From contig CAWHBU010000003.1 of NCBI GenBank assembly GCA_963827685.1, positions 480,001 to 544,000 of the forward strand: a stretch of DNA of 64,000 nucleotides. Reading direction: 5' to 3'. The notes beneath the pieces are model-generated. The model saw nothing but the letters and a program-made list of their open reading frames with translations, did no database searches and was not told where the DNA came from. Source of the DNA: an uncultured delta proteobacterium. Lineage in GTDB: Bacteria > Desulfobacterota > BSN033 > UBA1163. The position numbers and the translations under genes were made by a program. Positions 1 to 64,000 of this stretch are shown piece after piece; positions within the stretch are counted from its first letter, which is position 1; every line of letters starts with the position of its first letter.

Positions 1-117
1 TTGTTTACGAGTACGAGAACCGTCCACGAACCGACTTCCAGCTGTAAAGGTATCTACCCAGTTTGTATCCTCTGGGTCTTTCGCAAGATATAACCTCCTC
101 TCTTCAAAATCTAGAAA

Positions 118-630
118 TTACCTTTCGCATTGGCAGGCAAGGATTTCGCCAAAATAGACACGATGAAAATCACCTTTTTGATATAACGAAGGCATGATTG
201 ATTTGTCCAATTCAGAAGGAATCAGATCGTTTTTATAGACGACCCGGCACTCAAAATGAAGAACACATTCTTTGATGATGGGTGCTTTTACCTTCTTGGA
301 TGGGATAGCCGTTAGCTGTTTTTCTTTAAACTTGTTGTGGTCTCGACCGGACACGGTCCCACAATATTGCACCACCTCTTTCAATTGTGGCGGCACAATA
401 TTGACGGTAAATTCTCCGGCCTCTTCGATCAGTTTGTAGGTATGACGGGAGGGACGTACCAACACCACAAACATGGGCTTTCGCCAAATGATTCCTATTG
501 TTCCCCATCCTATCGCCATGGCATTAGGAATACCTTTTTCCCCGTGACTGACAAGAAGCACACGCCCCTCATCAAAGGCTTTTATCGTTTCCCTTACATA
601 GTCCCTGTAATCAGCAATGATCTTTGCCAT
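118..630 (-). CDS. Flavin reductase-like (DUF447/flavoredoxin-type) protein
   Basis: NAMAIGWG, VRPSRHTY, CGTVSGRD, ECRV and HRVYFGEI motifs; start moved to MAKII because an AGGAGG RBS lies at 638-643. Confidence 0.85.
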   Translation of the reverse strand: MAKIIADYRDYVRETIKAFDEGRVLLVSHGEKGIPNAMAIGWGTIGIIWRKPMFVVLVRPSRHTYKLIEEAGEFTVNIVPPQLKEVVQYCGTVSGRDHNKFKEKQLTAIPSKKVKAPIIKECVLHFECRVVYKNDLIPSELDKSIMPSLYQKGDFHRVYFGEILACQCER

Positions 631-959
631 AAAAGATCCTCCTCTTAAGAACAAATTTGGGCAAGAATACTAAACAGAAGTAAATCTTTTTTCAATTAAT
701 TTCAACCAGGGTAGTTATCTTTCGGTCATTCACCAAATTTCATTGAACAGCGAGCTATTCAGTTAGTATACCCGAGTCCCCTGTGCCGGGTTCGTTACAC
801 GGGCACAAAACGGGCAACTTCGAATATAACGATTCAGCATCAAAGGTCCTGGCCCGGGCTTTTTCTGATAAAGATAAGGAGAAGGTCACTTTGCCGAAGA
901 GTAGATTTTGTTTTATAGTTTTTTGATTTAAATGAATAAACATCTTTAAGGTCTTAAGA

Positions 960-2393
960 ATGAAATACCAATGGGTTGTTCTTACAGTGACAACAGTTGG
1001 AATCTTGATGGCAGGAATTGACTCCAGGATTGTCATCATTGGTCTTCCCCAAGTAGCTTCAGCATTGGGAGCTGATGTAGAACAAGCAATTTGGTTCACC
1101 CAATCGTATGTGCTCGGAACGACAATAGCTCTACTGCTAATAGGAAGAATAACTGACATAATAGGAAGGATTAAGATTTACACTTTAGGTTTTACAATTT
1201 TCACTCTTGGCTCCGCATTAACTAGCCTTTCCCGAACTCCTCTTCAATTCATTCTCTTCCGGGCCATTCAAGGAATAGGAGCAGGCATGCTCTTTACGAA
1301 TAGCCTTGCGATCGTTGTAGATGCAACTCCAAAGAAAGAACTCGGTTTTGCCCTTGGTGTGAATCAGACTGCGTTTAGATTCGGCGCAATGGCCGGGCTG
1401 ACTGTCAGCGGCTTGATTCTATCCTTTCTGGACTGGCGGGCACTGTTCTACCTAAATGTCCCAATAGGTATATTCGGAACGATATGGGCTCATCGAAGAC
1501 TAAAGGAAATGGCAAAATTAGAAACAGGTGCAAGGATAGATTTGTTTGGTTTTATAGCATTTTCAATTTCATTACTCACCTTCCTGCTTGCTTTAACCTA
1601 TCAAGCTTACGGATTATCAGAAGAATTTACCGTTTATTGTTTCTTCACCATCAGTGTAATAACTGCTGTAGTGTTTATATTACATGAGAGAAAGCAATTG
1701 TATCCATTACTCGATTTTGGGTTGTTCAGAATAAGAGAGTTCACCGGTGGTATCATCGCGCTAATGCTGAATGCAGTCGCTTGGGGTGCCATGTTGCTAT
1801 TGATCAGCCTTTACTTCCAACTCATCCTTGATTTGAGTCCGCTTGATGCAGGAATAAGAATGATTCCGTTCGATGGTGCTTTCTTGATTTGTGGGCTTAT
1901 CAGTGGAAGACTTTCGGACAAATATGGACATCTCCCTTTCACAACATTAGGACTAGCTCTCATGAGCCTATCTCTTTATGCCTTATCGACTCTTACCGAA
2001 GCGACTTCATTTTTACATATAATCGTTTACTTGGTTGCATTAGGGATTGGTTGTGGAGGATTCGTCTCGCCAAACATGAGCTCGATCATGAGCTCTGTAC
2101 CCGCGGAAAGGAGAGGAATAGCATCAGCAGTGAGGGCGACTGCTTTCAACGTGGGTTTTGTCATAAGCCTGAATTTGGCAATCTCAATAATGACGTTTAC
2201 TGTCCCGTTCTCGATTGCAACGAAGATCCTATCATCAATTAATGGAATAGGGATATCCCGAGCGGACAAAATGCTCTTCATGAAAGGACTGAACAATACC
2301 TATCTGTGGCTCGCAATCATCAACTCTGCTGCAATTCCGCCCTCTGTCCTTAGAGGAAACGGGAGGAAAAGCAAATCAGGTAAAATTCAGTGA
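960..2393 (+). CDS. MFS drug:H+ antiporter (DHA2, EmrB/QacA-like, ~14 TM)
   Basis: GRITDIIGR motif A, WRALFYLNVPIG, second GRLSDKYG motif, many hydrophobic helices. Confidence 0.9.
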   Translation: MKYQWVVLTVTTVGILMAGIDSRIVIIGLPQVASALGADVEQAIWFTQSYVLGTTIALLLIGRITDIIGRIKIYTLGFTIFTLGSALTSLSRTPLQFILFRAIQGIGAGMLFTNSLAIVVDATPKKELGFALGVNQTAFRFGAMAGLTVSGLILSFLDWRALFYLNVPIGIFGTIWAHRRLKEMAKLETGARIDLFGFIAFSISLLTFLLALTYQAYGLSEEFTVYCFFTISVITAVVFILHERKQLYPLLDFGLFRIREFTGGIIALMLNAVAWGAMLLLISLYFQLILDLSPLDAGIRMIPFDGAFLICGLISGRLSDKYGHLPFTTLGLALMSLSLYALSTLTEATSFLHIIVYLVALGIGCGGFVSPNMSSIMSSVPAERRGIASAVRATAFNVGFVISLNLAISIMTFTVPFSIATKILSSINGIGISRADKMLFMKGLNNTYLWLAIINSAAIPPSVLRGNGRKSKSGKIQ

Positions 2394-2626
2394 TACTTAT
2401 AAGCAATGCACATTTTTTTCGAGACAGGGGGAAGGAAAGATATCAAAGATAAAAAGAGTTTCAAAAAGGTATTGAAAGACCTTGTTTTTAAAATTGGGAA
2501 CTCCAGCAGGGATGGGAACCGGCTCTACATCTTTAATGTCAGATTCTTTCAAGATGAGGAGTAAGCATGGTCATAGGGTTTGCTCTTTAAGAAAAGCACA
2601 CCTGGGATAGCACAAGGGAGGATCAA

Positions 2627-2902
2627 ATGAATAAGGCCAATCTTATTAAACAGGTCTCAGAGAAAACCAATATTGAACTGAAAGCAGCCAAGGTCATTGT
2701 AGATACTTTTTTTGATGCCATGCGAGAGAGTTTGGAGAAAGGCGACAGAATTGAGATCAGAGGATTTGGAACCTTTGTGGTCAGGCATTACGGTGCTTAT
2801 AAGGGTCGAAACCCCAAAACTGGTGAGATTGTCCATGTCTTGCCTAAGAAACTCCCTTACTTCAAAGTTGGAAGGGAAATGAAAAAATTGGTTAACAAAT
2901 AG
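2627..2902 (+). CDS. ihfB: HU/IHF family DNA-binding protein, IHF beta-like
   Basis: RIEIRGFGTF and GRNPKTGE signature, 91 aa, GGAGG RBS. Confidence 0.8.
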   Translation: MNKANLIKQVSEKTNIELKAAKVIVDTFFDAMRESLEKGDRIEIRGFGTFVVRHYGAYKGRNPKTGEIVHVLPKKLPYFKVGREMKKLVNK

Positions 2903-3025
2903 ATTGAGAAGTAGAGTAAGCTTTTATGAATGGAAACATGGTCATTGAACATCTGAAGGAACTAACTGAAAGATTTGGCGCACAAATCCGCTACCTTGGA
3001 TAATGCTTCATTCCCATTCTCGGCA

Positions 3026-3169
3026 TCAACCCCTTTGCCTGATTCGATTCTCTAAAATAACCTGATCAACGATCTCTCCGCAGGAAATGCATCTCCATCC
3101 AAAAAAATCCTCAACCGGACTGTAAAACTTCTCATAAGCCATAAGACCACCGCATCGATTGCAGTTCAT
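3026..3169 (-). CDS. 47-aa zinc-ribbon protein (below the ORF-track cutoff)
   Basis: Manual translation MNCNRCGGLMAYEKFYSPVEDFFGWRCISCGEIVDQVILENRIRQRG; two CxxC pairs; AAGGAGG RBS. Confidence 0.75.
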   Translation of the reverse strand: MNCNRCGGLMAYEKFYSPVEDFFGWRCISCGEIVDQVILENRIRQRG

Positions 3170-3479
3170 GGTATCCTCCTTACGTCATCATCTCTTCGAC
3201 GATTTTAGCCTACTATAAAGTTCCTGTTGTTTCGGGCTGATCTTTATTTTCTTTGGTTTCTCTGCTCTTCTCTGTGCCATGACTTTACTCCTCTCAAATC
3301 ACTTCAAAATTAAGATAATCATGGACTGAAAATATATCAACCAACATTGATGATTGGAATTACAAATAAACATAATCAGCTATTATATCAATAAGTTAGA
3401 AAGGGGATTACTTAGATGTTTAGAGGAGATAGGGGATTTTTCGACCATGGTTTTGGCTGAATGCCTGTTTACAAAAAGG

Positions 3480-3985
3480 CCAATAATTTCTTCGGCTCAT
3501 GGAATGTGGCGAAGGATCTGGCTGATAGAGTTTCCCAGGACTTTCTCGGAGGAGGAAATGGACCGGGACCCGGAATCGAAACTAATTGGTGAGCTTTCTG
3601 GTATCTTCAACTGGGCTCTCGAAGGATACAGAAGATTGAGGGAGAGAAAGTTCAGGCTAATGGAGTCTCAGTCGATGAAACTTACGAAGCAGGACTATAG
3701 GAAGGAATGGACAGTGTGCGTGCCTTGGCTAACGAATGCCTTATGAAGACAAAAGACTCTAACGACAAGGTGAAATTTGGGACCGCATATCAAGCCTATG
3801 TCACTTTCTGCAAAAACGATGGAAAGAAAGACCCTGAAAAGAAGACCGACTTCAGGAAAGTGCTCAAAGAGCTTGGATATAGAATTGATAATTCAAGGGT
3901 GGATGGAAATCAAGTCTACATCTTCAACACAAGAGTGGTGATAGACGCTGAATGGGTTATAGAAAAGGACAGATTCAGGATGTAG
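3480..3985 (+). pseudogene. C-terminal remnant of a P4/D5-type phage-plasmid primase-helicase, frameshifted
   Basis: HGMWRRIWLIEFPRTF...ELSGIFNWALEGYRRL in one frame, continued by DSVRAL...AYQAYVTFC winged-helix region in another; N-terminal part absent. Confidence 0.7.
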
Positions 3986-4181
3986 TGGCGCTCCTTTCCT
4001 CCAAAAAGGAAGCATTGAAGTCTCTTTTGCTATAGGCTTTTTCCAGACCAAAAATATTGGTCAGGCGGACCTGCCTTCCATTTTCTGATTCAAGAACAAC
4101 CGCTGTATGATCAGCCCACTTTACCCTGCAAATCTGTCCGTCTGAATTGCGGATATAAGTATCTCCGACCTTTATTTCCAT
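3975..4181 (-). CDS. Small beta-barrel-like hypothetical protein (paralog of 58520-58702)
   Basis: MEIKVGD..GQ..VK...V.LE.E pattern shared with the 58520 ORF; RBS upstream. Confidence 0.55.
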   Translation of the reverse strand: MEIKVGDTYIRNSDGQICRVKWADHTAVVLESENGRQVRLTNIFGLEKAYSKRDFNASFLEERSATTS

Positions 4182-4260
4182 AAGAACATCTCCTCTATAT
4201 ATTTTCAAATGTATCTGTCAGGAAATCAAGCCGGAAGGAGCCAACCCATAACAGGTTCAT

Positions 4261-4477
4261 GTAGAAGAATCGGAGTTACGTTCAGGGACGCGAAAGAGAG
4301 AGGTGGTCAGAGCAAGGAAGATCTTTTGTCAGTTAGCGATCTGGAGGATGGGTTATCCTGGTGCCGAGGTTGCGCGTTTTCTTGGAGTGACGACTTCTTC
4401 GGTCAATCGATTGGCTGTTTCCAAAGACGTGGCCAATTTAAAGAAATATCTTAAATTGTTTTAGAACCAACGTCCCT
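4261..4477 (+). mobile_element. 3' remnant of REP-associated tyrosine (Y1/IS200-like) transposase: C-terminal HTH plus terminal motif
   Basis: Frame absent from the ORF track: VEESELRSGTRKREVVRARKIFCQLAIWRMGYPGAEVARFLGVTTSSVNRLAVS...KLF* (DnaA-C-like HTH typical of these transposases), followed by AACCAACGTCCCT. Confidence 0.65.
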
Positions 4478-4482
4478 ATCAG

Positions 4483-5067
4483 ATTACGATCGATGCCAAA
4501 GACCCTTACACCCGAGGCCATTCCGATCGAGTCAAAACGATGAGCTTGAGACTCGCTCGTTCATTAAGGCTCACAGAAGATAAGCTGGAGATTCTTGAAT
4601 ATGGAGCGCTCCTCCATGACATCGGGAAGATCGGCATCAACGACGGGATACTCCAGAAGTCAGGACCCCTCACTGCCGAAGAGTTTCAGTTAATTCAGGA
4701 GCACCCATTAATTGGCGTAAAGATTGTGGAGGGAATCGAATTTTTTGAAGATATGATTCCGATGATTCGTAACCATCACGAACGTTTTGATGGCTGCGGG
4801 TACCCAGATGGGTTGATTGGAGAAGCCATTCCCCTGGGGGCAAGGATTATTGCTATATCGGATGCCTTCGATGCTATGACAAGCATGAGGCCTCATCGGC
4901 CACTCATGCCTTTTGAGGATGTTCTGGGGGAAATGGAGAGGGGTAAGGGCAGACAATTCGATCCAAAGATTTTGGAAATTTTCTTGCGAGAAGAGATTTA
5001 CAGACTTAGAGGAAAAATAGCGCAACCGCTAAGCTATAAGTGGTCTGTGGAAGGTGTAGATTATTAA
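4483..5067 (+). pseudogene. HD-GYP phosphodiesterase domain, 5'-truncated
   Basis: IDAKDPYTRGHSDRV lies upstream of the annotated ATG with no start codon; LLHDIGKI, HHERFDGCGYPDGL and DAFDAMTS motifs. Confidence 0.8.
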
Positions 5068-5504
5068 TCAGCCCCACTGCTGTCCAAGAACGGCTGAAAT
5101 TGGTATAACGGCAGCTGATTTCATTCGACATTTTGGTTAGTATTCCCGCTCTTTCAAAACCAGGTTTACCGCAGACCTTCCGCCTCCGACTTGGCCTCTC
5201 CGTACTGCATGAGATAGAGTCTCATAGACATCGCCTCCCATGCAAGACAGCAAACCACAGACCGTGACAGATCTTAACCTTTTAAGTACCTGCGCTGATT
5301 TCAAACGGATACCACCAGAATCACCTCCGAGGCGATTCAATACCGCAGCTTAGATAGAAACCTCATTTCCTGACGTTAGAAGATTTGTCTGTGCAGGATA
5401 GATAATAACTTTGAAATCCCCCCTTTTATTAAAGGGGGGCGACGGGGGATTAGGAATTTTCATGATTTGTGGGTGATTAAGCTCTCATAGCTAATCACAC
5501 TATA

Positions 5505-5625
5505 AAGGGAGTTTTGAATTGGCAGAAAAAATTCTTAGATGCCCGTAAACCGAAGAGAGAGGGACCAAAAAATAGTCTGTACCTGGCAGTTATTATTAAT
5601 GAATACGAGAACCGTCCCCAAATCG
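5505..5625 (+). repeat. Repeat B copy 1 (ends GAGAACCGTCCCCAAATC)
   Basis: Aligns with 16853-16976; partial third copy at 9-26. Confidence 0.8.
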
Positions 5626-5775
5626 TTTTAACCTGGTTCCAACTTTTTTAAACCTAATACAACATTCCTTTGAAGACTAAACGAGATCGATGTTGAAAAG
5701 AAAAACGGAATTCTTTGCTTTACAAACCATTGAGGGGAGTGATATGTTAATCCACCTCAATGGAGGTGGGTTAAC

Positions 5776-6525
5776 GTGATTTCGCAAATTGTCTTTTCAA
5801 TTATAGGAGTTTTATTAATCATGATTCCTGTTCTCCTCGGTGAGAAAATGTTTGGTAAATGGAAACCGTTATTATGGATTATTTTTATCCTTTTAGGAAT
5901 CGGCTCTATCCTCGTTGCGGTACGCTTGGCAATAAATGAGAAAAATACGCAGGACCATTATACGAAAAAGATCAATTGTTTAGTAAGTAAAAGTGAAGAG
6001 AGCAAGAAGATACTGCAAGAGCTTAGAGGAGAGATTAAAGAAGTCAAAGAAGACTCCAGGCAAACCACGAATGTGGCAATTCAGATATTTCAAACGCTTC
6101 CATGGAATAAAGGAAAAGAGATTAAGATGGTTAAGGGAGTTGAAAAACAGGCCAGTATAACACTAACTGCTATTTCAGGTTTTACAGCTGAAGCTGAAGT
6201 CGTAAGGGGCTTAAAAGGTCGTGCTGTTTCTTTATCTTCTCAAATAGCTCATTTTCTGATTGATCGTTATCGCAGTGAGCCAGCATTACCAGCAAATATA
6301 TATACCTTTAAAGAAGATGCTAATAAATTTCTTTCTTACTTCAAAGATACAATGAATCAATATTCGTTAAAATTTGGATCTGAAGTTGTTAAGGTTCGGA
6401 ATGAATTTGCGGATAAAAAATTGAGAGATACGGAGTTAGACAACTATTATCAACACCCAACCACTCCGGTCGAAATTCGTATCATTGCCGAACGCCTACA
6501 AGTTTTAGCAGAGCAAATACCTTAA
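5776..6525 (+). CDS. Hypothetical membrane-anchored coiled-coil protein
   Basis: Two N-terminal TM segments, AT-rich, GGAGG RBS before GTG. Confidence 0.65.
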   Translation: MISQIVFSIIGVLLIMIPVLLGEKMFGKWKPLLWIIFILLGIGSILVAVRLAINEKNTQDHYTKKINCLVSKSEESKKILQELRGEIKEVKEDSRQTTNVAIQIFQTLPWNKGKEIKMVKGVEKQASITLTAISGFTAEAEVVRGLKGRAVSLSSQIAHFLIDRYRSEPALPANIYTFKEDANKFLSYFKDTMNQYSLKFGSEVVKVRNEFADKKLRDTELDNYYQHPTTPVEIRIIAERLQVLAEQIP

Positions 6526-6943
6526 CGGTTGGCATCATTACAAATAGTTTGTAAGCTATGGTTTGTAAAGTAAACAGTTCCCAAGAAAAATGAGGAAGGA
6601 TCGTGAAATCACTCTTTCTTCCTGAGATTTGGACTTTCAAAAAATTCAAGGAAAAGTGTATATTGCAACCCAAGACAAAGACAATTTAGTTAATATCCCT
6701 TTTGTTGTTCAGGGTACGTTATGGAGGATTTGACAGCGGAGGACGTGATTGGGCTTTGCAAGAAAATTTTTCTTGACACAACCATAGCCTTCCAATATTT
6801 TAAGATTAACTGTTGACAGGCTAAATTAGACCGACCAAATATAATCTATAATTTCCACTTCCATTGTTGCAATAACTTACCTAGCGTGCTGGGTTAGTCA
6901 ATGTATATAATTTCCTAAATATAAGTAAAGGAGGCATCAGGCG

Positions 6944-7267
6944 ATGGAAAGTAAAACTAAATTTTTGGTATTTTTTAACAAGATTTCTGACAAGGATAAA
7001 GGGTCAATAAGGATAGAGGTTAGGGATAAAGCCTCGGGGGAAGTCGTATGCCCGGAGATGCAAATTCAAAACTGCTCGTATGAGGAATTTGAAAAGCTCA
7101 CTAGAGGGGCGACTCCTCCTAATCGTGAGGAGAAGAACTATGTTATAGAAATGGAATGGGGGGAATTAAGGCACCGGCTTAGTGGACTTAACAGACCAGC
7201 GCTTGAAGATTGTTTTGAAAGAGTGGAAGAATGGATGAGGAAGAGGGGGCAAAGAAAAATAATTTGA
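6944..7267 (+). CDS. Hypothetical protein
   Basis: AAGGAGG RBS; hairpin plus T-run at about 7341-7377 downstream. Confidence 0.6.
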   Translation: MESKTKFLVFFNKISDKDKGSIRIEVRDKASGEVVCPEMQIQNCSYEEFEKLTRGATPPNREEKNYVIEMEWGELRHRLSGLNRPALEDCFERVEEWMRKRGQRKII

Positions 7268-7479
7268 TTTTATCAGATTTGTTGGGGGGGGGACACCATA
7301 AGGCTATAAATAGTTTCATATTAATCATGGTAAACATCGAGAGGCCGGGTGACGAAAATCATCGGACCTTTTTATTTGGTCCTTTCAAAAATCGCACCCG
7401 CCAGCAGGGCAACCAGCCTGTATAGGAACAACCACCGTTATTCTGTGTCGGGTCGAGTGGCGTTGTTGGGCCTCGCATT

Positions 7480-8466
7480 CTATTTCGATTCGCCCTCACG
7501 TTCTTCTACCTGAATCGAAGCTAATATCTTCTTTATGATATTCTTATGTTCTTCCTCCTTGATCTTTCCCAACAATCCTCTAAGCTTCTCGGCCTGCTCA
7601 GGAAAGATGATCGTGCTTTTTGTTTCTTCTAAAATCTTTGGTAATCTAAATTTGAGATTCCAGGTTCGTTTTTCCAAGTCATATTCCAGCAATTCGATCT
7701 GAGCGATGATTGCGCCCATTTTTCCTTCTTTCGAGAATCTGTATGCCTCCATCTCCCTTACACGCACTTCAAGCTCCGGAAGCTTGTCCTCAATTCTCAT
7801 AACGGAAGAGGAAGTAGACTCCAATATCTTTGTAGAGTTCTCGATGAGTTTTGTGATTTCCGCCTTGTGAGTAAGAATTTCATTCTTGGCGACGTTTAGT
7901 ATATTCGCAGATGCTTTTTCGATTTCGCGTTGAGTGGCGGCATTGGTTTTTTCAATTAAGTTCGCTTCGGAAGTCTTGACCTCACTTGTTGTAAGGTTGG
8001 CGATCTCCTCCTTGACTCTTGCAATCTCCGTCTGAGTGACCGCATTGCTTTTTTCACTGATCTCTTGCTGGGCAGTCTGAATTAGACTTTTTGTAAGCGC
8101 TTCACTCTCTTCCCTAATTTTGTCAATCTCTCTTTTGTTGGCGCTGATATTGAAGTAAAGGTTTACGGAAATTAGACCTAAGAATATTGCCGCTATTGTC
8201 GCAAGCGTCCAATAGACCGTTTGCAGGATTCTCTCGTTTGTTTTTTGTAAGAGATCAACTTTCGCCTCCAAAACTTCAAGTTTGGTGGATGATGATGGTG
8301 GGGCAGCTGTTGATTGCAAGACCTCAGGTTTGGTGGATGATAAAGGTGTCGCAGCTGTTGATTGCAAAGGTGATCCGAAACATATGATTCCGAAGAAAAG
8401 AATTATTGAGCAGCAGTAATTAGTTCTTACTGTGGGTAGATTCATAATTACTCCTATTAATGTCAT
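7480..8466 (-). CDS. Hypothetical signal-peptide/TM coiled-coil protein (possible former integron cassette)
   Basis: Long ORF with internal duplicated LQSTAAxPxSSTKxEV; flanked by attC-like remnants. Confidence 0.65.
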   Translation of the reverse strand: MTLIGVIMNLPTVRTNYCCSIILFFGIICFGSPLQSTAATPLSSTKPEVLQSTAAPPSSSTKLEVLEAKVDLLQKTNERILQTVYWTLATIAAIFLGLISVNLYFNISANKREIDKIREESEALTKSLIQTAQQEISEKSNAVTQTEIARVKEEIANLTTSEVKTSEANLIEKTNAATQREIEKASANILNVAKNEILTHKAEITKLIENSTKILESTSSSVMRIEDKLPELEVRVREMEAYRFSKEGKMGAIIAQIELLEYDLEKRTWNLKFRLPKILEETKSTIIFPEQAEKLRGLLGKIKEEEHKNIIKKILASIQVEEREGESK

Positions 8467-8525
8467 AAATTTGGAAACACATGAGTGGTTCAGCTCCGAG
8501 CCATTCGGATGACAGTTGTTCTTAC

Positions 8526-8589
8526 GTCTGATATTGGAGCTCAGCGAGAGCCAGATTTATCGGCGATCCGGTAGAGCGCCTTGCTATGC
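8526..8589 (-). other. Degenerate attC-like site
   Basis: Minus strand GCATAGC-aaggc-GCTCTAC-cggatcgccgataaatctggctctc-GCTGAGCT-ccaat-ATCAGAC: R''/L''/L'/R' layout, with the AAC and GTT triplets mutated. Confidence 0.5.
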
Positions 8590-8642
8590 CGCCTTAATAC
8601 CTTTCCGACTCTTTAGGCCCGATGTCGTTTTAGAGACCTTTG

Positions 8643-9059
8643 TTAACCCTCTAAAATCTCTTTCAGGAATCCGTCTACCCCAGCAACTTGGTATTGAACA
8701 GCTTTGAACAGATCATTCAAAGCGTAATTCTGAGGAAAGGTCCATAAAGTCCATCCCTCTTCATCAATAAGCTCAAGAGCTATTGAAGATGACCAATAGG
8801 GGTATTTAGGGGGCTTGCCTGATAATAAGGATGAATAGGAATAGGCAGCAAATGGTCCAGGATCATCAACCAGATAACTATATTTGTAAAGTCTCAGGTT
8901 TCTATCTTTATGCTTAGTTAGAAAAACTGTCTCTATCCTAAGGTCTTCACGACCTTTAAGCCTATCAGCTTTATCAACAGACCATTTAAGCTCACCCGCT
9001 TGAGTCAGCTTAATAAGTTTAGTAATAGCTTCAACCCATTTATCTGGTTTATCAGTCAT
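8643..9059 (-). CDS. Hypothetical protein
   Basis: 138-aa ORF translationally coupled to 9061-9495. Confidence 0.65.
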   Translation of the reverse strand: MTDKPDKWVEAITKLIKLTQAGELKWSVDKADRLKGREDLRIETVFLTKHKDRNLRLYKYSYLVDDPGPFAAYSYSSLLSGKPPKYPYWSSSIALELIDEEGWTLWTFPQNYALNDLFKAVQYQVAGVDGFLKEILEG

Positions 9060-9060
9060 A

Positions 9061-9495
9061 TCATTGTCTCCATTTAAGATCGGATTGCAATTCTTGAACT
9101 TCTGCTATCAACTTATGGATTTCCACGTACACTGCCCATAACTTATCCTGGTCTTTTTCGGTTCGATCATAATTCTTAACGGCTTTGAGAACTCTTTTTA
9201 TAGAGGATTTGGTTCGTCTGCTTACCTTACCTTTTAGCGATTTCAAAGTGATTTCAGCCCCAGCGAGTTCCAACTCTATTTCTTGGCCGGAATTAGAGAA
9301 GTCTTCTTGATAGGAAGAAATTTTGCCAGCATGTTGTCTCATCTTTTCTAATAATTCAGGCACACGAGCTGTAAAAATGTAAAACCGTTTAATATTTCTC
9401 AGGTTGATAAAGATCATAATTGTGAGGAGCAATCCAATGATTGAAGCGGCATTACCGAGGTCCGAGAGGGTTACTTTTTTGAGCAACTCCAACAT
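9061..9495 (-). CDS. Hypothetical single-TM helical protein
   Basis: ASIIGLLLTIMIF TM segment followed by helical bundle. Confidence 0.65.
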   Translation of the reverse strand: MLELLKKVTLSDLGNAASIIGLLLTIMIFINLRNIKRFYIFTARVPELLEKMRQHAGKISSYQEDFSNSGQEIELELAGAEITLKSLKGKVSRRTKSSIKRVLKAVKNYDRTEKDQDKLWAVYVEIHKLIAEVQELQSDLKWRQ

Positions 9496-9706
9496 AGATA
9501 CCTTTGTTCATCAAACCTGAAATGGGTCTTTCACCTCAAGAAGTCTATACCTTTCTGGGGAAGCTGTCAAATTTTCCACATACGAGAGGAATCCGGGGGG
9601 CCACCGGAGGGACGGGGGGAGGAGAAATAAGATATTGACTTTTTTGACAAGGGGCGTATCTTATTCTCAAATGGTCACTAAAATCTGATTGGGATATAAT
9701 TGCCCT

Positions 9707-10627
9707 ATGTCAAATTGGCCCAGCATCCTGATCCCCATAGCTGCGGTAGTTTTAGGGTTTTTCTTGGGGGTATTGCGGCAAAAACTCTTTGAGAAAAAGG
9801 TAAACCTCTTCCATAAGCTGGACGCTCCGGCTGTGTTTTCGTTAATTCCTCCCAAGATTAGCTTTCAAAACTTAAAAATCTCCAACAAGGGTAAATTACC
9901 AGCCAAGAATCTAAGAATTAGCCTTAACGCTGATGTCATTAAGCAGCATGAGGCGGTTTATAAACCGATAACCGAAGAGGAATACAAAGAAGAAACAAGG
10001 GAAGGAATTCTTACACTAAAATTTGACACATTACTTCCGGAAGAAGAACTTGTTATTTCTTTTAAATCATCTGAGCCAGTTCCAGAGAATTTCCTGATAA
10101 ACATAAAAAGCGATGAAATGCTTTCCAAGAAAGAGCCTGATCAGAAGGGAAGATCTCCCGAGATTACGCAGGCGGTGTTCACGGTGATTGCTGGCGTCTC
10201 GGTCATCGTAGCGTTTATGTATGCTATACCCCCATTTTACAAACCCTCTTCAAAACCTTCGACGCAGCCAACTTTAGAACAGCCAATCTTAAAACAGCCA
10301 ACTTTATCCTTGAGCATAATGAAAGACAAATCAATTTACGGGAAGGGGGAAAAGGCCCAGATAACTTACCTGATAGCAAACCTTAGAAAAGATATATTAA
10401 GAGATATTTGGGGGAAGCTGACAATTCCTGGGTTCGACCTGAATGATGACCAGAGATATATGGAAAAGAAGTGGCTAGAAAGCGAGGGCCAGATTACACA
10501 TAGGGTTACCTTCAATATCCCCAAGGATGTACCTTCGGGCAAGCATAAGATTATCTTGAAGGTGAGTGCAAGTACTCTTGAAGAAAGATTTTCGGAAGAA
10601 ACCGAAACTTTTTTTGAAGTTCAGTAA
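9707..10627 (+). CDS. Hypothetical membrane protein with Ig-like beta-sandwich domains
   Basis: Two TM segments; ISNKG..PAKN and ITYLIAN...IPKDVPSGKH patterns typical of CARDB/DUF11-like folds. Confidence 0.6.
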   Translation: MSNWPSILIPIAAVVLGFFLGVLRQKLFEKKVNLFHKLDAPAVFSLIPPKISFQNLKISNKGKLPAKNLRISLNADVIKQHEAVYKPITEEEYKEETREGILTLKFDTLLPEEELVISFKSSEPVPENFLINIKSDEMLSKKEPDQKGRSPEITQAVFTVIAGVSVIVAFMYAIPPFYKPSSKPSTQPTLEQPILKQPTLSLSIMKDKSIYGKGEKAQITYLIANLRKDILRDIWGKLTIPGFDLNDDQRYMEKKWLESEGQITHRVTFNIPKDVPSGKHKIILKVSASTLEERFSEETETFFEVQ

Positions 10628-10840
10628 TTAACTTAAGCCTCCAGGTCCATCCTGAAATTCACGAGCTGATTGTGAATGATCAGTAAGCTCTGAGTTCCGA
10701 TTCCACGAATTCCGCAACCTTTTTCCTTACTCATTCCTCATTGACCTCTGAATAAGTACCCGGGGTCAAAGCTACACTTTACACTTCACAAAGTGCAGCA
10801 GATGCGAGAAGAAAACGGATCATGTGAGTAAATTGGGTTA

Positions 10841-10963
10841 GTCCATGAATGCAGGAATTTTTTACAGAAGATGTATTAAGGGTTACGCAAGCAGCAGGTT
10901 GAGTAAATCGAAATGAAGATATCACCGTCGAAAGATTGGAGAAGTGTTTGGGAAGAATTTTAT
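10841..10963 (+). repeat. Repeat D copy 1 (~120 bp, CCATGAATGCAGGAATTTTTTACAGAAGATGTATTAAGGGTTAC...)
   Basis: Near-identical to 13312-13473 (MITE-interrupted) and 17704-17826. Confidence 0.9.
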
Positions 10964-11009
10964 ACGGTCCAGGACTGATTACCGTGTTTCATATCAGGAC
11001 TTGGTTCAT

Positions 11010-11795
11010 TTAGGATCCATTTTCAAAATTGATAAGGGAATGTCCGTACCGATAAAGGGAGAAATCCGCTCCGCTCTCGGCAAAATAACGAGTCCAGAAT
11101 GTTTGTATCTCTCGAAATTTATTGGAATCAGTCGCACTGGCGCCTGCCACATAGACCTTGACACCGGTAAGGTTGGGCATGAGTTTGTTCTTTTGGCGAT
11201 AGGTGATCACTTTGCTAATATACTCGTCTGTAATCTTGTCCTTATCAAATTTGTATTCCTTTGAATCCTGAATCATATCAGAAAGGATAACCAAAATCTT
11301 TTGGCGCTCCTTCTCGTCATGGAAAATGGTATCTGCAATATTCAGCGAATCTAAAATCTCCGTCAGCAGAGATCCCCCCCTGTGCGATAAGAGTTTATTT
11401 ACCTCCGTTCGAATTTTCTCCTTGGCATGGGTCAGGTTTCTCTCAAACTGTAAGCGGTTATCCCAGACAGTTTTCTTCGGAATTTCCTCATCCACTGTTG
11501 GCTTGAAATCGATATAGGAGTGACTGGCGATCGTCCCTACGACAACGCGATCCCCCTGCCGAAGATTTTTATAAATCTTCTCAAACGCTTCCTTACAGAC
11601 CGTACGCCGAGGTTGATCCGCACTTCCCGACATGTCCACAAGAATAATGATGAGCCGTGGAGGTTGGGGGGAGTCTTCGGGTTTGCCGACGGCTTCAGCA
11701 CTCCGCTTCAATGGGTGGCATAAGAGAAGTGCGCCAATAATGATAAGACCCAGTAATATCAGTCGCCGCTGTTTCATTTGGGTAGTCCACCTCAA
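11010..11795 (-). CDS. Exported VWA-domain protein
   Basis: Signal peptide; IILVDMSGS MIDAS motif; T.I..L and LVILSD. Confidence 0.75.
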   Translation of the reverse strand: MRWTTQMKQRRLILLGLIIIGALLLCHPLKRSAEAVGKPEDSPQPPRLIIILVDMSGSADQPRRTVCKEAFEKIYKNLRQGDRVVVGTIASHSYIDFKPTVDEEIPKKTVWDNRLQFERNLTHAKEKIRTEVNKLLSHRGGSLLTEILDSLNIADTIFHDEKERQKILVILSDMIQDSKEYKFDKDKITDEYISKVITYRQKNKLMPNLTGVKVYVAGASATDSNKFREIQTFWTRYFAESGADFSLYRYGHSLINFENGS

Positions 11796-11798
11796 TCA

Positions 11799-12785
11799 TT
11801 ACGAATGGGTTTGTTTGGCTACCACCATTTTCAGAGGGGTGGTCTCGGGTTCCGATTTCGTGCCTTCGTCTTCATTTCCAAACTCTACGCCCAACTCGTG
11901 ATCCCGGTCAAAGGATTTGGGTTTTTCATGGTCTGGGCGCTTGCGCAGGTTGATTTTGCGGTAGTAATGGATGATTTCCTGGGTTCGTTGCTGAATCCGG
12001 TGTAGTTCTTGTTGTTGTTGGGTTAGGATTTTCCTATACTTTGCTTCAGCGGTTCGCGTGGCCTTATCGAGCTGGTTTGTCCTACGATGTAAATGCTCCA
12101 GCATGGAATCCGCATCATGTGCAAAATAAGAGCAGAGTGTCGCCGCAGCTAAAATGACCAGGTTCAGTCCAACAAAGGCGGCCCCGATCAGAGTACTATT
12201 GCCGAAGCTGCTAACTGCTCCCGCTTTGCTGAGGTCACCCAGGTACTGGACACGTACGTAGCCGATGGCAACCAGGCCGACAATGGTGAGGAAAAGGAGT
12301 GTCCCGATGCCAATGGCATTCTTCCACCATGGAACAGTCCAACGCTTGAAAAGAATCCCCATGGAGTGGGCAATCCATGGAATCGCTACGGCCACACCGA
12401 CCGCCATGATCCATGTGAAGATCTGGTTTTCTCCAAACACCGCGAAGGCAAGCGAATTCATGGGGATTTCACCCAGGACAAACAAACACATCAGCACATA
12501 ATACTTCATCCTGCTCAACTCTACACTTGGTTCGCTGCGACCGATCCTGGCAGCATGAGCATCATAGTCTTTAGAGATACGTTCATAATCCTGAAGCAAG
12601 GGTTTGTATTTTCCATTGAGGACCTCTAATTTCGGGCCATATGAAGAGGTTATTTGCCGGGCCTCATTCCTGGCCATTGCCATCAGCTCTTTCTCAAACG
12701 AAGAGAATTGCTGGTCACTCCTGCCGGGAAGATTGTTTTTTGCATCTCTTATGGCATTTTGTCGTGCACTCAGTCTACTATACAT
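11799..12785 (-). CDS. 4-TM membrane protein flanked by coiled coils
   Basis: Start at MYSRLS (GGAGG at 12790-12794); coupled to the VWA gene. Confidence 0.7.
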   Translation of the reverse strand: MYSRLSARQNAIRDAKNNLPGRSDQQFSSFEKELMAMARNEARQITSSYGPKLEVLNGKYKPLLQDYERISKDYDAHAARIGRSEPSVELSRMKYYVLMCLFVLGEIPMNSLAFAVFGENQIFTWIMAVGVAVAIPWIAHSMGILFKRWTVPWWKNAIGIGTLLFLTIVGLVAIGYVRVQYLGDLSKAGAVSSFGNSTLIGAAFVGLNLVILAAATLCSYFAHDADSMLEHLHRRTNQLDKATRTAEAKYRKILTQQQQELHRIQQRTQEIIHYYRKINLRKRPDHEKPKSFDRDHELGVEFGNEDEGTKSEPETTPLKMVVAKQTHS

Positions 12786-13093
12786 TTTTCCTCCTATCTG
12801 TTTAAGAGTTAGTATAGTGAATCTCCTCCCGTAGAGCGGGAGGCATGCGGTAGCCCCCAAGAAGTTAGCTACCGCCATATTAGTAAAAAGCATACCTATT
12901 TTTATGAGTATGCTTATTGAGATCTGATCTGACAGTTTCGATTTTGGCTGCGATTTACGCTGAAAAAGCCCCAAAAATATAAAATTACGCAAAAACGTAA
13001 TGATAGCCGTTTCATTTTTCAAAACTTTCCGGACTGGTACTATTAGACAGCTATACGGGCCTACTTTATTTTGATTGCAAAATCTATTAGAAA

Positions 13094-13110
13094 CGCAAGA
13101 AATATGCCAA
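13094..13110 (-). promoter_or_regulatory. Sigma54 (-24/-12) promoter
   Basis: Minus strand TTGGCATATTTCTTGCG = GG-N10-GC with AT-rich upstream tract. Confidence 0.6.
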
Positions 13111-13311
13111 GGGTTCGCTAATAATTAGTTGTTAGATAATAATTATTTTAAGAATATATTCAATAGATTATCTTATGAACCCATTGAAGAATTTATGGCA
13201 ATCCTCGGTTTTATTGATACAAAATTCCACATCGATTGACAAAAATGTCCCCGGTTCATTATTGCTCTTACAGCAGGAATCAGACCGGAGAGGGCTGTCG
13301 AGATGTGGGCA

Positions 13312-13473
13312 GTCCATGAATGCAGGAATTTTTTACAGAAGATGTATTAAGGGTTACTCAGGCAAGCCCCGTTAGAAATTCCAGTCGTTGCGACTCGAAA
13401 CCGAGCGGTCCATTATTTCTAACGGGGTAAATCAAAATGAAAATATCACCCTCAAAAGATCGGAAGTGTTTGG
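13312..13473 (+). repeat. Repeat D copy 2, interrupted by a MITE
   Basis: Homology to copy 1 resumes (TAAATCAAAATGAAAATATCACC) after the MITE. Confidence 0.85.
13367..13427. mobile_element. Short MITE, TIR CCCCGTTAGAAAT
   Basis: 13-bp perfect TIRs; absent from repeat D copies 1 and 3. Confidence 0.8.
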
Positions 13474-13646
13474 TTGATGACCTCATCCTCCGTGACCCCA
13501 ATCTCCCTAACAAAATTCTTTATCAGAGCTTGAAACAAAGTTCTTCTTACATTATTATAGTGTTTTGAAAGACATGACCTTTACACGGATGAAATCGGTG
13601 GTATCCGTTTTCACCGGGATGAATGAAATTGCAGTCTACAGGTGAA

Positions 13647-13763
13647 CCCCGTTAGAAATTCCAGTCGTTGCGACTCGAAACCGAGCGGGGCATCAAACCC
13701 CCGCCGGAATTATTCTGGGACCTAACCACGCTGCAGAGCAGCGGGGCAACATTTCTAACGGGG
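13647..13763. mobile_element. MITE, TIR CCCCGTTAGAAAT
   Basis: Same TIRs; shares the first ~42 bp with the 13367 copy; sits just upstream of the lemA RBS. Confidence 0.8.
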
Positions 13764-13779
13764 TCAACAGGAGAAAAAG

Positions 13780-14373
13780 ATGAGAAAAGGATCGCTATTA
13801 CTGAAGTTGGTTCTGCCCGCTCTTATCCTTGTTGCACTCTCTGGCTGTGGCTACAACACGATGCAGAAAAATGAAGAGGCGGTCAAGGCCGCATGGGGAG
13901 ATGTTGAGGCGACCTATCAGAGAAGGAATGACCTCATTCCCAATCTCGTTGAGGTGGTCAAGGCCTATGCCAAACATGAACGGGAAACCCTCACCGCTGT
14001 GACGGAGGCAAGGGCAAAGGTTGGTTCGATACAGGTTTCCAAAGACATTATCAATGATCCAAAGGCCTTCTCACAATTTCAGGAAGCCCAGGCTGGAATG
14101 AGCAGTGCCCTTGCACGACTGATGGTCGTTGTCGAGCGCTATCCCGATCTTAAAGCAAACCAGAACTTTCAGGACCTCCAGCATCAGCTGGAAGGAACAG
14201 AGAACAGGATCAATGTCGCACGGACCCGCTATAACAAGGCGGTCGAAGTCTTCAATACCTCCATCCGGATATTCCCGAACAGTTTGACCAATAGCCTTTT
14301 GCTCCATCTGACACTGAAAGAGCCTTTCAAGGCCGAGCCCGGGGCTTCAAAAGCTCCCCAGGTTAAATTTTAG
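13780..14373 (+). CDS. lemA: LemA family lipoprotein
   Basis: LSGC lipobox, [32 protein letters not shown]. Confidence 0.95.
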
Positions 14374-14515
14374 GGATAGAAGGATAAGGCTGAGGCCCAG
14401 GTTAAGAATGAAAGTGGAAACGATAAACAATGATCAATAAAGTTCATAGTCCATCGTCCATCGTTCATTGTCCGCATGAGGGAATTGGGAAGGAACTTAA
14501 GGGTGAAACTCTGAA

Positions 14516-15424
14516 ATGAAAAAATGCTTATTCCTGTTGATCTTTTTTGTCTGGTGTCTGCCTTTCCCTGCTTACGGCCTCGATGTTCCAAGGCTTCAGG
14601 GCTATGTCAACGATTATGCGGGGATGATCAGTCCCTCCGTGAGGTCGAAGATTGAAGAGGGGCTAAGGGCCTTTGAGCAGTCGGATTCAACCCAGATCGT
14701 TATCCTGACCATCCCCTCTCTCGAAGGAGAAAACCTTGAGGAGTTTGGTATCAAAGTGGCCGAAACATGGAAAATCGGGCAACAGGTAAAGGACAACGGG
14801 GTTCTTTTCATCGTCTCCAAACAGGAAAGAAAAATCAGGATCGAGGTCGGCCGCGGCCTTGAAGGAAAGTTAACGGATTTGATGGCGGGAAGAATTATCG
14901 ATCAAGTCATCAAGCCAAGATTTAAACAGGCAGATTTTGACGGAGGATTTATTGCCGGCGTTTCTTCATTGATCGATGCCACACGGGGTGAGTTCAGTGC
15001 CGAGCGAAGGCCGGTTCACCAAAGGCAAAGAGGCGTTCCCCCTTTCCTGACCATCTTTCTGTTTTTTGGTATCTTTACACTTATCTTAGGCAGTCTCTCC
15101 CGTGTTCTCGGTGGAGTCATTGCAGCCATTGGGCTTCCTGCATTTGTCTATCTTGCCGTTCTCCCCGTCGGAATCCCACTTATGATTCTCTTGGCCGTAG
15201 TTGGTTTTGGTGGAGGCTTCTTTCTGCCACGTCTCTTTTCTTCAGGAGGTTCTCGAAGGGATGGCAGCAGTCGTCATCATGGCGGTGGGTTTTTCTATGG
15301 ATCAGGGATGGGTGGTTTCTTCTCCGGGGGCGGCGGCTTTGGCGGTGGGGGCGGTTTCGGTGGTGGTGGTTTCAGCGGTGGAGGCGGCTCATTCGGTGGA
15401 GGAGGGGCTTCGGGAGGCTGGTGA
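14516..15424 (+). CDS. TPM-domain (YgcG-like) membrane protein with Gly-rich tail
   Basis: VNDYAGM, DNGVL, RIEVGRGLEG, FGGGGASGGW; canonical lemA neighbour. Confidence 0.92.
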   Translation: MKKCLFLLIFFVWCLPFPAYGLDVPRLQGYVNDYAGMISPSVRSKIEEGLRAFEQSDSTQIVILTIPSLEGENLEEFGIKVAETWKIGQQVKDNGVLFIVSKQERKIRIEVGRGLEGKLTDLMAGRIIDQVIKPRFKQADFDGGFIAGVSSLIDATRGEFSAERRPVHQRQRGVPPFLTIFLFFGIFTLILGSLSRVLGGVIAAIGLPAFVYLAVLPVGIPLMILLAVVGFGGGFFLPRLFSSGGSRRDGSSRHHGGGFFYGSGMGGFFSGGGGFGGGGGFGGGGFSGGGGSFGGGGASGGW

Positions 15425-16068
15425 TGAGAGGACATCCAAAATCGGAAAGATTTTTCACTGCAGAAGAAAAAGAGAGGCTGAAGGCAACCACCCACGAGGT
15501 CGAATCCAAGACGATTGGAGAAATCGTTATCATGGTCGTTGACCATAGTGATCACTACATTGAGGCAGAGGTTCTCGGCAGTGTCCTTCTCGGGAGTCTC
15601 TTGTCGTTGATTTTGACCGTTCTCTTTTTTCACTCGTCTATCTGGTCTTATATCCCCCTGAGCTTTTTGTTTTTCTTCCCATTTTGGTTCCTCTTTATAA
15701 AAGTGGAGGTCTTGAAAAAACGGTTTATCGGACACAGAAGAAAAGAGGAAGCGGTCAGTCTGAGAGCTGAGAGGGCTTTTTTTGAAAGAGGACTTTACAA
15801 GACAAAGAAGAATACAGGGGTTCTCTTCTTTCTCTCCCTCCTCGAGAAGAAAGTTTGGGTTCTTGCAGATAAAGGCATCCATGAAAAGATGGATCAGGAA
15901 ACCCTGAACCGCTTTGCGAATGAGGTTTCAAGAGGGATCAAAGAGGGCCGGGCCTGCGACGCCCTTTGTCAGGCTATCCAGGAAATAGGAATTTTACTTG
16001 CCCAGCATTTTCCCATCACACCTGATGATACCAACGAACTCCCCGATGACGTCATGACAGAAGAATAA
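15421..16068 (+). CDS. TPM-domain membrane protein (DUF477/COG3762-like)
   Basis: ESKTIGEIV, TGVLFFLSLLE, DKGI, NELPD. Confidence 0.9.
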   Translation: MMRGHPKSERFFTAEEKERLKATTHEVESKTIGEIVIMVVDHSDHYIEAEVLGSVLLGSLLSLILTVLFFHSSIWSYIPLSFLFFFPFWFLFIKVEVLKKRFIGHRRKEEAVSLRAERAFFERGLYKTKKNTGVLFFLSLLEKKVWVLADKGIHEKMDQETLNRFANEVSRGIKEGRACDALCQAIQEIGILLAQHFPITPDDTNELPDDVMTEE

Positions 16069-16210
16069 TTGCTTGAAGAGTGATCCGACAATTATTATAG
16101 AGGGGCTGGGGCGGTTCTCGGATAACATTGTATAAACCGATAGCTACAATCCATTTTTTGTAAACCTTGGAGGAGAGGCTACGGTCACAAGATTCGAGCC
16201 AGTCCTTTCC

Positions 16211-16354
16211 AAAAAAAACCCAGCCTTTCGGCTGGGCTCTTTTTTTCGAAGTCCGCTTTTGCCAGTAAGCTTTCGCTCTCTGGTTTCTCTTATCATACCC
16301 CCTGAAAGGTTCTACCCTTTCAGGCTTCTCATAAGATTTACAGGTTCCGAAATC
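16211..16354 (-). ncRNA. Candidate structured RNA copy D with terminator (hairpin also usable as + strand terminator of the lemA operon)
   Basis: Paralog of 16668-16826; stems TCTTAT/ATAAGA, CCTGAAAGG/CCTTTCAGG, CCAG/CTGG; terminator CCCAGC-CGAAAG-GCTGGG-T8. Confidence 0.5.
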
Positions 16355-16431
16355 TTCATTCTTCAGTGTTTTTCTGATCTAAAAACACTTTTTTGTCGCC
16401 GAACATATCTTCTTCTAAAACTCTTAGAAGT

Positions 16432-16635
16432 CTAACCAACAATCTTTACGTTTGAGGCTTGAGGGCCTTTAGGACCCTGTGTGGTTTCGAATTCAACCTC
16501 ATCCCCCTCTTTAAGGGACTTGAATCCCTCCCCTGTGATTGCCGAGTGGTGAACAAATACGTCCTTGCCGCTCTCCGGTGTAATAAATCCGAATCCCTTC
16601 TGATCGTTAAACCACTTCACTTTTCCTGTTGACAT
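16432..16635 (-). CDS. csp: Cold-shock protein (CspA family)
   Basis: [31 protein letters not shown]; GGAGG RBS. Confidence 0.97.
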
Positions 16636-16667
16636 AGTAACCTCCAAATAAAATGTTAGGGTTAAAA

Positions 16668-16826
16668 TAAAAAACCCGTCAAAGAGGGAAACTCACTCTT
16701 TGCGGGCTTCCTTTTTTCGAAGCCCGCTTTTCACCAGAGATTTTGTTCTCTGGCTCTCTTACCATTCCTTCCTTCCAGGTTTTACCCTTTCTGGTTTTCC
16801 TAATAAGACCTGCGGGTTCCGAAATC
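16668..16826 (-). ncRNA. Candidate cis-regulatory leader RNA of csp (copy U) with terminator/antiterminator
   Basis: Closing stem TTCGGAACCCGC/GCGGGCTTCGAA; alternative hairpin GCGGGCTTC-GAAAAAAG-GAAGCCCGC overlaps terminator CCCG.CAAAGAG...CTCTTTG.CGGG-T6; TTGCAA-N17-TACATA promoter upstream. Confidence 0.55.
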
Positions 16827-16852
16827 TCAATCTATTTTGTATATGTAACACA

Positions 16853-17006
16853 ATAAAGGAGGCTTTGCAATGGCAGGAGAAATTATTAGGTGCCCGTAAA
16901 CCGAAGAGGGGGCAGATCAAAAAAAGTCTGTATCTGCTAATTATTATTAATGAACACGAGAACCGTCCCCAAATCGTTACTAAATTCCCGTACTGACCCT
17001 TTTTTT
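16853..17006 (+). repeat. Repeat B copy 2 plus AAATTCCCGTACTGACCCTTTTTT end
   Basis: Matches 5505-5625; the last 25 bp recur at 17827-17852. Confidence 0.8.
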
Positions 17007-17052
17007 GACGGTGTGTCGACATTATGTCATAAATGACATATATTATGATTGA

Positions 17053-17346
17053 ATGAAAAGGAGAGAGAAGCCGTTAATCTGGCTACACGGCGAGATAAAG
17101 ACTCCACCGCTATCAAGCGCAGCAAGGATCGAAGCAGGCTATTTGCTGCGCAAACTTCAAATGGCGGACCTGCTCTCGCTACCTCATTCACGACCGATGC
17201 CATCGATTGGTTCGAGATGCCACGAACTCCGTATCGATGATCAAAACAAGACGTGGCGTGTTGTGTATCGAATTGATAATGATGCCATCCAACACCCCAA
17301 CGCAGGATTCGGCTTTATGATACCTAACGTAGGAGGAAGCATATGA
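17053..17346 (+). pseudogene. higB: RelE/HigB (Gp49-like) toxin with internal deletion
   Basis: KPLIWLHGEIKTPP...LPHSRPMPSIG..CHELRI.D..WRVVYRIDNDAI, then the usual ILEVF.KK segment is missing; C-terminal QRRIRLYDT* lies in another frame. Confidence 0.7.
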
Positions 17347-17675
17347 AGAGTGCAAAGAAGAAACGACTTGAATTAAAAGGGTGGAAGGTGGGTACTGCTG
17401 CAGAGTTCCTGCAGCTCTCACCTGAAGAATCCGCTTATATTGAGATGAAACTTGCATTGAGTAAGAATCTTCAGGAACACCGAAAGGACAAAGGCCTCAC
17501 TCAAGAGCAACTTGCTCGTCTCCTGAAGTCCAGTCAGTCGAGGGTAGCGAAGATGGAAGCAGGAGATCCTTCCGTTTCGCTTGATTTGCTTGTTCGTTCA
17601 TTGTTGATTCTGGGTGAATCACGCAAGGGTCTTGCTAAGATTTTGTCCCAGCCGCATTCTGCATTTGTGAGTTAG
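17343..17675 (+). CDS. higA: HigA-like XRE-HTH antitoxin
   Basis: GWKVG.A.EFL.L, LTQEQLA..L.SSQSRVAKME.GD.SVSLDLL. Confidence 0.88.
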   Translation: MKSAKKKRLELKGWKVGTAAEFLQLSPEESAYIEMKLALSKNLQEHRKDKGLTQEQLARLLKSSQSRVAKMEAGDPSVSLDLLVRSLLILGESRKGLAKILSQPHSAFVS

Positions 17676-17703
17676 ACCGACCTTTCAACTTTCAGTAAAT
17701 GAG

Positions 17704-17852
17704 ATCCATGAATGCAGGAATTTTTTGCAGAAGATGTATTAAGGGTTACGCAAGCAGTAAGTTGAGAAAATCGAAATGAAGATATCGCCTTCGAAAGATT
17801 AGAGAAGTGTTTGGGAAAAATTTCATAAATTCCCGTACTGAACCTTTTTTTT
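17704..17852 (+). repeat. Repeat D copy 3 plus GTACTGAACC end
   Basis: Near-identical to 10841-10963. Confidence 0.85.
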
Positions 17853-18045
17853 AAAGGTGGCCCGGACCACTGCTGATCCGGAAGACCAGGAAAATATCCA
17901 ACCGGCCTACCTCTCCGAAGCGATTCAATACGGTAGCTTGAATCGAAATCTCATTTCCTTACTATAGAAAATTCGATCCTATTTACAGATCAACAAAAAA
18001 TCTATGAATGATGGGCCAATACGGAGGGAACGAAACGGAAAAACG

Positions 18046-18369
18046 TTACGAAGGATATCGCCTGTCAAGGGCGGACCCCGAATCGACGCCGGGCAGCCTT
18101 CGGGTTTTTCTTCGATCGAGGACTTCAGCGAGAATAGGTAAAAGAAAGGAACCTCCGGGGAGAAAGAAGATAATCAGTGCTGGGATGATCTTCGCTATGT
18201 TTTTCAGATGCCTCTTTATCTCTTTTTTCTCTTCCCTTGTCCATTTCTCATCAGTGTTCCGGATTTTCATAAGAAGCTGCATCAGTCCCTTTATCGAAAG
18301 GACTTCCATGAGGATGGCTTCCTTATTTATAATGAACAGTCTTTTCAGATATCTCTTGATCATCGGCAA
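18046..18369 (-). CDS. Small LETM1-like hypothetical protein
   Basis: WT.EEK..I...L....K.IP.L.IF.LPGG..LLP pattern. Confidence 0.6.
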   Translation of the reverse strand: MPMIKRYLKRLFIINKEAILMEVLSIKGLMQLLMKIRNTDEKWTREEKKEIKRHLKNIAKIIPALIIFFLPGGSFLLPILAEVLDRRKTRRLPGVDSGSALDRRYPS

Positions 18370-18396
18370 ACCAGCTACAACGGCAGACGTCAGGTC

Positions 18397-18449
18397 GGGG
18401 TCAGACCTTGGTCTATTTTCTTAGCGTTTCCCTTTTCCACCAAATTCCG
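18397..18449 (+). repeat. Cassette-boundary repeat A, copy 1
   Basis: GGGGTCAGACCTTGGTCTATTTTCTTAGCGTTTCCCTTTTCCACCAAATTCCG. Confidence 0.9.
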
Positions 18450-18620
18450 GGACGGTGTCAGAGCTACGCCGTCAATAGCTTCTCCACCTCTCCTTGAACG
18501 TCAGTCCGGTCCATTTACCCCCTGGTTTATCTCCACAAGCTTATGATGCAAAGAATTTATGGAAATTCTCCACAGAAGTCAACGATTATTTTTCGCAGTG
18601 CGTAAAATATTGAGGTTTAA

Positions 18621-18736
18621 GTATATCCTCTCAGCGTTCACCTTTTCCACTAAATCCTGCTAACATCGAAGACCTGATCCCTTTTTCACTCCACACATCA
18701 CTAAAATCTTCTGTCAAATTTCAAGGAATGGGACCA
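18621..18736 (+). repeat. Repeat A copy 2 (long form)
   Basis: TCAGCGTTCACCTTTTCCACTAAATCCTGCTAACATCGAAGACCTGATCC...TCTTCTGTCAAATTTCAAGG; two further AAGACCTGATCC at about 18772 and 18792. Confidence 0.9.
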
Positions 18737-18992
18737 TATACTTCTCTTCTGTCGAATAAATGTATGATTGCAAGACCTGATCCTTCTGTTCCAAGACCTG
18801 ATCCTCCCGTTCTCCCTGCTGGTAGTATTTTTAGAATAAATGTAGGAATCTTCTTTGAGATGTTGTATAAAAGTCCAGGGATACTAATAAAAAAACAACT
18901 TGTAACCTATCCAAACATAAGAAAAGCGCTCTGATAAATTAACTGAAATTTTATAGGCCATTTATGAAAAATGTTTTGGTACCCTGGTTTAT

Positions 18993-20147
18993 ATGACGGA
19001 GTTTGGAAATATGCCGTATAGACGATATGATTTGGACTGGTTGAAAGTTGGGGCGGTCTTGCTTCTGGTTCCCTACCATACTGCTATGATTTTTGTTTTA
19101 TGGCCATTCCACATCAAGAATCCAACCTTAAGCCCGGGGCTGACCGTTTTCAACGCATTTCTGCAGGCCTGGCATATGCCGCTGTTCTTTCTCCTTGCCG
19201 GGGCAGCTACCTGGTATGCTCTTGGCTACCGGAGCAGACGCACATACATCAGGGAAAGGCTTTTTCGGCTGGGGATCCCCCCTGGCTTTTGGGATACTGG
19301 CAATTATTCCGCCTCAAGTCTATGTGGAACGACTGTATCAACACCGCTTCAGCGGAACATATTTTCAATTCTACCCCAGCATTTTTACAACGGGCACTTA
19401 CCCGCATGGCAATTTAAGCTGGCATCATCTCTGGTTCATAGCATACCTTATCGTATTTTCCCTGCTGGCTCTTCCCCTTTTTCTGCGCCTGAAGGAGGGG
19501 ACCGGACAAGGAATAATGGTGCGCTGGACCTCTTACCTTGCGCAGGGGCGCCGCATATTTTTGCTCGCGCTCCCCCCCTAATGTTAATCCAAGCACTCTT
19601 AAGGATTCACTGGCCCCAGGGCAAAATGAACCTGACTAACGACTGGGCCAATTTTTTCTTTTATCTAACCTTGTTTGTCTATGGCTTCGTGCTCTGCTCC
19701 AATGATCGCCTCCGGGAGGCGGTTGTTCGTAACCGGTATATAGCACTTCCATTTGGTGTTATATGCTTTTTCTTTTTCCTGGCAACAAAGGACATCACCG
19801 GCAGTGAACCATGGTTGCGCTATAATGCCCGTGATATGGCGATTGTGGCTTTGCATGGTTTTAATACCTGGTGCTGGCTTCTCGTTATAATCGGATTGGG
19901 GATATCTTACCTTAATTTTACGAATAGGTTGCTGGCGTATTCCAACGAAGCCGCTTATCCTTTCTACGTACTGCATCAAACCATAATTTTAGTTCTGGGA
20001 TTCTATGTGGTGAACTTAGACTGGAGTATCTCCGCCAAATTCACCTTCATCATTGCGCTTTCTTTTTTGCTGACACTGCTTATCTATGAATCACTGGTGC
20101 GTAGAATCAAGCTGTTACGGTTTCTGCTCGGCATGAAGGCACGGTAA
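18993..20147 (+). CDS. Acyltransferase 3 (OpgC/MdoC-like) with two compensating poly-C frameshifts
   Basis: RRYDLDWLK, WHMPLFF and YPFYVLHQT in frame; conserved PPQVY...HLWFI.YL middle part is out of frame between C6 (19277-19282) and C7 (19572-19578). Confidence 0.8.
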   Translation: MTEFGNMPYRRYDLDWLKVGAVLLLVPYHTAMIFVLWPFHIKNPTLSPGLTVFNAFLQAWHMPLFFLLAGAATWYALGYRSRRTYIRERLFRLGIPPGFWDTGNYSASSLCGTTVSTPLQRNIFSILPQHFYNGHLPAWQFKLASSLVHSIPYRIFPAGSSPFSAPEGGDRTRNNGALDLLPCAGAPHIFARAPPLMLIQALLRIHWPQGKMNLTNDWANFFFYLTLFVYGFVLCSNDRLREAVVRNRYIALPFGVICFFFFLATKDITGSEPWLRYNARDMAIVALHGFNTWCWLLVIIGLGISYLNFTNRLLAYSNEAAYPFYVLHQTIILVLGFYVVNLDWSISAKFTFIIALSFLLTLLIYESLVRRIKLLRFLLGMKAR

Positions 20148-20314
20148 ATAACCTTTAAGAGATTTCGGCTAATTCTTATTTCCAATTTTTTAAGAGAATG
20201 AAGATTATCTGGAGTAGAATTCCTGGAAGCGGTGACGGAAAGAGTTGAGGGGCTTTACGCGAAAAAGAGTTGGGATCTGATCTCAATTTTTAAAAGTACT
20301 TGTTGATTGTCGAG

Positions 20315-20464
20315 AGCCTGTTGGAAAACTCATTTTTTTCAGGCTGATCAAAAATGCCCAGATACAAGGCACCCGAAATCCTGAGGAATGAGGCGTACTT
20401 GAATGTACGCTGCAATGACGAAGGATGAGGGGAACGCGGCAGATGGGCGTTTTTCAACAGCCTG
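20315..20464. mobile_element. MITE with (A)GCCTGTTG(G)AAAA...TTTTCAACAGCCT ends
   Basis: Imperfect TIRs; flanks rejoin to AAGTACTTGTTGATTGTCGAGAGCTGACCC, similar to 22804-22835. Confidence 0.65.
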
Positions 20465-20545
20465 TTGAGAGCTGACCCTCAGTTCTCATTGCTAATTTTA
20501 GGTTTGACCTCGACCTTTCCAGAAGTTAAATCAGCAAGGGAACCG

Positions 20546-21268
20546 TCATGATAGCTGAATTTGGAAACTTTTCTCAAAGTCATCAAAGGATTTCGTAAGA
20601 ATCTCCTCCATATTGACGAGGAATTGTGTTACCAGCTGGGTGTTGACGAACGCATTCACGAAGGCATCGTTCTTACAAACCAAATTCAGCCGTTTTACTT
20701 GATTCGTGCTTGAGACTCTCAATTCTTCTCCAAATCTCTTAATCATCCCTTTAATCTCTTCGAGGTTCCCATTATGAAGCCAGTACATATTCAGGTAGAC
20801 TCTGGTGGCTACCTCTCTTCCGCCCATAATCGGGATAATACCATAATAATACTTCCAGTATTTTTGCAACACCAGGTTATACCGCAATAAACTTAGGATA
20901 GAAACGTATTTGAGGGCATCCTGCATCGTTGTTGCCCTGACATGCACCAATTTGTCTTCATTCCCTTTGTACACGGCTATGATCTTGTCATAAGAGACGT
21001 ACTGATCGACAATATCCAAGAATGGAAGCATGGGTCTTATCGAATCGCAAATGTCTTCTTCATTTTTGTGCGGGCAAAAGTAGCATTTTTGGAAATCAAT
21101 GGCTTTTCTCTTATCCTCGGGTATTTTTGTAAGGTCCTGCCAATAACTATCCGTGACCTTTTCGATATTCTCTTTCGTAAGTTCTAACCTTGTTGAATCC
21201 GGGAAAAGGAGATAAAGCCCTTCCTTTTCAAAATCGCTCAGCCTCAAATCTAATATTCTATCTTCCAT
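20546..21268 (-). CDS. DUF6901-like protein
   Basis: FQKCYFCP....C, T.Q.AL, RL...C.NDA.VNA.V pattern; GGAGG RBS before MEDRIL. Confidence 0.6.
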   Translation of the reverse strand: MEDRILDLRLSDFEKEGLYLLFPDSTRLELTKENIEKVTDSYWQDLTKIPEDKRKAIDFQKCYFCPHKNEEDICDSIRPMLPFLDIVDQYVSYDKIIAVYKGNEDKLVHVRATTMQDALKYVSILSLLRYNLVLQKYWKYYYGIIPIMGGREVATRVYLNMYWLHNGNLEEIKGMIKRFGEELRVSSTNQVKRLNLVCKNDAFVNAFVNTQLVTQFLVNMEEILTKSFDDFEKSFQIQLS

Positions 21269-21332
21269 GATTCCTCCTTGTCTCTTACCGGAAATAGGGG
21301 AACGCAGGTCCTGAAACATTTCCCCCCAACAA

Positions 21333-21394
21333 GGCTAATTTCGCAGCGTTCACCTTTTCCACCAAATTCCGCTAACATTGAAGACCTGATCCTG
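21333..21394 (+). repeat. Repeat A copy 3
   Basis: GCAGCGTTCACCTTTTCCACCAAATTCCGCTAACATTGAAGACCTGATCCTG; ends 1 bp from the PIN toxin stop codon. Confidence 0.92.
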
Positions 21395-21395
21395 A

Positions 21396-21830
21396 TCAGA
21401 AATCATTATACATTTTTAGAAAATCGGATGCCTTGATGATTTTTGTAGATTTATATTGTTTCAAATCGAACAAATCCTTATCACCACTCACAATATAGTC
21501 TGCAGATCCTGAAATGGCACACGAAATGAACTTGTCATCTTCAGGATCTCTGCATATTCCCTTAACATCTTTAACCACCTCCACAATCTCGAAATATGGG
21601 AGAATCTCATATTTGATAATGGAGTCTGTCTCTTCTTGAGTGAGAGAGAACTTAGGGTATTCGAGAACGGTTACTAACTCACTAAATGTTTCTTTTGAAA
21701 TGACAGGGATAATCTTTCCCTTCTGCCACAGCCCGACGATCTTTGACAGTCCCCCTCTGAAGAGCAAAGCGGATACCAAGACATTCGTATCCAGCACAAC
21801 CCTTTTTACCTGTTTTTCCTTCTTGCCCAC
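21396..21830 (-). CDS. PIN-domain toxin (TIGR00305-like)
   Basis: RVVLDTNVLVSAL, CRDPEDDKFI, IVSGDKDL. Confidence 0.92.
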   Translation of the reverse strand: MGKKEKQVKRVVLDTNVLVSALLFRGGLSKIVGLWQKGKIIPVISKETFSELVTVLEYPKFSLTQEETDSIIKYEILPYFEIVEVVKDVKGICRDPEDDKFISCAISGSADYIVSGDKDLFDLKQYKSTKIIKASDFLKMYNDF

Positions 21831-22045
21831 CGAATGGCCTCACCGACGTCTTTTTCATTAATCCCCAGCCTTCTCATTTTCTCTCTCACACTTTCAATAC
21901 CCGATCCCATAGGCGATATCTTGACCGGCATCAAAAGGATTTTGTCATCCTGGATGCGGACATCAAAATATTGAGCATCAGGAAAGGCGTTGACGACCGC
22001 CTTGGGTAACGTAATTTGATTCTTGGATGTTTTTTTGGCAAGCAT
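21806..22045 (-). CDS. AbrB/MazE-like antitoxin
   Basis: MLAKKTSKNQITLPK; overlaps the PIN gene. Confidence 0.9.
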   Translation of the reverse strand: MLAKKTSKNQITLPKAVVNAFPDAQYFDVRIQDDKILLMPVKISPMGSGIESVREKMRRLGINEKDVGEAIRWARRKNR

Positions 22046-22259
22046 ACTTCCTTACCTCCTTACAATAAGGATACCTTACTTATCTGAAATTTTCAACAAC
22101 TATTTTTCAGGCTCACCAAAGCCTAAAGAGAGGATAAACACCGGCCCGGCAGGCCACCTCCACCCTGTTCGGAAGAATCAGAGGCACTAACTCAAAAAAT
22201 GCGATGTCTCCCTGCTTTTAGAAACGAATAAAGAAGGTGAAATACGACTCCGTCCCCAA

Positions 22260-22655
22260 CTACTGAGATTTAACAATTATTTGGTCGGGGCCACGGACAA
22301 TAATTTCAGGCTTCCCACGGTAGCTTTCTATGACACCGGTGACGCAAATCCTTTTCGCCTTAAAAAATGTCTCTGGAGGATTCTTAAACTTATTCCTGTC
22401 AGATCCCCAAATGAGAACCGTAAAAATTTGGTTTGGGTATGGTTGATCAAGATTTAGAAAAGTAGGTCGTCCTTTGCTTCGAACTGCATAGGTGGTACTC
22501 GCTACCGTCCCACAAACTGTTTTCTCCATCCCAATATATTTGTGGGCATCTATTGGATTGACGTACTCTTGTTGAGCAATAGAGGTAGATGCACAAACTA
22601 AAAACGCAAGAATTAGGAGTATAAAATAGGCGAGGGATTTGATAGACTTCCTCAT
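22260..22655 (-). CDS. Exported OB-fold nucleic-acid-binding protein
   Basis: Signal peptide, VCG.V, PTFLNL..PYPNQ.F, VTG.I..Y.GKPEI. Confidence 0.8.
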   Translation of the reverse strand: MRKSIKSLAYFILLILAFLVCASTSIAQQEYVNPIDAHKYIGMEKTVCGTVASTTYAVRSKGRPTFLNLDQPYPNQIFTVLIWGSDRNKFKNPPETFFKAKRICVTGVIESYRGKPEIIVRGPDQIIVKSQ

Positions 22656-22736
22656 CGGTATATCTCCAAATTCATAGCTCTCCGTGTAGGCTCAATGTGG
22701 GTCTCTCACCCCATCTCGCAAGATCCGCCGTAGTCC

Positions 22737-22770
22737 TTTAGCGGTCACCTTTTCCACCAAATTCCGCCAA
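22737..22770 (+). repeat. Repeat A copy 4
   Basis: TTTAGCGGTCACCTTTTCCACCAAATTCCGCCAA. Confidence 0.85.
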
Positions 22771-22988
22771 GGATTTAATTACCGTGGGGCTTCACCCTTT
22801 GACAAGTAGTTGTTGATTGTTGGGGGACCTGACCCTTTCCCCTATTCGATGATTTCCTTTTTTCCATTGCTCCCTCCTTTCGGCCATTAACGTGCCCTAA
22901 GTAACGTCTGCTAATCCATTTACTCTGACCAGCCCTGTGTTAAGGGCTGACCCCAAGTCTTCCGGAAGGTCGCCTTCTTGATGAATGG

Positions 22989-24305
22989 CTACATTTCCGT
23001 AATCCACTTCTTTCCCTGTTTTTGAACTCCTCCTGCCATCGCTTTGAGAAATGAGGATCGGAGTATGTCACTCATAAGAATCGCCTTCACCGGTGGAAGT
23101 CTCAAGAATCCCCCTACAAAGCCTCGCATGAATTTCTGGGTGATACTTTGAGGATTATCGAATATCTGGTTCTGAAGTGTTCCCCTCTCCAGGCTTTGTA
23201 GAATGACCCGTTCAAACGTGGTTTCCGGATGGAGAACCCGTTTTTCCCGTTTTACCAGAGTGACCGCACCGGTACTGCAGCTTAAGGCACATACGCCGCA
23301 TCCGAGGCAAATAGAGGTATCGATAATAGCATCTTTTTTCTTCTTGGTTTGTGGGTGATCTATCGGAATCATCTGAATCGCATCGATCGGACAGGCCTTC
23401 GCACACTTTCCACAGCCGAGACAGGCGTCAGGATTGTTCTTGGCGAGAAAGTTGGAAGTGACCACCGTATTCGGGTAACCGAATTTGCTGATCCCCGCGA
23501 GAGCATTGCAGCAGTCCTTACAGCAGTGACAGATAAAGGTTACATTTCTTTTTATATTGTCTGCACAGAGCACGAGCTTCATCTCTACGGACTGTGCCAG
23601 GTTTTCCAGCATCTCGGATTTGGAAACCTCTTTTGCCAGTTTGTTCCTGATCAGGTAGTCTGCAGCGAAATTAAAAGAAGAACACTTTTCCAGAGGAATA
23701 TCACACTCCTTTTCACCTATGTGTAATTTTTCATGGCGGCATGAACATATCCCAATTGAAAACTTCTCAGAGGATTCAACAATGCCGGCAGCCTTTTCGT
23801 AATCCAGAACCTCTATATACTCCGACGCGTCAATAGCCTCCCAGTGAGGCAGCGCACGGATAACGGAGACCTTATCGCCTTTCTTCGCGTTCATTGCATA
23901 AAGTTCTCCATTGTTAGCGTTCAGATATTGGTGAAATAGATGCGCCAGTGCTTTGGAATCAACGCCCTCCCCTGTTCGCATCATACTAAACTCAAAAATA
24001 CCGATCATAATCGGCGAAGGCATGTAGTGATAGGCGTCATTGGCCCAAAAGTCGATCACGAGACCTTTTGAGCACAAACTCTCGAGGATCTTTTGAAGTT
24101 CTGAGCTTTCGTATTTTGTCACCTGCGCGATACGATTGAGGTCGGACATGCCGTACGGCATTTTCACAACCACATCCGCTTCCTTTTCGGAATAAAGACT
24201 TTTTAAGAGCTCGTAAAACGCCTCATTCCAGGGAGCCCTGAGAGGTAGATTATCGATCTTCGTTCCCAACCTTCGAAAAATCTCTTTACCGTCTGCATGT
24301 CCCAT
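22989..24305 (-). CDS. 4Fe-4S dicluster domain protein with N-terminal winged helix
   Basis: C.CR, ICHCCKDCC and two CxxCxxCxxxC motifs. Confidence 0.88.
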   Translation of the reverse strand: MGHADGKEIFRRLGTKIDNLPLRAPWNEAFYELLKSLYSEKEADVVVKMPYGMSDLNRIAQVTKYESSELQKILESLCSKGLVIDFWANDAYHYMPSPIMIGIFEFSMMRTGEGVDSKALAHLFHQYLNANNGELYAMNAKKGDKVSVIRALPHWEAIDASEYIEVLDYEKAAGIVESSEKFSIGICSCRHEKLHIGEKECDIPLEKCSSFNFAADYLIRNKLAKEVSKSEMLENLAQSVEMKLVLCADNIKRNVTFICHCCKDCCNALAGISKFGYPNTVVTSNFLAKNNPDACLGCGKCAKACPIDAIQMIPIDHPQTKKKKDAIIDTSICLGCGVCALSCSTGAVTLVKREKRVLHPETTFERVILQSLERGTLQNQIFDNPQSITQKFMRGFVGGFLRLPPVKAILMSDILRSSFLKAMAGGVQKQGKKWITEM

Positions 24306-24352
24306 ATCCAAGCTCCTTTCTCGCCGAGGTTCCTCTCATAATGCGGGCCAAC

Positions 24353-24413
24353 TCTATTTTCTTAGCGTTCACCTTTTCCAGCAAATTCTGCTGACATTTA
24401 AGATCTGAGCCTG
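24353..24413 (+). repeat. Repeat A copy 5
   Basis: TCTATTTTCTTAGCGTTCACCTTTTCCAGCAAATTCTGCTGACATTTAAGATCTGAGCCTG. Confidence 0.9.
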
Positions 24414-24487
24414 TGTTTTGGCACTTTAGATTTCAAAAAGTTATTTCAGGTTTCGAGGCCTAAGACTTTAACCCTTTTTCGAAAAAA

Positions 24488-25264
24488 TCAAACGGGGCTT
24501 TTCCATCTTTCGTAATTCCAATCAGACTTCATTTCATCTTGGTGGGACTTACAATACTCAATACCGGCATCGGTAAGAAAAATCTGCCCATTTTCAAGAT
24601 TAATATCTACCAACCCATGAAGCATCGCCAGTTTTGCACCTGAAGCATAGATTGGATAGTTAGGATTGAGAGATCCTACTGCAAAAGTCCATATTCTAGG
24701 GTAATATTGTTGCTGATGATTCCAAAGAGTTGATAAGACCTTTAATGCATCCTGTGTGATCTCCAGTTCCTTTTTGTTTTCTGGTTCCTTTTCCTCCATC
24801 GCCGTTATGATACCTTCCTCCCTCATGAAATCCTCTGTATTCACCTTTATTTTCTGCATGCGGGGAATCCCCAGATGCGTTTCAACTACCCTTTTCTCTT
24901 TATCAATGATTGGTTCCGGTTTTTGACCCACTCCCCAGAATACAAGATTTGTCTGTTGAGTAACTTGGTTCTTAATACTGATTGAAAGCATATCAGACCT
25001 CAAATTGATTATCTGCTCTTTCATTTCCGATTTGAGAGAATCGACTTCCTTTTTCAGTTTGATACCAAAAATGTCAATCTCCTGAAAGAGTGGCAGAAGA
25101 AGCAAACAAATCCAGATTACAAAGATAAAAACATCCACTGAAGTAGTTGATCCCAGTTTAAAAGCAGGGAAACCGAAAATTGCATAGATTAAACCAAGCG
25201 TAACTAATATTCCCCACCAAATATTTTTGAATTTAATATTTTTAAACTTATCCGATAATTTCAT
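24488..25264 (-). CDS. Hypothetical 2-TM protein; RBS displaced by IS630
   Basis: True start MKLSDKF; the longer ORF-track N-terminus is IS-derived. Confidence 0.65.
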   Translation of the reverse strand: MKLSDKFKNIKFKNIWWGILVTLGLIYAIFGFPAFKLGSTTSVDVFIFVIWICLLLLPLFQEIDIFGIKLKKEVDSLKSEMKEQIINLRSDMLSISIKNQVTQQTNLVFWGVGQKPEPIIDKEKRVVETHLGIPRMQKIKVNTEDFMREEGIITAMEEKEPENKKELEITQDALKVLSTLWNHQQQYYPRIWTFAVGSLNPNYPIYASGAKLAMLHGLVDINLENGQIFLTDAGIEYCKSHQDEMKSDWNYERWKSPV

Positions 25265-25267
25265 ATC

Positions 25268-26376
25268 TAATACAAACGCATTAAGTAATGTTACATAGCC
25301 TACGAATCTTTTGACAAGACCATGAGCGAGTTGTTTTACAAACGACAGACCAAAGATTATCAAGGTTTTCAAACCAACGGTTGGTGGTGGATTCATAGCG
25401 AACACTGCGCCAAATCCGTTCTTGCACGTTTAATCCCGGTTGATACGGGGGTAAATATTCGATATGGAGCCTCGGATGTTTTTTAAGAAATTGTTCGATG
25501 GGATCGCCTCTGTGCCAGCGGGCCCTGTCGACATAAAGCCAAATGGTATATTCTTTAAACCTTCCATAGAGGTGGCGCAAAAGTTTGAGAAACCCTTCTC
25601 TATCCCCCCGTTTTGTCTGAATCATGCCATAGCGTCCAAGCAAAGGATTGACCCACCCAGAGATATTCAAACGGATACGATGCTGGCTGGTCGTGGGAAT
25701 CTTAAGACGCTTTCCTTTTTTCGCCCAGCCCCGGCTAAGCCTGGGGTGCATCGTAAAGCCTGTCTCATCCTGGAATACAATTGTCTCTTTTGGCCCCAGG
25801 GACTCAAGTTTTTTTTAAAGCCCGCTGGAACTTTCGGGCTTCTTGGCTTTGTGCTTGAAGATAAGAATAACTCGCTCTCTTTAACCGATAACCCAAATGA
25901 TGCATCCAGCGTTGGGCTTGCCGCACCTTCAGGTTTATCCCGAAAGACCGTTTCAGATGAATCGCAACCGTTGGCCCATCCCATTGAGTCCGGTTTAAAC
26001 CAAATTCCCGCGGAGACTTCTCTAAGTGTCCCTCCAGCACCCTTTGAATCTTTGTCTCTAACCGTGGAGGCCTTCCCGATCTTGGCTTGGATTTTAAGAA
26101 CTCTAAGCCGTCTTTGTTCACCCCGTGAATCCATCGGCTTAAACTCATCCGGGTCAACCCTAACACCTCGGTTATCCATCCCGGACGTTGCCCTTCAAGC
26201 ACCAGGAGTAAGGCGGCTATCTTTATGCCTATCCAAGCCCCTGATATTTGTTCGGCTAATGCTAATAAACGCTCTTTATTGGCCTCTTTATGCTCTAAGA
26301 TTAATGTGGGATTTTTCATGCCCACATATTAACATAAATAAACTGTTATGTCACTTTATTTAGGACGTTTGTATTA
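25268..26376 (-). mobile_element. IS630-family element, two ORFs joined by a frameshift
   Basis: HTH ORF 25804-26325 ending at an A-run (ALKKT); DDE ORF with D.A.WH, LPPYQP.LN..E.IW; TIR TAATACAAACG...; TA at both ends. Confidence 0.9.
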
Positions 26377-26471
26377 ATATCCTCTTAGATTAGAATAAGT
26401 ATACAAAAACACGGCGTCACGCCTTGAAATGTGAATTAATTTAATTCACAAGTCTCAAAATGACCTAATAG

Positions 26472-26599
26472 AGGTCAACTCCATTTTCTTGCCGTTCACC
26501 TTTCCCACCAAATTCTACTAACATTGAAGACCTGATCCTGCATTCGCTCCACAGTCCAATAAAAACTTCTGTCAAATTTCAAGACCAGGCACCAGTTAC
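26472..26599 (+). repeat. Repeat A copy 6 (long form)
   Basis: CATTTTCTTGCCGTTCACCTTTCCCACCAAATTCTACTAACATTGAAGACCTGATCCTG...CTGTCAAATTTCAAGACCAGGCACC. Confidence 0.92.
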
Positions 26600-26677
26600 T
26601 TCCAGTTACTTTGAATGGCTATTTGTTTCAATGTCAATGGCGACAAACTCATTTGATTTTGTCATACTTTATGCGTT

Positions 26678-28102
26678 CTAGCTTCGCAAAATTTCTTTTA
26701 ACCCAGTCATTATCACATGCATCGCCATGACGTCATCTTCATTGTACTGGAGAATTTTAGTGAAAAGAGTTTTGTCCTTAGTTTTTAACCACTCGTCATA
26801 CCACGCTTCTGAATTAGAACCACTGGCATCCTCAGCCCGCCATTTAAACCCAAAGACGGGAGCTACTTCTTTTATGCTGAAGGTAGTGACAGGAAGGGCG
26901 AGGGCTTCTTTCACGACTTCTTTAAGATCGACAAATTGCTTCAACATGCGACTGATGGCCTTTTCATGTTTTGGATAACGCTCGGCCATGGAGCTTATCC
27001 AGCCGATTTCAAATGTGGTCCAGGTATAAATCACAGCATCAAGGTGATGGCTTAAAAAGGAAAGCAACTCGATCAGAACCTTTTCCTCATCCTCGATTGC
27101 TTGTGCTGCAAATTGCCTGACTTCGGTTTTTTTACCATTGTCTATGAAGAGACCGTGTAAATAAAGCGTTTGTCCATAGGTCTCGATGTCATAGTAAATG
27201 ATGGTCTGTCGTTCTGGGGGAAGCTTTACTTTAGCTTTCAGCAGTGGCTTATTAGTATGCCAGGCCCTGGCGTTGAGATGAATTTCATTGGCCAGATCTT
27301 GCTTAAGATCAAATTTGTTTGCTATCTGGTTTGGAGTGAGCTTAACCAAGCGATCATAAGTGGCAACACCGCCATCGATCAGCTTCCGCACGAGACGAGA
27401 GTTCATTCCAGACAAAACCGTTACCAACTTCTGGTCTTTGCGATCCGAGTCACAGTGGTCACTCCATGGGCAATTGCCACACTCAGAACAGCGTAGTGGC
27501 AGGGTTGAAACCTCCCTTTTTTCAACAGATAAAGCTTGTGCAAGTGCAGCTTTGATTTTGGTGATCTCAGAGTCAAGGTCAACACCAGCCCGGCTTTGAT
27601 CCTTTAAAATAATGGCCCCATCAAGAGGCATGAATCCTAACGCCTCTTGTAGCATGAAGGAATAAGCCGCAAGTTGAAGTTTGTCCTTAAACGTGACCTT
27701 TGCGTGTGATTTAATGTCAACGGGGCTATATGAAAATGACCCTAGCTTAGATTTCCTCTTTGTTTTCTCCAGTAAGTCTGGCAGACCGAATGTACGTCCG
27801 TTCTTCAGAACACCTTTATAAATTAGGGGCGCACACTTTCGCATGAGCTCCAGGGTAGGCTCGATGCCTTCCCACGGTTTGTCTTCGGGATACTCGGGTT
27901 GCACGACTTTGAGTTTTGCTATGACTTCGTCTTCGTGTACAATCCCCGCATCCATGCGAAGCTGTGCTCCGGCATCGGGCTCTGTTACTAAAGTGGCGTC
28001 GCCAAAACACTGCAAATGCCAAAAGTGAGCACAGGTATGAATGCGCGCGAGAGCGCTGGCACTAATAAGTGATTCACCTGGTTTTTTTACGGTTATTGAC
28101 AT
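26678..28102 (-). CDS. TM0106-family RecB/Cas4-like nuclease with C-terminal RNase H-like (YprB) domain
   Basis: PDLL...PVDIK PD-(D/E)XK core, CxxCxWxxxC, YYDIET, FSIKEVAP..GF.WR, YNEDDV. Confidence 0.85.
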   Translation of the reverse strand: MSITVKKPGESLISASALARIHTCAHFWHLQCFGDATLVTEPDAGAQLRMDAGIVHEDEVIAKLKVVQPEYPEDKPWEGIEPTLELMRKCAPLIYKGVLKNGRTFGLPDLLEKTKRKSKLGSFSYSPVDIKSHAKVTFKDKLQLAAYSFMLQEALGFMPLDGAIILKDQSRAGVDLDSEITKIKAALAQALSVEKREVSTLPLRCSECGNCPWSDHCDSDRKDQKLVTVLSGMNSRLVRKLIDGGVATYDRLVKLTPNQIANKFDLKQDLANEIHLNARAWHTNKPLLKAKVKLPPERQTIIYYDIETYGQTLYLHGLFIDNGKKTEVRQFAAQAIEDEEKVLIELLSFLSHHLDAVIYTWTTFEIGWISSMAERYPKHEKAISRMLKQFVDLKEVVKEALALPVTTFSIKEVAPVFGFKWRAEDASGSNSEAWYDEWLKTKDKTLFTKILQYNEDDVMAMHVIMTGLKEILRS

Positions 28103-28286
28103 AACTTGCCCGTTTCGAATTTTACCTGAGCATATTCGAGCTGCATATACTCGGAGGATAGGTACCCATAACGGCATCTCAGGTCACTGATTTCAGGTTA
28201 AACAAGGGGGGCGGCCCTAATTACAAAGAGAGCCGCCTCCCTCAACCTTCATTGGGCGACATTCAAGTTTGCAATGTCGCCAGATG

Positions 28287-28398
28287 CATTTTCTTAGCGT
28301 TCAACTTCTCCATCAAATTCTGCTAGCATTGAAGACCTGCCCATAGATTCGCTCCACACTTCAATAAAATCTTCTGTCAATTTTCAAGGCCAGGCACC
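28287..28398 (+). repeat. Repeat A copy 7 (long form)
   Basis: CATTTTCTTAGCGTTCAACTTCTCCATCAAATTCTGCTAGCATTGAAGACCTG...CTGTCAATTTTCAAGGCCAGGCACC. Confidence 0.92.
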
Positions 28399-28589
28399 AT
28401 TTGGGATAGTACAATGCCTCTTGGAAAAAGCTTTTTTGCCAAATTGGTGACTTCATTTCCCTGGTCGAGGATGAACTTGGTTGCCTCATCCGCTTCTGGT
28501 ATTTCTCCCGGTTCGTTGAAAACAAACCATAACAATTTGGGGCACTGCAAACCATTCATATATTTGGATTTTGAGATTACTTTATGCAT
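28399..28589 (-). pseudogene. N-terminal fragment of a DUF2779-type Cas4-like nuclease, cut at repeat A7
   Basis: ISKSKYMNGLQCPKLLW...QGNEV..LA..LFP.G, then runs into the repeat. Confidence 0.75.
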
Positions 28590-28660
28590 TGTTTCACCCC
28601 TCGGTGAAAAGGTTCGATTCTTGATTGCCCCCAACGTTTTTGAAGCTTAAAGTTGTAAAT

Positions 28661-28876
28661 CTAACCAACTTTCTGATATGAAAAACCAACAGACTTGATG
28701 TTTTGATGAAAATAGGTCCCTTTGGATGATGCATTCATCAAACCATCATAGATGTCTTGAGAGACTCCAAAGTATTGGTAAATCCCGCCATGGTTGAACT
28801 CTATCTCCAATGTTAGACTTTCAGCATCATAACCAACAGAAGCCAAATTACTCGACTGGACTGGAATACGTTCCAT
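28661..28876 (-). CDS. KTSC domain protein
   Basis: V.SSNL.SVGYD...LEIEF..G.IYQY.GV...Y..LM.A.SKG.YF. Confidence 0.95.
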   Translation of the reverse strand: MERIPVQSSNLASVGYDAESLTLEIEFNHGGIYQYFGVSQDIYDGLMNASSKGTYFHQNIKSVGFSYQKVG

Positions 28877-28881
28877 TTGCG

Positions 28882-30687
28882 TTATCCTCCTTTTTTCTCA
28901 AGGGATACCGTGCGCTGCCGTCGCCAGCCAGTAACAGCCTTGTCGTATGGAGGGATTTTGACACGTTTACCTTTCCACCGTTTGGCTGGTTCAGGATCGT
29001 CGCTCTTCGGTCGTGGTTCGACAAGAGGCAGCCTTATCCGGCTTGGGATCTGGACCGCTTCGCCCAATACAAGGGCTTCACCTGTGCGCAATGCTGGAAG
29101 AAGATCTATCAAACCAGCAAGTGCATCAGGCACTGTGGACCTAACCCGGCCTTGATCGTCCGGGTTAGAAAGGCGAAGGGCAAAAAAAGTACCGCACTGG
29201 GAAAGTATAGTTTCATCAAGTTCGGATGGACGCTGACTCACAACAATGGCACCAACCCCATATTTTCTGCCTTCTTTTAGGACCCGACGTACGGATTTCC
29301 CCGCATACCCAGAGACGAATTGGCCCGATCCACCTTTAGGTAAATAAGAATGGGCCTCCTCATAAATGATGAGAAGTGGACGTTGCCTGCCGATCGAGGG
29401 TAAATCCCGTCCCCAGAACATGCATTCGAAAAGTACTCGTGTCACAACGCCAACAACGAGATCTGTTACCTCAGGAGGGACACCGCCAAGATCAAGAACG
29501 GTGATGGGGTCCGCATGATTGATCCACTCTGAAAGTAAATCGTTGAGGTCTTTTTTCACTCCGTCAAATTGCCCTGGATTTAGCAAAAAATCAAATCTTC
29601 TGTCCCTCAAGCGCCCCAGGACTTTGTTCAAGTATGATGCTAGTCCAACAGCCTTCTGGGTTTTGAATGGCGACGAAGCACCAGCTCCGGGTGGTTCAAA
29701 CTGAGGTGGAATCGCATCTTGTGCGCTTCCCGTCAGTTCCCTGCCATTCTTGTCCTTCTTGAATGCTATAGTGGTCCAATCGTCTTTCAGTCTGAGAGTA
29801 GCATGCTCTGCGGTATAGAATTCGTACCACATTGCTCTAAGGTCGAATGGAACTGGTGAATCAACTGTTATATCGTTTGTATTAATCGAACACGCCTTTA
29901 AATTTGCACAGGATCCGCGTTTGAGCTCAAATATGCGGTCTCTGAGTATTATGTCTTGCTGGCTTTCCGATGCTGTGCGTCTATCCACCAGGAACCAGCC
30001 AAGCTCATCAAAGGATAGAGCCCAGAATGGTATGAGTAAAGGATCCTTTGCGTCACCTATCGAGAAAACGCGCGCCTGCCCCTTAAGTGCGGCACCATAT
30101 TCCCCATGAGGATCGATCACCACCACCTGCGCGCTCGGGAAAACACCGCTGGTTATCGCTTTCAAGAAAGCAGCTACTGTATTAGATTTGCCGCTTCCAG
30201 TAGAACCAAGGATTGCCATATGTCTAGTCACGACTTTGTCCAGATCTATGGTTGCAGGCAGGCTTTCTGATGCGGCATGAGTTCCTATTTGTATCATAGA
30301 GGGAGAGAGCGAACCATATATTAGTGCGATATCCTCTTCCGTAACGACATGAACTTCGTCGTCTAGAGTTGGAAACACGCTTATACCACGTTGGAACCCC
30401 TCCTGACCATACGCCTCACCAACAAGTTGAACCTCTATCCACCTTTGCCCGGGTGGCGGAACAAACTCAAGTTCATCTGGTGGTGATTCCGAAGCTCCGA
30501 CCATTGAGACAACTCCGTATAAATTTAAAAAACCCAAGGGTATTCTAACAAATGAACCGACCTGCCCTAGCCTATAGACTCTTCCATGAATAATGGGGGA
30601 AACCGACATCTCAGATGAGATTCCAACAAAAACTTTGGCCCCCACTACACGGCGAACCGAACCTAGAAAGGTAGGCTGTGTCTTCAT
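28882..30687 (-). CDS. herA: HerA/FtsK-like ATPase (SIR2-HerA defence)
   Basis: N-terminal HAS barrel, RHMAILGSTGSGKS, IDPHGEY, EEAH, KEGRKYG, VSQRPSE. Confidence 0.92.
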   Translation of the reverse strand: MKTQPTFLGSVRRVVGAKVFVGISSEMSVSPIIHGRVYRLGQVGSFVRIPLGFLNLYGVVSMVGASESPPDELEFVPPPGQRWIEVQLVGEAYGQEGFQRGISVFPTLDDEVHVVTEEDIALIYGSLSPSMIQIGTHAASESLPATIDLDKVVTRHMAILGSTGSGKSNTVAAFLKAITSGVFPSAQVVVIDPHGEYGAALKGQARVFSIGDAKDPLLIPFWALSFDELGWFLVDRRTASESQQDIILRDRIFELKRGSCANLKACSINTNDITVDSPVPFDLRAMWYEFYTAEHATLRLKDDWTTIAFKKDKNGRELTGSAQDAIPPQFEPPGAGASSPFKTQKAVGLASYLNKVLGRLRDRRFDFLLNPGQFDGVKKDLNDLLSEWINHADPITVLDLGGVPPEVTDLVVGVVTRVLFECMFWGRDLPSIGRQRPLLIIYEEAHSYLPKGGSGQFVSGYAGKSVRRVLKEGRKYGVGAIVVSQRPSELDETILSQCGTFFALRLSNPDDQGRVRSTVPDALAGLIDLLPALRTGEALVLGEAVQIPSRIRLPLVEPRPKSDDPEPAKRWKGKRVKIPPYDKAVTGWRRQRTVSLEKKGG

Positions 30688-31928
30688 GTTTTTGAACCCC
30701 TTTGAATAGTCTCGGCAGACTCCTTGCTTATAGTGGTGGGAGAGACAGCAGCTTCCAGAACTGGACGGAACCCGATGAATAGCTCAAGAAAAGACGCAAA
30801 ATTGTTAAAGTCACCGAGAGTAAATTGTTTTCGGCTATCATCCCAGAAGGGCCAAATTTCTTCTTCTTTCTTTGCTCTGCTGGGTCCACCCCATGAGCCT
30901 ACAAGACCACCGATGCATGCCCTATCCGTACCATACACAGCAAAGTTTCGAAGTTCTTGGCCTAGCCGTATAAGATTCTCTTGTGGAGCAGAATGGCAGA
31001 ACACTGTGACGGCCAAATCGGGGTTTGAGCGAAGACCCTGAAAAATAATTTCATTGAGGTGTTGGTCACCGAAGCTATAACCAATTACAACCATAAGACA
31101 TGAGCTATAGGAAACAAACCTCCGGAGACGGTCTTGAAATGTAAGAAAAGGTAGTTTACGTGACTGTGTGTACTTCTCGCGGGATGGAAATATTACGAGT
31201 TCGCTCCCAACCGGAGTATTAGAACCAGAACTTCGAGATATCCTTGTCGGATTCCCATTTTGAGAATCAGAGATGTACCAATTAATAGATCCATGGAGTT
31301 TCCACAGCCGAGTCCAAGTTTTCGGTGGGTAGACAGATTGGGAATGCTTGGATGGCTCGGCTTCAACTGACTCAGGTACGAAGAACGGAGTGACGGACCC
31401 TATAAAGCCATCGAAAAAAGGTACAGAGAAGTTTTCCATCGACTTCTCTAATAAGAGGTCATAGTTTGTTGTGAAAAGCTCCACTGGCCAGTCACGATGA
31501 CTTCGAAGCTGTTGCAACCACTGTGCAAAAATGGCATGTGGTATCGGCTCTTGTGGGGAGGTATCATCTACGATGCGACGCATAGCTTGACAAATCTGTT
31601 TGTCGAGCTCTCTGGCAGCTTTAGCCCCAATGAGGCATCCGTACTGTCTATCTTCATTGTTTCCAAAAAGTTCACGGCAAATGCGAATATGGTCAAGAAT
31701 ATTCTCAACATTGGGATTCTTTATTCCCAACTCGGCTTTGACTTTCGAGAATTGTGTTTTGAATGGGTCGACAAGATGTCCCTCAACCCGTTCCGTTAAT
31801 TTTGTAATTCCAGGCAACCCAACTGCCATAGACGTGCCGGCGCCGAGGAAAAATGCTAATCTCCTTTCAGCAGGCGCTAGTTGCTCTCGTAGCTCATAAG
31901 CTTCGCGTAGCGGGTCATGAGAAGCCAT
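30684..31928 (-). CDS. SIR2-family NADase (SIR2_2)
   Basis: FFLGAGTS, FTTNYD, KLHGSINW, IGYSFGDQHLN; overlaps herA. Confidence 0.92.
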   Translation of the reverse strand: MASHDPLREAYELREQLAPAERRLAFFLGAGTSMAVGLPGITKLTERVEGHLVDPFKTQFSKVKAELGIKNPNVENILDHIRICRELFGNNEDRQYGCLIGAKAARELDKQICQAMRRIVDDTSPQEPIPHAIFAQWLQQLRSHRDWPVELFTTNYDLLLEKSMENFSVPFFDGFIGSVTPFFVPESVEAEPSKHSQSVYPPKTWTRLWKLHGSINWYISDSQNGNPTRISRSSGSNTPVGSELVIFPSREKYTQSRKLPFLTFQDRLRRFVSYSSCLMVVIGYSFGDQHLNEIIFQGLRSNPDLAVTVFCHSAPQENLIRLGQELRNFAVYGTDRACIGGLVGSWGGPSRAKKEEEIWPFWDDSRKQFTLGDFNNFASFLELFIGFRPVLEAAVSPTTISKESAETIQRGSKT

Positions 31929-32319
31929 TAGACAAAGACCTCCTTTTTCTATTGTCAAAATTCAAACCGGATTTATATTCCCAAAGGGACGAGTCCGTAG
32001 TTGAATTCTATCACTTATTTTGCCTTTCAGAAATCTCATCCACCCTCACCTCTTAATTAGTCTGGAGTACTTTCACTCACTGGGTCAGGCATTGCCAACA
32101 AGGTATTCTCACGAATTAATCCAACGCTTAAAAATAAAACCATCTCCTTTACTTCTCTTTCTACCCGATAGCCATCTTTCTAAAAATCTCTTTGTCCTTT
32201 GATTTACCTCCTCGATTTAGAGAGGATATCATAAAGCGATTCCAATCTAAGGGTAAACAATATTCTGGCACATCGGGGTAAACGATGTGTTGGCGCTTGG
32301 CAGATATTAATCATTAAAT

Positions 32320-34728
32320 TCATGCAAATTGCCAATCAAGCTCTTTTTTTCCGCACCGGCACTTAACTTTCTTGCCCACCTTATCGCCCAATTCTACAGA
32401 AACGTATTTCCTGCAATTCGGGCAGAAGAAAAGATCCTCGAATTCGTCTATGTCCTTCATAACCTGCTGAATGTCACCCTTGGATTGGAAGGGTGGGGAA
32501 TCATGAGAACTTTTAGCTGTGATTAGCGATAAAGTGACAAGCCTGTCCAGGATGGGAGCACCCTTAATGTTACTTTTTTCTCTGTTTAGCTTGCCTCGGA
32601 GCTCACTGAGCATTTCCCCTATCATCCTACGCTCATTAAGACCATCTGGCAAGTACTTCATCTTGACCTCAAGGTTGAATGAAATCTGCTTGAGTACGTG
32701 CTCCAGAAGTTTCCTCAGGTCGTTACCGACATCGAACTCATTTACCTTTACTTTGCGCTCAATCTTTTCTCTTATACCTACAATACTATCTCTAAACTGT
32801 ATACCATCATCTATGGACCAAGTCACATCGTTAAATAACCATCCTAAAGACTTCATCTCCGCATTAATAAGCTCGTACCAGAACTTCTCATGTGTAAAGA
32901 GCAATACTTGATAGTCCTTGAAATGGTCTTGCAGCAGTCTTAGTAAAGGGACCCTGTGGTCACTGTCAAAGCTTGAAATGACATCATCCAAGACAAAGAA
33001 CCTGTTCACCTTGTTGGAAAGCTTTACCGATGCCAAGAAGAGGCAAATGCCCAAACAGTGAAGATGGGACTCACTGAGATATTTGAGAGGAGGCTGTGAA
33101 TCCTTCCCATGGAAAGTTAACTTGAACTCGACACCCTCCTCACCAACAAGGTCAAACCGAATCTTTTCTATTCCCTCCTCTGTGTTCATCTCGCTGTAAA
33201 ACTTATCAACATCAGCAGAGATCGCATTAAGTGCTTTCTGCAGAATCTCCCCCTGAAGCTGTATGAACGAGTCCCTAATCTTGGTGACCGTATCTATCTG
33301 CGCTTCAAAGATATCAAGTTCTTTCGACAATACTTTATTGTCTTTGAAAATCCGATTCGCATTGCCAATAAGGTTAAATACCTGGAATTGAAGCCGTTGG
33401 CTTTCTGTCTCTGCCAGGGCAGTCATCTTCGTCTTTATCTTTGGAAGTAAACCGGCAATCTCGGTCTTCAGGTTACTAAACTGTTCCTCAAACAACTCAG
33501 AGTCCTTCTCAATGATTTCAAGCCGCTCAAATTTCCCTTCCACGTCCTTAATAACTTGATCGAGAGACGTCTGGGCTTTTGAAACCGTATCGTTGACTGC
33601 GTTAAAGTCAGCATCGTCTTCTATCTTGGCACGCGTCACCTCATCGAGTGCCTTTTTGATGCTCCTAAGGTTTAACAGGGCCAAGCTTTTCTTTGAATTC
33701 GCCTCTTGCACTTCTTTGTTGATTTCCTCAAGCTCCTGTAGCCTTTCAGCTATTTCATTGAGAACGCCTATGGAATCAATGCTACTAAGGCATAGGGGGC
33801 AGATGTTTTCACCAACTATCTTGTCCTGTATAACATCCTGCCCTTGCTCAAGAAGCTGCCTAAGACCTATCCTCCTGATTTTCTCCTTGTCTTTTAGCAG
33901 TTCAGCGTATGCCGTGAGAAAACCATCATAGTTTTCAGTCTTTTCAACGTCCTTTTTCAAGCTTTCAAGTGCTTGCTGCAAATCAGAGAGCTTTTGGCTT
34001 CTTTCAAGTTTGATCTTATCTGTCTTTACTTGGATTGTCTCTATACATGCATTAAGTGAAGCCTCATCAGTGACTACAATTCCAAGGTGTAAGGGCTTAA
34101 TCTGGGTGTTGACGATGAGATAAAGGTCTCCTTCGCTTTCTATCGTCTGGCCGATTTTGTCCATCAGGTAAGCATTGTTCTTTTCTATTTGGTCCCTTAC
34201 GCTCCTAAATTTTGAATTCTTTTCAAGAGAATTACAGGCCGATACGAGTGTGCTTCTTATATCACTAACATGGCGGTATCCAATTATGTCGAGTATCTGG
34301 GTGCGCTTTTCTCCCTTGGTGAGTAGCACAAACCTTAGTACATCCCCATACCTGAGGAAGAGCCGTTCTTTTTTGGACTGCTCAAGGTAATCGTTGAACT
34401 CTTGCGTGCCATTGCTGTATTTGCTACGGAATTTGGCATTCAGGGTCTTAATTGAATTAAGGCGGGTATCGCTGAAATCAATTGATAAAAGGATATCTTG
34501 ATTGTCAGGGAAGTGGGTGTTCCTCAGGCATTCCTCCTTGCAGTCCTCCCGCCAAAGGTGCTCTATCTTGTTGAAATAGAACCATTCAAGAGCATCTGTA
34601 ATCGTGCTCTTGCCACCACCGTTGTCTCCGTAAATCGCTACGGAGGCATGGCGATTGGTAAAGTCCATTTCGACAGGTAGTCTGGCTCCCCTGAACCCTT
34701 CAAGTTTAATCTTTCTTAGGCTCACCAT
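32320..34728 (-). CDS. SMC/Rad50-like ABC ATPase with zinc hook and C-terminal HEPN-like/Zn-ribbon region (RloC-like)
   Basis: GDNGGGKS Walker A, central CPLC, LSES signature, LDDVISSFD, TH; C-terminal LRKLLE...SSHD and CPNC/CRC. Confidence 0.75.
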   Translation of the reverse strand: MVSLRKIKLEGFRGARLPVEMDFTNRHASVAIYGDNGGGKSTITDALEWFYFNKIEHLWREDCKEECLRNTHFPDNQDILLSIDFSDTRLNSIKTLNAKFRSKYSNGTQEFNDYLEQSKKERLFLRYGDVLRFVLLTKGEKRTQILDIIGYRHVSDIRSTLVSACNSLEKNSKFRSVRDQIEKNNAYLMDKIGQTIESEGDLYLIVNTQIKPLHLGIVVTDEASLNACIETIQVKTDKIKLERSQKLSDLQQALESLKKDVEKTENYDGFLTAYAELLKDKEKIRRIGLRQLLEQGQDVIQDKIVGENICPLCLSSIDSIGVLNEIAERLQELEEINKEVQEANSKKSLALLNLRSIKKALDEVTRAKIEDDADFNAVNDTVSKAQTSLDQVIKDVEGKFERLEIIEKDSELFEEQFSNLKTEIAGLLPKIKTKMTALAETESQRLQFQVFNLIGNANRIFKDNKVLSKELDIFEAQIDTVTKIRDSFIQLQGEILQKALNAISADVDKFYSEMNTEEGIEKIRFDLVGEEGVEFKLTFHGKDSQPPLKYLSESHLHCLGICLFLASVKLSNKVNRFFVLDDVISSFDSDHRVPLLRLLQDHFKDYQVLLFTHEKFWYELINAEMKSLGWLFNDVTWSIDDGIQFRDSIVGIREKIERKVKVNEFDVGNDLRKLLEHVLKQISFNLEVKMKYLPDGLNERRMIGEMLSELRGKLNREKSNIKGAPILDRLVTLSLITAKSSHDSPPFQSKGDIQQVMKDIDEFEDLFFCPNCRKYVSVELGDKVGKKVKCRCGKKELDWQFA

Positions 34729-34915
34729 CTTCTTTTACAGCCGCCTCCCTGATAGACTCAAGCCTTTTTTCTATCGCTACCTTGCTAAAGTTATCTGTCT
34801 TGAAAAGCTCAGACAACGCCTCCCTCGTAGCGCGGTCGAGGCTCTCATCTTTTAGGACTTGTTCGAAGAACTCGTTGACTATCTCCTCACCCGATTTTAT
34901 AATTTCGTCAGTCAA
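34706..34915 (-). CDS. Small acidic helical protein overlapping the ATPase start
   Basis: 69-aa ORF with GAAGGG RBS. Confidence 0.6.
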   Translation of the reverse strand: MTDEIIKSGEEIVNEFFEQVLKDESLDRATREALSELFKTDNFSKVAIEKRLESIREAAVKEDGEPKKD

Positions 34916-35018
34916 TTCCCTTCACCTCAGCCCCGGTCGTGGGGTGTGCTTTCGGCTTTATAAAACTGCCGGAATCGAGGGGACACGTTTAAAACCTGAT
35001 CTGCTATAGTTACCGTTT

Positions 35019-35495
35019 ATGGAGACCAAAAGAGTTACGTTCTCCCGGGCCTACAAGCTAACTGACGCAACCATCAACCCATTGAAAGGCTACGTTGGCC
35101 TGTACCTCATATACCTGGACAACCTCGCCATCCCGTACCCATTTAGGGAGTCGAGGCTTATCTACATCGGCAAAAGCGATTCAAAACAATACAGCATAGG
35201 CAGAAGGCTCAAGGACCACATCTCGGGTGCAGGAAACCCCGGAGTTTACAACTATGCCCAGAAATACCACTTATCCTTCACGTTCGTTAACTTCGAACTC
35301 GTCAAGCCCTTCTGGAAAAACTCAATAGAAGACCTGGAAAATTATTTCATAAACGACTTCCTCAGAAAGTTCGGCAACTATCCCATATGCAACAACAGGA
35401 GCAGCTTCGAAGAAATTAGGCTGCCACCAGAAATCCAGCTCGAAATAGACTGGGGCTTCTTCTCGGCACAAACTCCCTCAGGAAATAGCCGCTAA
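35019..35495 (+). CDS. GIY-YIG-like nuclease
   Basis: GLYLI...LIYIGKS....IGRRL.DH, E..FI, P.CN. Confidence 0.75.
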   Translation: METKRVTFSRAYKLTDATINPLKGYVGLYLIYLDNLAIPYPFRESRLIYIGKSDSKQYSIGRRLKDHISGAGNPGVYNYAQKYHLSFTFVNFELVKPFWKNSIEDLENYFINDFLRKFGNYPICNNRSSFEEIRLPPEIQLEIDWGFFSAQTPSGNSR

Positions 35496-35731
35496 CTCGG
35501 CCTCCTGTGTTATGAATCCAATCCGTAGACTTACCAAACACCTTGCTAATTTCCAGGAAAATCTCAACAGGTTTGGGGCCTCTTCTCCGATTCTCCTTAA
35601 ATAAAAAATAAATAGATGCTATTTTTCTTTCTTCTGGTCCTCGGCTTTAAGGAACTTCTTTATTTATCTGAAAGGCTACCACGATATTTTGTGTTGTCAA
35701 GGACAAATTGTGAGTCATACGGTGGGTAAAG

Positions 35732-35772
35732 TTATCTTCTTAGCGTTCACCTTTTCCACCAAATTCCACCAA
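35732..35772 (+). repeat. Repeat A copy 8
   Basis: TATCTTCTTAGCGTTCACCTTTTCCACCAAATTCCACCAA. Confidence 0.9.
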
Positions 35773-35886
35773 AAGAACTATCCGTATTCTCAAGAGGCTA
35801 ACATTATAGAGCTAACAGCAGAGCCTTTTCAGAACCGTCTAGTTTTCTCCTAACAATCCTCGGAAGAGCCCTAATCAACTGTATAT

Positions 35887-36270
35887 TCAGAACATTCCGT
35901 TGTTATTGGCTGACGATTCCGGAATCTCCTGGATCGTATCCCAGTGTTCGACGATCTTTCCGTTCTCCAGCTTGAATAGATCGAAGATCGCGCGGCCTCG
36001 CGTGCCGGGAATGCGCACCGAGTGCACATGGAGAATGACATAGTCCCCCTCCGCAAAGACCCGCTTGATTTCGCTTCTCGCGTCCGGATAGTTCGACTTT
36101 AGGAACTCAACGAAAACTTTGAGGCCCTCCAGACCCTCTGCCACAAGGGGGTTATGCTGGATATAGCGATCTCCGATGTATCTTGAAGCAAGCTTAAAGT
36201 CCTTCTTATTAATGAGGAAGTTGTAGAATTCTTGAACGGTTTTTTTGTTGGCTTCGAGAGATGGTTGCAC
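35887..36270 (-). CDS. SnoaL-like (NTF2) protein
   Basis: YIQHNP, EGDYVILH, GKIVEHWD. Confidence 0.9.
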   Translation of the reverse strand: MQPSLEANKKTVQEFYNFLINKKDFKLASRYIGDRYIQHNPLVAEGLEGLKVFVEFLKSNYPDARSEIKRVFAEGDYVILHVHSVRIPGTRGRAIFDLFKLENGKIVEHWDTIQEIPESSANNNGMF

Positions 36271-36581
36271 GTCGGCACCTCCTTAGATGATGCGATTGCT
36301 CAGGAGCAAACCTTTTATTCCAAAACATCTCCTGATTGCCCGCCGTTATTCCTGCGTTCATCTCAAAAAATGGTATGTGTCCCTATTTCAGTCAGTCTTT
36401 AAATGAATTGCTATTTCCTGTTTCAGGTATTTTATGTTTTGGTTTTCCGAGATTGGTCTCCCAAAACCAGCAACTTCCAGTGTCAGGTCTACACCTTTCA
36501 CAAAGTTTTATCTTTACACGCCAGTGTGTCAGGCCTCCAAACATGAATCAAGCGAAACCACTTCGGTAAAAGCCCTAATGC

Positions 36582-36626
36582 GGGTTAACTCTATTTTCTT
36601 AGGTTCTCCTTCTCCACCCAGTTCTG
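36582..36626 (+). repeat. Repeat A copy 9 (degenerate)
   Basis: GGGTTAACTCTATTTTCTTAGGTTCTCCTTCTCCACCCAGTTCTG. Confidence 0.75.
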
Positions 36627-36743
36627 GATATGCTCACTTCAAAAATCTGCCCCTAAATATTCGCATCTTCTTCTTAAACCCACCTGTCGGCAATTTGTCC
36701 AATGACACACCCTGACCCCACTTGCTCGACGAGGGTGGAATGT

Positions 36744-37514
36744 TTAACCGGTAAAATGGATATAGAGAACCATTTCGATCGTAGCCACGAGGCTCGCTAA
36801 GGAATGCATGACCATCAAGAGATGAATTGAACCCGTTTTAAGTCGCGCTACTCCCAACAAGATACCAAGAGCAAAAACGGTCGTAATGCCGTAAATGTCG
36901 TACTGTACATGGATGACAGCCCAAAAGAAGGAAGTAATTCCAATCGCTCCTATGGGACCCAATCGGGAGTACCGAATCCCTTGAAAGAGGAACCCACGAA
37001 AGAAAATCTCTTCAAAAATCGGCGCCACAATGATGATCGCGAAAAGAAGGGCCGGAAGAAAGGAAGCGGTTTTATAAGCGTCGACCATAGAAGGGGGAAC
37101 GATCGGACGATGGAGAAGTAAAGTAACCGCATCGGATAGAAATAAAAGTGCTGCCAGAATAAGGAGCCACTTGACCCACTCGCTCGTCAGGGGCTCCTTA
37201 AAACCAATATAATTCTTGATGGAAATATTCTTGCGAAGTTTTGTGAACAAAAGAGTCAGAGGGATGCAAATCAGTCCCGAGACGATCTCGCTTATGGCGA
37301 TACAAAATCCATTGGAGGACAGGCTTTTCGCATAGACCTCCAAATCCAATCCTGGATGCTGGACCTTCGCGAGAGAAACGAAGCCAATCACAGTCAGCAA
37401 TTGAAGGGCACAAAAGAGAGCGAAGATGATCGCCGAAAACCCAAGGGTCGCCCAAAATCCCCAGGGCTTCACTTTAATTTCATCTGATGATAGCGACAAC
37501 TCATTCGACAACAT
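36744..37514 (-). CDS. CPBP (CAAX protease/Abi) intramembrane metalloprotease
   Basis: APIFEEIFFRG, FWAVIH, MH..N-equivalent motifs. Confidence 0.92.
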   Translation of the reverse strand: MLSNELSLSSDEIKVKPWGFWATLGFSAIIFALFCALQLLTVIGFVSLAKVQHPGLDLEVYAKSLSSNGFCIAISEIVSGLICIPLTLLFTKLRKNISIKNYIGFKEPLTSEWVKWLLILAALLFLSDAVTLLLHRPIVPPSMVDAYKTASFLPALLFAIIIVAPIFEEIFFRGFLFQGIRYSRLGPIGAIGITSFFWAVIHVQYDIYGITTVFALGILLGVARLKTGSIHLLMVMHSLASLVATIEMVLYIHFTG

Positions 37515-37566
37515 GGAATCCTCTCCAGAAAGAGGGCCGTAGGTTCTAAAACATTTTCACCTGACG

Positions 37567-37689
37567 AGGTCTACTTCTTACCGGTTACCTTTTTCACCAA
37601 ATTCCGCCAACATTGAAGACTTGATCCTGTATTCGCTCCACACTTCAACAAAATCTTCTGTCAAGTTTCAAGATCAGGAACCAGTTATT
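37567..37689 (+). repeat. Repeat A copy 10 (long form)
   Basis: AGGTCTACTTCTTACCGGTTACCTTTTTCACCAAATTCCGCCAACATTGAAGACTTGATCCTG...CTGTCAAGTTTCAAGATCAGGAACC. Confidence 0.9.
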
Positions 37690-37887
37690 CATGCCAATTA
37701 ATTTCTGATGTCAAGTTGTTTTAGAAGCGACGTCCCCATCTACTTTTGAAGAAAAAATACCTTTTACAACTTGAACGCTGTTTTCAGTGGGTTGTTTGAC
37801 TCTTCCTGAGCCAGAGATCGTCGATTGTGGAGCCTTTTAGGAGGTCGCAACTGGCCCAGCCATTCCTTACAAGGCAAGGGATCCACC

Positions 37888-39246
37888 TCATTGATCTTCT
37901 GAACCAGCCTGACCCAGTTTTTTCTGCCCGCGGCCAGGCAGTTTTAGTCGCCAAACGCCTAAATAAAGTAGGCCAACGAAGACAAGTCCCATAAATATGA
38001 TCGCAATTCTTCCCCAAAGCCCAAGATGCTTATTGCCGTCAAACGTTGTTATCAACGTGTTGACAGTGGATATAACCGAGAGGAGGGCAAATACAAGTCC
38101 TCCTACGGCAAACCTAAACGTCCTTGTTGCGCTTGCGGAATCCTCAATCCATTTGAACATTTCTTCCAATGCTCCTAATTGGTTTTTGATCTGATCGACT
38201 AACGTATTCATCTCTTCTGCTTTCCAGAATTCCTGCAATTGCTTCATGTACGCTGCTTTCAAGCGCACGTTTATTGGACTGGATTCGACGATAAAAGAGA
38301 TGACGAACATGCGGAAAAGCTTTAGTTGGCCGTAGCCCTCCGCTGCAACCATGGACGCACCGTTCATTCCACTTTGCAGCTTGTGCAGGTCGCAGCGGAG
38401 ATGCTTTTGAATCCAGAGGAAGCCAACAAAGGTCGAAAACCCAATTCCAAGTACCGGCAGATATGAACGATCCAGGGATTTGATTGAGGCATCTTTGTAG
38501 CGGATGCTGATCTCCTCAGACCCCTGGTTTTCGACGAAATCGATGAAATATACATCAAAAAGGATGTCTTCGTAGATTGAGAACATTTTGGGATCTTCAC
38601 GGACGGACTGCTCCGCGCGACGAAAGCTGTCCAATCGACTTCCCGAATGAGACGGAACAAGTTCTCTGTTGTAAGCGATAGCTTGTTTGCATTTCTCGAT
38701 GTCATCAGTGGAACAAAGAAGCGGGCTCAACATCTCGGTGGGAATGCAAGCGAAGATAACATCGGCAATCTCGTTGAAGATAAAGGTCAGCTCCACATAG
38801 TGCTCCTCGACGATTTCTTCCAGTTGAGCCAGACTGAAGAATCTTTTGCCGTCGAAGGAAATTTGCACCATGACCAAGATGACGCCGGTTGGACAAATCC
38901 AAATCAAGTGATCAAATTTGTATCCGTGAGGTGGAAGGGGCAATCGTTTTTCCTGAATGTACGTTGATAAGGCAAATACATCGAACAACTCGGTGTACGT
39001 GATCGTCAGTGGCTTGTCGAGCGGGAAAAACGTCTCTGGATGATAATCCATTTGAGCGATTTGAAAATGAGTTGCACTCTGAGAAATTCGCTGGGAGATC
39101 TGGTCTTTGACTTTGTTCCAGCTACTGGGGTCCCGTGTAGGATATAAGTAGAATGGAATGCTAATGTGGAACCCTGCCATGAAAACAAGACTGTGTTTGC
39201 CTGCGTTTTTATCGTTTGGAAACATCTTCTCATCCGTGAACAACAT
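37888..39246 (-). CDS. Hypothetical protein with two C-terminal TM helices (CorA-like topology)
   Basis: Long soluble domain, coiled coil, two TM segments; GGAGG RBS. Confidence 0.6.
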   Translation of the reverse strand: MLFTDEKMFPNDKNAGKHSLVFMAGFHISIPFYLYPTRDPSSWNKVKDQISQRISQSATHFQIAQMDYHPETFFPLDKPLTITYTELFDVFALSTYIQEKRLPLPPHGYKFDHLIWICPTGVILVMVQISFDGKRFFSLAQLEEIVEEHYVELTFIFNEIADVIFACIPTEMLSPLLCSTDDIEKCKQAIAYNRELVPSHSGSRLDSFRRAEQSVREDPKMFSIYEDILFDVYFIDFVENQGSEEISIRYKDASIKSLDRSYLPVLGIGFSTFVGFLWIQKHLRCDLHKLQSGMNGASMVAAEGYGQLKLFRMFVISFIVESSPINVRLKAAYMKQLQEFWKAEEMNTLVDQIKNQLGALEEMFKWIEDSASATRTFRFAVGGLVFALLSVISTVNTLITTFDGNKHLGLWGRIAIIFMGLVFVGLLYLGVWRLKLPGRGQKKLGQAGSEDQ

Positions 39247-39267
39247 TTTGAACCTCCATCGGCGTGT

Positions 39268-40107
39268 TCACTCAGATTGAGCGAGCACGAATCTTGCGAG
39301 AGCAGTAATCAGACGCGAATCCGCCTCGACACGTTTGTTGATATCGGCTAAACCTGGAATCTCAGTACAGGCAGTCCGTGGGATGCCTGAGTGGAAGAGA
39401 AGGTCCTCAAAAGAGCCATCGCGATAGTCAAAAATGATTCCTTCGCGTACAAATCCACCCTCCAGCGGTCCGTCGGGGAAGAAGTCAAAGAACTTAGCTG
39501 CTTCATCTCGCAGGGCGTGAGAAAACAAACCAGGTGTCGGAGAAGTCTCAAACGTGTATAGATAGCATTTTAAGTACTCCATATCTTCGTGCAGTGAAAG
39601 GAAGCCATGACTTGCCAATGATGTGAGCAAGGGCAAGTGCCTTAGCAAGATCTGCCCTTCCCGAGAAGGCGGTGGTTCGTTGGGTCCGCGATGTACAGTT
39701 GGATTGCTATGAAAGAATCCCCGGTTTGGGTCTTCTCCCCAGATATTTGTGCGTATGTGATTACGGAAACCAGTCGGGTTTACCAAAGGCAGGAAAGACA
39801 GGGTCAAGGAATGAAACGATTCTAAGCTGTTCAAGAAACGGGTAATTCCCCAGCATCCAGCTGGTTCGTCGCCGTGAAAGCCTGCGGCAAAGAGAACACG
39901 TGGCCCTCCATTTAGAGTTATCGGTGTGAGGAGCAAAAGCGGGTAGCCCTCGATATCTCCTAAGTTTTGAATTCGCAAACCGCGCCTTGCCGCCAATTCG
40001 CGCAGCCGTTGCATCAGTTTATCGTAATCAAAGGCGTCGCACTTCTCCGTGTCGATCCAAGTACTGCTTTTCGATCTATCTCCAGAAAACCTTTTACCCA
40101 TTTGCAT
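39268..40107 (-). CDS. M14 zinc carboxypeptidase / succinylglutamate desuccinylase-like
   Basis: AGFHGDEPAG, NPTG...R, DPNR, SLHED, TE.P. Confidence 0.85.
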   Translation of the reverse strand: MQMGKRFSGDRSKSSTWIDTEKCDAFDYDKLMQRLRELAARRGLRIQNLGDIEGYPLLLLTPITLNGGPRVLFAAGFHGDEPAGCWGITRFLNSLESFHSLTLSFLPLVNPTGFRNHIRTNIWGEDPNRGFFHSNPTVHRGPNEPPPSREGQILLRHLPLLTSLASHGFLSLHEDMEYLKCYLYTFETSPTPGLFSHALRDEAAKFFDFFPDGPLEGGFVREGIIFDYRDGSFEDLLFHSGIPRTACTEIPGLADINKRVEADSRLITALARFVLAQSE

Positions 40108-40462
40108 TGTGAGTGCATCCTAAAATATATGCTATGTATGATAAGGATTCGCTTTTTAGTGAGTTGAATATACGAAAAACAAAGTTGTATGTCAAGAAAA
40201 AGGACCACAAGATATGCGGTCCTTTCCGCATTTGTCAATCAAATAATCCTATTGGTTTATCATATCGAATACAGCAATCGACTTACCGATTAGGGGTTGA
40301 AACATTGCATTATAGGGTGAAAATGAAAAATCAAGACTTCAGGAAGAAGTCACCATCACACTTGACAATGTCTGTATAGTCAAATTCTGACTTTCACACA
40401 TGATTAATAAGAAGCGAGGATATCCTTTGAGGTCACTCATACATCATCAAATTCACATCGCA

Positions 40463-40496
40463 GGGGTCAGGCCTATTTTCTTAGCGTTCACCTTTT
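40463..40496 (+). repeat. Repeat A copy 11 (left arm and loop)
   Basis: GGGGTCAGGCCTATTTTCTTAGCGTTCACCTTTT. Confidence 0.9.
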
Positions 40497-40514
40497 TCTT
40501 GGATCAAGCTAGAA

Positions 40515-40856
40515 TCAGGGGGATTCCTTACCTTTCCTTGTCTGGCGTGCTTTTTCCATCAACCAGTTGACGAGCGGTTTTAATTTCTCCGGCATGGCTT
40601 CCTCGCTCACTCTCACCGCGTACTGCCGGCCACTTTCTTCCAGCCTTAATTCGTACTGAAAGCGGTCAGGCTGGGGAGACCGCGACACGATCTTCCCGGG
40701 CAAATTAAAGAAGTCAGCTTCCTCAACCAGCTGGCGAAGCTTCAGAGCTTCATCTGGCGCAAGGTCTTTTTTATCAACAGCCGTTTTCATCGTTATGCCG
40801 GCAAAGCCACCGCTTCGTTCAATGGAGATCCGCAAGGTCTTTTCCTCCCCTGGCAT
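40515..40856 (-). CDS. Emfourin (protealysin inhibitor), copy 1
   Basis: RSGGFAG and PDRFQY motifs; coupled downstream of an M4 protease. Confidence 0.9.
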   Translation of the reverse strand: MPGEEKTLRISIERSGGFAGITMKTAVDKKDLAPDEALKLRQLVEEADFFNLPGKIVSRSPQPDRFQYELRLEESGRQYAVRVSEEAMPEKLKPLVNWLMEKARQTRKGKESP

Positions 40857-41899
40857 TAAGTTACCCCAACCGCTTTCCAGGCTTTCTGCACCGCTTTCAT
40901 CTCTTTGCTTCCATTACCGTAGAGATCCTTGGCAACACTGATGGTGGTAGACGCAGCACCTGCAAAATTCGACTTACTCCGCAGCCGATCCCGAAGAGCA
41001 ATGTACCAGATCTTTCCTGCCTTCGTCCAGGCATTACCACCGATCTCCATGGCCGCAAGATAGAAGGCATGGTTAGGAATGTCAGAGTTGATATGGACGC
41101 CGCCGTTATCCGAAGTGGTTTGCACGTAACCCTTCATCGTAGCCGGCTGCGGGTCCTTCCCAAGGACGGGATCATCATAGGCTGTCCCGGGCGCCTTCAT
41201 GGAGCGGAGGGCCTTTCCGTGAATTTTGGGCATTAGAAGACCCGCGCCGATCAGCCAGTCGGCTTTGGCCGCTGTTTGTTTGAGGGTCCGTTGTTTCACC
41301 AGAGAGCCGAAGACGTCCGACATGGACTCATTCAATGCCCCTGGCTGGTTGGAATAAGCAAGATTGGCTTCGTACTGGGTCACGCCGTGAGTCAACTCGT
41401 GGCCGATGACATCGATACATTTGGTGAAGCGAGCAAAGATCTCACCGTCTCCATCGCCATACACCATCTCACTGCCGTCCCAGAAGGCGTTGTCATAATT
41501 GACATCGTAATGGACATAGGAGACGATAGACATCCCCCGGTTGTCTATGGAGTTGCGCTGATAGATATCGTAGTAGAGGTCATAGGTGGCGCCTGCTCCA
41601 TCATAGGCTTCGTTGACCGCAACATCCTTTCTGGGGGGATCACCTTCTTTGCGAACCAGAGTGCCCGCAGGAGGCTGCCCGTCTTTGTGCTTGCAATCAT
41701 AGACAGTACGGGATTTATGGCCGACAGGCGCCGCTGACGGAAGGATGCCCAATGCATGGCGTTGCCCTCTGATAAAGCCAGCCGAAGTCAGGTTCCGGAG
41801 AGCCCAATCCCTCTGATGAGGCTTGCCGCGCTTAGCAATCTCTTCCAGCATGTACGGGGGGATGATAGAACGGATTCCTACATATCTGATCGGTCTCAT
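40856..41899 (-). CDS. Protealysin-like M4 metalloprotease, copy 1
   Basis: IIPPY propeptide, NAFW, HELTH, NESMSD; GVHINSD instead of GVHINSG. Confidence 0.93.
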   Translation of the reverse strand: MRPIRYVGIRSIIPPYMLEEIAKRGKPHQRDWALRNLTSAGFIRGQRHALGILPSAAPVGHKSRTVYDCKHKDGQPPAGTLVRKEGDPPRKDVAVNEAYDGAGATYDLYYDIYQRNSIDNRGMSIVSYVHYDVNYDNAFWDGSEMVYGDGDGEIFARFTKCIDVIGHELTHGVTQYEANLAYSNQPGALNESMSDVFGSLVKQRTLKQTAAKADWLIGAGLLMPKIHGKALRSMKAPGTAYDDPVLGKDPQPATMKGYVQTTSDNGGVHINSDIPNHAFYLAAMEIGGNAWTKAGKIWYIALRDRLRSKSNFAGAASTTISVAKDLYGNGSKEMKAVQKAWKAVGVT

Positions 41900-42008
41900 G
41901 ATCTTCTCCTTTTTGAAAGGAAATAAAGGTAATTACAGAATATCAAAAAGTATTACGTGTTAGAACTATTTTATTTTCGCTTCTGCTCAGTGCAGAGCCG
42001 TCGGTAGG

Positions 42009-42044
42009 AGGTTAAGTCTATTTTCTTATCGTTCACCTTTGCCA
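42009..42044 (+). repeat. Repeat A copy 12, interrupted by IS630
   Basis: GGTTAAGTCTATTTTCTTATCGTTCACCTTTGCCA|CTAG. Confidence 0.85.
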
Positions 42045-43168
42045 CTAGTATCTACTTGACATAATAAGCGTAATATGCTAACTTTCCTGTATTATGAGCA
42101 GGAAAGCAAAAGAAATCACGTTGGAGCCCGAGCAACGGGCTGAGTTGGATCGATTGGTTCGAACCCATACCACTCCCAAGCGTATGGCGGAGAGGGCGCA
42201 AATTATTCTCTGGGGTGCTGAAGGGCAGAGTAACACGGAGATTGCCAAAAGGCTGAGGACTCGTGTTGCACGCGTTTGCAAATGGCGTAGCCGTTTCGTC
42301 AGAGAAGGGTTGGCAGGTTTGCTTGATGAACCGCGCCCCGGGCAGCCACGTAAGTACACCGCAGAGACCGAACACACAATTCTGCGCAAGATCGATGAAG
42401 CTCCTCCGAAGGGATATGCCCAGTGGAACGGAAGGCTTCTGGGGGAGAGGACGAGCATCCCGGATTATGAAGTGTGGGCGGTGTTGCGCAAGTATGGGAT
42501 TAGCCTTCAGAGACGGCGCAGTTGGTGTATTTCGACGGACCCTGAATTTGCACGGAAGTCCGCTGATATTGTTGGGCTTTACCTGGATCCTCCTGAGAAC
42601 GCCATGGTGGTATGCATGGATGAGAAGCCAGCCATTCAGGCGTTGGAACGGGCTCAGGGGTGGCTTAAACTGCCCAATGGCAAGGCGCTGACGGGAGCCA
42701 ACCATGAGTATAGACGGCATGGAACGAGTACCCTCTTTGCAGCCTTGAATGTGGCCACGGGACAAGTGAAGGCGGGCCATTACGGCCGCCGTCGTCGCCG
42801 GGAGTTTCTGGATTTTATGAACGAGATCGTTGCCGAACATCCGGACGAGGAAATCCATGTGATTATGGACAATTTGAAGACTCATCGACCGAAGAGGGAT
42901 CATTGGATTAAACGCCATCCGAAGGTTCATTTTCATTTTACGCCCACACATGCTTCCTGGCTGAACCAGATCGAAATCTGGTTCAGTCTTCTGAGCCGCT
43001 ATGCCTTGAGGGGCGCCTCCTTTACAAGCGTCCGACAGTTGCGCCAGGCGATCGATGAGTTTATTTCCGTCCATAACGAAAAGGCAGCCCCGTTTGAATG
43101 GACCAAGCGTTATGTCAAATCAGTTCACCCTAAAAATAAGTACGCTTATTTATATAATTAGATACTAG
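42045..43168 (+). mobile_element. IS630-family element with single transposase (42094-43161)
   Basis: DEKP.IQA, Y.RHGT, IMDN..TH, TPTHASWLNQIE; TIR CTAGTATCTA...AATAAGCGTA at both ends. Confidence 0.93.
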
Positions 43169-43347
43169 ATTACATAGAAAATAACGTGTCCGTGTCACGT
43201 GTCCGTAAACCGTAATATTTTTTTGAGGATGACGAAGCCGTCATGAAACATTCCGTAAACATCAAAGTCTTGATCCCGAGATTTACTCTTATCTGCTCGA
43301 TGGGCGAGTGGTGCTCGATGGCACCTTTTTTCTGGATTAAGTCAGGA

Positions 43348-43689
43348 TCAGGGGGATTCCTTACCTTTCCTTGTCTGGCGGGCCTTTTCCATCAACCAGT
43401 TGACGAGCGGTTTTAATTTCTCCGGCATGGCTTCCTCGCTCACTCTCACCGCGTACTGCCGGCCACTTTCTTCCAGCCTTAATTCGTACTGAAAGCGGTC
43501 AGGCTGGGGAGACCGCGACACGATCTTACCGGGTAAATTAAAGAAGTCAGCTTCCTCAACCATCTGGCGAAGCTTCAGAGCTTCATCTGGCGCAAGGTCT
43601 TTTTTATCAACAGCCGTTTTCATCGTTATGCCGGCAAAGCCACCGCTTCGTTCAATGGAGATCCGCAAGGTCTTTTCCTCCCCTGGCAT
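43348..43689 (-). CDS. Emfourin, copy 2
   Basis: Differs from copy 1 by one residue (L/M). Confidence 0.9.
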   Translation of the reverse strand: MPGEEKTLRISIERSGGFAGITMKTAVDKKDLAPDEALKLRQMVEEADFFNLPGKIVSRSPQPDRFQYELRLEESGRQYAVRVSEEAMPEKLKPLVNWLMEKARQTRKGKESP

Positions 43690-44732
43690 TAAGTTACCCC
43701 AACCGCTTTCCAGGCTTTCTGCACCGCTTTCATCTCTTTGCTTCCATTACCGTAGAGATCCTTGGCAACACTGATGGTGGTAGATGCAGCGCTTGCAAAA
43801 TTCGACTTGCTCCGCAGCCGATCCCGAAGAGCAATATACCAGATCTTTCCTGCCTTCGTCCATGCATTACCACCGATCTCCATGGCCGCAAGATAGAAAG
43901 CATGGTTAGGAATACCCGAGTTGATGTGGACGCCTCCGTTATCCGAAGTGGTTTTCACGTAGTCCTTCATGGTCGCCGGCTGTGGGTCCTTTCCAAGGAC
44001 GGGATCATCGTAGGCTGTTCCCGGCGCCTTCATAGAGCGGAGGGCCTTCCCGTGAATCTTCGGCATTAAAAGTCCCGCACCGATCAGCCAGTCGGCTTTG
44101 GCCGCCGTCTGTTTCAAGGTCCGTTGTTTCACAAGGGAGCCGAAAACGTCCGACATGGACTCGTTCAATGCCCCTGGCTGGTTGGAATAAGCAAGATTCG
44201 CCTCGTACTGGGTCACGCCGTGAGTCAGCTCATGGCCGATGACGTCGATGCATTTGGTGAAGCGAGCGAAGATCTCACCATCTCCGTCACCATACACCAT
44301 CTCACTGCCATCCCAGAAGGCGTTGTCATAGTTGACATCGTAATGGACATAGGAGACGATAGACATCCCCCTGTTGTCTATGGAGTTGCGCTCATAGATA
44401 TCATAGTAGAGATCATAGGTGGCGCCTGCTCCGTCATAGGCTTCATTGACTGCAACATCCTTTCTGGCGGGATCACCTTCTTTGCGGACCAGAGTGCCCG
44501 TAGGAGGTTGCCCGTCTTTGTGTTTGCAATTATAGACAGTACGGGATTTATGGCCAACAGGCGCCGCTGACGGAAGGATTCCCAATGCAAAGCGCTGCCC
44601 TCTGATAAAGCCAGCCGAAGTCAGGTTCCGGAGAGCCCAATCCCTCTGATGAGGCTTGCCGCGCTTAGCAATCTCTTCCAGCATGTACGGGGGGATGATA
44701 GAACGGATTCCTACATATCTGATCGGTCTCAT
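43689..44732 (-). CDS. Protealysin-like M4 metalloprotease, copy 2
   Basis: Same length as copy 1 from MRPIRY; canonical GGVHINSGIPN. Confidence 0.93.
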   Translation of the reverse strand: MRPIRYVGIRSIIPPYMLEEIAKRGKPHQRDWALRNLTSAGFIRGQRFALGILPSAAPVGHKSRTVYNCKHKDGQPPTGTLVRKEGDPARKDVAVNEAYDGAGATYDLYYDIYERNSIDNRGMSIVSYVHYDVNYDNAFWDGSEMVYGDGDGEIFARFTKCIDVIGHELTHGVTQYEANLAYSNQPGALNESMSDVFGSLVKQRTLKQTAAKADWLIGAGLLMPKIHGKALRSMKAPGTAYDDPVLGKDPQPATMKDYVKTTSDNGGVHINSGIPNHAFYLAAMEIGGNAWTKAGKIWYIALRDRLRSKSNFASAASTTISVAKDLYGNGSKEMKAVQKAWKAVGVT

Positions 44733-44843
44733 AATCTCCTCCTTTTTGAAAGGAAATAAGGGGTAATTACAGGATATCAAAAAGTATTACGTGTTAGAAC
44801 TATTTTATTTCCGCCTGTGCTCAGCGGCGAACCGTCACTAGGT

Positions 44844-44970
44844 GGGATCAAGTCTATTTTCTTAGCATTCCCCTTTTCCACCAAATTCCGCTAAGATCGA
44901 AAACTTTATCCTGGATTCTGTCCACACCTCGATAGAATCTTCTGTCAAGTTTCAAGACCAGGCACCACCT
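44844..44970 (+). repeat. Repeat A copy 13 (long form)
   Basis: GGGATCAAGTCTATTTTCTTAGCATTCCCCTTTTCCACCAAATTCCGCTAAG...CTGTCAAGTTTCAAGACCAGGCACC. Confidence 0.92.
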
Positions 44971-45250
44971 ATTTCTGCTCTTTCGCGGGTTTTAAAATAT
45001 TAAATGTTTAACTGATATAATTGTGATAATTGTCGGGAGTCCCCTCACTGATCTCAAACTCCTCGGTGTTATCATCTGAGTATTGAGACGAATAGGCTAT
45101 GAGATAGGCGTCATGGGGGCTATATCCTGCCTTCAACGCAACGATATACGTAATGTAATAATGAAACTCAATATCCATAAACATTCAACTCTTTCCGTTA
45201 AAAGTTTAAATCCGCTTCTCCTCAATTTCATTTCTAAGTTGTTTTTTGGA

Positions 45251-46712
45251 TTACCTTTCCGTTGTTGCGGCCTTCGGGGGTGCAGGCTTCTGGGGTCCAG
45301 CCTTCTTAGGTTCAGCATTCTGGGTGACCACTTTGATTGTCGTTGCGATCATCTTATCCCCTTCCTTCTTGTACTCCACCGCGACCGGCATCTCAGCCTT
45401 CAAATCGTTAATCTTAAGCTCCGCTTTGTCTTTGGTAATCTTTGTTTGCTCATCAACTACAAAGGTGTTCTTTGTTTTCCCATCGGCACTAGTAACGACA
45501 ATGCTTTTTGCCCCCGCATCGACGCTTTCGATCTTTCCACTGAATGCTGGAGGGGACACTTTGATCGCCGTTGCGGTCGCCTTATTTCCTTCCATCTTGT
45601 CGTAGCTTACGACAACCTGCATATCTTTCGTCAAATCGGCGAAGGTAAGAGTCTTTCCGTCTTGGCTGATCTTTGTTGTTTGCTCATCAACTACAAAGGT
45701 GTTCTTTGTTTTCCCATCGGGTACTAGTAACGACAATGCTTTTTGCCCCCGCATCGACGCTTTCGATCTTTCCACTGAATGTGAGAGGCGCGGCAGGCTT
45801 CTTTGTTTCTGGTTCGCCGAGTTTCTTAGTTATAGCGTCTATTTGGCCGTCGAGATAAATTATGTAACTATCTTTTTTAATTTCTTCATCAGTTATTGTT
45901 GGCTTCTGGTGTCTCAATTCGCTTATCCGATTATCCTTTTCAAGGACAAGTACTTTCAATTTTTGCTCAAGCGATGCCCTGTCTTGACCTGTCGCAGGTT
46001 GTGTACCTTCCTCTAAGGCTTTCTGGAGACCAAGCATAAACGAACATGTCTGATGGTATTTTATAATATCAGCCAAAGCAAAATTCAAAGGGTAATCTTC
46101 GTATTTCCCGCCTTTATTAGCTTCGTATTTTGTCATTATAGCGTTTCTCTCATTAAGTCGTATTTCGTTAATTTTTTTGATAATAGCGGGGACCAATACT
46201 GACTTATAAACTGTTTCGTTAACCAGAGACCGCTCTGAATTTGAAAAAAATGCCAGTCCAGCCAAGATAGACTTGCCTATTGCTCCGGTAGTTATCGTCG
46301 CTGCCCCGGAGAAAGCATTAGTAAGTGTTCCCGTTATGATATTCACTGTTGCTTCATTTCCTAATATTGTTTTCATATGCTTTTCACACATCCCATCAGA
46401 TATGGCAATTAGATCCCCAATGAGAAGGTTTCTCTGATATACGCAAAGTTTATTAAGCTGATCGTCACTTAGCAGGTCTTTTCCCCTACACTTGGCGTCC
46501 ATTTTCCCGTTTGCTGCGTCGCCGAAAAGGTTATTATAAAGGTCACTATATTGTTTATCGTATTCTAATGGTCTAATAGAATAGTCACGATATATTAAAT
46601 TATCAAAAAGCGACCAGCATGAACAAAGTAGTAAAGCAGTCAGTATCATCAAAACATATTTATATAGAGAAGTGGGAAAATAGGAAGGAAATAAGATCTT
46701 TCTCGCTTTCAT
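45251..46712 (-). pseudogene. Lipoprotein with two C-terminal DUF5666/OB-like repeats, +1 frameshift near 45720
   Basis: LLCSC lipobox-like; repeat FSGKIESVDAGAKSIVVTS(A)DGKTKNTFVVDEQT twice; one copy has CCATCGGGTACTAG versus CCATCGGCACTAG. Confidence 0.65.
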
Positions 46713-46760
46713 ATTAATTACCTCCTGTTTTAGATAAGAATATCGTTTCTGCGATGCGAA

Positions 46761-47222
46761 TCAACTCTCTTTTTGCTCAACCCTTCCCAAATCCTGTCTC
46801 GTGGTCCTACCAAATAAGTAACCGGCAATCGCTCCGAGAACTCCAATGGCCGAGGTAAGTTGTTCTGTTGTGGGAGATGCAACCACTACAAACAAAATAG
46901 CTTGCACGACTAGAACGAGGCCACCTCCGTTGACGATATTTGCTGCTGTAAAATTTCTGCTATATTTCATGAAAAGCAATATCAAAAACAAAAACAGAAC
47001 TGTTGCTGCTGCAATGATCACAAGCAATATCAATTTTTGTTGATATTGAATCGCCCGTAATGCATAAAGACCGCTACCTGAGACTTCCTTCGGCTCCTTT
47101 TCTTTTACAAATTTCAAAACATCGTCGATCGCTTTTTTAGAGGGAACCTCTTGGGCATATAGATTGCCACAGAACGGCAAAAGCATAGCGATTGAAATTA
47201 ATATGATAAGCATTATTCTCAT
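46761..47222 (-). CDS. Hypothetical membrane protein
   Basis: Signal peptide plus 3 TM ending LGAIAGYLFG; AGGAGG RBS. Confidence 0.65.
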   Translation of the reverse strand: MRIMLIILISIAMLLPFCGNLYAQEVPSKKAIDDVLKFVKEKEPKEVSGSGLYALRAIQYQQKLILLVIIAAATVLFLFLILLFMKYSRNFTAANIVNGGGLVLVVQAILFVVVASPTTEQLTSAIGVLGAIAGYLFGRTTRQDLGRVEQKES

Positions 47223-47242
47223 AAGACTCCTCCTTGCCCTTT

Positions 47243-47575
47243 TTATGGGCACTTCTTTGACATGATGAGTTCATCCACGATCCTCTGCAGATTCATATAA
47301 TAATCCACATAGTTTTGACTTTGCGGGGAGGCACAACTATTAATCAACTTCTCCTTTAGTTGTTTCAAATCTGAGCAATTTAAGGGCTGAATGCGTTGTC
47401 TGAATTCAATGTAGACGCTAGCATCTATGCTCTTCTGTTGCTGTTGGGACCCTTCTGGAGGGAGCGGCAGAAGTTCACCACAATAAATTGAGCCCCCTGT
47501 TGCAAAAATCATAACGATTATTACTAAGATGCCCTCAATACTTTTTAATGAATAAGGAGTGACTTTATAATTCAT
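47243..47575 (-). CDS. Small exported Cys-containing protein
   Basis: Signal-like N-terminus, GGAGG RBS. Confidence 0.55.
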   Translation of the reverse strand: MNYKVTPYSLKSIEGILVIIVMIFATGGSIYCGELLPLPPEGSQQQQKSIDASVYIEFRQRIQPLNCSDLKQLKEKLINSCASPQSQNYVDYYMNLQRIVDELIMSKKCP

Positions 47576-47601
47576 TTTCTGCCTCCCTTCGATAGACTCT
47601 G

Positions 47602-48453
47602 TTAGTCTGCCTTCTTGGCGATGGTGATGTTAACTGATCCTCCTTCGGGAATTGATGTTTCAGGCACGGGTTCTTGTTTTATCACCTTCCCGACCAAGGT
47701 CTGATCTTCTGTAGTGTCTTCAGAAGACTCACCCAATTCCAGGTTAGCAGTTTTCAAGATTTCTTCTGCTTCTTCTTTTGTCTTGTGCAAAAGATTAGGG
47801 ACTTTCACTTCAGAAACTTTTTGTACTTTAACAGCCTTGAAAATGCTACTTACTTGGACATCCAACCATTTGAAGACTTCTCGAGAGCCATAACCTGAAA
47901 GTACACCGAGTCCAAACATAGATAGCGTCTGCCTTATATTGTTAGTATTAGCCTGGAAGTCTTCTCCAAGAACTGCCATCCCACTACGGACTAAGGCAAA
48001 CGCAAAGAGGGCCAAGGTAGTACCAATCCATGGATCAGTGATATGCTTCCACACAAATCGATGACCGAAAGCAGATCGCTCACTATGCCAGCCTATAACA
48101 CTCCGGATTCCATTGATAACGCCTCCAAGACCACCCCCAATAAATGTAAACACAACTAGTCGGAAAGAAGGAGAATCAAGTCCAATATCCTTATAGCCGA
48201 CCCATCTAACCAACGAATATTGTCTAATCCACACGTCAAAAAGTTGCCAGAAAAAGAAGGCAAGCATAAATAGTAGATATAGGATGCTTATGATTGCAAA
48301 AGATGTGTCTAAAGCCTTCTCAGGGTGCAGTTCGTAAACAATGCCGGTCACCTCATCGCGGACATAGATTTTCTCATGAGTCTTCCTCTTCTTCTTTATT
48401 TCCTCCTGTGTGCTATTTTGGGGAACCTCTTTGTTGGGTAGTGGATTATTCAT
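47602..48453 (-). CDS. 4-TM membrane protein with C-terminal PASTA domain
   Basis: GGLGG TM motif; VPNL..KT.EEA..IL..ANL...G.VI.Q.P...G.V.I.IA. Confidence 0.8.
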   Translation of the reverse strand: MNNPLPNKEVPQNSTQEEIKKKRKTHEKIYVRDEVTGIVYELHPEKALDTSFAIISILYLLFMLAFFFWQLFDVWIRQYSLVRWVGYKDIGLDSPSFRLVVFTFIGGGLGGVINGIRSVIGWHSERSAFGHRFVWKHITDPWIGTTLALFAFALVRSGMAVLGEDFQANTNNIRQTLSMFGLGVLSGYGSREVFKWLDVQVSSIFKAVKVQKVSEVKVPNLLHKTKEEAEEILKTANLELGESSEDTTEDQTLVGKVIKQEPVPETSIPEGGSVNITIAKKAD

Positions 48454-48605
48454 GACAAACCTCCTTTCCAATATGGGACCAAGCTTTCAGGCGGCCTTCC
48501 CGTAAAAGTAACTCTTAATAAAGTCACCACTATTCGCTTTCCTGTCCTTCTTGGACCAAATGAGGCCCAACCTCCCCTCCCCTTCTTCATAGAATAGGAC
48601 ATAAT

Positions 48606-48780
48606 TCAGGTTGACGATGCTTCCTTAAGTGAGCCTGTCCACGCCTCAAACCGCTGAGATGCGTTTTCTTGCTCCGAATAAATAATGGTATAAGTCAAGT
48701 GCTTTAAACCAACGAATCCTCCAGCCTGTCCCTTAATATACCTTTCCCGCCACGTGCCTGTATTTAAGTAAATTTGCTCT
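48606..48780 (-). pseudogene. C-terminal fragment of a second metallophosphoesterase paralog
   Basis: YLNTGTWR...LTYTIIYS.....F..WTG aligns with FFDTGTWR...LTYVIFYS...F.YWSG of 48812-50128. Confidence 0.7.
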
Positions 48781-48811
48781 AACTCGGCAATCTCGTCGCA
48801 AATATGAACAA

Positions 48812-50128
48812 TCATGCCTGCTCTTTTTTTGTGAAGCCGCTCCAATAGTCGAAACTGTAACCCTTTGCACCTTTGATATGGCGCAGGTCCTCCTCAGAAG
48901 AGTAAAAGATGACATACGTGAGGGCCTTGGCGCTTGCAAACGTTGAGTCAGCCTTGCATTTTCTGATCTGTTGGCGCCACGTCCCGGTATCGAAAAAGAA
49001 CAGCTCATTGCCGTCGTTGTCGCGACGCTTCAAAAATTCGACGCATGGAGAATGTGTGTGGCCGGCCACAACATATCTTCCTGCGCTTGTGCTTAATATC
49101 TCTTCCCGTTGAGCATATTGCCACGGTTGCGGCCCGTCGGAATGCATGCTACTGATAAGTGTGATGATGGATTTTGTGGGGAGCAGTTTGGTCGGTAGCC
49201 ATTTGGCTAATGGAAGAATTTTCCCCCACGTTCCCAATTTGCTCCGCAAGAATTTACTGTTTAAAGCCTTCTTCACGACGTTATCGGCGACAGGCGTGAG
49301 GTATTCCCAGACATCGATGTCATCTGGCGTTTTCACTTGTAAAAAATCTACTATATCTGACTGTGGACGCAGGTTGTCGAATTCAAGCAGTTTACAGTAA
49401 ATAGACTGATGTAGCTGGTTACCCGACTTGATTTCCTCTTCATGAAGTTTTCTGTATTCGAATGCGAGACCAGCGGCTATATCAATGGTCGCATAGTCCC
49501 CCAACGGAGCCTGAGAATAGTCTGCAGGATCAACATTGAATACCCCTATCTCCGGGATATTTCCTGCAAAATTGCTTCGGTCATACTCATGTCCGTGTCT
49601 GATGAGCACTCCATATTCGTCCGAACGATAAACATGATCAAATTCCGCGTCGTCCGGGTTGTTCTGTCCCAATAATTCTGCTTTAGCTCTTTTTCTCAGA
49701 TCGGGATGCAGATTAATGAGACGGTCGTGATTGCCCGGCAGATATTTAAAGACAATTTGACAGCCGTTTTTCAGTCTTTTCTGGATCGTTTCCTTGAAAA
49801 TGCTGAAAGTTTTATCATTGCTTTTGATAATATCCGTCAGAATCGCATCAGCAACGGGATACCATTGATCCGGGGTATGTTCACCGTATGGCCTGACATC
49901 GCCTGCAAGCCATTTTTGACTCCGGTTGAGATCGAAAATATCCCCGGCCAGGATGATGATCAACTCCACGGCCTTATTACTGTCCGCTATTGTCAAAATC
50001 TCCTCAAAAAACTCTTTGAATGCATCGGGCGACACATTCCTGTCCACGGTGATGGGATTGTTATTTTTGTCTGTAATAGTGTCATTTACTGTATCTTGAA
50101 AGTGAAGATCGCTTATCACAACCAACAT
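48812..50128 (-). CDS. Calcineurin-like metallophosphoesterase (LpxH-like)
   Basis: SDLH, GDIFD, GNHD, HGH, GHTH, TGTW. Confidence 0.88.
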   Translation of the reverse strand: MLVVISDLHFQDTVNDTITDKNNNPITVDRNVSPDAFKEFFEEILTIADSNKAVELIIILAGDIFDLNRSQKWLAGDVRPYGEHTPDQWYPVADAILTDIIKSNDKTFSIFKETIQKRLKNGCQIVFKYLPGNHDRLINLHPDLRKRAKAELLGQNNPDDAEFDHVYRSDEYGVLIRHGHEYDRSNFAGNIPEIGVFNVDPADYSQAPLGDYATIDIAAGLAFEYRKLHEEEIKSGNQLHQSIYCKLLEFDNLRPQSDIVDFLQVKTPDDIDVWEYLTPVADNVVKKALNSKFLRSKLGTWGKILPLAKWLPTKLLPTKSIITLISSMHSDGPQPWQYAQREEILSTSAGRYVVAGHTHSPCVEFLKRRDNDGNELFFFDTGTWRQQIRKCKADSTFASAKALTYVIFYSSEEDLRHIKGAKGYSFDYWSGFTKKEQA

Positions 50129-50288
50129 AAGAACCTCCTTTCAACCGTTATCTTCCAGCGGGTTATTCCTAGTTATCGACTGCTTTCTTTCCTATGACAA
50201 TTTTAGACGACCGTAAACAATTCCTGATAAAGCTCGTTTTGCATTTATCATGAACAGCCTGTGCTATTTCAGCCGTAGGATCACATTT

Positions 50289-50918
50289 TTATACCCTCTT
50301 TAATAAATACGTCTTGTGAGGAACTTTGGTTTGCCAGAGGTGCTCTGGGCCTGTGTTGGTCGTTGCCACATCCCTGGCAAGATCGATTCCTACCGCAAGA
50401 TACGCCTCCTGCACGAAGGCTGAACAGTAAAGCGCATGCTTTGTATTCCAAAGGTTGCGCCATTTTTCGGTCCCGGATAGATAGGCGAATAATGTGCCGA
50501 AGAGTCCGGAAATAGAGTACATGATCTTCTTTTTAACCATGTCGAGCGCCTTCTGAACTATTTTATCGGCGTCTGGATCGCTCAACCCGAAATCGAGAAC
50601 GGCGCAGTGCAAAGCCTTTTCCGTCCCATAGTACTTATCGATCCTGTTCTCTTGTGCACCGTTGATGATCCGCATCCGGAACAATTCCACAGTGATGTCG
50701 GACTCTGCAATCCAATCGTGGCCGTCGGGTCTCTTGCCCGTGAAGAGAAAAGCATGTGCCCACAGACTCGGCTTCTTGTCAGGCGTGACCAGTGCCTGCG
50801 CCTCACAGATAGCCCGATGGATCCACGATGTTCCTCCCACCAGCCCGACCGCACCCTTCCTCGCATACCGCTTCCAGAATTCTTCCCTTGAAACCCCTTC
50901 AATCTCTTCTATAGACAT
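50289..50918 (-). CDS. Permuted papain-like NlpC/P60 (YiiX/YaeF-type) enzyme
   Basis: WAHA His before YCSAFV Cys; P..LW end. Confidence 0.78.
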   Translation of the reverse strand: MSIEEIEGVSREEFWKRYARKGAVGLVGGTSWIHRAICEAQALVTPDKKPSLWAHAFLFTGKRPDGHDWIAESDITVELFRMRIINGAQENRIDKYYGTEKALHCAVLDFGLSDPDADKIVQKALDMVKKKIMYSISGLFGTLFAYLSGTEKWRNLWNTKHALYCSAFVQEAYLAVGIDLARDVATTNTGPEHLWQTKVPHKTYLLKRV

Positions 50919-50951
50919 CGTAAGCCTCTTTTCTCCACGCCCTCTGGTGAA

Positions 50952-51116
50952 TTATTTTGAGTGGGCCCAAAGAGATGGTCTTCAATCCAAAGTGATTAGG
51001 CTCTGCGCCTCCCTGATGGCCATGCCAATCATGTCTTTAGCCCCTACAATTCCGATGATTCCCGGCTCATAATTGCTCGTAAAAAACTGAAGGAGCCGAG
51101 GATTTAATTCCTCCAT
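50952..51116 (-). pseudogene. N-terminal remnant of a paralog of the YiiX-like gene
   Basis: MEELNPRLLQFFTSNYEPGIIGIVGAKDMIGMAIREAQSLITLD*RPSLWAHSK* aligns with GAVGLVG...AICEAQALVTPDKKPSLWAHA. Confidence 0.75.
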
Positions 51117-51271
51117 AACTTACCCTCCATTGGGAGTCAGGCCATAAACCGGGTTGCCACGCCTGCGTGCCGTAACGCCTTCTGCGCAGATACGCCGTCA
51201 ATCCAGATGCTTCTCGTTTAGTTTAATGGGAGATCAAATTGCGGAAGGCTCTAAGGGAACGGATCTACCCC

Positions 51272-51319
51272 TTAGAGCCAGAGCCATTGCCAGGGCATCT
51301 TTTGGTAGGACCTTTTCAT
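51272..51319 (-). CDS. Candidate 15-aa peptide MKRSYQKMPWQWLWL
   Basis: GGAGG RBS; stop inside hairpin GGCTCTAAGGG...CCCTTAGAGCC; paralog at 51694. Confidence 0.5.
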   Translation of the reverse strand: MKRSYQKMPWQWLWL

Positions 51320-51693
51320 CTTTCCCTCCAAAAGACTGAACTGTAGCAGGAATAAGCGTCCGGAGACTACATCTTCGTTTGTTATCAAATTTCTTGAAGG
51401 CCGATGGTACAACCCACCCTAAGAACGGAACGGACTCTATCAAAATTGTGCAGGGAAGTCAATTAATATTTTTTGCTCACCCCATCCCGCAATATTGTTC
51501 TTGCTAATCCCCAAAGTCAGGTCCCCTTCGGAAGGTCTTTTCTCACCCAAGGAAGCCCCAATCTGTCCTTTTTGAAGGTTCTTTTCTTTCTTCAATCTAG
51601 AAACTTAAAGACTGAACCGTGCATCGAATTCGAAAACTCATTGATTTGCGAAAGTGAAACTATGGAAAGCTCTAAGGCAGCACAAGTATCGCC

Positions 51694-51735
51694 TTAGAGC
51701 TTTTGCCAGAGCATCTTCTGGAAGGACCTTTTCAT
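51694..51735 (-). CDS. Candidate 13-aa peptide MKRSFQKMLWQKL
   Basis: GGAG RBS; stop inside hairpin AAAGCTCTAAGGC...GCCTTAGAGCTTT. Confidence 0.5.
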   Translation of the reverse strand: MKRSFQKMLWQKL

Positions 51736-51867
51736 CGTTCACTCCAGGAGGTTATAAGCACTAATGGGTTGATGGGTTAATGCTTTAAAAAGTCAACTCC
51801 TTTTTTAGAGAATGCATAAATGATAAGTTACGGGCGATCTCGAAGAGAAAAATATCATTTTATTATA

Positions 51868-51913
51868 CGCAAACCACGTGCCAGTCATTGGATGTCCAAA
51901 TAAATTGTTGATA
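51868..51913 (-). promoter_or_regulatory. Sigma54 promoter with adjacent IHF site
   Basis: Minus strand TGGCACGTGGTTTGCG (51868-51883); TATCAACAATTTA matches WATCAANNNNTTR (51901-51913). Confidence 0.7.
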
Positions 51914-52560
51914 ACAACCTGATGCTTAAGGTATTTTCCTCTCTCCATCATTTTCGAGAAGCCACCAAAACACAACTAAGGAATTGCCTACTTTAATAGG
52001 CAGTTCATAAGAAAATGGGCAACCCTTCGTGACAGGTACGTCACCCTCGAATCCCGCACTTGGCTAATAAAATTTTCCGACTTTTTGGGTTAAGGTCAGG
52101 GTTACGAAGCCCGTTTCGTACAATGAACGATGGACAATGAACAAAGAAGATAATACACTGTTCATCGTTTATCGTTTAATGTTCATCGTCCCTAAATAAC
52201 ACATGCATCGTCACCCAGAATGGACACAGCCTCATCATACCACAGAAGAGGTTACAGATTGGTAACAGATTCGCAAAAAAATGAGGAATCTTTTTATCTT
52301 GCGTTCTATCGCCTTGAATTCGAGGCTCGCTTCTTTCTTAAGCTCTTGTTTATTTTAACTTTTTCAAGGCGCCCTCTTTCAGGACTCAAGATTCTCCTGG
52401 TAGGCGGAATAGAGAAGAAAGGCCACCCTATCTTGCGGTCTTTTTTGCTTGACATACAACTCCGTTTCTCTTATGTTCAACCCAACCCGAAGCGAGTTCT
52501 CATCATTCATTCGCTATCAGTCATTCTTCATCACTAATCACTCTTTTCAGGAGGGCTTTC

Positions 52561-53349
52561 ATGACAAATCAAATGGTCAAATGGGAAGTGAAAGACGGTA
52601 TCGGCGTAATCACCCTCAACCGCCCGGAAAAGCGCAACGCCATTAACGGAGAGGTACTGGAAGGAATCAACAATGCATTCTCGGAACTCAGCCTGAGCTT
52701 GGAAGCCAAAGTTATTCTGCTCCAGGGTGCCGGTCCGGCCTTCTCTGCGGGCATTGATTTTAACTACCTGGCCGATACTGCCCAGGATCATGGGAGGGCC
52801 TCCGGGATCGGCCTCCGAGAGCGTATTGATGCGATTCACACCATCTTCAATCGGATTGAACGCATTGAAAAGCCTGTAGTGGCCAAAATTCAGGGCTTCT
52901 GTGGCGGGTTGGGGCTGGAACTGGCTTTGACAGCCGATTTCCGAGTCGCCTCCGAGAACGCAACACTGGGGGTTCCCGAGATTATCCTGGGGATCATTCC
53001 GGATTGTGGCGGAACGACCCGGTTAACGCGTATGCTCGGTCCAGCCTGGGCCAAGGAGCTGATTATGACTGGGGACATGATCTCTGCCCGGAGAGCTTAT
53101 GAGATCGGCCTGATCAATCGGATCTTTCCCGATGCCCAACTCGAAGAGCAAACCAATCTCTTTTTGGCTAAACTGCTCCAAAGGCCTTCCCTGGCCCTGG
53201 GACTGGCCAAACGGGCTATCGATTGGGGGGTGGGGCTGGACAAGATGACCCACATGGAGATCGAAGCGCTGGTCCAGAGTCTTTTGGTTACGGCGAAAGA
53301 TTTCCCCGAGACTTTGCAAAAAGGTTTTGCCACATTGCTAAGAAAATAA
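52561..53349 (+). CDS. Enoyl-CoA hydratase/isomerase family
   Basis: ITLNRPEKRNA, FSAGID, G.GLELAL.ADFR, PE..LGIIP. Confidence 0.95.
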   Translation: MTNQMVKWEVKDGIGVITLNRPEKRNAINGEVLEGINNAFSELSLSLEAKVILLQGAGPAFSAGIDFNYLADTAQDHGRASGIGLRERIDAIHTIFNRIERIEKPVVAKIQGFCGGLGLELALTADFRVASENATLGVPEIILGIIPDCGGTTRLTRMLGPAWAKELIMTGDMISARRAYEIGLINRIFPDAQLEEQTNLFLAKLLQRPSLALGLAKRAIDWGVGLDKMTHMEIEALVQSLLVTAKDFPETLQKGFATLLRK

Positions 53350-53356
53350 ATGGGAT

Positions 53357-53962
53357 CAGTAGTGTCCCAACGTTTTACGCATAGGGACATGTAAGCCTTT
53401 AAATCTAACAGGAATTGAGCCGAAAATTTTTTTTCGATTTCAATATCCCAATAGGCCGTACTTCTGCATCACCACAGAAGGAGATGGCCCGTGAACTCCG
53501 GAAAAACGATCTTTGCCCAGCTCATGGAGTTCTCACCCGCTTACGAATTTCAAAAATGCGTTCAACGATACAACGGCCACTACAAAGTGAAACACTTTTC
53601 TTGCTGGAACCAATTTCTCTGCATGGCCTTCGCCCAACTGACTTATCGAGAAAGCCTCCGAGATATCGAGGCCTGTCTCCGTTCGGTCCAACGGAAACTC
53701 TATCATGCGGGCTTCCGAGGGAACGCCTCGCACAATACTCTGGCTCATGCCAACCAGGTCAGAGATTGGCGAATCTATGCCGACTTTGCCCAGATCCTTA
53801 TCAGCAAGGCTCGTCGCCTCTACACAATTCTACAGATTTTGAGTATCACCCTTTTCGAGAAAACGCCCATTTTAGAGGCTCTTTCGATCATTCGAACCAA
53901 AGAATTAGAGCATGTACCTTGTAACCAGTTTACTTTATTCGATTAACGTTGGGACACTACTG
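53357..53962 (+). mobile_element. Internally deleted IS4-family element (non-autonomous)
   Basis: Perfect 18-bp TIR CAGTAGTGTCCCAACGTT; DUF4372-type N-terminus fused to C-terminal TILQILS.TLFEK; DDE core absent. Confidence 0.88.
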
Positions 53963-54066
53963 TTCCAAAATATAAACGTCGAATGATTGGTCCGCCCCCA
54001 TTTATTGGGGGCGAGACCGATAAGATCAAGGCAGGCACGGAGGCCTGCCGTACAAAAAAATAATTT

Positions 54067-55572
54067 ATGCGATTTCTACTGGTTGATCCACCCCATAAAA
54101 TCTGGACTATTCTTCGAGCCTGGACCCCTTCACCGGGATGCCTCCAATTATTAGCCTATTTGGAAAGGGAGCAATTGGACATCGAATACATGGATTGCAC
54201 CCTTAACGATAATCCCTGGAGGGATCTTGAGGAGAAAATTCGAAGAGAGAAACCCGATGTCGTGGGCATCTCTGTCATCTGCACAGCCTTCCTCTATGAT
54301 GGGATGAATGCGGCCAGTCTGATTAAAGCGGCCAATCCTAAAACGATCATCATCATGGGAGGGGAACATCCTTCCTTTATGGCCGAAGAGACACTCCGTG
54401 ATTGTCCAGCCATCGATTATATCTGTGTGGGAGAGGGAGAGGTCACACTCGCTGAATTTCTCCGCACCGTTGAGAAGAAGGGAGATCTCTCCCGCGTCTT
54501 GGGCCTTGCCTATCTCAATGAGAAAAAAGAATTCGTCTATACCGGTGATCGGCCCTTCATTAAAGATCTCGACACCCTTCCGATGCCTGCCTATCATCTC
54601 GCCAAGATGAATCATCCTTTTGTGACACTTCCCTCGGAAGGAAAAAGAGGGCTCGTGGTCAATTTTTCAAGAGGATGCCTCTGGGATTGCACCTTCTGTT
54701 CAGAATCGGCGTTTTATAGGAAGACGTGGAGGAGACGGAGTCCAAAACTGATCGCCGATGAGCTTGAGCTTCTCAAAGAGAAATATAATAAGGATATCTT
54801 CTATGTGGGTGACAATACCTTCAATGTCCAACGCGAGCAGGGGGTTGGCTTCATCGAGGAGATGCTCAAGCGAAAGACGAACCAGCACTTCTGGTTACAA
54901 TCGAGAGCAGACCTCATTATTCGGGACGGAGACCTGCTCGATGGCTTCCGTGAGGCCGGGGTCTATCAATTTATGATGGGACTCGAATATCATTCTGATG
55001 CCGTTCTCAAGGACATCAAAAAGCACCAAACCACTGAGCAGGCGGTCAAGGCAATGGAGCTTCTGAAAAAACATAAGCTCATGGTCATGGCCACCCTTTT
55101 AATCGGGCACTGGAACGAAACAGAAAAAGACCGTAACGAGTTTTTCAATTTCTTTGGAAAATATGTGGACCATTTCGGCCTGAACCTCATTACCCCTCTT
55201 CCGGGAACCCCTCTTTTTAAACAGATGAAAGAATTGGGAAGGATCAAGGATTGGGATTATCGGAATTATGACTATCTCCATGCCGTGATGTCGGCCAAAG
55301 AGGTGGAAGATCTCGAACAGTTAAACCTCATCTATCGAGACATCATGAGGCGTTACTACTGGCGACCCAGAGAAATGCTCAAGATGTTTTCACCCAATCC
55401 CATTTTGAGGCACCATCACCGATATTACATCACCAAAGTCGCTTTCAACATTATGATGCACGAAGTCTTCGGAACACCGATCTGGGTGCAACCCAACTAT
55501 GAGGAGTATAAAGATTATTTAGTGCAGAGGGGAGAGGCGCTTCCCAAAGAGTTGATGGCTTGGGCCAAATAG
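54067..55572 (+). CDS. B12-binding radical SAM protein (BchE-like)
   Basis: GGEHPS, GEGE, SRGCLWDCTFC, TPLPGT. Confidence 0.92.
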   Translation: MRFLLVDPPHKIWTILRAWTPSPGCLQLLAYLEREQLDIEYMDCTLNDNPWRDLEEKIRREKPDVVGISVICTAFLYDGMNAASLIKAANPKTIIIMGGEHPSFMAEETLRDCPAIDYICVGEGEVTLAEFLRTVEKKGDLSRVLGLAYLNEKKEFVYTGDRPFIKDLDTLPMPAYHLAKMNHPFVTLPSEGKRGLVVNFSRGCLWDCTFCSESAFYRKTWRRRSPKLIADELELLKEKYNKDIFYVGDNTFNVQREQGVGFIEEMLKRKTNQHFWLQSRADLIIRDGDLLDGFREAGVYQFMMGLEYHSDAVLKDIKKHQTTEQAVKAMELLKKHKLMVMATLLIGHWNETEKDRNEFFNFFGKYVDHFGLNLITPLPGTPLFKQMKELGRIKDWDYRNYDYLHAVMSAKEVEDLEQLNLIYRDIMRRYYWRPREMLKMFSPNPILRHHHRYYITKVAFNIMMHEVFGTPIWVQPNYEEYKDYLVQRGEALPKELMAWAK

Positions 55573-55910
55573 TCAAACCATGCCTTCTGGAGCGCCATCC
55601 TCCTTCTGGGAATGAGGGCAATGGGTGCAAACCTCAAGGTAAAGAATTGCTCCGCTTGATCGCGAAAGGTGAGATTGAAGAGGACGGTATCCGTTCCATA
55701 GTAATTATCACGACTGAGGAAGATCTTTTCCATTTTGGAGAAGGGAATTTGTAAATGGATTCTCTCGCCCCCCTTCCCTTCCGGAGCCTCGAAGGCAACC
55801 TTGTCTGTCTCCACCCAAAGGCGTCCCTTCCGTCTCGTTCCTTTAACCGGAAGCCCTCCATAGTAGTAAGCATGGCAAGGTTTAGGGGTCATCAGAATGA
55901 AATATAGCAC
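55515..55910 (-). CDS. Hypothetical PH-like protein
   Basis: YYGG, G.LWV, IPFS.M; 3' end overlaps the radical SAM gene. Confidence 0.5.
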   Translation of the reverse strand: MLYFILMTPKPCHAYYYGGLPVKGTRRKGRLWVETDKVAFEAPEGKGGERIHLQIPFSKMEKIFLSRDNYYGTDTVLFNLTFRDQAEQFFTLRFAPIALIPRRRMALQKAWFDYLAQAINSLGSASPLCTK

Positions 55911-56091
55911 GGAGGTCCTTCTTCAGCAATAGGGAGAAAATCATCCAAATTCCGATTTAGAAAATTGCCATTGCGAGGGAACCGAAGCAATCTCGCATTT
56001 TTCGATCAGATTGGAAAATGGGTTTCGTTCTCTAAATCGGATTTCGCGAAATGATCCGGACATTTTTATTGAACGGAGAAGAGGTTGAAGA

Positions 56092-56376
56092 ATGAAAAAA
56101 GAGGCTCGATCCGATTTTTCCAAAAGATTGAAGAAAAATAGGGAGGCGCTGGATTTCCTTGATCGAAAACTATTAACCCTCCTCAATCAACGGCTCCGCA
56201 TCACTCTGGAGATAGGAAAAATCAAAAAAGGGATCGACAAGAAGATTTATGATCCCGAGAGGGAAAAAGAAATTTTAGAAAGGTTACAACGAAAAAATAA
56301 AGGCCCTCTGAACGAAGAAGATTTAAAAAAAATATTTATGACGATCATGAAGATATGCCGGCGGTCTCAAATCTAA
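56092..56376 (+). CDS. Monofunctional chorismate mutase (AroQ)
   Basis: R..LD.LD..LL.LLNQR, IGKIK, IYDPERE..IL.R, IF..IM...R..Q. Confidence 0.9.
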   Translation: MKKEARSDFSKRLKKNREALDFLDRKLLTLLNQRLRITLEIGKIKKGIDKKIYDPEREKEILERLQRKNKGPLNEEDLKKIFMTIMKICRRSQI

Positions 56377-56429
56377 GTATGTCAAACATACGAACCATAC
56401 TGGCTTTCATAAGAAATTGGATCCCTTCA

Positions 56430-56534
56430 CCCCGTTAGAAATAATGCCCCACTGCTCTGCAGTCCCGCTATAGCGGGATTACATTCTAAATAATTCCGGC
56501 GGGGTTCAATGCCCCGCTGTAATTTCTAACGGGG
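56430..56534. mobile_element. MITE, TIR CCCCGTTAGAAAT (inverted relative to the 13647 copy)
   Basis: Reverse complement shares GCGGGGCAT..AACCCCGCCGGAATTATT and CTGCAGAGCAG.GGGGCA with 13647-13763. Confidence 0.8.
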
Positions 56535-56535
56535 C

Positions 56536-58092
56536 TCACTTTGCAACGGGAATCATGATTTTTTCCGCAGGGCCGGCGCCCTGCAATACTGCCTGGGATG
56601 CCCGTTTTCCACTTTCCATGGCAGTGGGAACTCCACCCATGAAAATCGTCGAGAAAGCCTGATAACCCGCCATATAAAACCCCTTCATCGGCGTCCTCAC
56701 CAACTCCCGAGGATGGGTATCCTGACAATCTTCATAATTCCACGACCAACCTGCCACGGCTCCCCCACTCCTGCCACCCTGCTCCTCAAAAGTGAGAGGA
56801 GTGGCTATATCCGTGACTAAAATCGCCTTCTCCAACCCCGGAATGAGATTCTCAACTTCCCGGACTAAAGCTCTGCCCAGCCGGATTTTGTAATCCTGGT
56901 ACAGAGGAAGCCTTTTCCCCCAGGCGGGGCGATATTTAGCAAAATGGGAATGATCAGCTTCGGTGCGAATCACAATGATCTCTGTTCCCGCAGGACAAAG
57001 CGTCCTGTCCCCCTTGCTCCACAAACTGACTTCCAGTTCCCGACCGGCAAGGTCTTCAGGATTAACTTCATCTCCATTCCAATCGAGCTCTTCGGTGGAA
57101 TTTCCCTTGCCTCGCTTATAAATCAGCCTGTCGGCTTTCTCGAAAGAAGAGAGATCAACTCTGTTCGCATCCACACCCAAACATACTTGCAGATTTGACC
57201 TGGTCTGCTTGGCGTTGTGCACAGCGCAATACCACTCTTCAGGAACGGCTTTTGAGTCGATCAGTTTGATAAAGGTAGTTTTATAGTCAGCATTAGAAAT
57301 CACGGCGTCGGAATCGATCTTCAGGCCGTCCTTGAGTGTCACACCCAAAACCTTACCCTTCTCTACTCGAATCTCTTTTACCTCTGTTCCCAATCTCATC
57401 TCACCGAAGTCTCTCGTATTGGAGACTTGATGCTCTCCCCGATGTCCAATGACTGCTTGGGCCAACCTCTCGCACAATGAACGCATGCCTCCAGCGGGAT
57501 ACCATATCCCCTCTTTGGCCATGGAGTTCCACATGGCAGCAAGCCACGGGAGGCTGCTGTAAGGCTCCTGAGTCCCCTGACTGCCCAGGATTCGGCGCAG
57601 TCTCCAATCATTGACCAAGCTTGAGAGATACTCTAAAACCGGCTTCTCTGACGCTTTCTCAAGAACGGAGCGATTGAAGGCATTATCTGGAGACTTCATA
57701 GCAGACAAAATCTCTTCCATATCCTTAAAAAATTGTTTGACAGATTTGCCCTCTTCGGGAAAAAGTTTTGTCAGCTCTTCGATCATCTCTGAGAAGGTAA
57801 CCGAAAGAGGGATTTCCAGATCAAACGCTTTGATTCGATACTGCATCTGTGAAAGTTTTAGATCGTCTCCATCCAGCGCATGGAGGGTGTCTCTCACAAT
57901 CGAAGGAGTGCTGAAACCAAGAGGACCCATAGGAAAGGTGAACCCTTTTCGTTTATACGCATAAGCCGTGCCACCGGGATGCGGGTTTTTCTCCAGAACT
58001 AAAACACGTAATCCCGCTTTCACCAGCATGGCGGCGGCCGTAAGACCCCCTATTCCTGCACCCACAATAATCACATCCCACTGATCAGACAT
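56536..58092 (-). CDS. Phytoene desaturase-family FAD oxidoreductase
   Basis: VIIVGAGIGGL...LE, YP.GGM, VISNAD, ATPLT, GGVP....SG. Confidence 0.9.
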   Translation of the reverse strand: MSDQWDVIIVGAGIGGLTAAAMLVKAGLRVLVLEKNPHPGGTAYAYKRKGFTFPMGPLGFSTPSIVRDTLHALDGDDLKLSQMQYRIKAFDLEIPLSVTFSEMIEELTKLFPEEGKSVKQFFKDMEEILSAMKSPDNAFNRSVLEKASEKPVLEYLSSLVNDWRLRRILGSQGTQEPYSSLPWLAAMWNSMAKEGIWYPAGGMRSLCERLAQAVIGHRGEHQVSNTRDFGEMRLGTEVKEIRVEKGKVLGVTLKDGLKIDSDAVISNADYKTTFIKLIDSKAVPEEWYCAVHNAKQTRSNLQVCLGVDANRVDLSSFEKADRLIYKRGKGNSTEELDWNGDEVNPEDLAGRELEVSLWSKGDRTLCPAGTEIIVIRTEADHSHFAKYRPAWGKRLPLYQDYKIRLGRALVREVENLIPGLEKAILVTDIATPLTFEEQGGRSGGAVAGWSWNYEDCQDTHPRELVRTPMKGFYMAGYQAFSTIFMGGVPTAMESGKRASQAVLQGAGPAEKIMIPVAK

Positions 58093-58424
58093 GATGAAAA
58101 ACGTAACACAGGCTACAATATTGAACAAGAACTTCTGAAAACTTTGTTGGAAGATTTTTTGTTTATTTTTTAAGAAGTTAGAGAATGGTTTCTGTCACGG
58201 GAAAAAAGAAATAGAAAATGCCGCATCGGCCAAGTTGCCGCTATCACAAAGGTTAACGCTGCGCTAAGATAGTTCTGAATGGTAACGATTATTTTCTGAT
58301 GGAGTGATATTTCGATCTTTTCCCATGATTTGGCTTTTCATTAGGAAATCGACGGCATATGACGGTCAAAAAATGCCATAGGTTTTACCCCTATGAAATT
58401 CTATTTTTTTAGGAAACCATTAAA

Positions 58425-58470
58425 TATCAACTTGTTATATGAATTGATTGTTTTTGGCATTGAAATTGCT
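58425..58470 (+). promoter_or_regulatory. IHF site plus sigma54 promoter
   Basis: TATCAACTTGTTA (58425-58437) and TGGCATTGAAATTGCT (58455-58470). Confidence 0.65.
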
Positions 58471-58519
58471 GCCCCCAGGGGGGAACAGAAAAATTCTGGA
58501 GTCAAAGAGGTAATGCTTT

Positions 58520-58702
58520 ATGGCAATTGTAGAAGGAGACAGATTCAGGGACAAATTAACCGGACAGTCCTTCGTCGTGAAGAAAATCATGGACAGTACC
58601 GTTATTCTGGAAGCCGAAGATACGCCCAATAGGTTTTGTCTCAGCAATGCAGTTGTGGAATTACTTTTCGAGAGGACAGAAAATAAAAAAAATATAAACT
58701 AA
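58520..58702 (+). CDS. Small beta-barrel-like hypothetical protein
   Basis: GAGG RBS, sigma54 promoter, paralog of 3975-4181. Confidence 0.6.
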
Positions 58703-59772
58703 ATTTTTCCACTTACCTTATGATCTAATGCCTTCTGTCTGAGCAAATGATCGACAAGAACAATACCCACCATCGCTTCACAGACAAGGTTGATCCTTGG
58801 AATGGCTGAGACATCGTGTCTGCCTTTGATTCGCAGTGAGACAGGTCGCATCGCTTGATCAACCGTCCTCTGCTCCAAACTGATCGAGGGAATAGGTTTC
58901 ACAGCCACACGTAGAACAATATCCGCTCCATTCGATATTCCCCCCAGAATCCCTCCAGCGTCGTTTTTCTCGAATCCCTCTGGCCCTAAGGGGTCATTGG
59001 ATTGTGATCCAAACATCCGGGCCACCCCAAACCCGGCCCCAATCTCCACGCCTCGCACTGCGCCGATGCTCATCAATGCCTTAGCGAGATCAGCCTCTAA
59101 TTTATCGAATACCGGCTCTCCCAATCCTGGAGGACAACCTCGCACAAGGATCTCCACAATACCTCCTAATGTATCCCCTCGTGCTTTCGTCTCCTCGATC
59201 TTCCTTTCCATCGCCGCAGCGGCTTTCCGATCCGGACAACGCAAAACATTTCTTTCGATTTCCTCATCATCTATCTTTTCCGCTCGAATCCCTCCGAGCT
59301 CTAATGTGTAAGCAAGGATCTCAACCTTTTCTTTTCCCAGAATCTTTTTGGCCACTGCCCCTGCTGCCACCCTCCCAACGGTCTCTCTCGCTGAAGCCCT
59401 CCCTCCACCTCGGTGATCTCGGATTCCGTACTTAGCCTGATAGGTAAAATCAGCGTGACCGGGTCGGAAGACCTCCTTCCATTCTTCATATGAACTGGAA
59501 TCAACGTCTTCATTTCTGATCACAAGGGAGATGGGTGTTCCTGTCGTCCTTCCTTCAAAGATGCCCGAGAGAATCTCCACCTTGTCTCCTTCTTTTCTCG
59601 GACTTGATCCCTTCCCCTGACCTGGCCTTCTTTCGTTGAGCTCCTTCTGAATGTCTCCACTTGAAAGGTCTATCCTGGGTGGGCAGCCATCAATCACCAC
59701 TCCCAGGGCTTTCCCATGGGATTCTCCCCACGTGGTAATCTTAAAAAGCGTTCCGAATGAATTCCCTGCCAT
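58699..59772 (-). CDS. aroC: Chorismate synthase
   Basis: [37 protein letters not shown]. Confidence 0.97.
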
Positions 59773-59897
59773 ATTGACCTCACAAATTTATAAAAACATA
59801 AATCTCTTAGAATCTTGCAGACTACGGTGCAGTCAGAATCAGGCGGGTGCCCCCAAGGCCACTGACCGGTCAAACGTGATGCAGAGCCCCTCCTCAT

Positions 59898-61058
59898 TTA
59901 CAAACTCTCCAGAAGATTCTTCCAAGCTTGACGGTGGGACGGCTGAGTGTTCCAAAAATCCAGATGCTCACCAACTTTTTGAAGGAACGTTGTACGGATG
60001 TGTTCTCCTCCGAGCGCTAGAACACTTCTGGCAAGATCGAAAAAGTCGAAGACATAGAGGTTCTGACCACTAGCAAATGCACGCGTGATACGCTCGTCGA
60101 CGGCGGACTGCTCAGCCTTTTTTACTGTCGGAGCCGTAAAGAAAATATCCTTAATCTTACGTTTCCTGCATTTCCGAAGTGTTCCCTCAACGTCGGTCAG
60201 CGTCAGCGTACGTTCTTTTACCTCGATCGCCAAAACGACTTCACCTTGAGCATTTACACATTCCAAATCGGCGGTCTGACCGATGGCCTCATCGCTAGCA
60301 TTAATTCGTGCGCGATCAACCTTCGCATAAAGACCAAAGTGAATTCCTACTGCGTCAAAGAGTGCACCACAGAGAGCTAGACCTCGATCTCCTCCAGATT
60401 TCTGTTCCAAAAACCGGTGAGCAAGGGAGAGAGCATTTTCCAGGCTGATTCTCGGCGGCAGTGGGTAAGTAAACCGAAGAGATTTCTGCCGCCGAAATAT
60501 TTCTAGCAATACCTGTCGAAAAACCGCCTCGGTGAAGTCCGGGTTACCCTGCGACTCTACCTGTTCCAAAACGTCCACAAGAGTGTTCCAGCCTGCTACA
60601 TCCTTCTTGCTTTGGTCATCACGCACCATACGAGGAATTCGCATGGGGTTGCCTACGTAAGGGTCGTTTGACGTGCCCAGAACGTTTTCCTCCTTTTGAT
60701 TGAAAGGCGCGACAGCTTTACTTCCCAGGCTCCGTGCATCCCATCCAGTGACGTCGTTTGGATCTCCCCTTTTCTTCTGTAAACGCAGGCAATCAAGCTT
60801 TGCGTTGGTTAGCTTCCCCAGAAGCTGGATCGGGAGGCAAAAACGATAGGCTACTTGTTTGTGGTTGACTGAATCATGAATTGCCTGGCGCAGAGAGACA
60901 TCAGCAATATATTCAATATCGGGCTTTCCGCTGGCTTCAGCCACGACGGCTTGCCAGTGCGTCTCAAGCAAGTCCCCGGCCTGCCTTAAGTCAAGGGTTT
61001 CTCTATCGCCGTCTTTTCTTGTCATGTTTGCGCGTATAGTAGCGAGCAGGTCGCTCAA
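59898..61058 (-). CDS. Restriction endonuclease, SacI-like family
   Basis: DARSL, S.DPYV.NP.R, INASD...AD.E...AIEVK; overlaps a methyltransferase. Confidence 0.75.
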   Translation of the reverse strand: MSDLLATIRANMTRKDGDRETLDLRQAGDLLETHWQAVVAEASGKPDIEYIADVSLRQAIHDSVNHKQVAYRFCLPIQLLGKLTNAKLDCLRLQKKRGDPNDVTGWDARSLGSKAVAPFNQKEENVLGTSNDPYVGNPMRIPRMVRDDQSKKDVAGWNTLVDVLEQVESQGNPDFTEAVFRQVLLEIFRRQKSLRFTYPLPPRISLENALSLAHRFLEQKSGGDRGLALCGALFDAVGIHFGLYAKVDRARINASDEAIGQTADLECVNAQGEVVLAIEVKERTLTLTDVEGTLRKCRKRKIKDIFFTAPTVKKAEQSAVDERITRAFASGQNLYVFDFFDLARSVLALGGEHIRTTFLQKVGEHLDFWNTQPSHRQAWKNLLESL

Positions 61059-62037
61059 AAAGATAGAGGTTCATGTCAGGCGGAACATAGCTGGCCGTCT
61101 GCGAGTAAGATTCCGGATCGTAATTTGCCCATAATGATTCTGTGCGCTCGCCCTTCGAAGAATTACAGAGGCGAGTATTGGCATCTACCCTAATCCAGTC
61201 ACGATAGAGGCGATCCATCAAAGAGCAGCGATAGCCTGATACCGCCACAGCACCATGCACGGATCGAAGGATCTCAGCAAGCTCCTCATGTTCACGATCC
61301 GTCATTTCGTAGCCGTAGGCTTTGCTATCGCCACGTGCTTCGTGAGGGTAAGGTGGATCGCAATAGAAGAGCGTTTTCGGAGAATCATAGCGAAGGATTA
61401 CCTCCGTCGCGGGGGCGTTTTCGATCTGAACGCGCTGTAGGCGCTGGACAATCTGGGGTAAGCCTTCTACGCTGCCTAACCAACGTGAGACAGCTCCGGC
61501 CATGCCAGCACGGGAGGTCAAGACACAATGAGCCCAACGGCCCTCTGAACTCGTCTGCGCCAATCCGGTTCGTGTCTGGCGTGCCCGAACGAAAAAGCGG
61601 CGGGCACGCTCGATCGTCGAAAGATTTGGCTCAGGACGGCAAGCTTTCACCAGCTCTTCGCGTGAGAAGGGAGTCAAGCTGATGAGTCGGATAAGCTCAT
61701 CGCCATGATCACGTAAACGCTGGAAGAAATTCACGACTTCAGAATCCAAGTCGTTATAAGTTTCAACAGGTGCCGGTGGCCGGTTAATCAGGACGGCCGC
61801 GGAGCCGCCAAAAGGTTCGCAGAAATGAGTAAATGTGGTCGGAAGCAACGGCAGAAGGAAATCCAGGTGGGAGAACTTCCCGCCGTAATAACCAAAAGCA
61901 ATCATTTTACTACGGCGCTCGCTCGCACGCGCGATTAGCCGACGATTGTTGAACCCTGGCCCCGCTTCCGAGCGTTTGTTTCCCTTGTAATTGTCTTGCG
62001 CAGAGCTATGGGATCGTGGCTTAACAGGATTGTTCAT
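61003..62037 (-). CDS. Dam-like (D12 class) N6-adenine DNA methyltransferase
   Basis: YYGGK, EPFGGS, NDLD, DPPY; start may be the internal MIAFG. Confidence 0.9.
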   Translation of the reverse strand: MNNPVKPRSHSSAQDNYKGNKRSEAGPGFNNRRLIARASERRSKMIAFGYYGGKFSHLDFLLPLLPTTFTHFCEPFGGSAAVLINRPPAPVETYNDLDSEVVNFFQRLRDHGDELIRLISLTPFSREELVKACRPEPNLSTIERARRFFVRARQTRTGLAQTSSEGRWAHCVLTSRAGMAGAVSRWLGSVEGLPQIVQRLQRVQIENAPATEVILRYDSPKTLFYCDPPYPHEARGDSKAYGYEMTDREHEELAEILRSVHGAVAVSGYRCSLMDRLYRDWIRVDANTRLCNSSKGERTESLWANYDPESYSQTASYVPPDMNLYLFERPARYYTRKHDKKRRR

Positions 62038-62416
62038 CTCCTTGATAGCACCTCTTTGCTCTGTTTAGAGATCTCTTTTCGTTTAGAATATACACTATTT
62101 TTAGATTTTTTGGAAATGCGAAAAAGTTGTTCCATATTTGACATTGACTGTGAAGTAAATCAGTAACCACTACAATAAAAGACTGAGGTAAAGATTGAAG
62201 CAAATCTAAAATCAGTTAAAGATATTTGAAATTTTCTAACTCGCCAACCAGAACTTTCCCTTAAAATAAACCACAAAAAACCAAAACTTGATCTTAATAA
62301 AATTGTCGAATTGACTTCTGACGGTGATTTAACATAAAAAAATTAGGATCTATATATAATGCATATAAAATATCTTCTTATTTCAATTCTGCCAAGTAAA
62401 TACAAACTGTGAAATC

Positions 62417-63862
62417 GAGGGTGTGCTAAATTTAGTTGAAATTTGAGAAGTGGCTCCTAAAATGGTGGTAATCTCTTACTTTGGGAAGAAAAAGAAAAAC
62501 CACCAAGAAAGGAGCCAGTGATGGAGAAGATATTACGGATTGGTAGAGGTGTCAAGGTTAGGCGGGCGCGGGTGAAAGAGATTTGTGATAGGGGATTGAA
62601 GCAGATGGATGTGGATATGAAGATAGAGTTAATCCAGGCATTGATCCCCGTAGGGTTGTGGCATGTGAAGGAGGTTTTGGAGGAAGAAGTCAGAAGTTTA
62701 GCTGGGGAAAGATATAAGCGCCGGGGGGTTCCTGGGTATGATCGTTGGGGGAGCCAAGGGGGGTCAGTTTATCTATCGGATCAGAAGCTTCCGATCTTGG
62801 TGCCAAGGGTGAGAGATAGGCGTGGGGGGAAAGAGGTACGGTTAAAGAGTTATGAGCGGTTACAGGAGCCTCGTGGGGCAGATGAAGGGGTATTGAGACG
62901 AGTTCTCCATGGATTAAGTTGTCGGAACTATGAGGAGTGTGCGGAAGCGGTGCCGGAGGCTTTTGGTTTGAGTGGTTCGACGATTTCGAGGCGATACATT
63001 CGAGTCAGCGCAAAAGCGCTCAAGGAGCTTTGCGAGCGTCGATTGGAGGGGTATGATTTTGTAGCATTGATTCTGGATGGGAAGAGTTTTGGTGCAGATG
63101 AGATGATTTTGGTATTGGGGATTACCGTCAAAGGGGAGAAGATTCTTTTAGGATTTATTCAGGCGGGGACGGAGAATGAGCGGGTTGGCCGGGAAATGCT
63201 CCAGGGGTTGCTGGAGCGTGGGCTAGAGATGGAAGAAGGGTTTTTATGTGTGATTGATGGATCGAAAGGGTTGAGGAAAGCGGTGTATGAAGTTTTTGGG
63301 AATAAAGCCTTGGTGCAGCGATGCCAGTGGCACAAGCGGGAGAATGTGGTGAGTTATCTTCCGAAGGCGATGCAGGCTTCGATGAGGCGGAAGCTTCAAG
63401 AGGCCTATGAGGAGCCCATCTATGAAAGGGCGAAGGAGAGACTGTTAAAGATTCGTAAGGAACTGCAGCTGCTCAACCGATCGGCGGTCAATAGTTTAGA
63501 CGAAGGATGTGAAGAGACCTTGACGCTGCATCGTTTGGGACTCCTTAGAGAATGTGGGATCAGCTTTAAAACCACGAACTGTATCGAATCCTTGATGGCG
63601 CTCATTGGTCAGAAGACCGACAAGGTCGATTATTGGAAGAATAGTGATCAGAAGCATCGGTGGTTAGCCGCAGCCCTTTTAGATATTGAGCCGAGACTTA
63701 GAAAGGTCAAGGGTTACAGATATCTTCCACAGTTAAGAATTTCTATCCAGAGGGAGATTGCGAGACAGGGAGGAAAACAAGAAATGCCGAAGGTGGCGGA
63801 GGCGGCCTGATGAACTCAACAAGGAGCCATTATCGAATTTCAACTAAAAAAGGTATTGACTC
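62417..63862 (+). mobile_element. IS256-family element (transposase 62518-63810)
   Basis: LDG, IDGSKGL, QRCQWHK, TTNCIES; ~40-bp imperfect TIRs; 8-bp TSD GTGAAATC at 62409-62416 and 63863-63870. Confidence 0.95.
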
Positions 63863-64000
63863 GTGAAATCAACGTTGTCGATGGTTTTGCAACCCAAGAG
63901 CTTTAGTTGAGTTTCTCGAAAGTCCTCGTTGAACTCTTTTTCATAAGTTTCTTTACTTTTTTCATAATCATTATCCGTAAAGATCAACTCATAGCAGTAA

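What the first reader, a model, noticed from the sequence alone, without database searches (positions are those of the whole stretch)
18397..44970. Integron-like cassette array delimited by 13 co-oriented non-attC hairpin repeats
Seen: one repeat family (core TCTATTTTCTTAGCGTTCACCTTTTCCACCAAATTCCGCTAACATTGAAGACCTGATCC; long form extends ~55 bp to TCAAGACCAGGCACC) occurs at about 18411, 18621, 21333, 22737, 24353, 26480, 28287, 35732, 36590, 37567, 40463, 42010 and 44844. All copies are on the same strand and intergenic, and I found none outside this 27 kb. Between them lie unrelated modules: acyltransferase+DUF6901, PIN/AbrB+OB-fold, Fe-S protein, TM protein, TM0106 nuclease, SIR2-HerA-KTSC+RloC-like+GIY-YIG, SnoaL, CPBP, M14+TM, and protealysin-emfourin twice. 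Nearly all cargo genes are on the minus strand. Many start 30-110 bp after a repeat (18369, 21268, 22655, 24305, 37514, 41899, 44732) and stop just before the next (PIN stop 1 bp from copy 3; emfourin stop ~19 bp from copy 11). Established: this gene content and polarity are typical of integron arrays. Inference: a gene-capture/stacking system using a different recombination site; no integrase or recombinase is in the window.
Basis: partly seen in the sequence, partly recalled or inferred. Interest (0 to 1): 0.92.

Follow-up and report, generated by a model that had tools for sequence, protein, structure and literature searches.

The report
Integrase-less gene-cassette array, non-attC repeats
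A 27-kb stretch of this sediment bacterium's chromosome is a stack of unrelated accessory genes, each preceded by the same short conserved DNA element, which looks like an integron array but lacks both the integron's folded recombination sites and its integrase, so it may be a different way of stockpiling genes.

Summary
Thirteen co-oriented copies of one repeat family lie at 18411-44979. Two profile searches of the 5.2-Mb genome found only weak fragments elsewhere. The element has three parts: a universal ~50-bp core 'A' just 5' of each cargo gene, a middle 'M', and an optional ~55-nt 'B' after the preceding stop codon. It is not an attC. It has no stable or conserved hairpin, no paired end boxes and no conserved GTT, whereas textbook attC sites beside intI in a same-genus relative are found and fold well. 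No integrase adjoins the array. The genome holds only a truncated intI, 258 kb away. The family occurs in 21 of 55 genomes of one order. It also occurs in at least 80 metagenome contigs and is always co-oriented there, with a median spacing of 1041 bp and 352 clusters among 402 ORFs. Orthologous cassettes have unrelated upstream neighbours in 34 of 37 pairs. The mechanism is open. I favour (0.45) a cassette-borne expression/junction linker shuffled by general recombination. A dedicated site-specific system is the main rival (0.3).

The parts
18411..18455 (-). repeat c1, A part only (profile positions 89-133)
18608..18746 (-). repeat c2, full B-M-A (profile 8-146)
21328..21425 (-). repeat c3, partial B + M + A (profile 46-138)
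22723..22773 (-). repeat c4, A only
24338..24466 (-). repeat c5, divergent B + M + A
26466..26603 (-). repeat c6, full B-M-A
28279..28408 (-). repeat c7, full B-M-A
35721..35774 (-). repeat c8, A only, preceded by a ~27-nt insert after an M remnant
36576..36729 (-). repeat c9, variant B' + 6-nt insert + A; the same B' follows the CPBP gene in a relative
37563..37697 (-). repeat c10, full B-M-A
40462..40497 (-). repeat c11, 3' part of A only
42007..42045 (-). repeat c12, 3' part of A, cut by an IS630-type element
44840..44979 (-). repeat c13, full B-M-A; first copy in the direction of the genes
18046..18369 (-). cargo: 107-aa protein of unknown function, also a cassette in relatives
18993..21319 (.). 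cargo: acyltransferase_3 (18993-20147, +) and DUF6901-like protein (20546-21319, -)
21396..22655 (-). cargo: PIN toxin, MazE/AbrB-like antitoxin, 131-aa protein with no family
22989..24311 (-). cargo: 4Fe-4S protein; the same cassette sits beside different neighbours in four other genomes
24488..26378 (.). cargo: 305-aa protein with no family (24488-25405, -), overlapped at its 5' end by a 1.1-kb IS (25267-26378; ORF 25464-26363, +)
26678..28177 (-). cargo: RNase_H_2 / Cas4-like nuclease
28377..35495 (.). cargo module of 7.4 kb: 85-aa ORF, KTSC, HerA, SIR2 (SIR2-HerA defence pair), SMC-type ATPase (weak LmuB-like), weak GIY-YIG (+ strand)
35887..36270 (-). cargo: SnoaL-like protein
36744..37514 (-). 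cargo: CPBP (Rce1-like) protease; six different downstream neighbours in six genomes
37888..40107 (-). cargo: 452-aa protein with no family and AstE/AspA-like hydrolase
40515..41899 (-). cargo: protealysin (M4) + emfourin, copy 1
42094..43161 (+). IS630-type DDE_3 transposase (element has 5 copies in the genome)
43348..44780 (-). cargo: protealysin + emfourin, copy 2 (tandem duplicate, period 2833-2836)

Best explanation
This is a sedentary chromosomal array of accessory-gene cassettes with no integrase. Each cassette carries a conserved 5' module on its own strand: the ~50-bp A core, whose consensus reads GGAATTTGGTGGAAAAGGTGAACGCTAAGAAAATAGAC. About four in ten copies also have an M and B part right after the preceding stop codon. 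I read the module as a protein-recognised double-stranded expression/junction linker, with A acting as a cassette-borne promoter or 5' leader. Because it is the only sequence shared by all cassettes, it is also where cassettes get duplicated, deleted, re-ordered and swapped between strains by general (homology-dependent) recombination, with crossovers concentrated in the conserved core. Shown: the anatomy, the confinement to arrays, the strict co-orientation, the absence of attC features, the absence of an adjacent recombinase, the very diverse cargo, and the shuffled neighbours. Inferred: promoter or leader function, and homologous rather than site-specific exchange.
For: The element lies only in arrays and always on the gene strand: 13 of 13 copies in G000, 0 of 41 genome loci and 0 of 80 metagenome contigs with mixed orientation. 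A is the universal part: 131 A-only, 104 contiguous B+A and 7 split copies. A ends a median of 87 nt (quartiles 41 and 164, n = 88) before the next same-strand start codon, and B begins a median of 40 nt after the previous stop (n = 58). The element is asymmetric and unstructured, as a promoter or leader would be: RNAalifold gives 0 pairs on 20 copies, and ssDNA fold z-scores run from -2.84 to +1.77. No recombinase is associated with the arrays. There is none in the window apart from IS transposases. Array flanks in relatives are housekeeping genes. Only 1 of 80 metagenome contigs holds a tyrosine recombinase. G000 has no serine recombinase. Homology breakpoints of shared cassettes fall at several places: B start, M start, A start, profile position 104 and A end. 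Linkage to the downstream gene starts inside the most conserved stretch, where homologous crossovers would be expected. There the mismatch rate of orthologous pairs is 0.12 against 0.09 for random pairs at positions 96-115, and 0.17 against 0.24 at positions 116-130. A tandem duplicate of the protealysin-emfourin cassette is bounded by repeats.
Against: A regulon promoter would be expected elsewhere in the genome too, for instance before its sigma factor or regulator gene. No copy lies outside the array. A short motif derived from A is not found upstream of the three ECF-sized sigma genes. The simple sigma-70 scan did not list the A cores of copies c8-c13, the only part of the array scanned (35500-45200). 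About 36-50 bp of 80-95% identity is a poor substrate for RecA. Cargo is very diverse, with 352 clusters among 402 ORFs and a spacing of about 1 kb. Cassettes 99% identical occur in unrelated contexts. Both points suggest a more efficient capture process than homology alone. Half-sites and a recurrent insertion point between M and A would also fit a fixed recombination site. No RNA data could be obtained.
Confidence: 0.45

Rival explanations
1. A dedicated cassette-capture system that works like an integron with different parts. The A core (with M and B as accessory arms) would be a double-stranded recombination site for a recombinase encoded elsewhere in the genome. That enzyme would excise cassettes as circles and re-insert them at other A sites.
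For: The element is confined to arrays and strictly co-oriented. Spacing is integron-like at a median of 1041 bp, and cargo is very diverse. In 34 of 37 orthologous cassette pairs the upstream neighbour is unrelated, including a pair at 99% identity. Cassette order is permuted between genomes. A-only and B-only half-sites exist, and there is a recurrent indel point between M and A. The A core stays conserved with no sign of concerted evolution: orthologous variants such as c9 are kept across genomes. Linkage switches inside the core.
Against: No candidate enzyme was found next to any array in three well-assembled genomes or on 79 of 80 metagenome contigs. G000 has no serine recombinase and only a truncated IntI. 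The A core has no dyad symmetry of the kind that tyrosine and serine recombinase core sites show. Breakpoints are heterogeneous. No joints were seen in contigs of the run that holds most of the stretch (X1).
Confidence: 0.3
2. The repeats are atypical or decayed attC sites, and the array is a CALIN left behind when its integron integrase was lost or moved. Full-length IntI of the lineage could still act on it in trans.
For: The lineage has true integrons: 12 of 41 related genomes hold an IntI above the TIGR02249 cut-off. G000 and one relative keep a truncated intI. M contains a GTTAGC word that resembles the 3' core site of the canonical attC sites found beside intI in a same-genus genome. Contigs that carry intI often end exactly at attI.
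Against: There is no hairpin, whereas six attC candidates chosen for a paired-end hairpin gave z-scores of -1.5 to -6.0. In 42 copies the three columns under GTT hold G in 25 of 41, T in 33 of 38 and T in 27 of 41. The most conserved part lies downstream of that word, where integron cassettes share nothing. My crude attC finder hits none of the conserved elements and finds only background in the arrays of relatives (32 places in 340 kb). The repeat profile has no hit in 20 intI loci. Repeat and IntI presence are not associated in the family. In one 6.5-Mb relative with long contigs, IntI and the arrays lie on different contigs.
Confidence: 0.07
3. The array is a fossil of repeated tandem integration of small integrative elements at one attachment site. 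Each repeat would then be an att remnant, possibly derived from the 3' end of a target gene.
For: Direct repeats flank each module. The long form reads through in one frame as a 28-codon stretch ending in a stop in some copies. One metagenome cassette encodes a tyrosine recombinase.
Against: None of the 12 modules in the window encodes an integrase. The window has no tRNA or tmRNA. The reading frame is intact in only 9 of 42 copies and shows no codon periodicity. No full-length gene ends in the repeat at either end of the array. Cassettes are about 1 kb, too small for autonomous elements.
Confidence: 0.08
4. Ordinary dispersed repeat (REP or MITE) or an assembly artefact.
For: MAG assemblies break at repeats. 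Other dispersed repeats do exist in the window.
Against: There are no copies elsewhere in the genome and no inverted copies in any of 121 loci with copies. The same architecture appears in 21 of 55 genomes and on 80 independent metagenome contigs.
Confidence: 0.02

Closest known systems
Sedentary chromosomal integron arrays / CALIN (clusters of attC sites lacking an integrase)
   Same: A polar stack of mostly single-gene, roughly 1-kb cassettes of unrelated function, including toxin-antitoxin and phage-defence genes. A lineage-specific repeat sits at every junction. Cargo varies between relatives. The array sits in the chromosome between core genes.
   Different: The repeat does not fold, has no paired end boxes and no conserved AAC/GTT. 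Its conserved part lies 5' of each gene rather than 3'. No intI or attI adjoins the array. Canonical integrons with textbook attC sites coexist in the same genus at other loci.
Hotspots where alternative gene cassettes between conserved sequences are exchanged by homologous recombination (for example the minimal mobile elements of Neisseria; recalled, not checked here)
   Same: Accessory genes are swapped at a fixed chromosomal locus with no dedicated recombinase, using conserved flanking sequence as homology.
   Different: There the homology is the flanking core genes and each site holds one cassette. Here a dedicated ~50-135-bp linker is repeated between every cassette of a long array.
Xer-dependent modules (pdif modules, integrative elements that use Xer; recalled)
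   Same: Small modules without their own recombinase, bounded by short conserved sites and moved by host enzymes acting in trans.
   Different: Those sites are about 28 bp with dyad symmetry and alternate in orientation or sit at the terminus. Here the sites are asymmetric and all co-oriented, and the array is not at a GC-skew switch.
Re-used ('mobile') promoters: highly similar upstream regions in front of unrelated genes (PMC3575422; search listing and abstract only)
   Same: One conserved upstream sequence precedes many unrelated genes.
   Different: Those are described as scattered within and between genomes. This family is confined to one polar array per locus.

Membership tests
Integron | Integron integrase gene (intI) next to the array, with attI | tested here: not met
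   There is no PF00589 or TIGR02249 match in the window. The nearest is a 141-aa C-terminal IntI fragment (191 bits, cut-off 265) at C3:782913-783335, 258 kb away. Array flanks in relatives are housekeeping genes.
Integron | attC: an imperfect palindrome that folds as single-stranded DNA, with paired outer and inner boxes (recalled definition) | tested here: not met
   ssDNA fold z-scores of 5 long copies on both strands run from -2.84 to +1.77. RNAalifold gives 0 pairs on 20 copies. Five candidate helices were tested on 42 copies, and only one 7-bp helix exceeds shuffles (0.825 against 0.772). Six attC candidates beside intI in relatives, picked by a finder that required a paired-end hairpin, fold with z-scores of -1.5 to -6.0.
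Integron | Conserved AAC ... GTT triplets at the ends of the site (recalled motifs RYYYAAC / GTTRRRY) | tested here: not met
   The columns under the only GTT candidate hold G in 25 of 41, T in 33 of 38 and T in 27 of 41 copies. The crude finder reports 2 places in the window. Neither is the conserved element, although one overlaps the edge of c9.
Integron | Co-oriented cassettes of about 1 kb with variable cargo | tested here: met
   Median spacing is 1041 bp. ORFs lie 134 on the repeat's strand against 23 opposite. There are 352 clusters among 402 ORFs. Neighbours differ in 34 of 37 ortholog pairs.
Integron | Recognition by IntegronFinder's attC covariance model | not testable with these tools
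   Neither the program nor its model is available here. Rfam gave no match in the window.
CALIN | Two or more attC sites without an integrase | tested here: not met
   The repeats fail the attC features above. In the arrays of relatives, attC-like candidates occur only at background level (32 places in 340,485 bp, none of the canonical type).
REP / MITE dispersed repeats | Copies scattered over the genome in both orientations | tested here: not met
   all 13 significant copies lie in one 27-kb stretch on one strand; 0 of 121 loci have mixed orientation.
Xer / dif-type modules | A ~28-bp dyad-symmetric site, at the terminus or alternating in orientation | tested here: inconclusive
   The array is not at a GC-skew switch and all sites are co-oriented. 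The core shows no dyad symmetry. The organism's own dif site was not identified.
Tandem integrative elements (att repeats) | An integrase in at least some modules, with the repeat derived from a target gene or tRNA | tested here: not met
   None of the 12 modules holds an integrase. There is no tRNA. A recombinase was seen in 1 of 80 metagenome contigs. The search for a source gene could not be run.
Serine-resolvase res-type sites | A resolvase gene in the genome | tested here: not met
   PF00239 has no match in G000 at E <= 1e-5. The genome is 94.5% complete.
Promoter / 5' leader module | Transcription starts at or just after the element | not testable with these tools
   No RNA run holds the stretch. 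Position relative to start codons is compatible. The sigma-70 consensus scan did not list the A cores of c8-c13, the only part scanned. The ECF-like reading of two conserved blocks is a recalled resemblance only.

The most novel reading that the evidence does not exclude
A second kind of gene-cassette platform, found in one order of Thermodesulfobacteriota-type sediment bacteria. Very diverse ~1-kb cassettes would be captured, stacked and re-ordered at an unstructured, asymmetric ~50-bp double-stranded site (A, with optional M and B arms) by an unidentified enzyme acting in trans, independently of IntI and attC.
Probability: 0.3. Interest if true: 0.9.

Novelty: new variant of a known kind. 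Interest (0 to 1): 0.72.

Why it matters
Integrons are the only well-understood system that stockpiles single-gene cassettes, and detection tools define them by attC folding and IntI. This array has the same genomic logic: it is polar, modular, very diverse and carries defence and toxin-antitoxin genes. Yet it fails the three molecular criteria I could test, so such tools would probably not report it. If a dedicated enzyme acts here, it is a new recombination system and a new source of cassette-borne genes. If general recombination at a cassette-borne expression linker is enough, that shows integron-like gene stockpiles can arise without special machinery. The family is abundant in freshwater-sediment and wetland metagenomes, so either answer can be tested on existing samples.

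Tried and rejected
Coding reading. On the gene strand the long form reads as a 28-codon frame ending in a stop. The frame is intact in only 9 of 42 copies, indels are not multiples of three, and entropy by codon position is 0.73/0.84/0.82, so I rejected it.

Structured RNA or DNA. Rfam gave nothing. RNA folds of the B-M part of 10 copies gave z-scores from -2.55 to +1.39, with 2 of 10 below -1.9.

B as a stand-in for a terminator. Terminator-like hairpins lie before A in 0 of 104 B+A copies, 2 of 131 A-only copies and 0 of 7 split copies, so there is no systematic substitution.

ECF-type promoter. The motif GGAATTT-N15-17-GCTAA has 6 genome hits, 4 of them in the array, and none lies before the three ECF-sized sigma genes. 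The result is inconclusive.

Mobile carriers. The long form has no match in plasmids or phages. The 20-nt core word has no match in viral contigs.

Raw-read evidence. Only Logan contigs were available and no RNA holder was listed. Most of the 15 listed joints in four runs fall inside repeats, for example 21391>28347 and 35766>28345 'goes back'. Their shorter sides are only 22-36 nt, so they can be explained by cross-mapping between repeat copies. I do not count them for or against excision.

Crossover mapping. SNPs in the c9/c5 comparison with a relative gave a mosaic pattern with no clean switch.

Taxon from the protein atlas: uninformative.

Four literature searches found no description of non-attC cassette arrays, and a fifth, on re-used promoters, found none confined to arrays. 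I saw only listings and abstracts, and supplements are closed.

Full report
OBSERVATION. The repeat finder lists 13 direct copies of one family on the + strand between 18411 and 44890, and longer forms of up to 141 nt for five of them. A profile of the 13 copies, run over the whole genome (5,228,624 bp in 14 contigs; the window is C3:480001-544000), finds exactly these 13 with E <= 3.5e-13 and one 27-nt hit at E = 0.6. A broader profile made from 20 long copies of several genomes again finds the 13, plus two weak hits at E 0.5 and 0.027. So the copies are real, far beyond chance (0 of 100 shuffles), co-oriented and confined to 27 kb. This includes a SIR2-HerA defence pair (376 and 531 bits) and a tandem duplicate of a protealysin-emfourin module (period 2833-2836). 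Two insertion sequences sit inside the array. One is an IS630-type element (5 genome copies) that cuts copy 12. The other is a 1.1-kb IS (13 genome copies at 99-100% identity) near copy 6.

ANATOMY. On the strand of the genes (window minus strand) the full element is about 135 nt. It has three parts:
- B, about 55 nt, begins a median of 40 nt after the preceding stop codon (n = 58).
- M, about 25 nt, is the least conserved part.
- A, about 50 nt, has the consensus GGAATTTGGTGGAAAAGGTGAACGCTAAGAAAATAGAC followed by TTGACC. It ends a median of 87 nt (quartiles 41 and 164, n = 88) before the next same-strand start codon.
A is the universal part. Over all loci collected, 131 copies are A-only, 104 are contiguous B+A and 7 are split by an insert. 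In the window, c1, c4, c8, c11 and c12 are A-only. The lowest column entropies lie in A, in the blocks GAATT, AAAG, GA, GCT and AAA. In relatives, B can be replaced by other short modules. An insert of 80-200 nt with short GACACG-type repeats recurs between M and A, and it is present or absent at an orthologous junction of two close relatives.

NOT AN attC, NOT A HAIRPIN. Five long copies folded as single-stranded DNA on either strand give z-scores from -2.84 to +1.77. RNAalifold on 20 copies predicts no pair at all. RNA folds of B-M give z-scores from -2.55 to +1.39. I tested five candidate helices on 42 near-full copies. Only one 7-bp helix is paired more often than in shuffles (0.825 against 0.772), and that control ignores relatedness. 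Its left arm and the adjacent GTT vary: G in 25 of 41, T in 33 of 38 and T in 27 of 41 copies. As a positive control I wrote a crude finder that requires end boxes complementary at 6 of 7 positions or more, plus a paired-end hairpin. Directly upstream of a full-length intI in a same-genus genome it finds three textbook sites (GCCTAAC ... GTTAGGC type). Six such candidates, selected by that hairpin requirement, fold with z-scores of -1.5 to -6.0. In the window it finds two unrelated places, and in 340 kb of array loci from relatives it finds only background, 32 places with none canonical.

NO ADJACENT RECOMBINASE. The window has no tyrosine recombinase. The genome's only IntI-like sequence is a 141-aa C-terminal fragment 258 kb away, at 191 bits against a cut-off of 265. 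G000 has no serine recombinase. True integrons do exist in the lineage: 12 of 41 related genomes have an IntI above the cut-off. However, the repeat profile has no hit in 20 intI loci. In a 6.5-Mb relative with long contigs, IntI and the repeat arrays lie on different contigs. Within the family, presence of the repeat and presence of IntI are not associated. In relatives the arrays lie between housekeeping genes. On one side are a cytidylyltransferase, CarD, IspD, IspF, GltX and CysS, or else lon, dnaK and ftsY. On the other side are an aminotransferase and EF-G. In G000 these flanks are dispersed on the same contig, so the locus has been rearranged. The array is not at a GC-skew switch.

DISTRIBUTION AND DYNAMICS. 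The long form matches in 15 of 41 relatives, all within one family: 14 of 24 there and 0 of 16 in other families. It matches in 21 of 55 genomes of the order, in 7 of 21 genera. An exact 20-nt core word occurs in 30 stretches of a collection covering 185,579 species. Twenty of these are clear family members, and their record titles read Thermodesulfobacteriota, Deltaproteobacteria, Syntrophaceae or Syntrophorhabdus MAGs. The other ten match only over some 20-50 nt or not at all, and I take them as chance. Plasmids, phages and viral contigs have none. The 80 contigs returned (309 kb) hold 190 copies and none has mixed orientation. The median spacing is 1041 bp (quartiles 714 and 1453). ORFs lie 134 on the repeat's strand against 23 opposite, and 402 ORFs fall into 352 clusters. 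In genome loci, 120 copies in 41 loci are likewise never mixed. Shared cassettes sit in different company. The 4Fe-4S cassette has at least four different upstream neighbours in five genomes. The CPBP cassette has six different downstream neighbours in six genomes. The order of several shared cassettes is swapped between genomes. I also examined 37 pairs of sites on different contigs whose downstream genes are orthologous and which both have an upstream ORF. In 34 of them the upstream genes are unrelated. The other 3 are 100% identical duplicates. One pair with unrelated upstream genes is 99% identical in the cassette gene.

WHERE EXCHANGE HAPPENS. Orthologous cassettes with different upstream neighbours are no more alike than random copies in the 5' part of A (mismatch 0.12 against 0.09 at profile positions 96-115). 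They are more alike in the 3' part (0.17 against 0.24 at 116-130, and 0.34 against 0.44 at 131-140). So linkage to the downstream gene begins inside the conserved core. BLAST breakpoints of seven shared-cassette pairs fall at the start of B, the start of M, the start of A, position 104 and the end of A. This fits crossovers within conserved blocks. It does not show one fixed crossover point, and it cannot exclude one inside the core, because the core is too conserved to resolve.

MECHANISM. Two readings survive.
(a) An expression/junction linker shuffled by general recombination, which I favour at 0.45. In its favour are the asymmetry of the element, its lack of structure, its position before start codons, the absence of any associated recombinase and the heterogeneous breakpoints.
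(b) A dedicated site-specific system with an unknown enzyme acting in trans, at 0.3. In its favour are the strict confinement to polar arrays, the integron-like size and diversity of the cargo, very recent re-contexting of cassettes, half-sites, and conservation of the core without concerted evolution.
Against (a): no copy of A lies elsewhere in the genome, as a regulon promoter would, and 36-50 bp is short for RecA. Against (b): there is no enzyme and no dyad symmetry. The attC/CALIN reading (0.07), att remnants of integrative elements (0.08) and a dispersed repeat or artefact (0.02) are disfavoured by the tests above. The two best-conserved blocks of A, GGAAT and CGCT 17 nt apart, resemble an ECF-type promoter. 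That comparison comes from recall. The motif is not found before the ECF-sized sigma genes of this genome.

COMPARISON AND NOVELTY. The array works like a sedentary integron array or CALIN in architecture and content. It fails the defining molecular features I could test, so I do not file it as an integron. Four literature searches found no description of such arrays, and a fifth, on re-used promoters, found none confined to arrays (listings and abstracts only, supplements closed). I rate it a new variant of a known kind. It would be categorically new if reading (b) holds.

LIMITS. I could not run IntegronFinder.

Noticed in passing
window 25267-26378: A 1.1-kb insertion sequence with 13 copies at 99-100% identity across the genome. 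Its 299-aa ORF (25464-26363, +) has no Pfam match, so the transposase may belong to a poorly described family. It overlaps the 5' end of the neighbouring 305-aa cargo ORF.
   Followed up: partly
window 20315-20432: A ~118-nt element between the acyltransferase and the DUF6901-like gene. It has two further genome copies at 88% identity, plus two shorter partial matches, and very high summed contig depth in four metagenomes (up to 3365 in its bin), with loose ends at its borders. This points to a widespread small repeat or MITE.
   Followed up: partly
window 10842-10978, 13311-13364, 17705-17841: A second local-only repeat family: 3 copies, all on the + strand, none elsewhere in the genome, lying just after + strand genes beside the array. 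It shares two 9-10-nt words with B and M in the opposite orientation. The relation to the main family is unexplained.
   Followed up: partly
genome C3:782913-783335 (outside the window): A truncated integron integrase: a 141-aa C-terminal half that includes the IntI-specific insertion. A similar fragment is kept in a same-genus relative.
   Followed up: partly
L029, L031, L032 (intI loci of relatives): Full-length IntI proteins of this lineage are about 430 aa, with an N-terminal extension of some 100 aa. In one of the two scanned (L032), a second stretch matches the SAM-like domain family. Contigs that carry them often end exactly at the attI crossover (...AATTGTT).
   Followed up: partly
L014, L017, L018, L039, L043, L045 (arrays of relatives): A recurrent 80-200-nt insert with short GACACG-type tandem motifs sits between M and A. 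It is present or absent at an orthologous junction of two close relatives.
   Followed up: partly
window 13359-13413 and 13639-13693: A ~52-nt repeat with 16 hits on six contigs in both orientations, an ordinary dispersed REP-like family. It is a useful contrast to the array-confined repeat.
   Followed up: yes
window 28661-31958: The SIR2-HerA anti-phage pair with a KTSC-domain gene, carried as one 7.4-kb module together with an SMC-type ATPase. Defence cargo of this kind is also reported for chromosomal integrons (abstract of 10.1101/2024.07.02.601686, listing only).
   Followed up: partly
L010 11834-12075; L036 2033-2130; L037 16654-16793: Strong ~100-140-nt palindromic elements (TACAAAC ... 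GTTTGTA ends, about -20 to -34 kcal/mol) recur in several genomes. They are probably a separate hairpin repeat family rather than attC sites.
   Followed up: no

Follow-up and report, generated by a model that had tools for sequence, protein, structure and literature searches.

A putative junction site of an integron-like gene cassette array without an adjacent integrase in a Syntrophaceae-like Desulfobacterota lineage

The window analysed here is a stretch of 64,000 nucleotides from an uncultured delta proteobacterium living in sediment. It carries a repeat family of 13 copies, counted with the diverged ones and all in a single orientation, which spans positions 18403 to 44988. The genes between the copies lie nearly all on the minus strand and are mutually unrelated; they include PIN/MazE, a Fer4 protein, an RNase H-like/Cas4-like protein, SIR2 with HerA, an SMC-like ATPase, SnoaL, a CAAX protease, two protealysin-emfourin pairs and two IS630 copies. 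The 62 nucleotides flagged in an earlier sequence-only reading (21333–21394) belong to one copy of this family, spanning 21326–21394. Five of the copies, here called units, have a longer form of about 150 nt with an additional conserved module C. The variable island and the units, in window coordinates, are as follows.

16070–52465 (36.4 kb): variable island that contains the whole array; in G010, a genome of the same genus, the LemA-TPM / enoyl-CoA hydratase junction lacks it
18403–18451, minus strand: unit c18403, core and 3' arm with a degenerate 5' arm; cassette X follows towards lower coordinates
18601–18756, minus strand: unit c18613, full form (module C, 5' arm, core and 3' arm), nhmmer 138.5 bits
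21326–21394, minus strand: unit c21325, the flagged copy, with a perfect gene-sense 5' arm at 21370–21392, the core at 21337–21368 and 8/23 mismatches in the 3' arm
22720–22840, minus strand: unit c22720, a variant with a contiguous TCCTTGGCGG/CCGCTAAAGGA stem and an insert that shifts the outer 5' box by about 45 nt
24338–24461, minus strand: unit c24344, upstream of the Fer4 cassette common to three other genomes
26461–26613, minus strand: unit c26471, full form, nhmmer 147 bits
28275–28419, minus strand: unit c28276, full form, nhmmer 139.7 bits
35721–35820, minus strand: unit c35722, core and 3' arm, the 5' arm displaced by a 29-nt loop insert
36574–36658, minus strand: unit c36581, diverged core, nhmmer E 3.6e-5; junction compared with G010
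37559–37701, minus strand: unit c37560, full form, nhmmer 137.3 bits
40456–40520, minus strand: unit c40463, good 3' arm (2/23 mismatches) and degenerate 5' arm, downstream of emfourin-protealysin cassette copy 1
42007–43285, minus strand: unit c42008, long loop split by an IS630-family insertion, 5' arm at 43259–43285
44835–44988, minus strand: unit c44844, full form, the first unit of the array in gene direction

The junction at c18403 recurs in two other genomes, and c18613 has 2/23 mismatches in its 5' arm and 6/23 in its 3' arm. The insertion in c42008 (about 42047–43168) shows a TA duplication on direct reading and encodes a DDE_3 transposase. Matches to the 21-nt word that had been taken as a hairpin loop number 10 in the window at up to three mismatches, against 0.02 expected, and none of 100 shuffles reaches 10; the 11-nt outer-arm word is weak on its own, its 21 window matches comparing with 12.25 expected and being reached by 2 of 100 shuffles. 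At up to three mismatches, the core word finds solely this 27-kb locus (C3:498427-524868) in the whole 5.2-Mb assembly. The remaining 11 of the 22 genome-wide core matches have four mismatches each and are scattered over both strands.

Positions in the unit are numbered in gene direction, which is the minus strand of the window, with +1 at the C of CGCTAAG; the "loop" is the preceding 21 nt and the 5' arm the 23 nt before that. Read in this direction, a unit consists of an optional 42-nt module C, the 5' arm (GGATCAGGTCT-TCAATG-TTAGCG, or either of two alternative classes), a conserved core of about 32 nt (GAATTTGGTGGAAAAGGTGAA-CGCTAA-GAAAAT) and the 3' outer arm (AGACTTGACCCCCATTA). The core corresponds to the "loop", the inner 3' stem and the bubble strand of the hairpin proposed in the sequence-only reading. 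The consensus is 67 nt long, with 11 bp, a 6×6 spacer, 6 bp and the 21-nt loop, and this arrangement of an outer box, an unpaired spacer, an inner box and a terminal loop is attC-like, as had been proposed. Inserts of 27–85 nt are tolerated in the terminal loop with the displaced 5' arm kept, and c42008 keeps it despite the IS630 element too. Three unrelated 5'-arm classes occur (105, 49 and 11 of 221 units), each complementing the same 3' arm in its own register; 13 of 15 positions can pair in the second class, three of them as G-T. One copy has a two-sided change, TCCTTGGCGG/CCGCTAAAGGA.

The outer boxes are GGATCAGGTCT and AGACTTGACCC, and the position that aligns with the G of GTTRRRY is C in 61, T in 17, G in 11 and A in 10 of 99 units. 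On inspection of the sequence, RYYYAAC/GTTRRRY boxes are absent from the expected places, and the sole GTT/AAC words sit in the inner box, in the order opposite to that of classical sites. The same inspection found no internal dyad in the core such as simple tyrosine or serine recombinase sites have, no internal dyad symmetry in either duplex arm of the folded 11-6-6 geometry, and no evident dif-like arms. A mini-ORF, MLAEFGGKGER, and the other frames through the unit were considered and rejected, as they show no conservation across arm classes.

A metagenome scan, in which long contigs were covered to 3 kb around the arrays, gave at least 141 loci with the unit pattern, and nhmmer with a model of five full copies gave at least 290 matches that reduce to at least 223 distinct units. 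As an ascertainment caveat, 137 of the 223 units were retrieved by a pattern covering -13 to +12, and conservation was checked apart in 32 genome-derived units and in 54 units not matching the retrieval pattern. In these unbiased sets it is 0.78–1.0 from -20 to +12, that is, over the "loop" and the 3' inner half, and 0.3–0.75 in the 5' arm, where the inner stem reaches 0.5–0.75 against 0.84–0.97 for its 3' partner. A structure-recognised site had been expected to conserve its paired positions preferentially in a larger alignment; it is the "loop" and the 3' inner half that are best kept instead, and the "loop" is far from passive, being the best conserved part of the unit.

The two arms quoted in the sequence-only reading were indeed a composite, with no scored window copy containing both. 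The right arm, as read on the plus strand, is present with at most two mismatches in 4/12 scored copies and the plus-strand left arm with at most three in 4/12, and both are good in 0/12; the flagged copy itself combines a perfect right arm (0/23 mismatches, plus strand) with a poor left arm (8/23). This scoring took in 12 of the 13 window copies, as c36581 had diverged too far to pass the filter, and the further row at 48856 is a chance match. A MAFFT alignment of the 13 copies misplaces those with loop inserts, and anchored ungapped columns were used instead.

Each unit directly follows the stop codon of one cassette and precedes the 5' leader of the one behind it. The units lie on a single strand in 133/133 loci, at a median spacing of 1190 nt (IQR 615–1840, n=89), and the ORFs of at least 150 aa between them are co-oriented with the units in 67 cases and opposite in one. 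The 242 ORFs of at least 150 aa in array loci can be grouped into 199 families, the Fer4 protein alone being frequent (10 times). Defence-like matches among 117 array ORFs (Pfam, E<=1e-8) are TIR, SIR2-HerA, Mrr, REase-ARP, an AbiEii-like ATPase, nSTAND3, HEPN, patatin and reverse transcriptase. The content of the array is rich in toxin-antitoxin and defence genes, and gene content and geometry are those of an integron cassette array.

The unit was found in 11/14 genomes of the same genus, in 3/10 family members from other genera, two of these with weak matches, and in 0/16 genomes outside the family, and exact-pattern matches occur in uncultured Syntrophaceae, Syntrophorhabdus, Deltaproteobacteria and Thermodesulfobacteriota MAGs. 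The Fer4 cassette (window 22989–24337) recurs in G010, G011 and G015 at 85–86% identity, with differing neighbours. The near-complete genome G010 has an 11-unit array with housekeeping genes on its flanks and an integrase only as fragments; its CAAX and Fer4 cassettes are joined directly, and the source genome has 12 kb more between the corresponding units. The array ends in G010 and G071 lie near DUF4124 and aldehyde ferredoxin oxidoreductase genes, which suggests an older common attachment region. G010 also carries a degenerate, core-only copy directly behind the DUF4124 stop codon, ahead of cassette X.

Comparison of units that have one neighbouring cassette in common shows how the two arms are inherited. 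The 44 unit pairs with only the downstream cassette in common agree at +14, +15 and +17 to +40 (0.75–1.0 against a background of 0.3–0.55) and show no agreement in the 5' arm, and in the nine pairs with only the upstream side in common agreement extends up to about +12. Among 221 units, the 5' arm and the first loop bases are linked internally (mean Z 2–14) with a Z of about 0 to the 3' outer block, while positions +14 to +31 are linked among themselves (Z 2–6) with a Z of about 0 to the 5' arm. Near-identical pairs give the same picture: the differences cluster at -44 to -10 where only the downstream side is in common (n=11), and clustered differences begin at +13, +13, +15 and +16 where only the upstream side is (n=4). 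The upstream cassette is thus shown to pass on the 5' arm and the downstream cassette the 3' outer arm, every unit combining arms of two different cassettes. That most copies are hybrid sites left after strand exchange, as the sequence-only reading had it, agrees with arms that assort independently, each with its own neighbouring cassette. The repeat is very likely a recombination joint.

Taken together, the linkage blocks and the differences between near-identical pairs place the exchange between -13 and +12, in the conserved core on the 3' side of the palindrome; the homology endpoints, which the earlier reading had proposed to map in search of a common cut point, are thus non-random. The interval of about 25 nt cannot be narrowed further because the core hardly varies. 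Its right edge falls where the 3' bubble strand (GAAAAT) meets the outer box (AGAC...). This is the point at which a cut would be expected from an attC-like mechanism, and the interval also holds the dyad centre, which could equally be the exchange point. Plain homologous recombination within the roughly 32 nt of identity may account for some of the events. A reading of the outer 3' arm as n|TTGACC, in analogy to G|TTRRRY, was ruled out by the near-identical pairs, in which +13 to +16 follow the downstream cassette. The public runs listed for this DNA are 20 DNA runs and no RNA run. In Logan contigs of four of the DNA runs, joints were seen only within units, with sides of less than 35 nt that reflect repeat cross-mapping, and there was no evidence of excision.

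The folding of the unit was analysed in 99 standard-spacing units from all sources. The proposed 11+6 bp structure has 75.0% of its cells paired in register, against 28–45% when slid by one to three columns, and the consensus palindrome is therefore real; in a separate count, pairing was 83% in the inner box and 70% in the outer box. When the 3' partners were shuffled among sequences, 74.9% were paired, with 184/500 shuffles as high, and covariation between the arms is absent (score 0.204 against 0.202 shuffled, 213/500, n=99). The ssDNA minimum energy of the 67-nt units averages -2.8 (sense) and -2.0 (antisense) kcal/mol, against -3.7 kcal/mol for dinucleotide shuffles (z +0.58), and both stems are present in the minimum-energy fold of 12/99 units. 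For a classical attC from the same genus the corresponding values are -17.6 kcal/mol and z -6. As ssDNA, the flagged copy gives -1.2 (plus) and -1.6 (minus) kcal/mol, with z of +1.4 and +1.7 and the proposed stems missing; among the window copies folded, only c44844 adopts the two-box hairpin as its ssDNA structure of minimum energy (-5.8/-6.6 kcal/mol, z about -2.3). The two-box fold claimed for the repeat thus holds for the consensus and fails for the flagged copy and most individual units, and the claim that the site is recognised by its structure finds no backing in covariation or in an ssDNA energy better than that of shuffles.

Other pairings were tried and rejected. If the 5' arm is paired with the 3' arm of the previous unit, the one that opens the same cassette and that an integron model would favour, 5.32 of 8 positions pair, against 5.34 for random partners; the value for adjacent arms is 5.18/8 against the same 5.34. 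Whole-unit (145-nt) ssDNA folds are weak and differ from copy to copy, and the terminal TAA.TGG / CCATTA inverted repeats of the full form, considered as an R box, are not recovered by folding. The two-box palindrome is real in the consensus and is not supported as a selected fold. The hairpin is kept alive by the retained displaced 5' arm, by the three complementing arm classes, and by changes that keep wobble pairs together with better folding of the sense strand. The commonest 5'-arm changes preserve a sense-strand G-U (G-T) wobble (A/G 48/49, C/T 63/32), with wobble-breaking transitions in 5–21 of 99 units, and in 79/99 units folding is better for the sense than for the antisense strand. 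Use of the unit as a folded single strand is possible rather than probable.

No integrase or Y1 transposase gene was found in the window, and a tblastn search with an IntI query found no integron integrase in the 141 array loci and the window. Other tyrosine recombinases, including Xer-like genes, were likewise absent by tblastn from the 141 array loci (474 kb) and from 100 kb around the G010 array; nine queries were used, one of which (from L047) is an overlapping 227-aa frame and not IntI. Recombinase and transposase families had 0 matches among the 117 array ORFs (Pfam, E<=1e-8). Conversely, no units were detected at E<=0.1 in 33 integrase loci (158.9 kb). Integron integrases score above the curated cut-off in 21/55 genomes of the family. 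The source genome has a single strong TIGR02249 match, a C-terminal fragment of 141 aa that lies beside a Phd/ParE pair at a distance of 258 kb from the array; the integrase fragments of this genome and of G010 are not syntenic and have 59 nt in common, so that they offer no dating argument.

Where integrases are present in the family, classical sites accompany them. GCCTAAC...GTTAGCC sites adjoin intI in G049, a 58-nt GCCTAAC...GTTAGGC site lies 2.8 kb from intI in the same-genus G013, and the integrase contig of G011 breaks at the GTTAGGC core of an attI-like stretch. G071 has a classical integron (intI and classical attC) on contig C24, with the same integrase matches as G049, and a four-unit array on C27, a contig without tyrosine-recombinase matches at E<=1e-15. 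A heuristic search found no classical attC in the 474 kb of array loci; this zero is weak because the heuristic is insensitive, recovering one site in L100 against at least four classical ones. We think that a site-specific recombinase encoded elsewhere, most likely a tyrosine recombinase, is responsible. That this enzyme is an integron integrase acting in trans is conceivable but somewhat unlikely.

The unit could also be read as a duplex, att-type core site for a non-integron recombinase encoded elsewhere, with the core of about 32 nt as the exchange region, the arms as protein-binding sites and the symmetry reflecting dimer binding. Such a site would agree with a core that is best conserved, with a 5' inner stem well below its 3' partner (0.5–0.75 against 0.84–0.97), with an exchange that maps within the core, and with neither covariation nor excess folding energy. 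It would also agree with the classical integrons and classical sites at other loci of the family, even in the same genome (G071, C24 against C27), and with the finding that units and integrases never co-localise in the 141 array loci and the window or in the 33 integrase loci. Yet the 27–85 nt inserts between the 5' arm and the core would wreck a fixed spacing, and the long-loop units retain their 5' arm while being joined to at least 10 different downstream cassettes. All three classes of 5' arm are complementary to one and the same 3' arm, an internal dyad is missing from the core, and no candidate enzyme was found in the loci searched. We regard the duplex site as unlikely.

It is improbable that the repeat is a transcribed RNA element in the spacers of a polycistronic row, such as a processing, stability or protein-binding hairpin, with reshuffling as a by-product of homologous recombination. 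The strand bias in folding fits this explanation, and with RNA parameters it becomes -12.5 kcal/mol (z -0.82) for the sense against -6.7 (z -0.2) for the antisense strand; the wobble-keeping 5'-arm changes, the second arm class with its three G-T pairs and the conserved terminal and internal loops fit as well. The z-scores are weak, covariation is absent, and promoter-like sites (31 against 31.0 expected) and terminator-like sites (19 against 20.1) occur at chance level. No Rfam family matches the units at E<=1 in a search of the whole window with 4227 families; elsewhere in the window this search gave a sub-threshold cspA-like match at 16381–16702 and a chance NRON match. An RNA element would, moreover, leave unexplained the roughly 200 unrelated gene families in one orientation with a unit each. 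The alternative raised in the sequence-only reading, an HUH Y1 transposase (IS200/IS605 type) that recognises the hairpins as element ends, fares worst. The substrates of Y1 enzymes are imperfect ssDNA hairpins, with cleavage a few bases beyond the foot, and the genome has 25 Y1 transposase family matches, 21 of them at E<=2.9e-40. The IS200-like element, present in 21 copies, is 545 bp long and has unrelated ends with GC-rich 9-bp stems, 3-nt loops and energies of -13 to -23 kcal/mol, having only 7–8-nt chance words (E>1) in common with the unit. There is no Y1 gene in the window or among the 117 array ORFs, the units are restricted to one locus whereas the IS copies are dispersed, and the exchange lies in the core and not outside a hairpin foot. 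The Y1 reading is close to refuted and highly improbable.

The nearest known relatives of the array are the integron-derived ones. Sites of the attC type are described as two inverted regions around a variable centre, 57–141 nt long (PMC3458562), the exchange in integrons as falling between the first and second base of GTTRRRY (PMC8876359), and 95% of CALINs as not being near a recognisable intI pseudogene (PMC4889954, Cury et al. 2016). The array resembles CALINs in its co-oriented, mostly single-gene and unrelated cassettes, each with a site of two inverted regions, in its chimeric sites, in an integrase that is not nearby but elsewhere in the genome or lineage, and in an exchange on the 3' side of the palindrome. 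The window has 13 sites with 67/68 ORFs co-oriented and no intI in the arrays, and in length the 67-nt consensus falls within the attC range, the full form with module C having about 150 nt. The cassettes are larger here than in CALINs, with a median spacing of 1.2 kb and up to 7.4 kb with several genes in the window. An intI with attI, which would make a complete integron, does not lie beside the array.

The unit differs from attC in several respects. It has neither the RYYYAAC/GTTRRRY core nor extrahelical inner-box bases, the inner box of the consensus being a perfect 6 bp; its mean energies of -2.8/-2.0 kcal/mol compare with -17.6 for the same-genus classical attC; its terminal loop is the most conserved part; and about 17 nt of the unit, not 6, move with the next cassette. 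The sequence from +13 onward already travels with the downstream cassette. The site is thus attC-like in layout and yet no classical attC, being set apart by box sequence and folding.

Sedentary chromosomal integrons, such as that with the Vibrio cholerae repeats, begin with an attI next to intI, and their strongly folding sites retain the classical boxes. The array is like them in its lineage-specific, near-alike sites along a long chromosomal array and in its toxin-antitoxin and defence cassettes, but both the attI/intI start and the classical, strongly folding sites are missing here. The CTX phage genome integrates at dif by means of its attP(+), which is folded as a single strand and used by XerCD. 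It resembles the unit in forming a pseudo-duplex from two inverted arms of one strand, with an unpaired centre between recombinase-binding boxes; in contrast, the present case is a cassette array, with no evident dif-like arms and no Xer-like gene near the arrays searched. Xer/dif-type sites consist of two 11-bp arms around a 6-bp centre, and an enzyme of this kind may still act on the unit in trans. IS200/IS605 elements have in common with the unit the use of imperfect one-strand hairpins as recognition elements. Their hairpins are of other sequence and strength, and the elements are dispersed with their own transposase and cleaved outside the hairpin, whereas the units, with unrelated ends, sit at one locus and have no tnpA in the arrays. 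The repeat is not described in the available portions of the literature on attC and integrons of Desulfobacterota, on CALINs and non-canonical gene cassettes, or on Syntrophales integrons (including PMC4889954, PMC3458562, PMC8876359 and PMC9668308).

In summary, the repeat is probably the junction site of an integron-like cassette array without an adjacent integrase, specific to a Syntrophaceae-like Desulfobacterota lineage. A site-specific recombinase whose gene lies away from the array would excise and insert the cassettes, reading the core by its sequence. The two inverted boxes may serve as an attC-like pseudo-duplex, made of an 11-bp box, a 6-nt unpaired spacer and a 6-bp box, and, as in integrons, strands would be exchanged on the 3' side, where the outer box has its inner edge. 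More tentatively, we propose that this may be a second, IntI-independent cassette-capture system that exists alongside classical integrons, both being present in G071, with its own recombinase and its own core site of about 32 nt, set in a two-box palindrome with each half from a different cassette, and that Syntrophaceae-like anaerobes of sediments and wetlands may use it to build up a store of accessory and anti-phage genes.

The textbook example of single-gene capture is the integron, which is defined by IntI and folded attC sites. The array described here obeys integron rules, with one orientation, a site per cassette, chimeric sites, a diversity of genes and many defence genes, and yet its site fails the attC criteria of sequence and folding and was never beside an integrase in the loci searched, in a lineage that has ordinary integrons too. 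Should another enzyme be at work, cassette capture evolved more than once, and a reservoir of mobile defence genes would escape mining tools built on attC models. Should it be IntI, this enzyme accepts far more substrates than the GTTRRRY/hairpin rule implies. Either way, the site is now defined by a core, three classes of 5' arm and an interval of about 25 nt for the exchange.

The island in this region is absent from G010, a genome of the same genus with an 11-unit array, in which the gap between the LemA-TPM and enoyl-CoA hydratase genes is 7 nt. A sub-threshold match to an RNA thermoregulator sits at the island edge.

16070-52465: 36.4-kb island, missing from G010
16381-16702, minus strand: cspA thermoregulator, Rfam match below threshold (38.4 bits vs a gathering score of 78)

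Two IS630 copies and a duplicated peptidase-inhibitor cassette are found within the array, and tandem repeats lie just upstream of its first unit.

24488-26363: second IS630 copy, broken
40515-41899 and 43348-44780: protealysin (M4 peptidase) and emfourin inhibitor cassette, two copies
42047-43168: IS630-family element, DDE_3 transposase of 355 aa
45442-45788: tandem 234-nt repeats, 94-100% identical, within overlapping ORFs

The IS630-family element at 42047-43168 has inserted into the loop of one junction repeat, unit c42008, with duplication of the TA target. In four metagenome runs, the contigs that match window 25268-26376 have very high depth. The protealysin-emfourin copies share 96% identity over 300 nt at the emfourin end; in the unit downstream of the second copy, the loop is cut after AAAAGGTG and is followed by 44 unrelated nt.

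Other short repeats also occur in the window.

20313-20465: short element of ~150 nt
10840-10978, 13311-13413, 13639-13768 and 17703-17841: second repeat family, ~55-135 nt

In three of the four metagenome runs the short element is covered thousands of times over, with numerous loose ends at 20313/20333 and 20464-20466, and its match in G010 is 90%; it resembles a dispersed repeat of MITE-like type. The 13641-13768 stretch of the second family is present in many scattered copies in related genomes, and this family has no relation to the cassette unit.

Beyond the window, the comparison genomes and the source genome itself yielded three further features.

G010 C1:1925314-1925345 (L242): degenerate unit copy, core only (GGGAAAGGGAGGCGGTAAGAAAACAGAC)
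Source genome C3:782919-783275 (L001): truncated integron integrase (TIGR02249 positions 197-315, 191 bits)
L047 1-81, L248 1501-1581 and L246 ~1295-1396: attI-like stretch of 81 nt, core GCCTAAC (reverse complement GTTAGGC)

The core-only copy, possibly a remnant or docking site, is immediately preceded by a DUF4124 stop codon and followed by the start of the cassette that comes next after unit c18403 in the window. The truncated integrase adjoins a Phd/YefM-ParE pair, with ligA and a rarA-like gene on either side; integron integrases of this lineage's family carry an N-terminal extension of ~110 aa and measure 432-460 aa in whole. One copy of the attI-like stretch begins the G011 integrase contig, and further copies lie within another G011 contig and in G001.

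Restriction and defence genes complete the inventory.

59898-63810: SacI-like restriction endonuclease and D12-class adenine methyltransferase, then a Mutator-family (IS256-like) transposase
28882-34728: multi-gene interval of 7.4 kb between two units, with SIR2-like and HerA-like genes and an SMC/AAA_15-type ATPase

The SIR2-like and HerA-like genes and the 802-aa ATPase are probably cassette-borne anti-phage systems.
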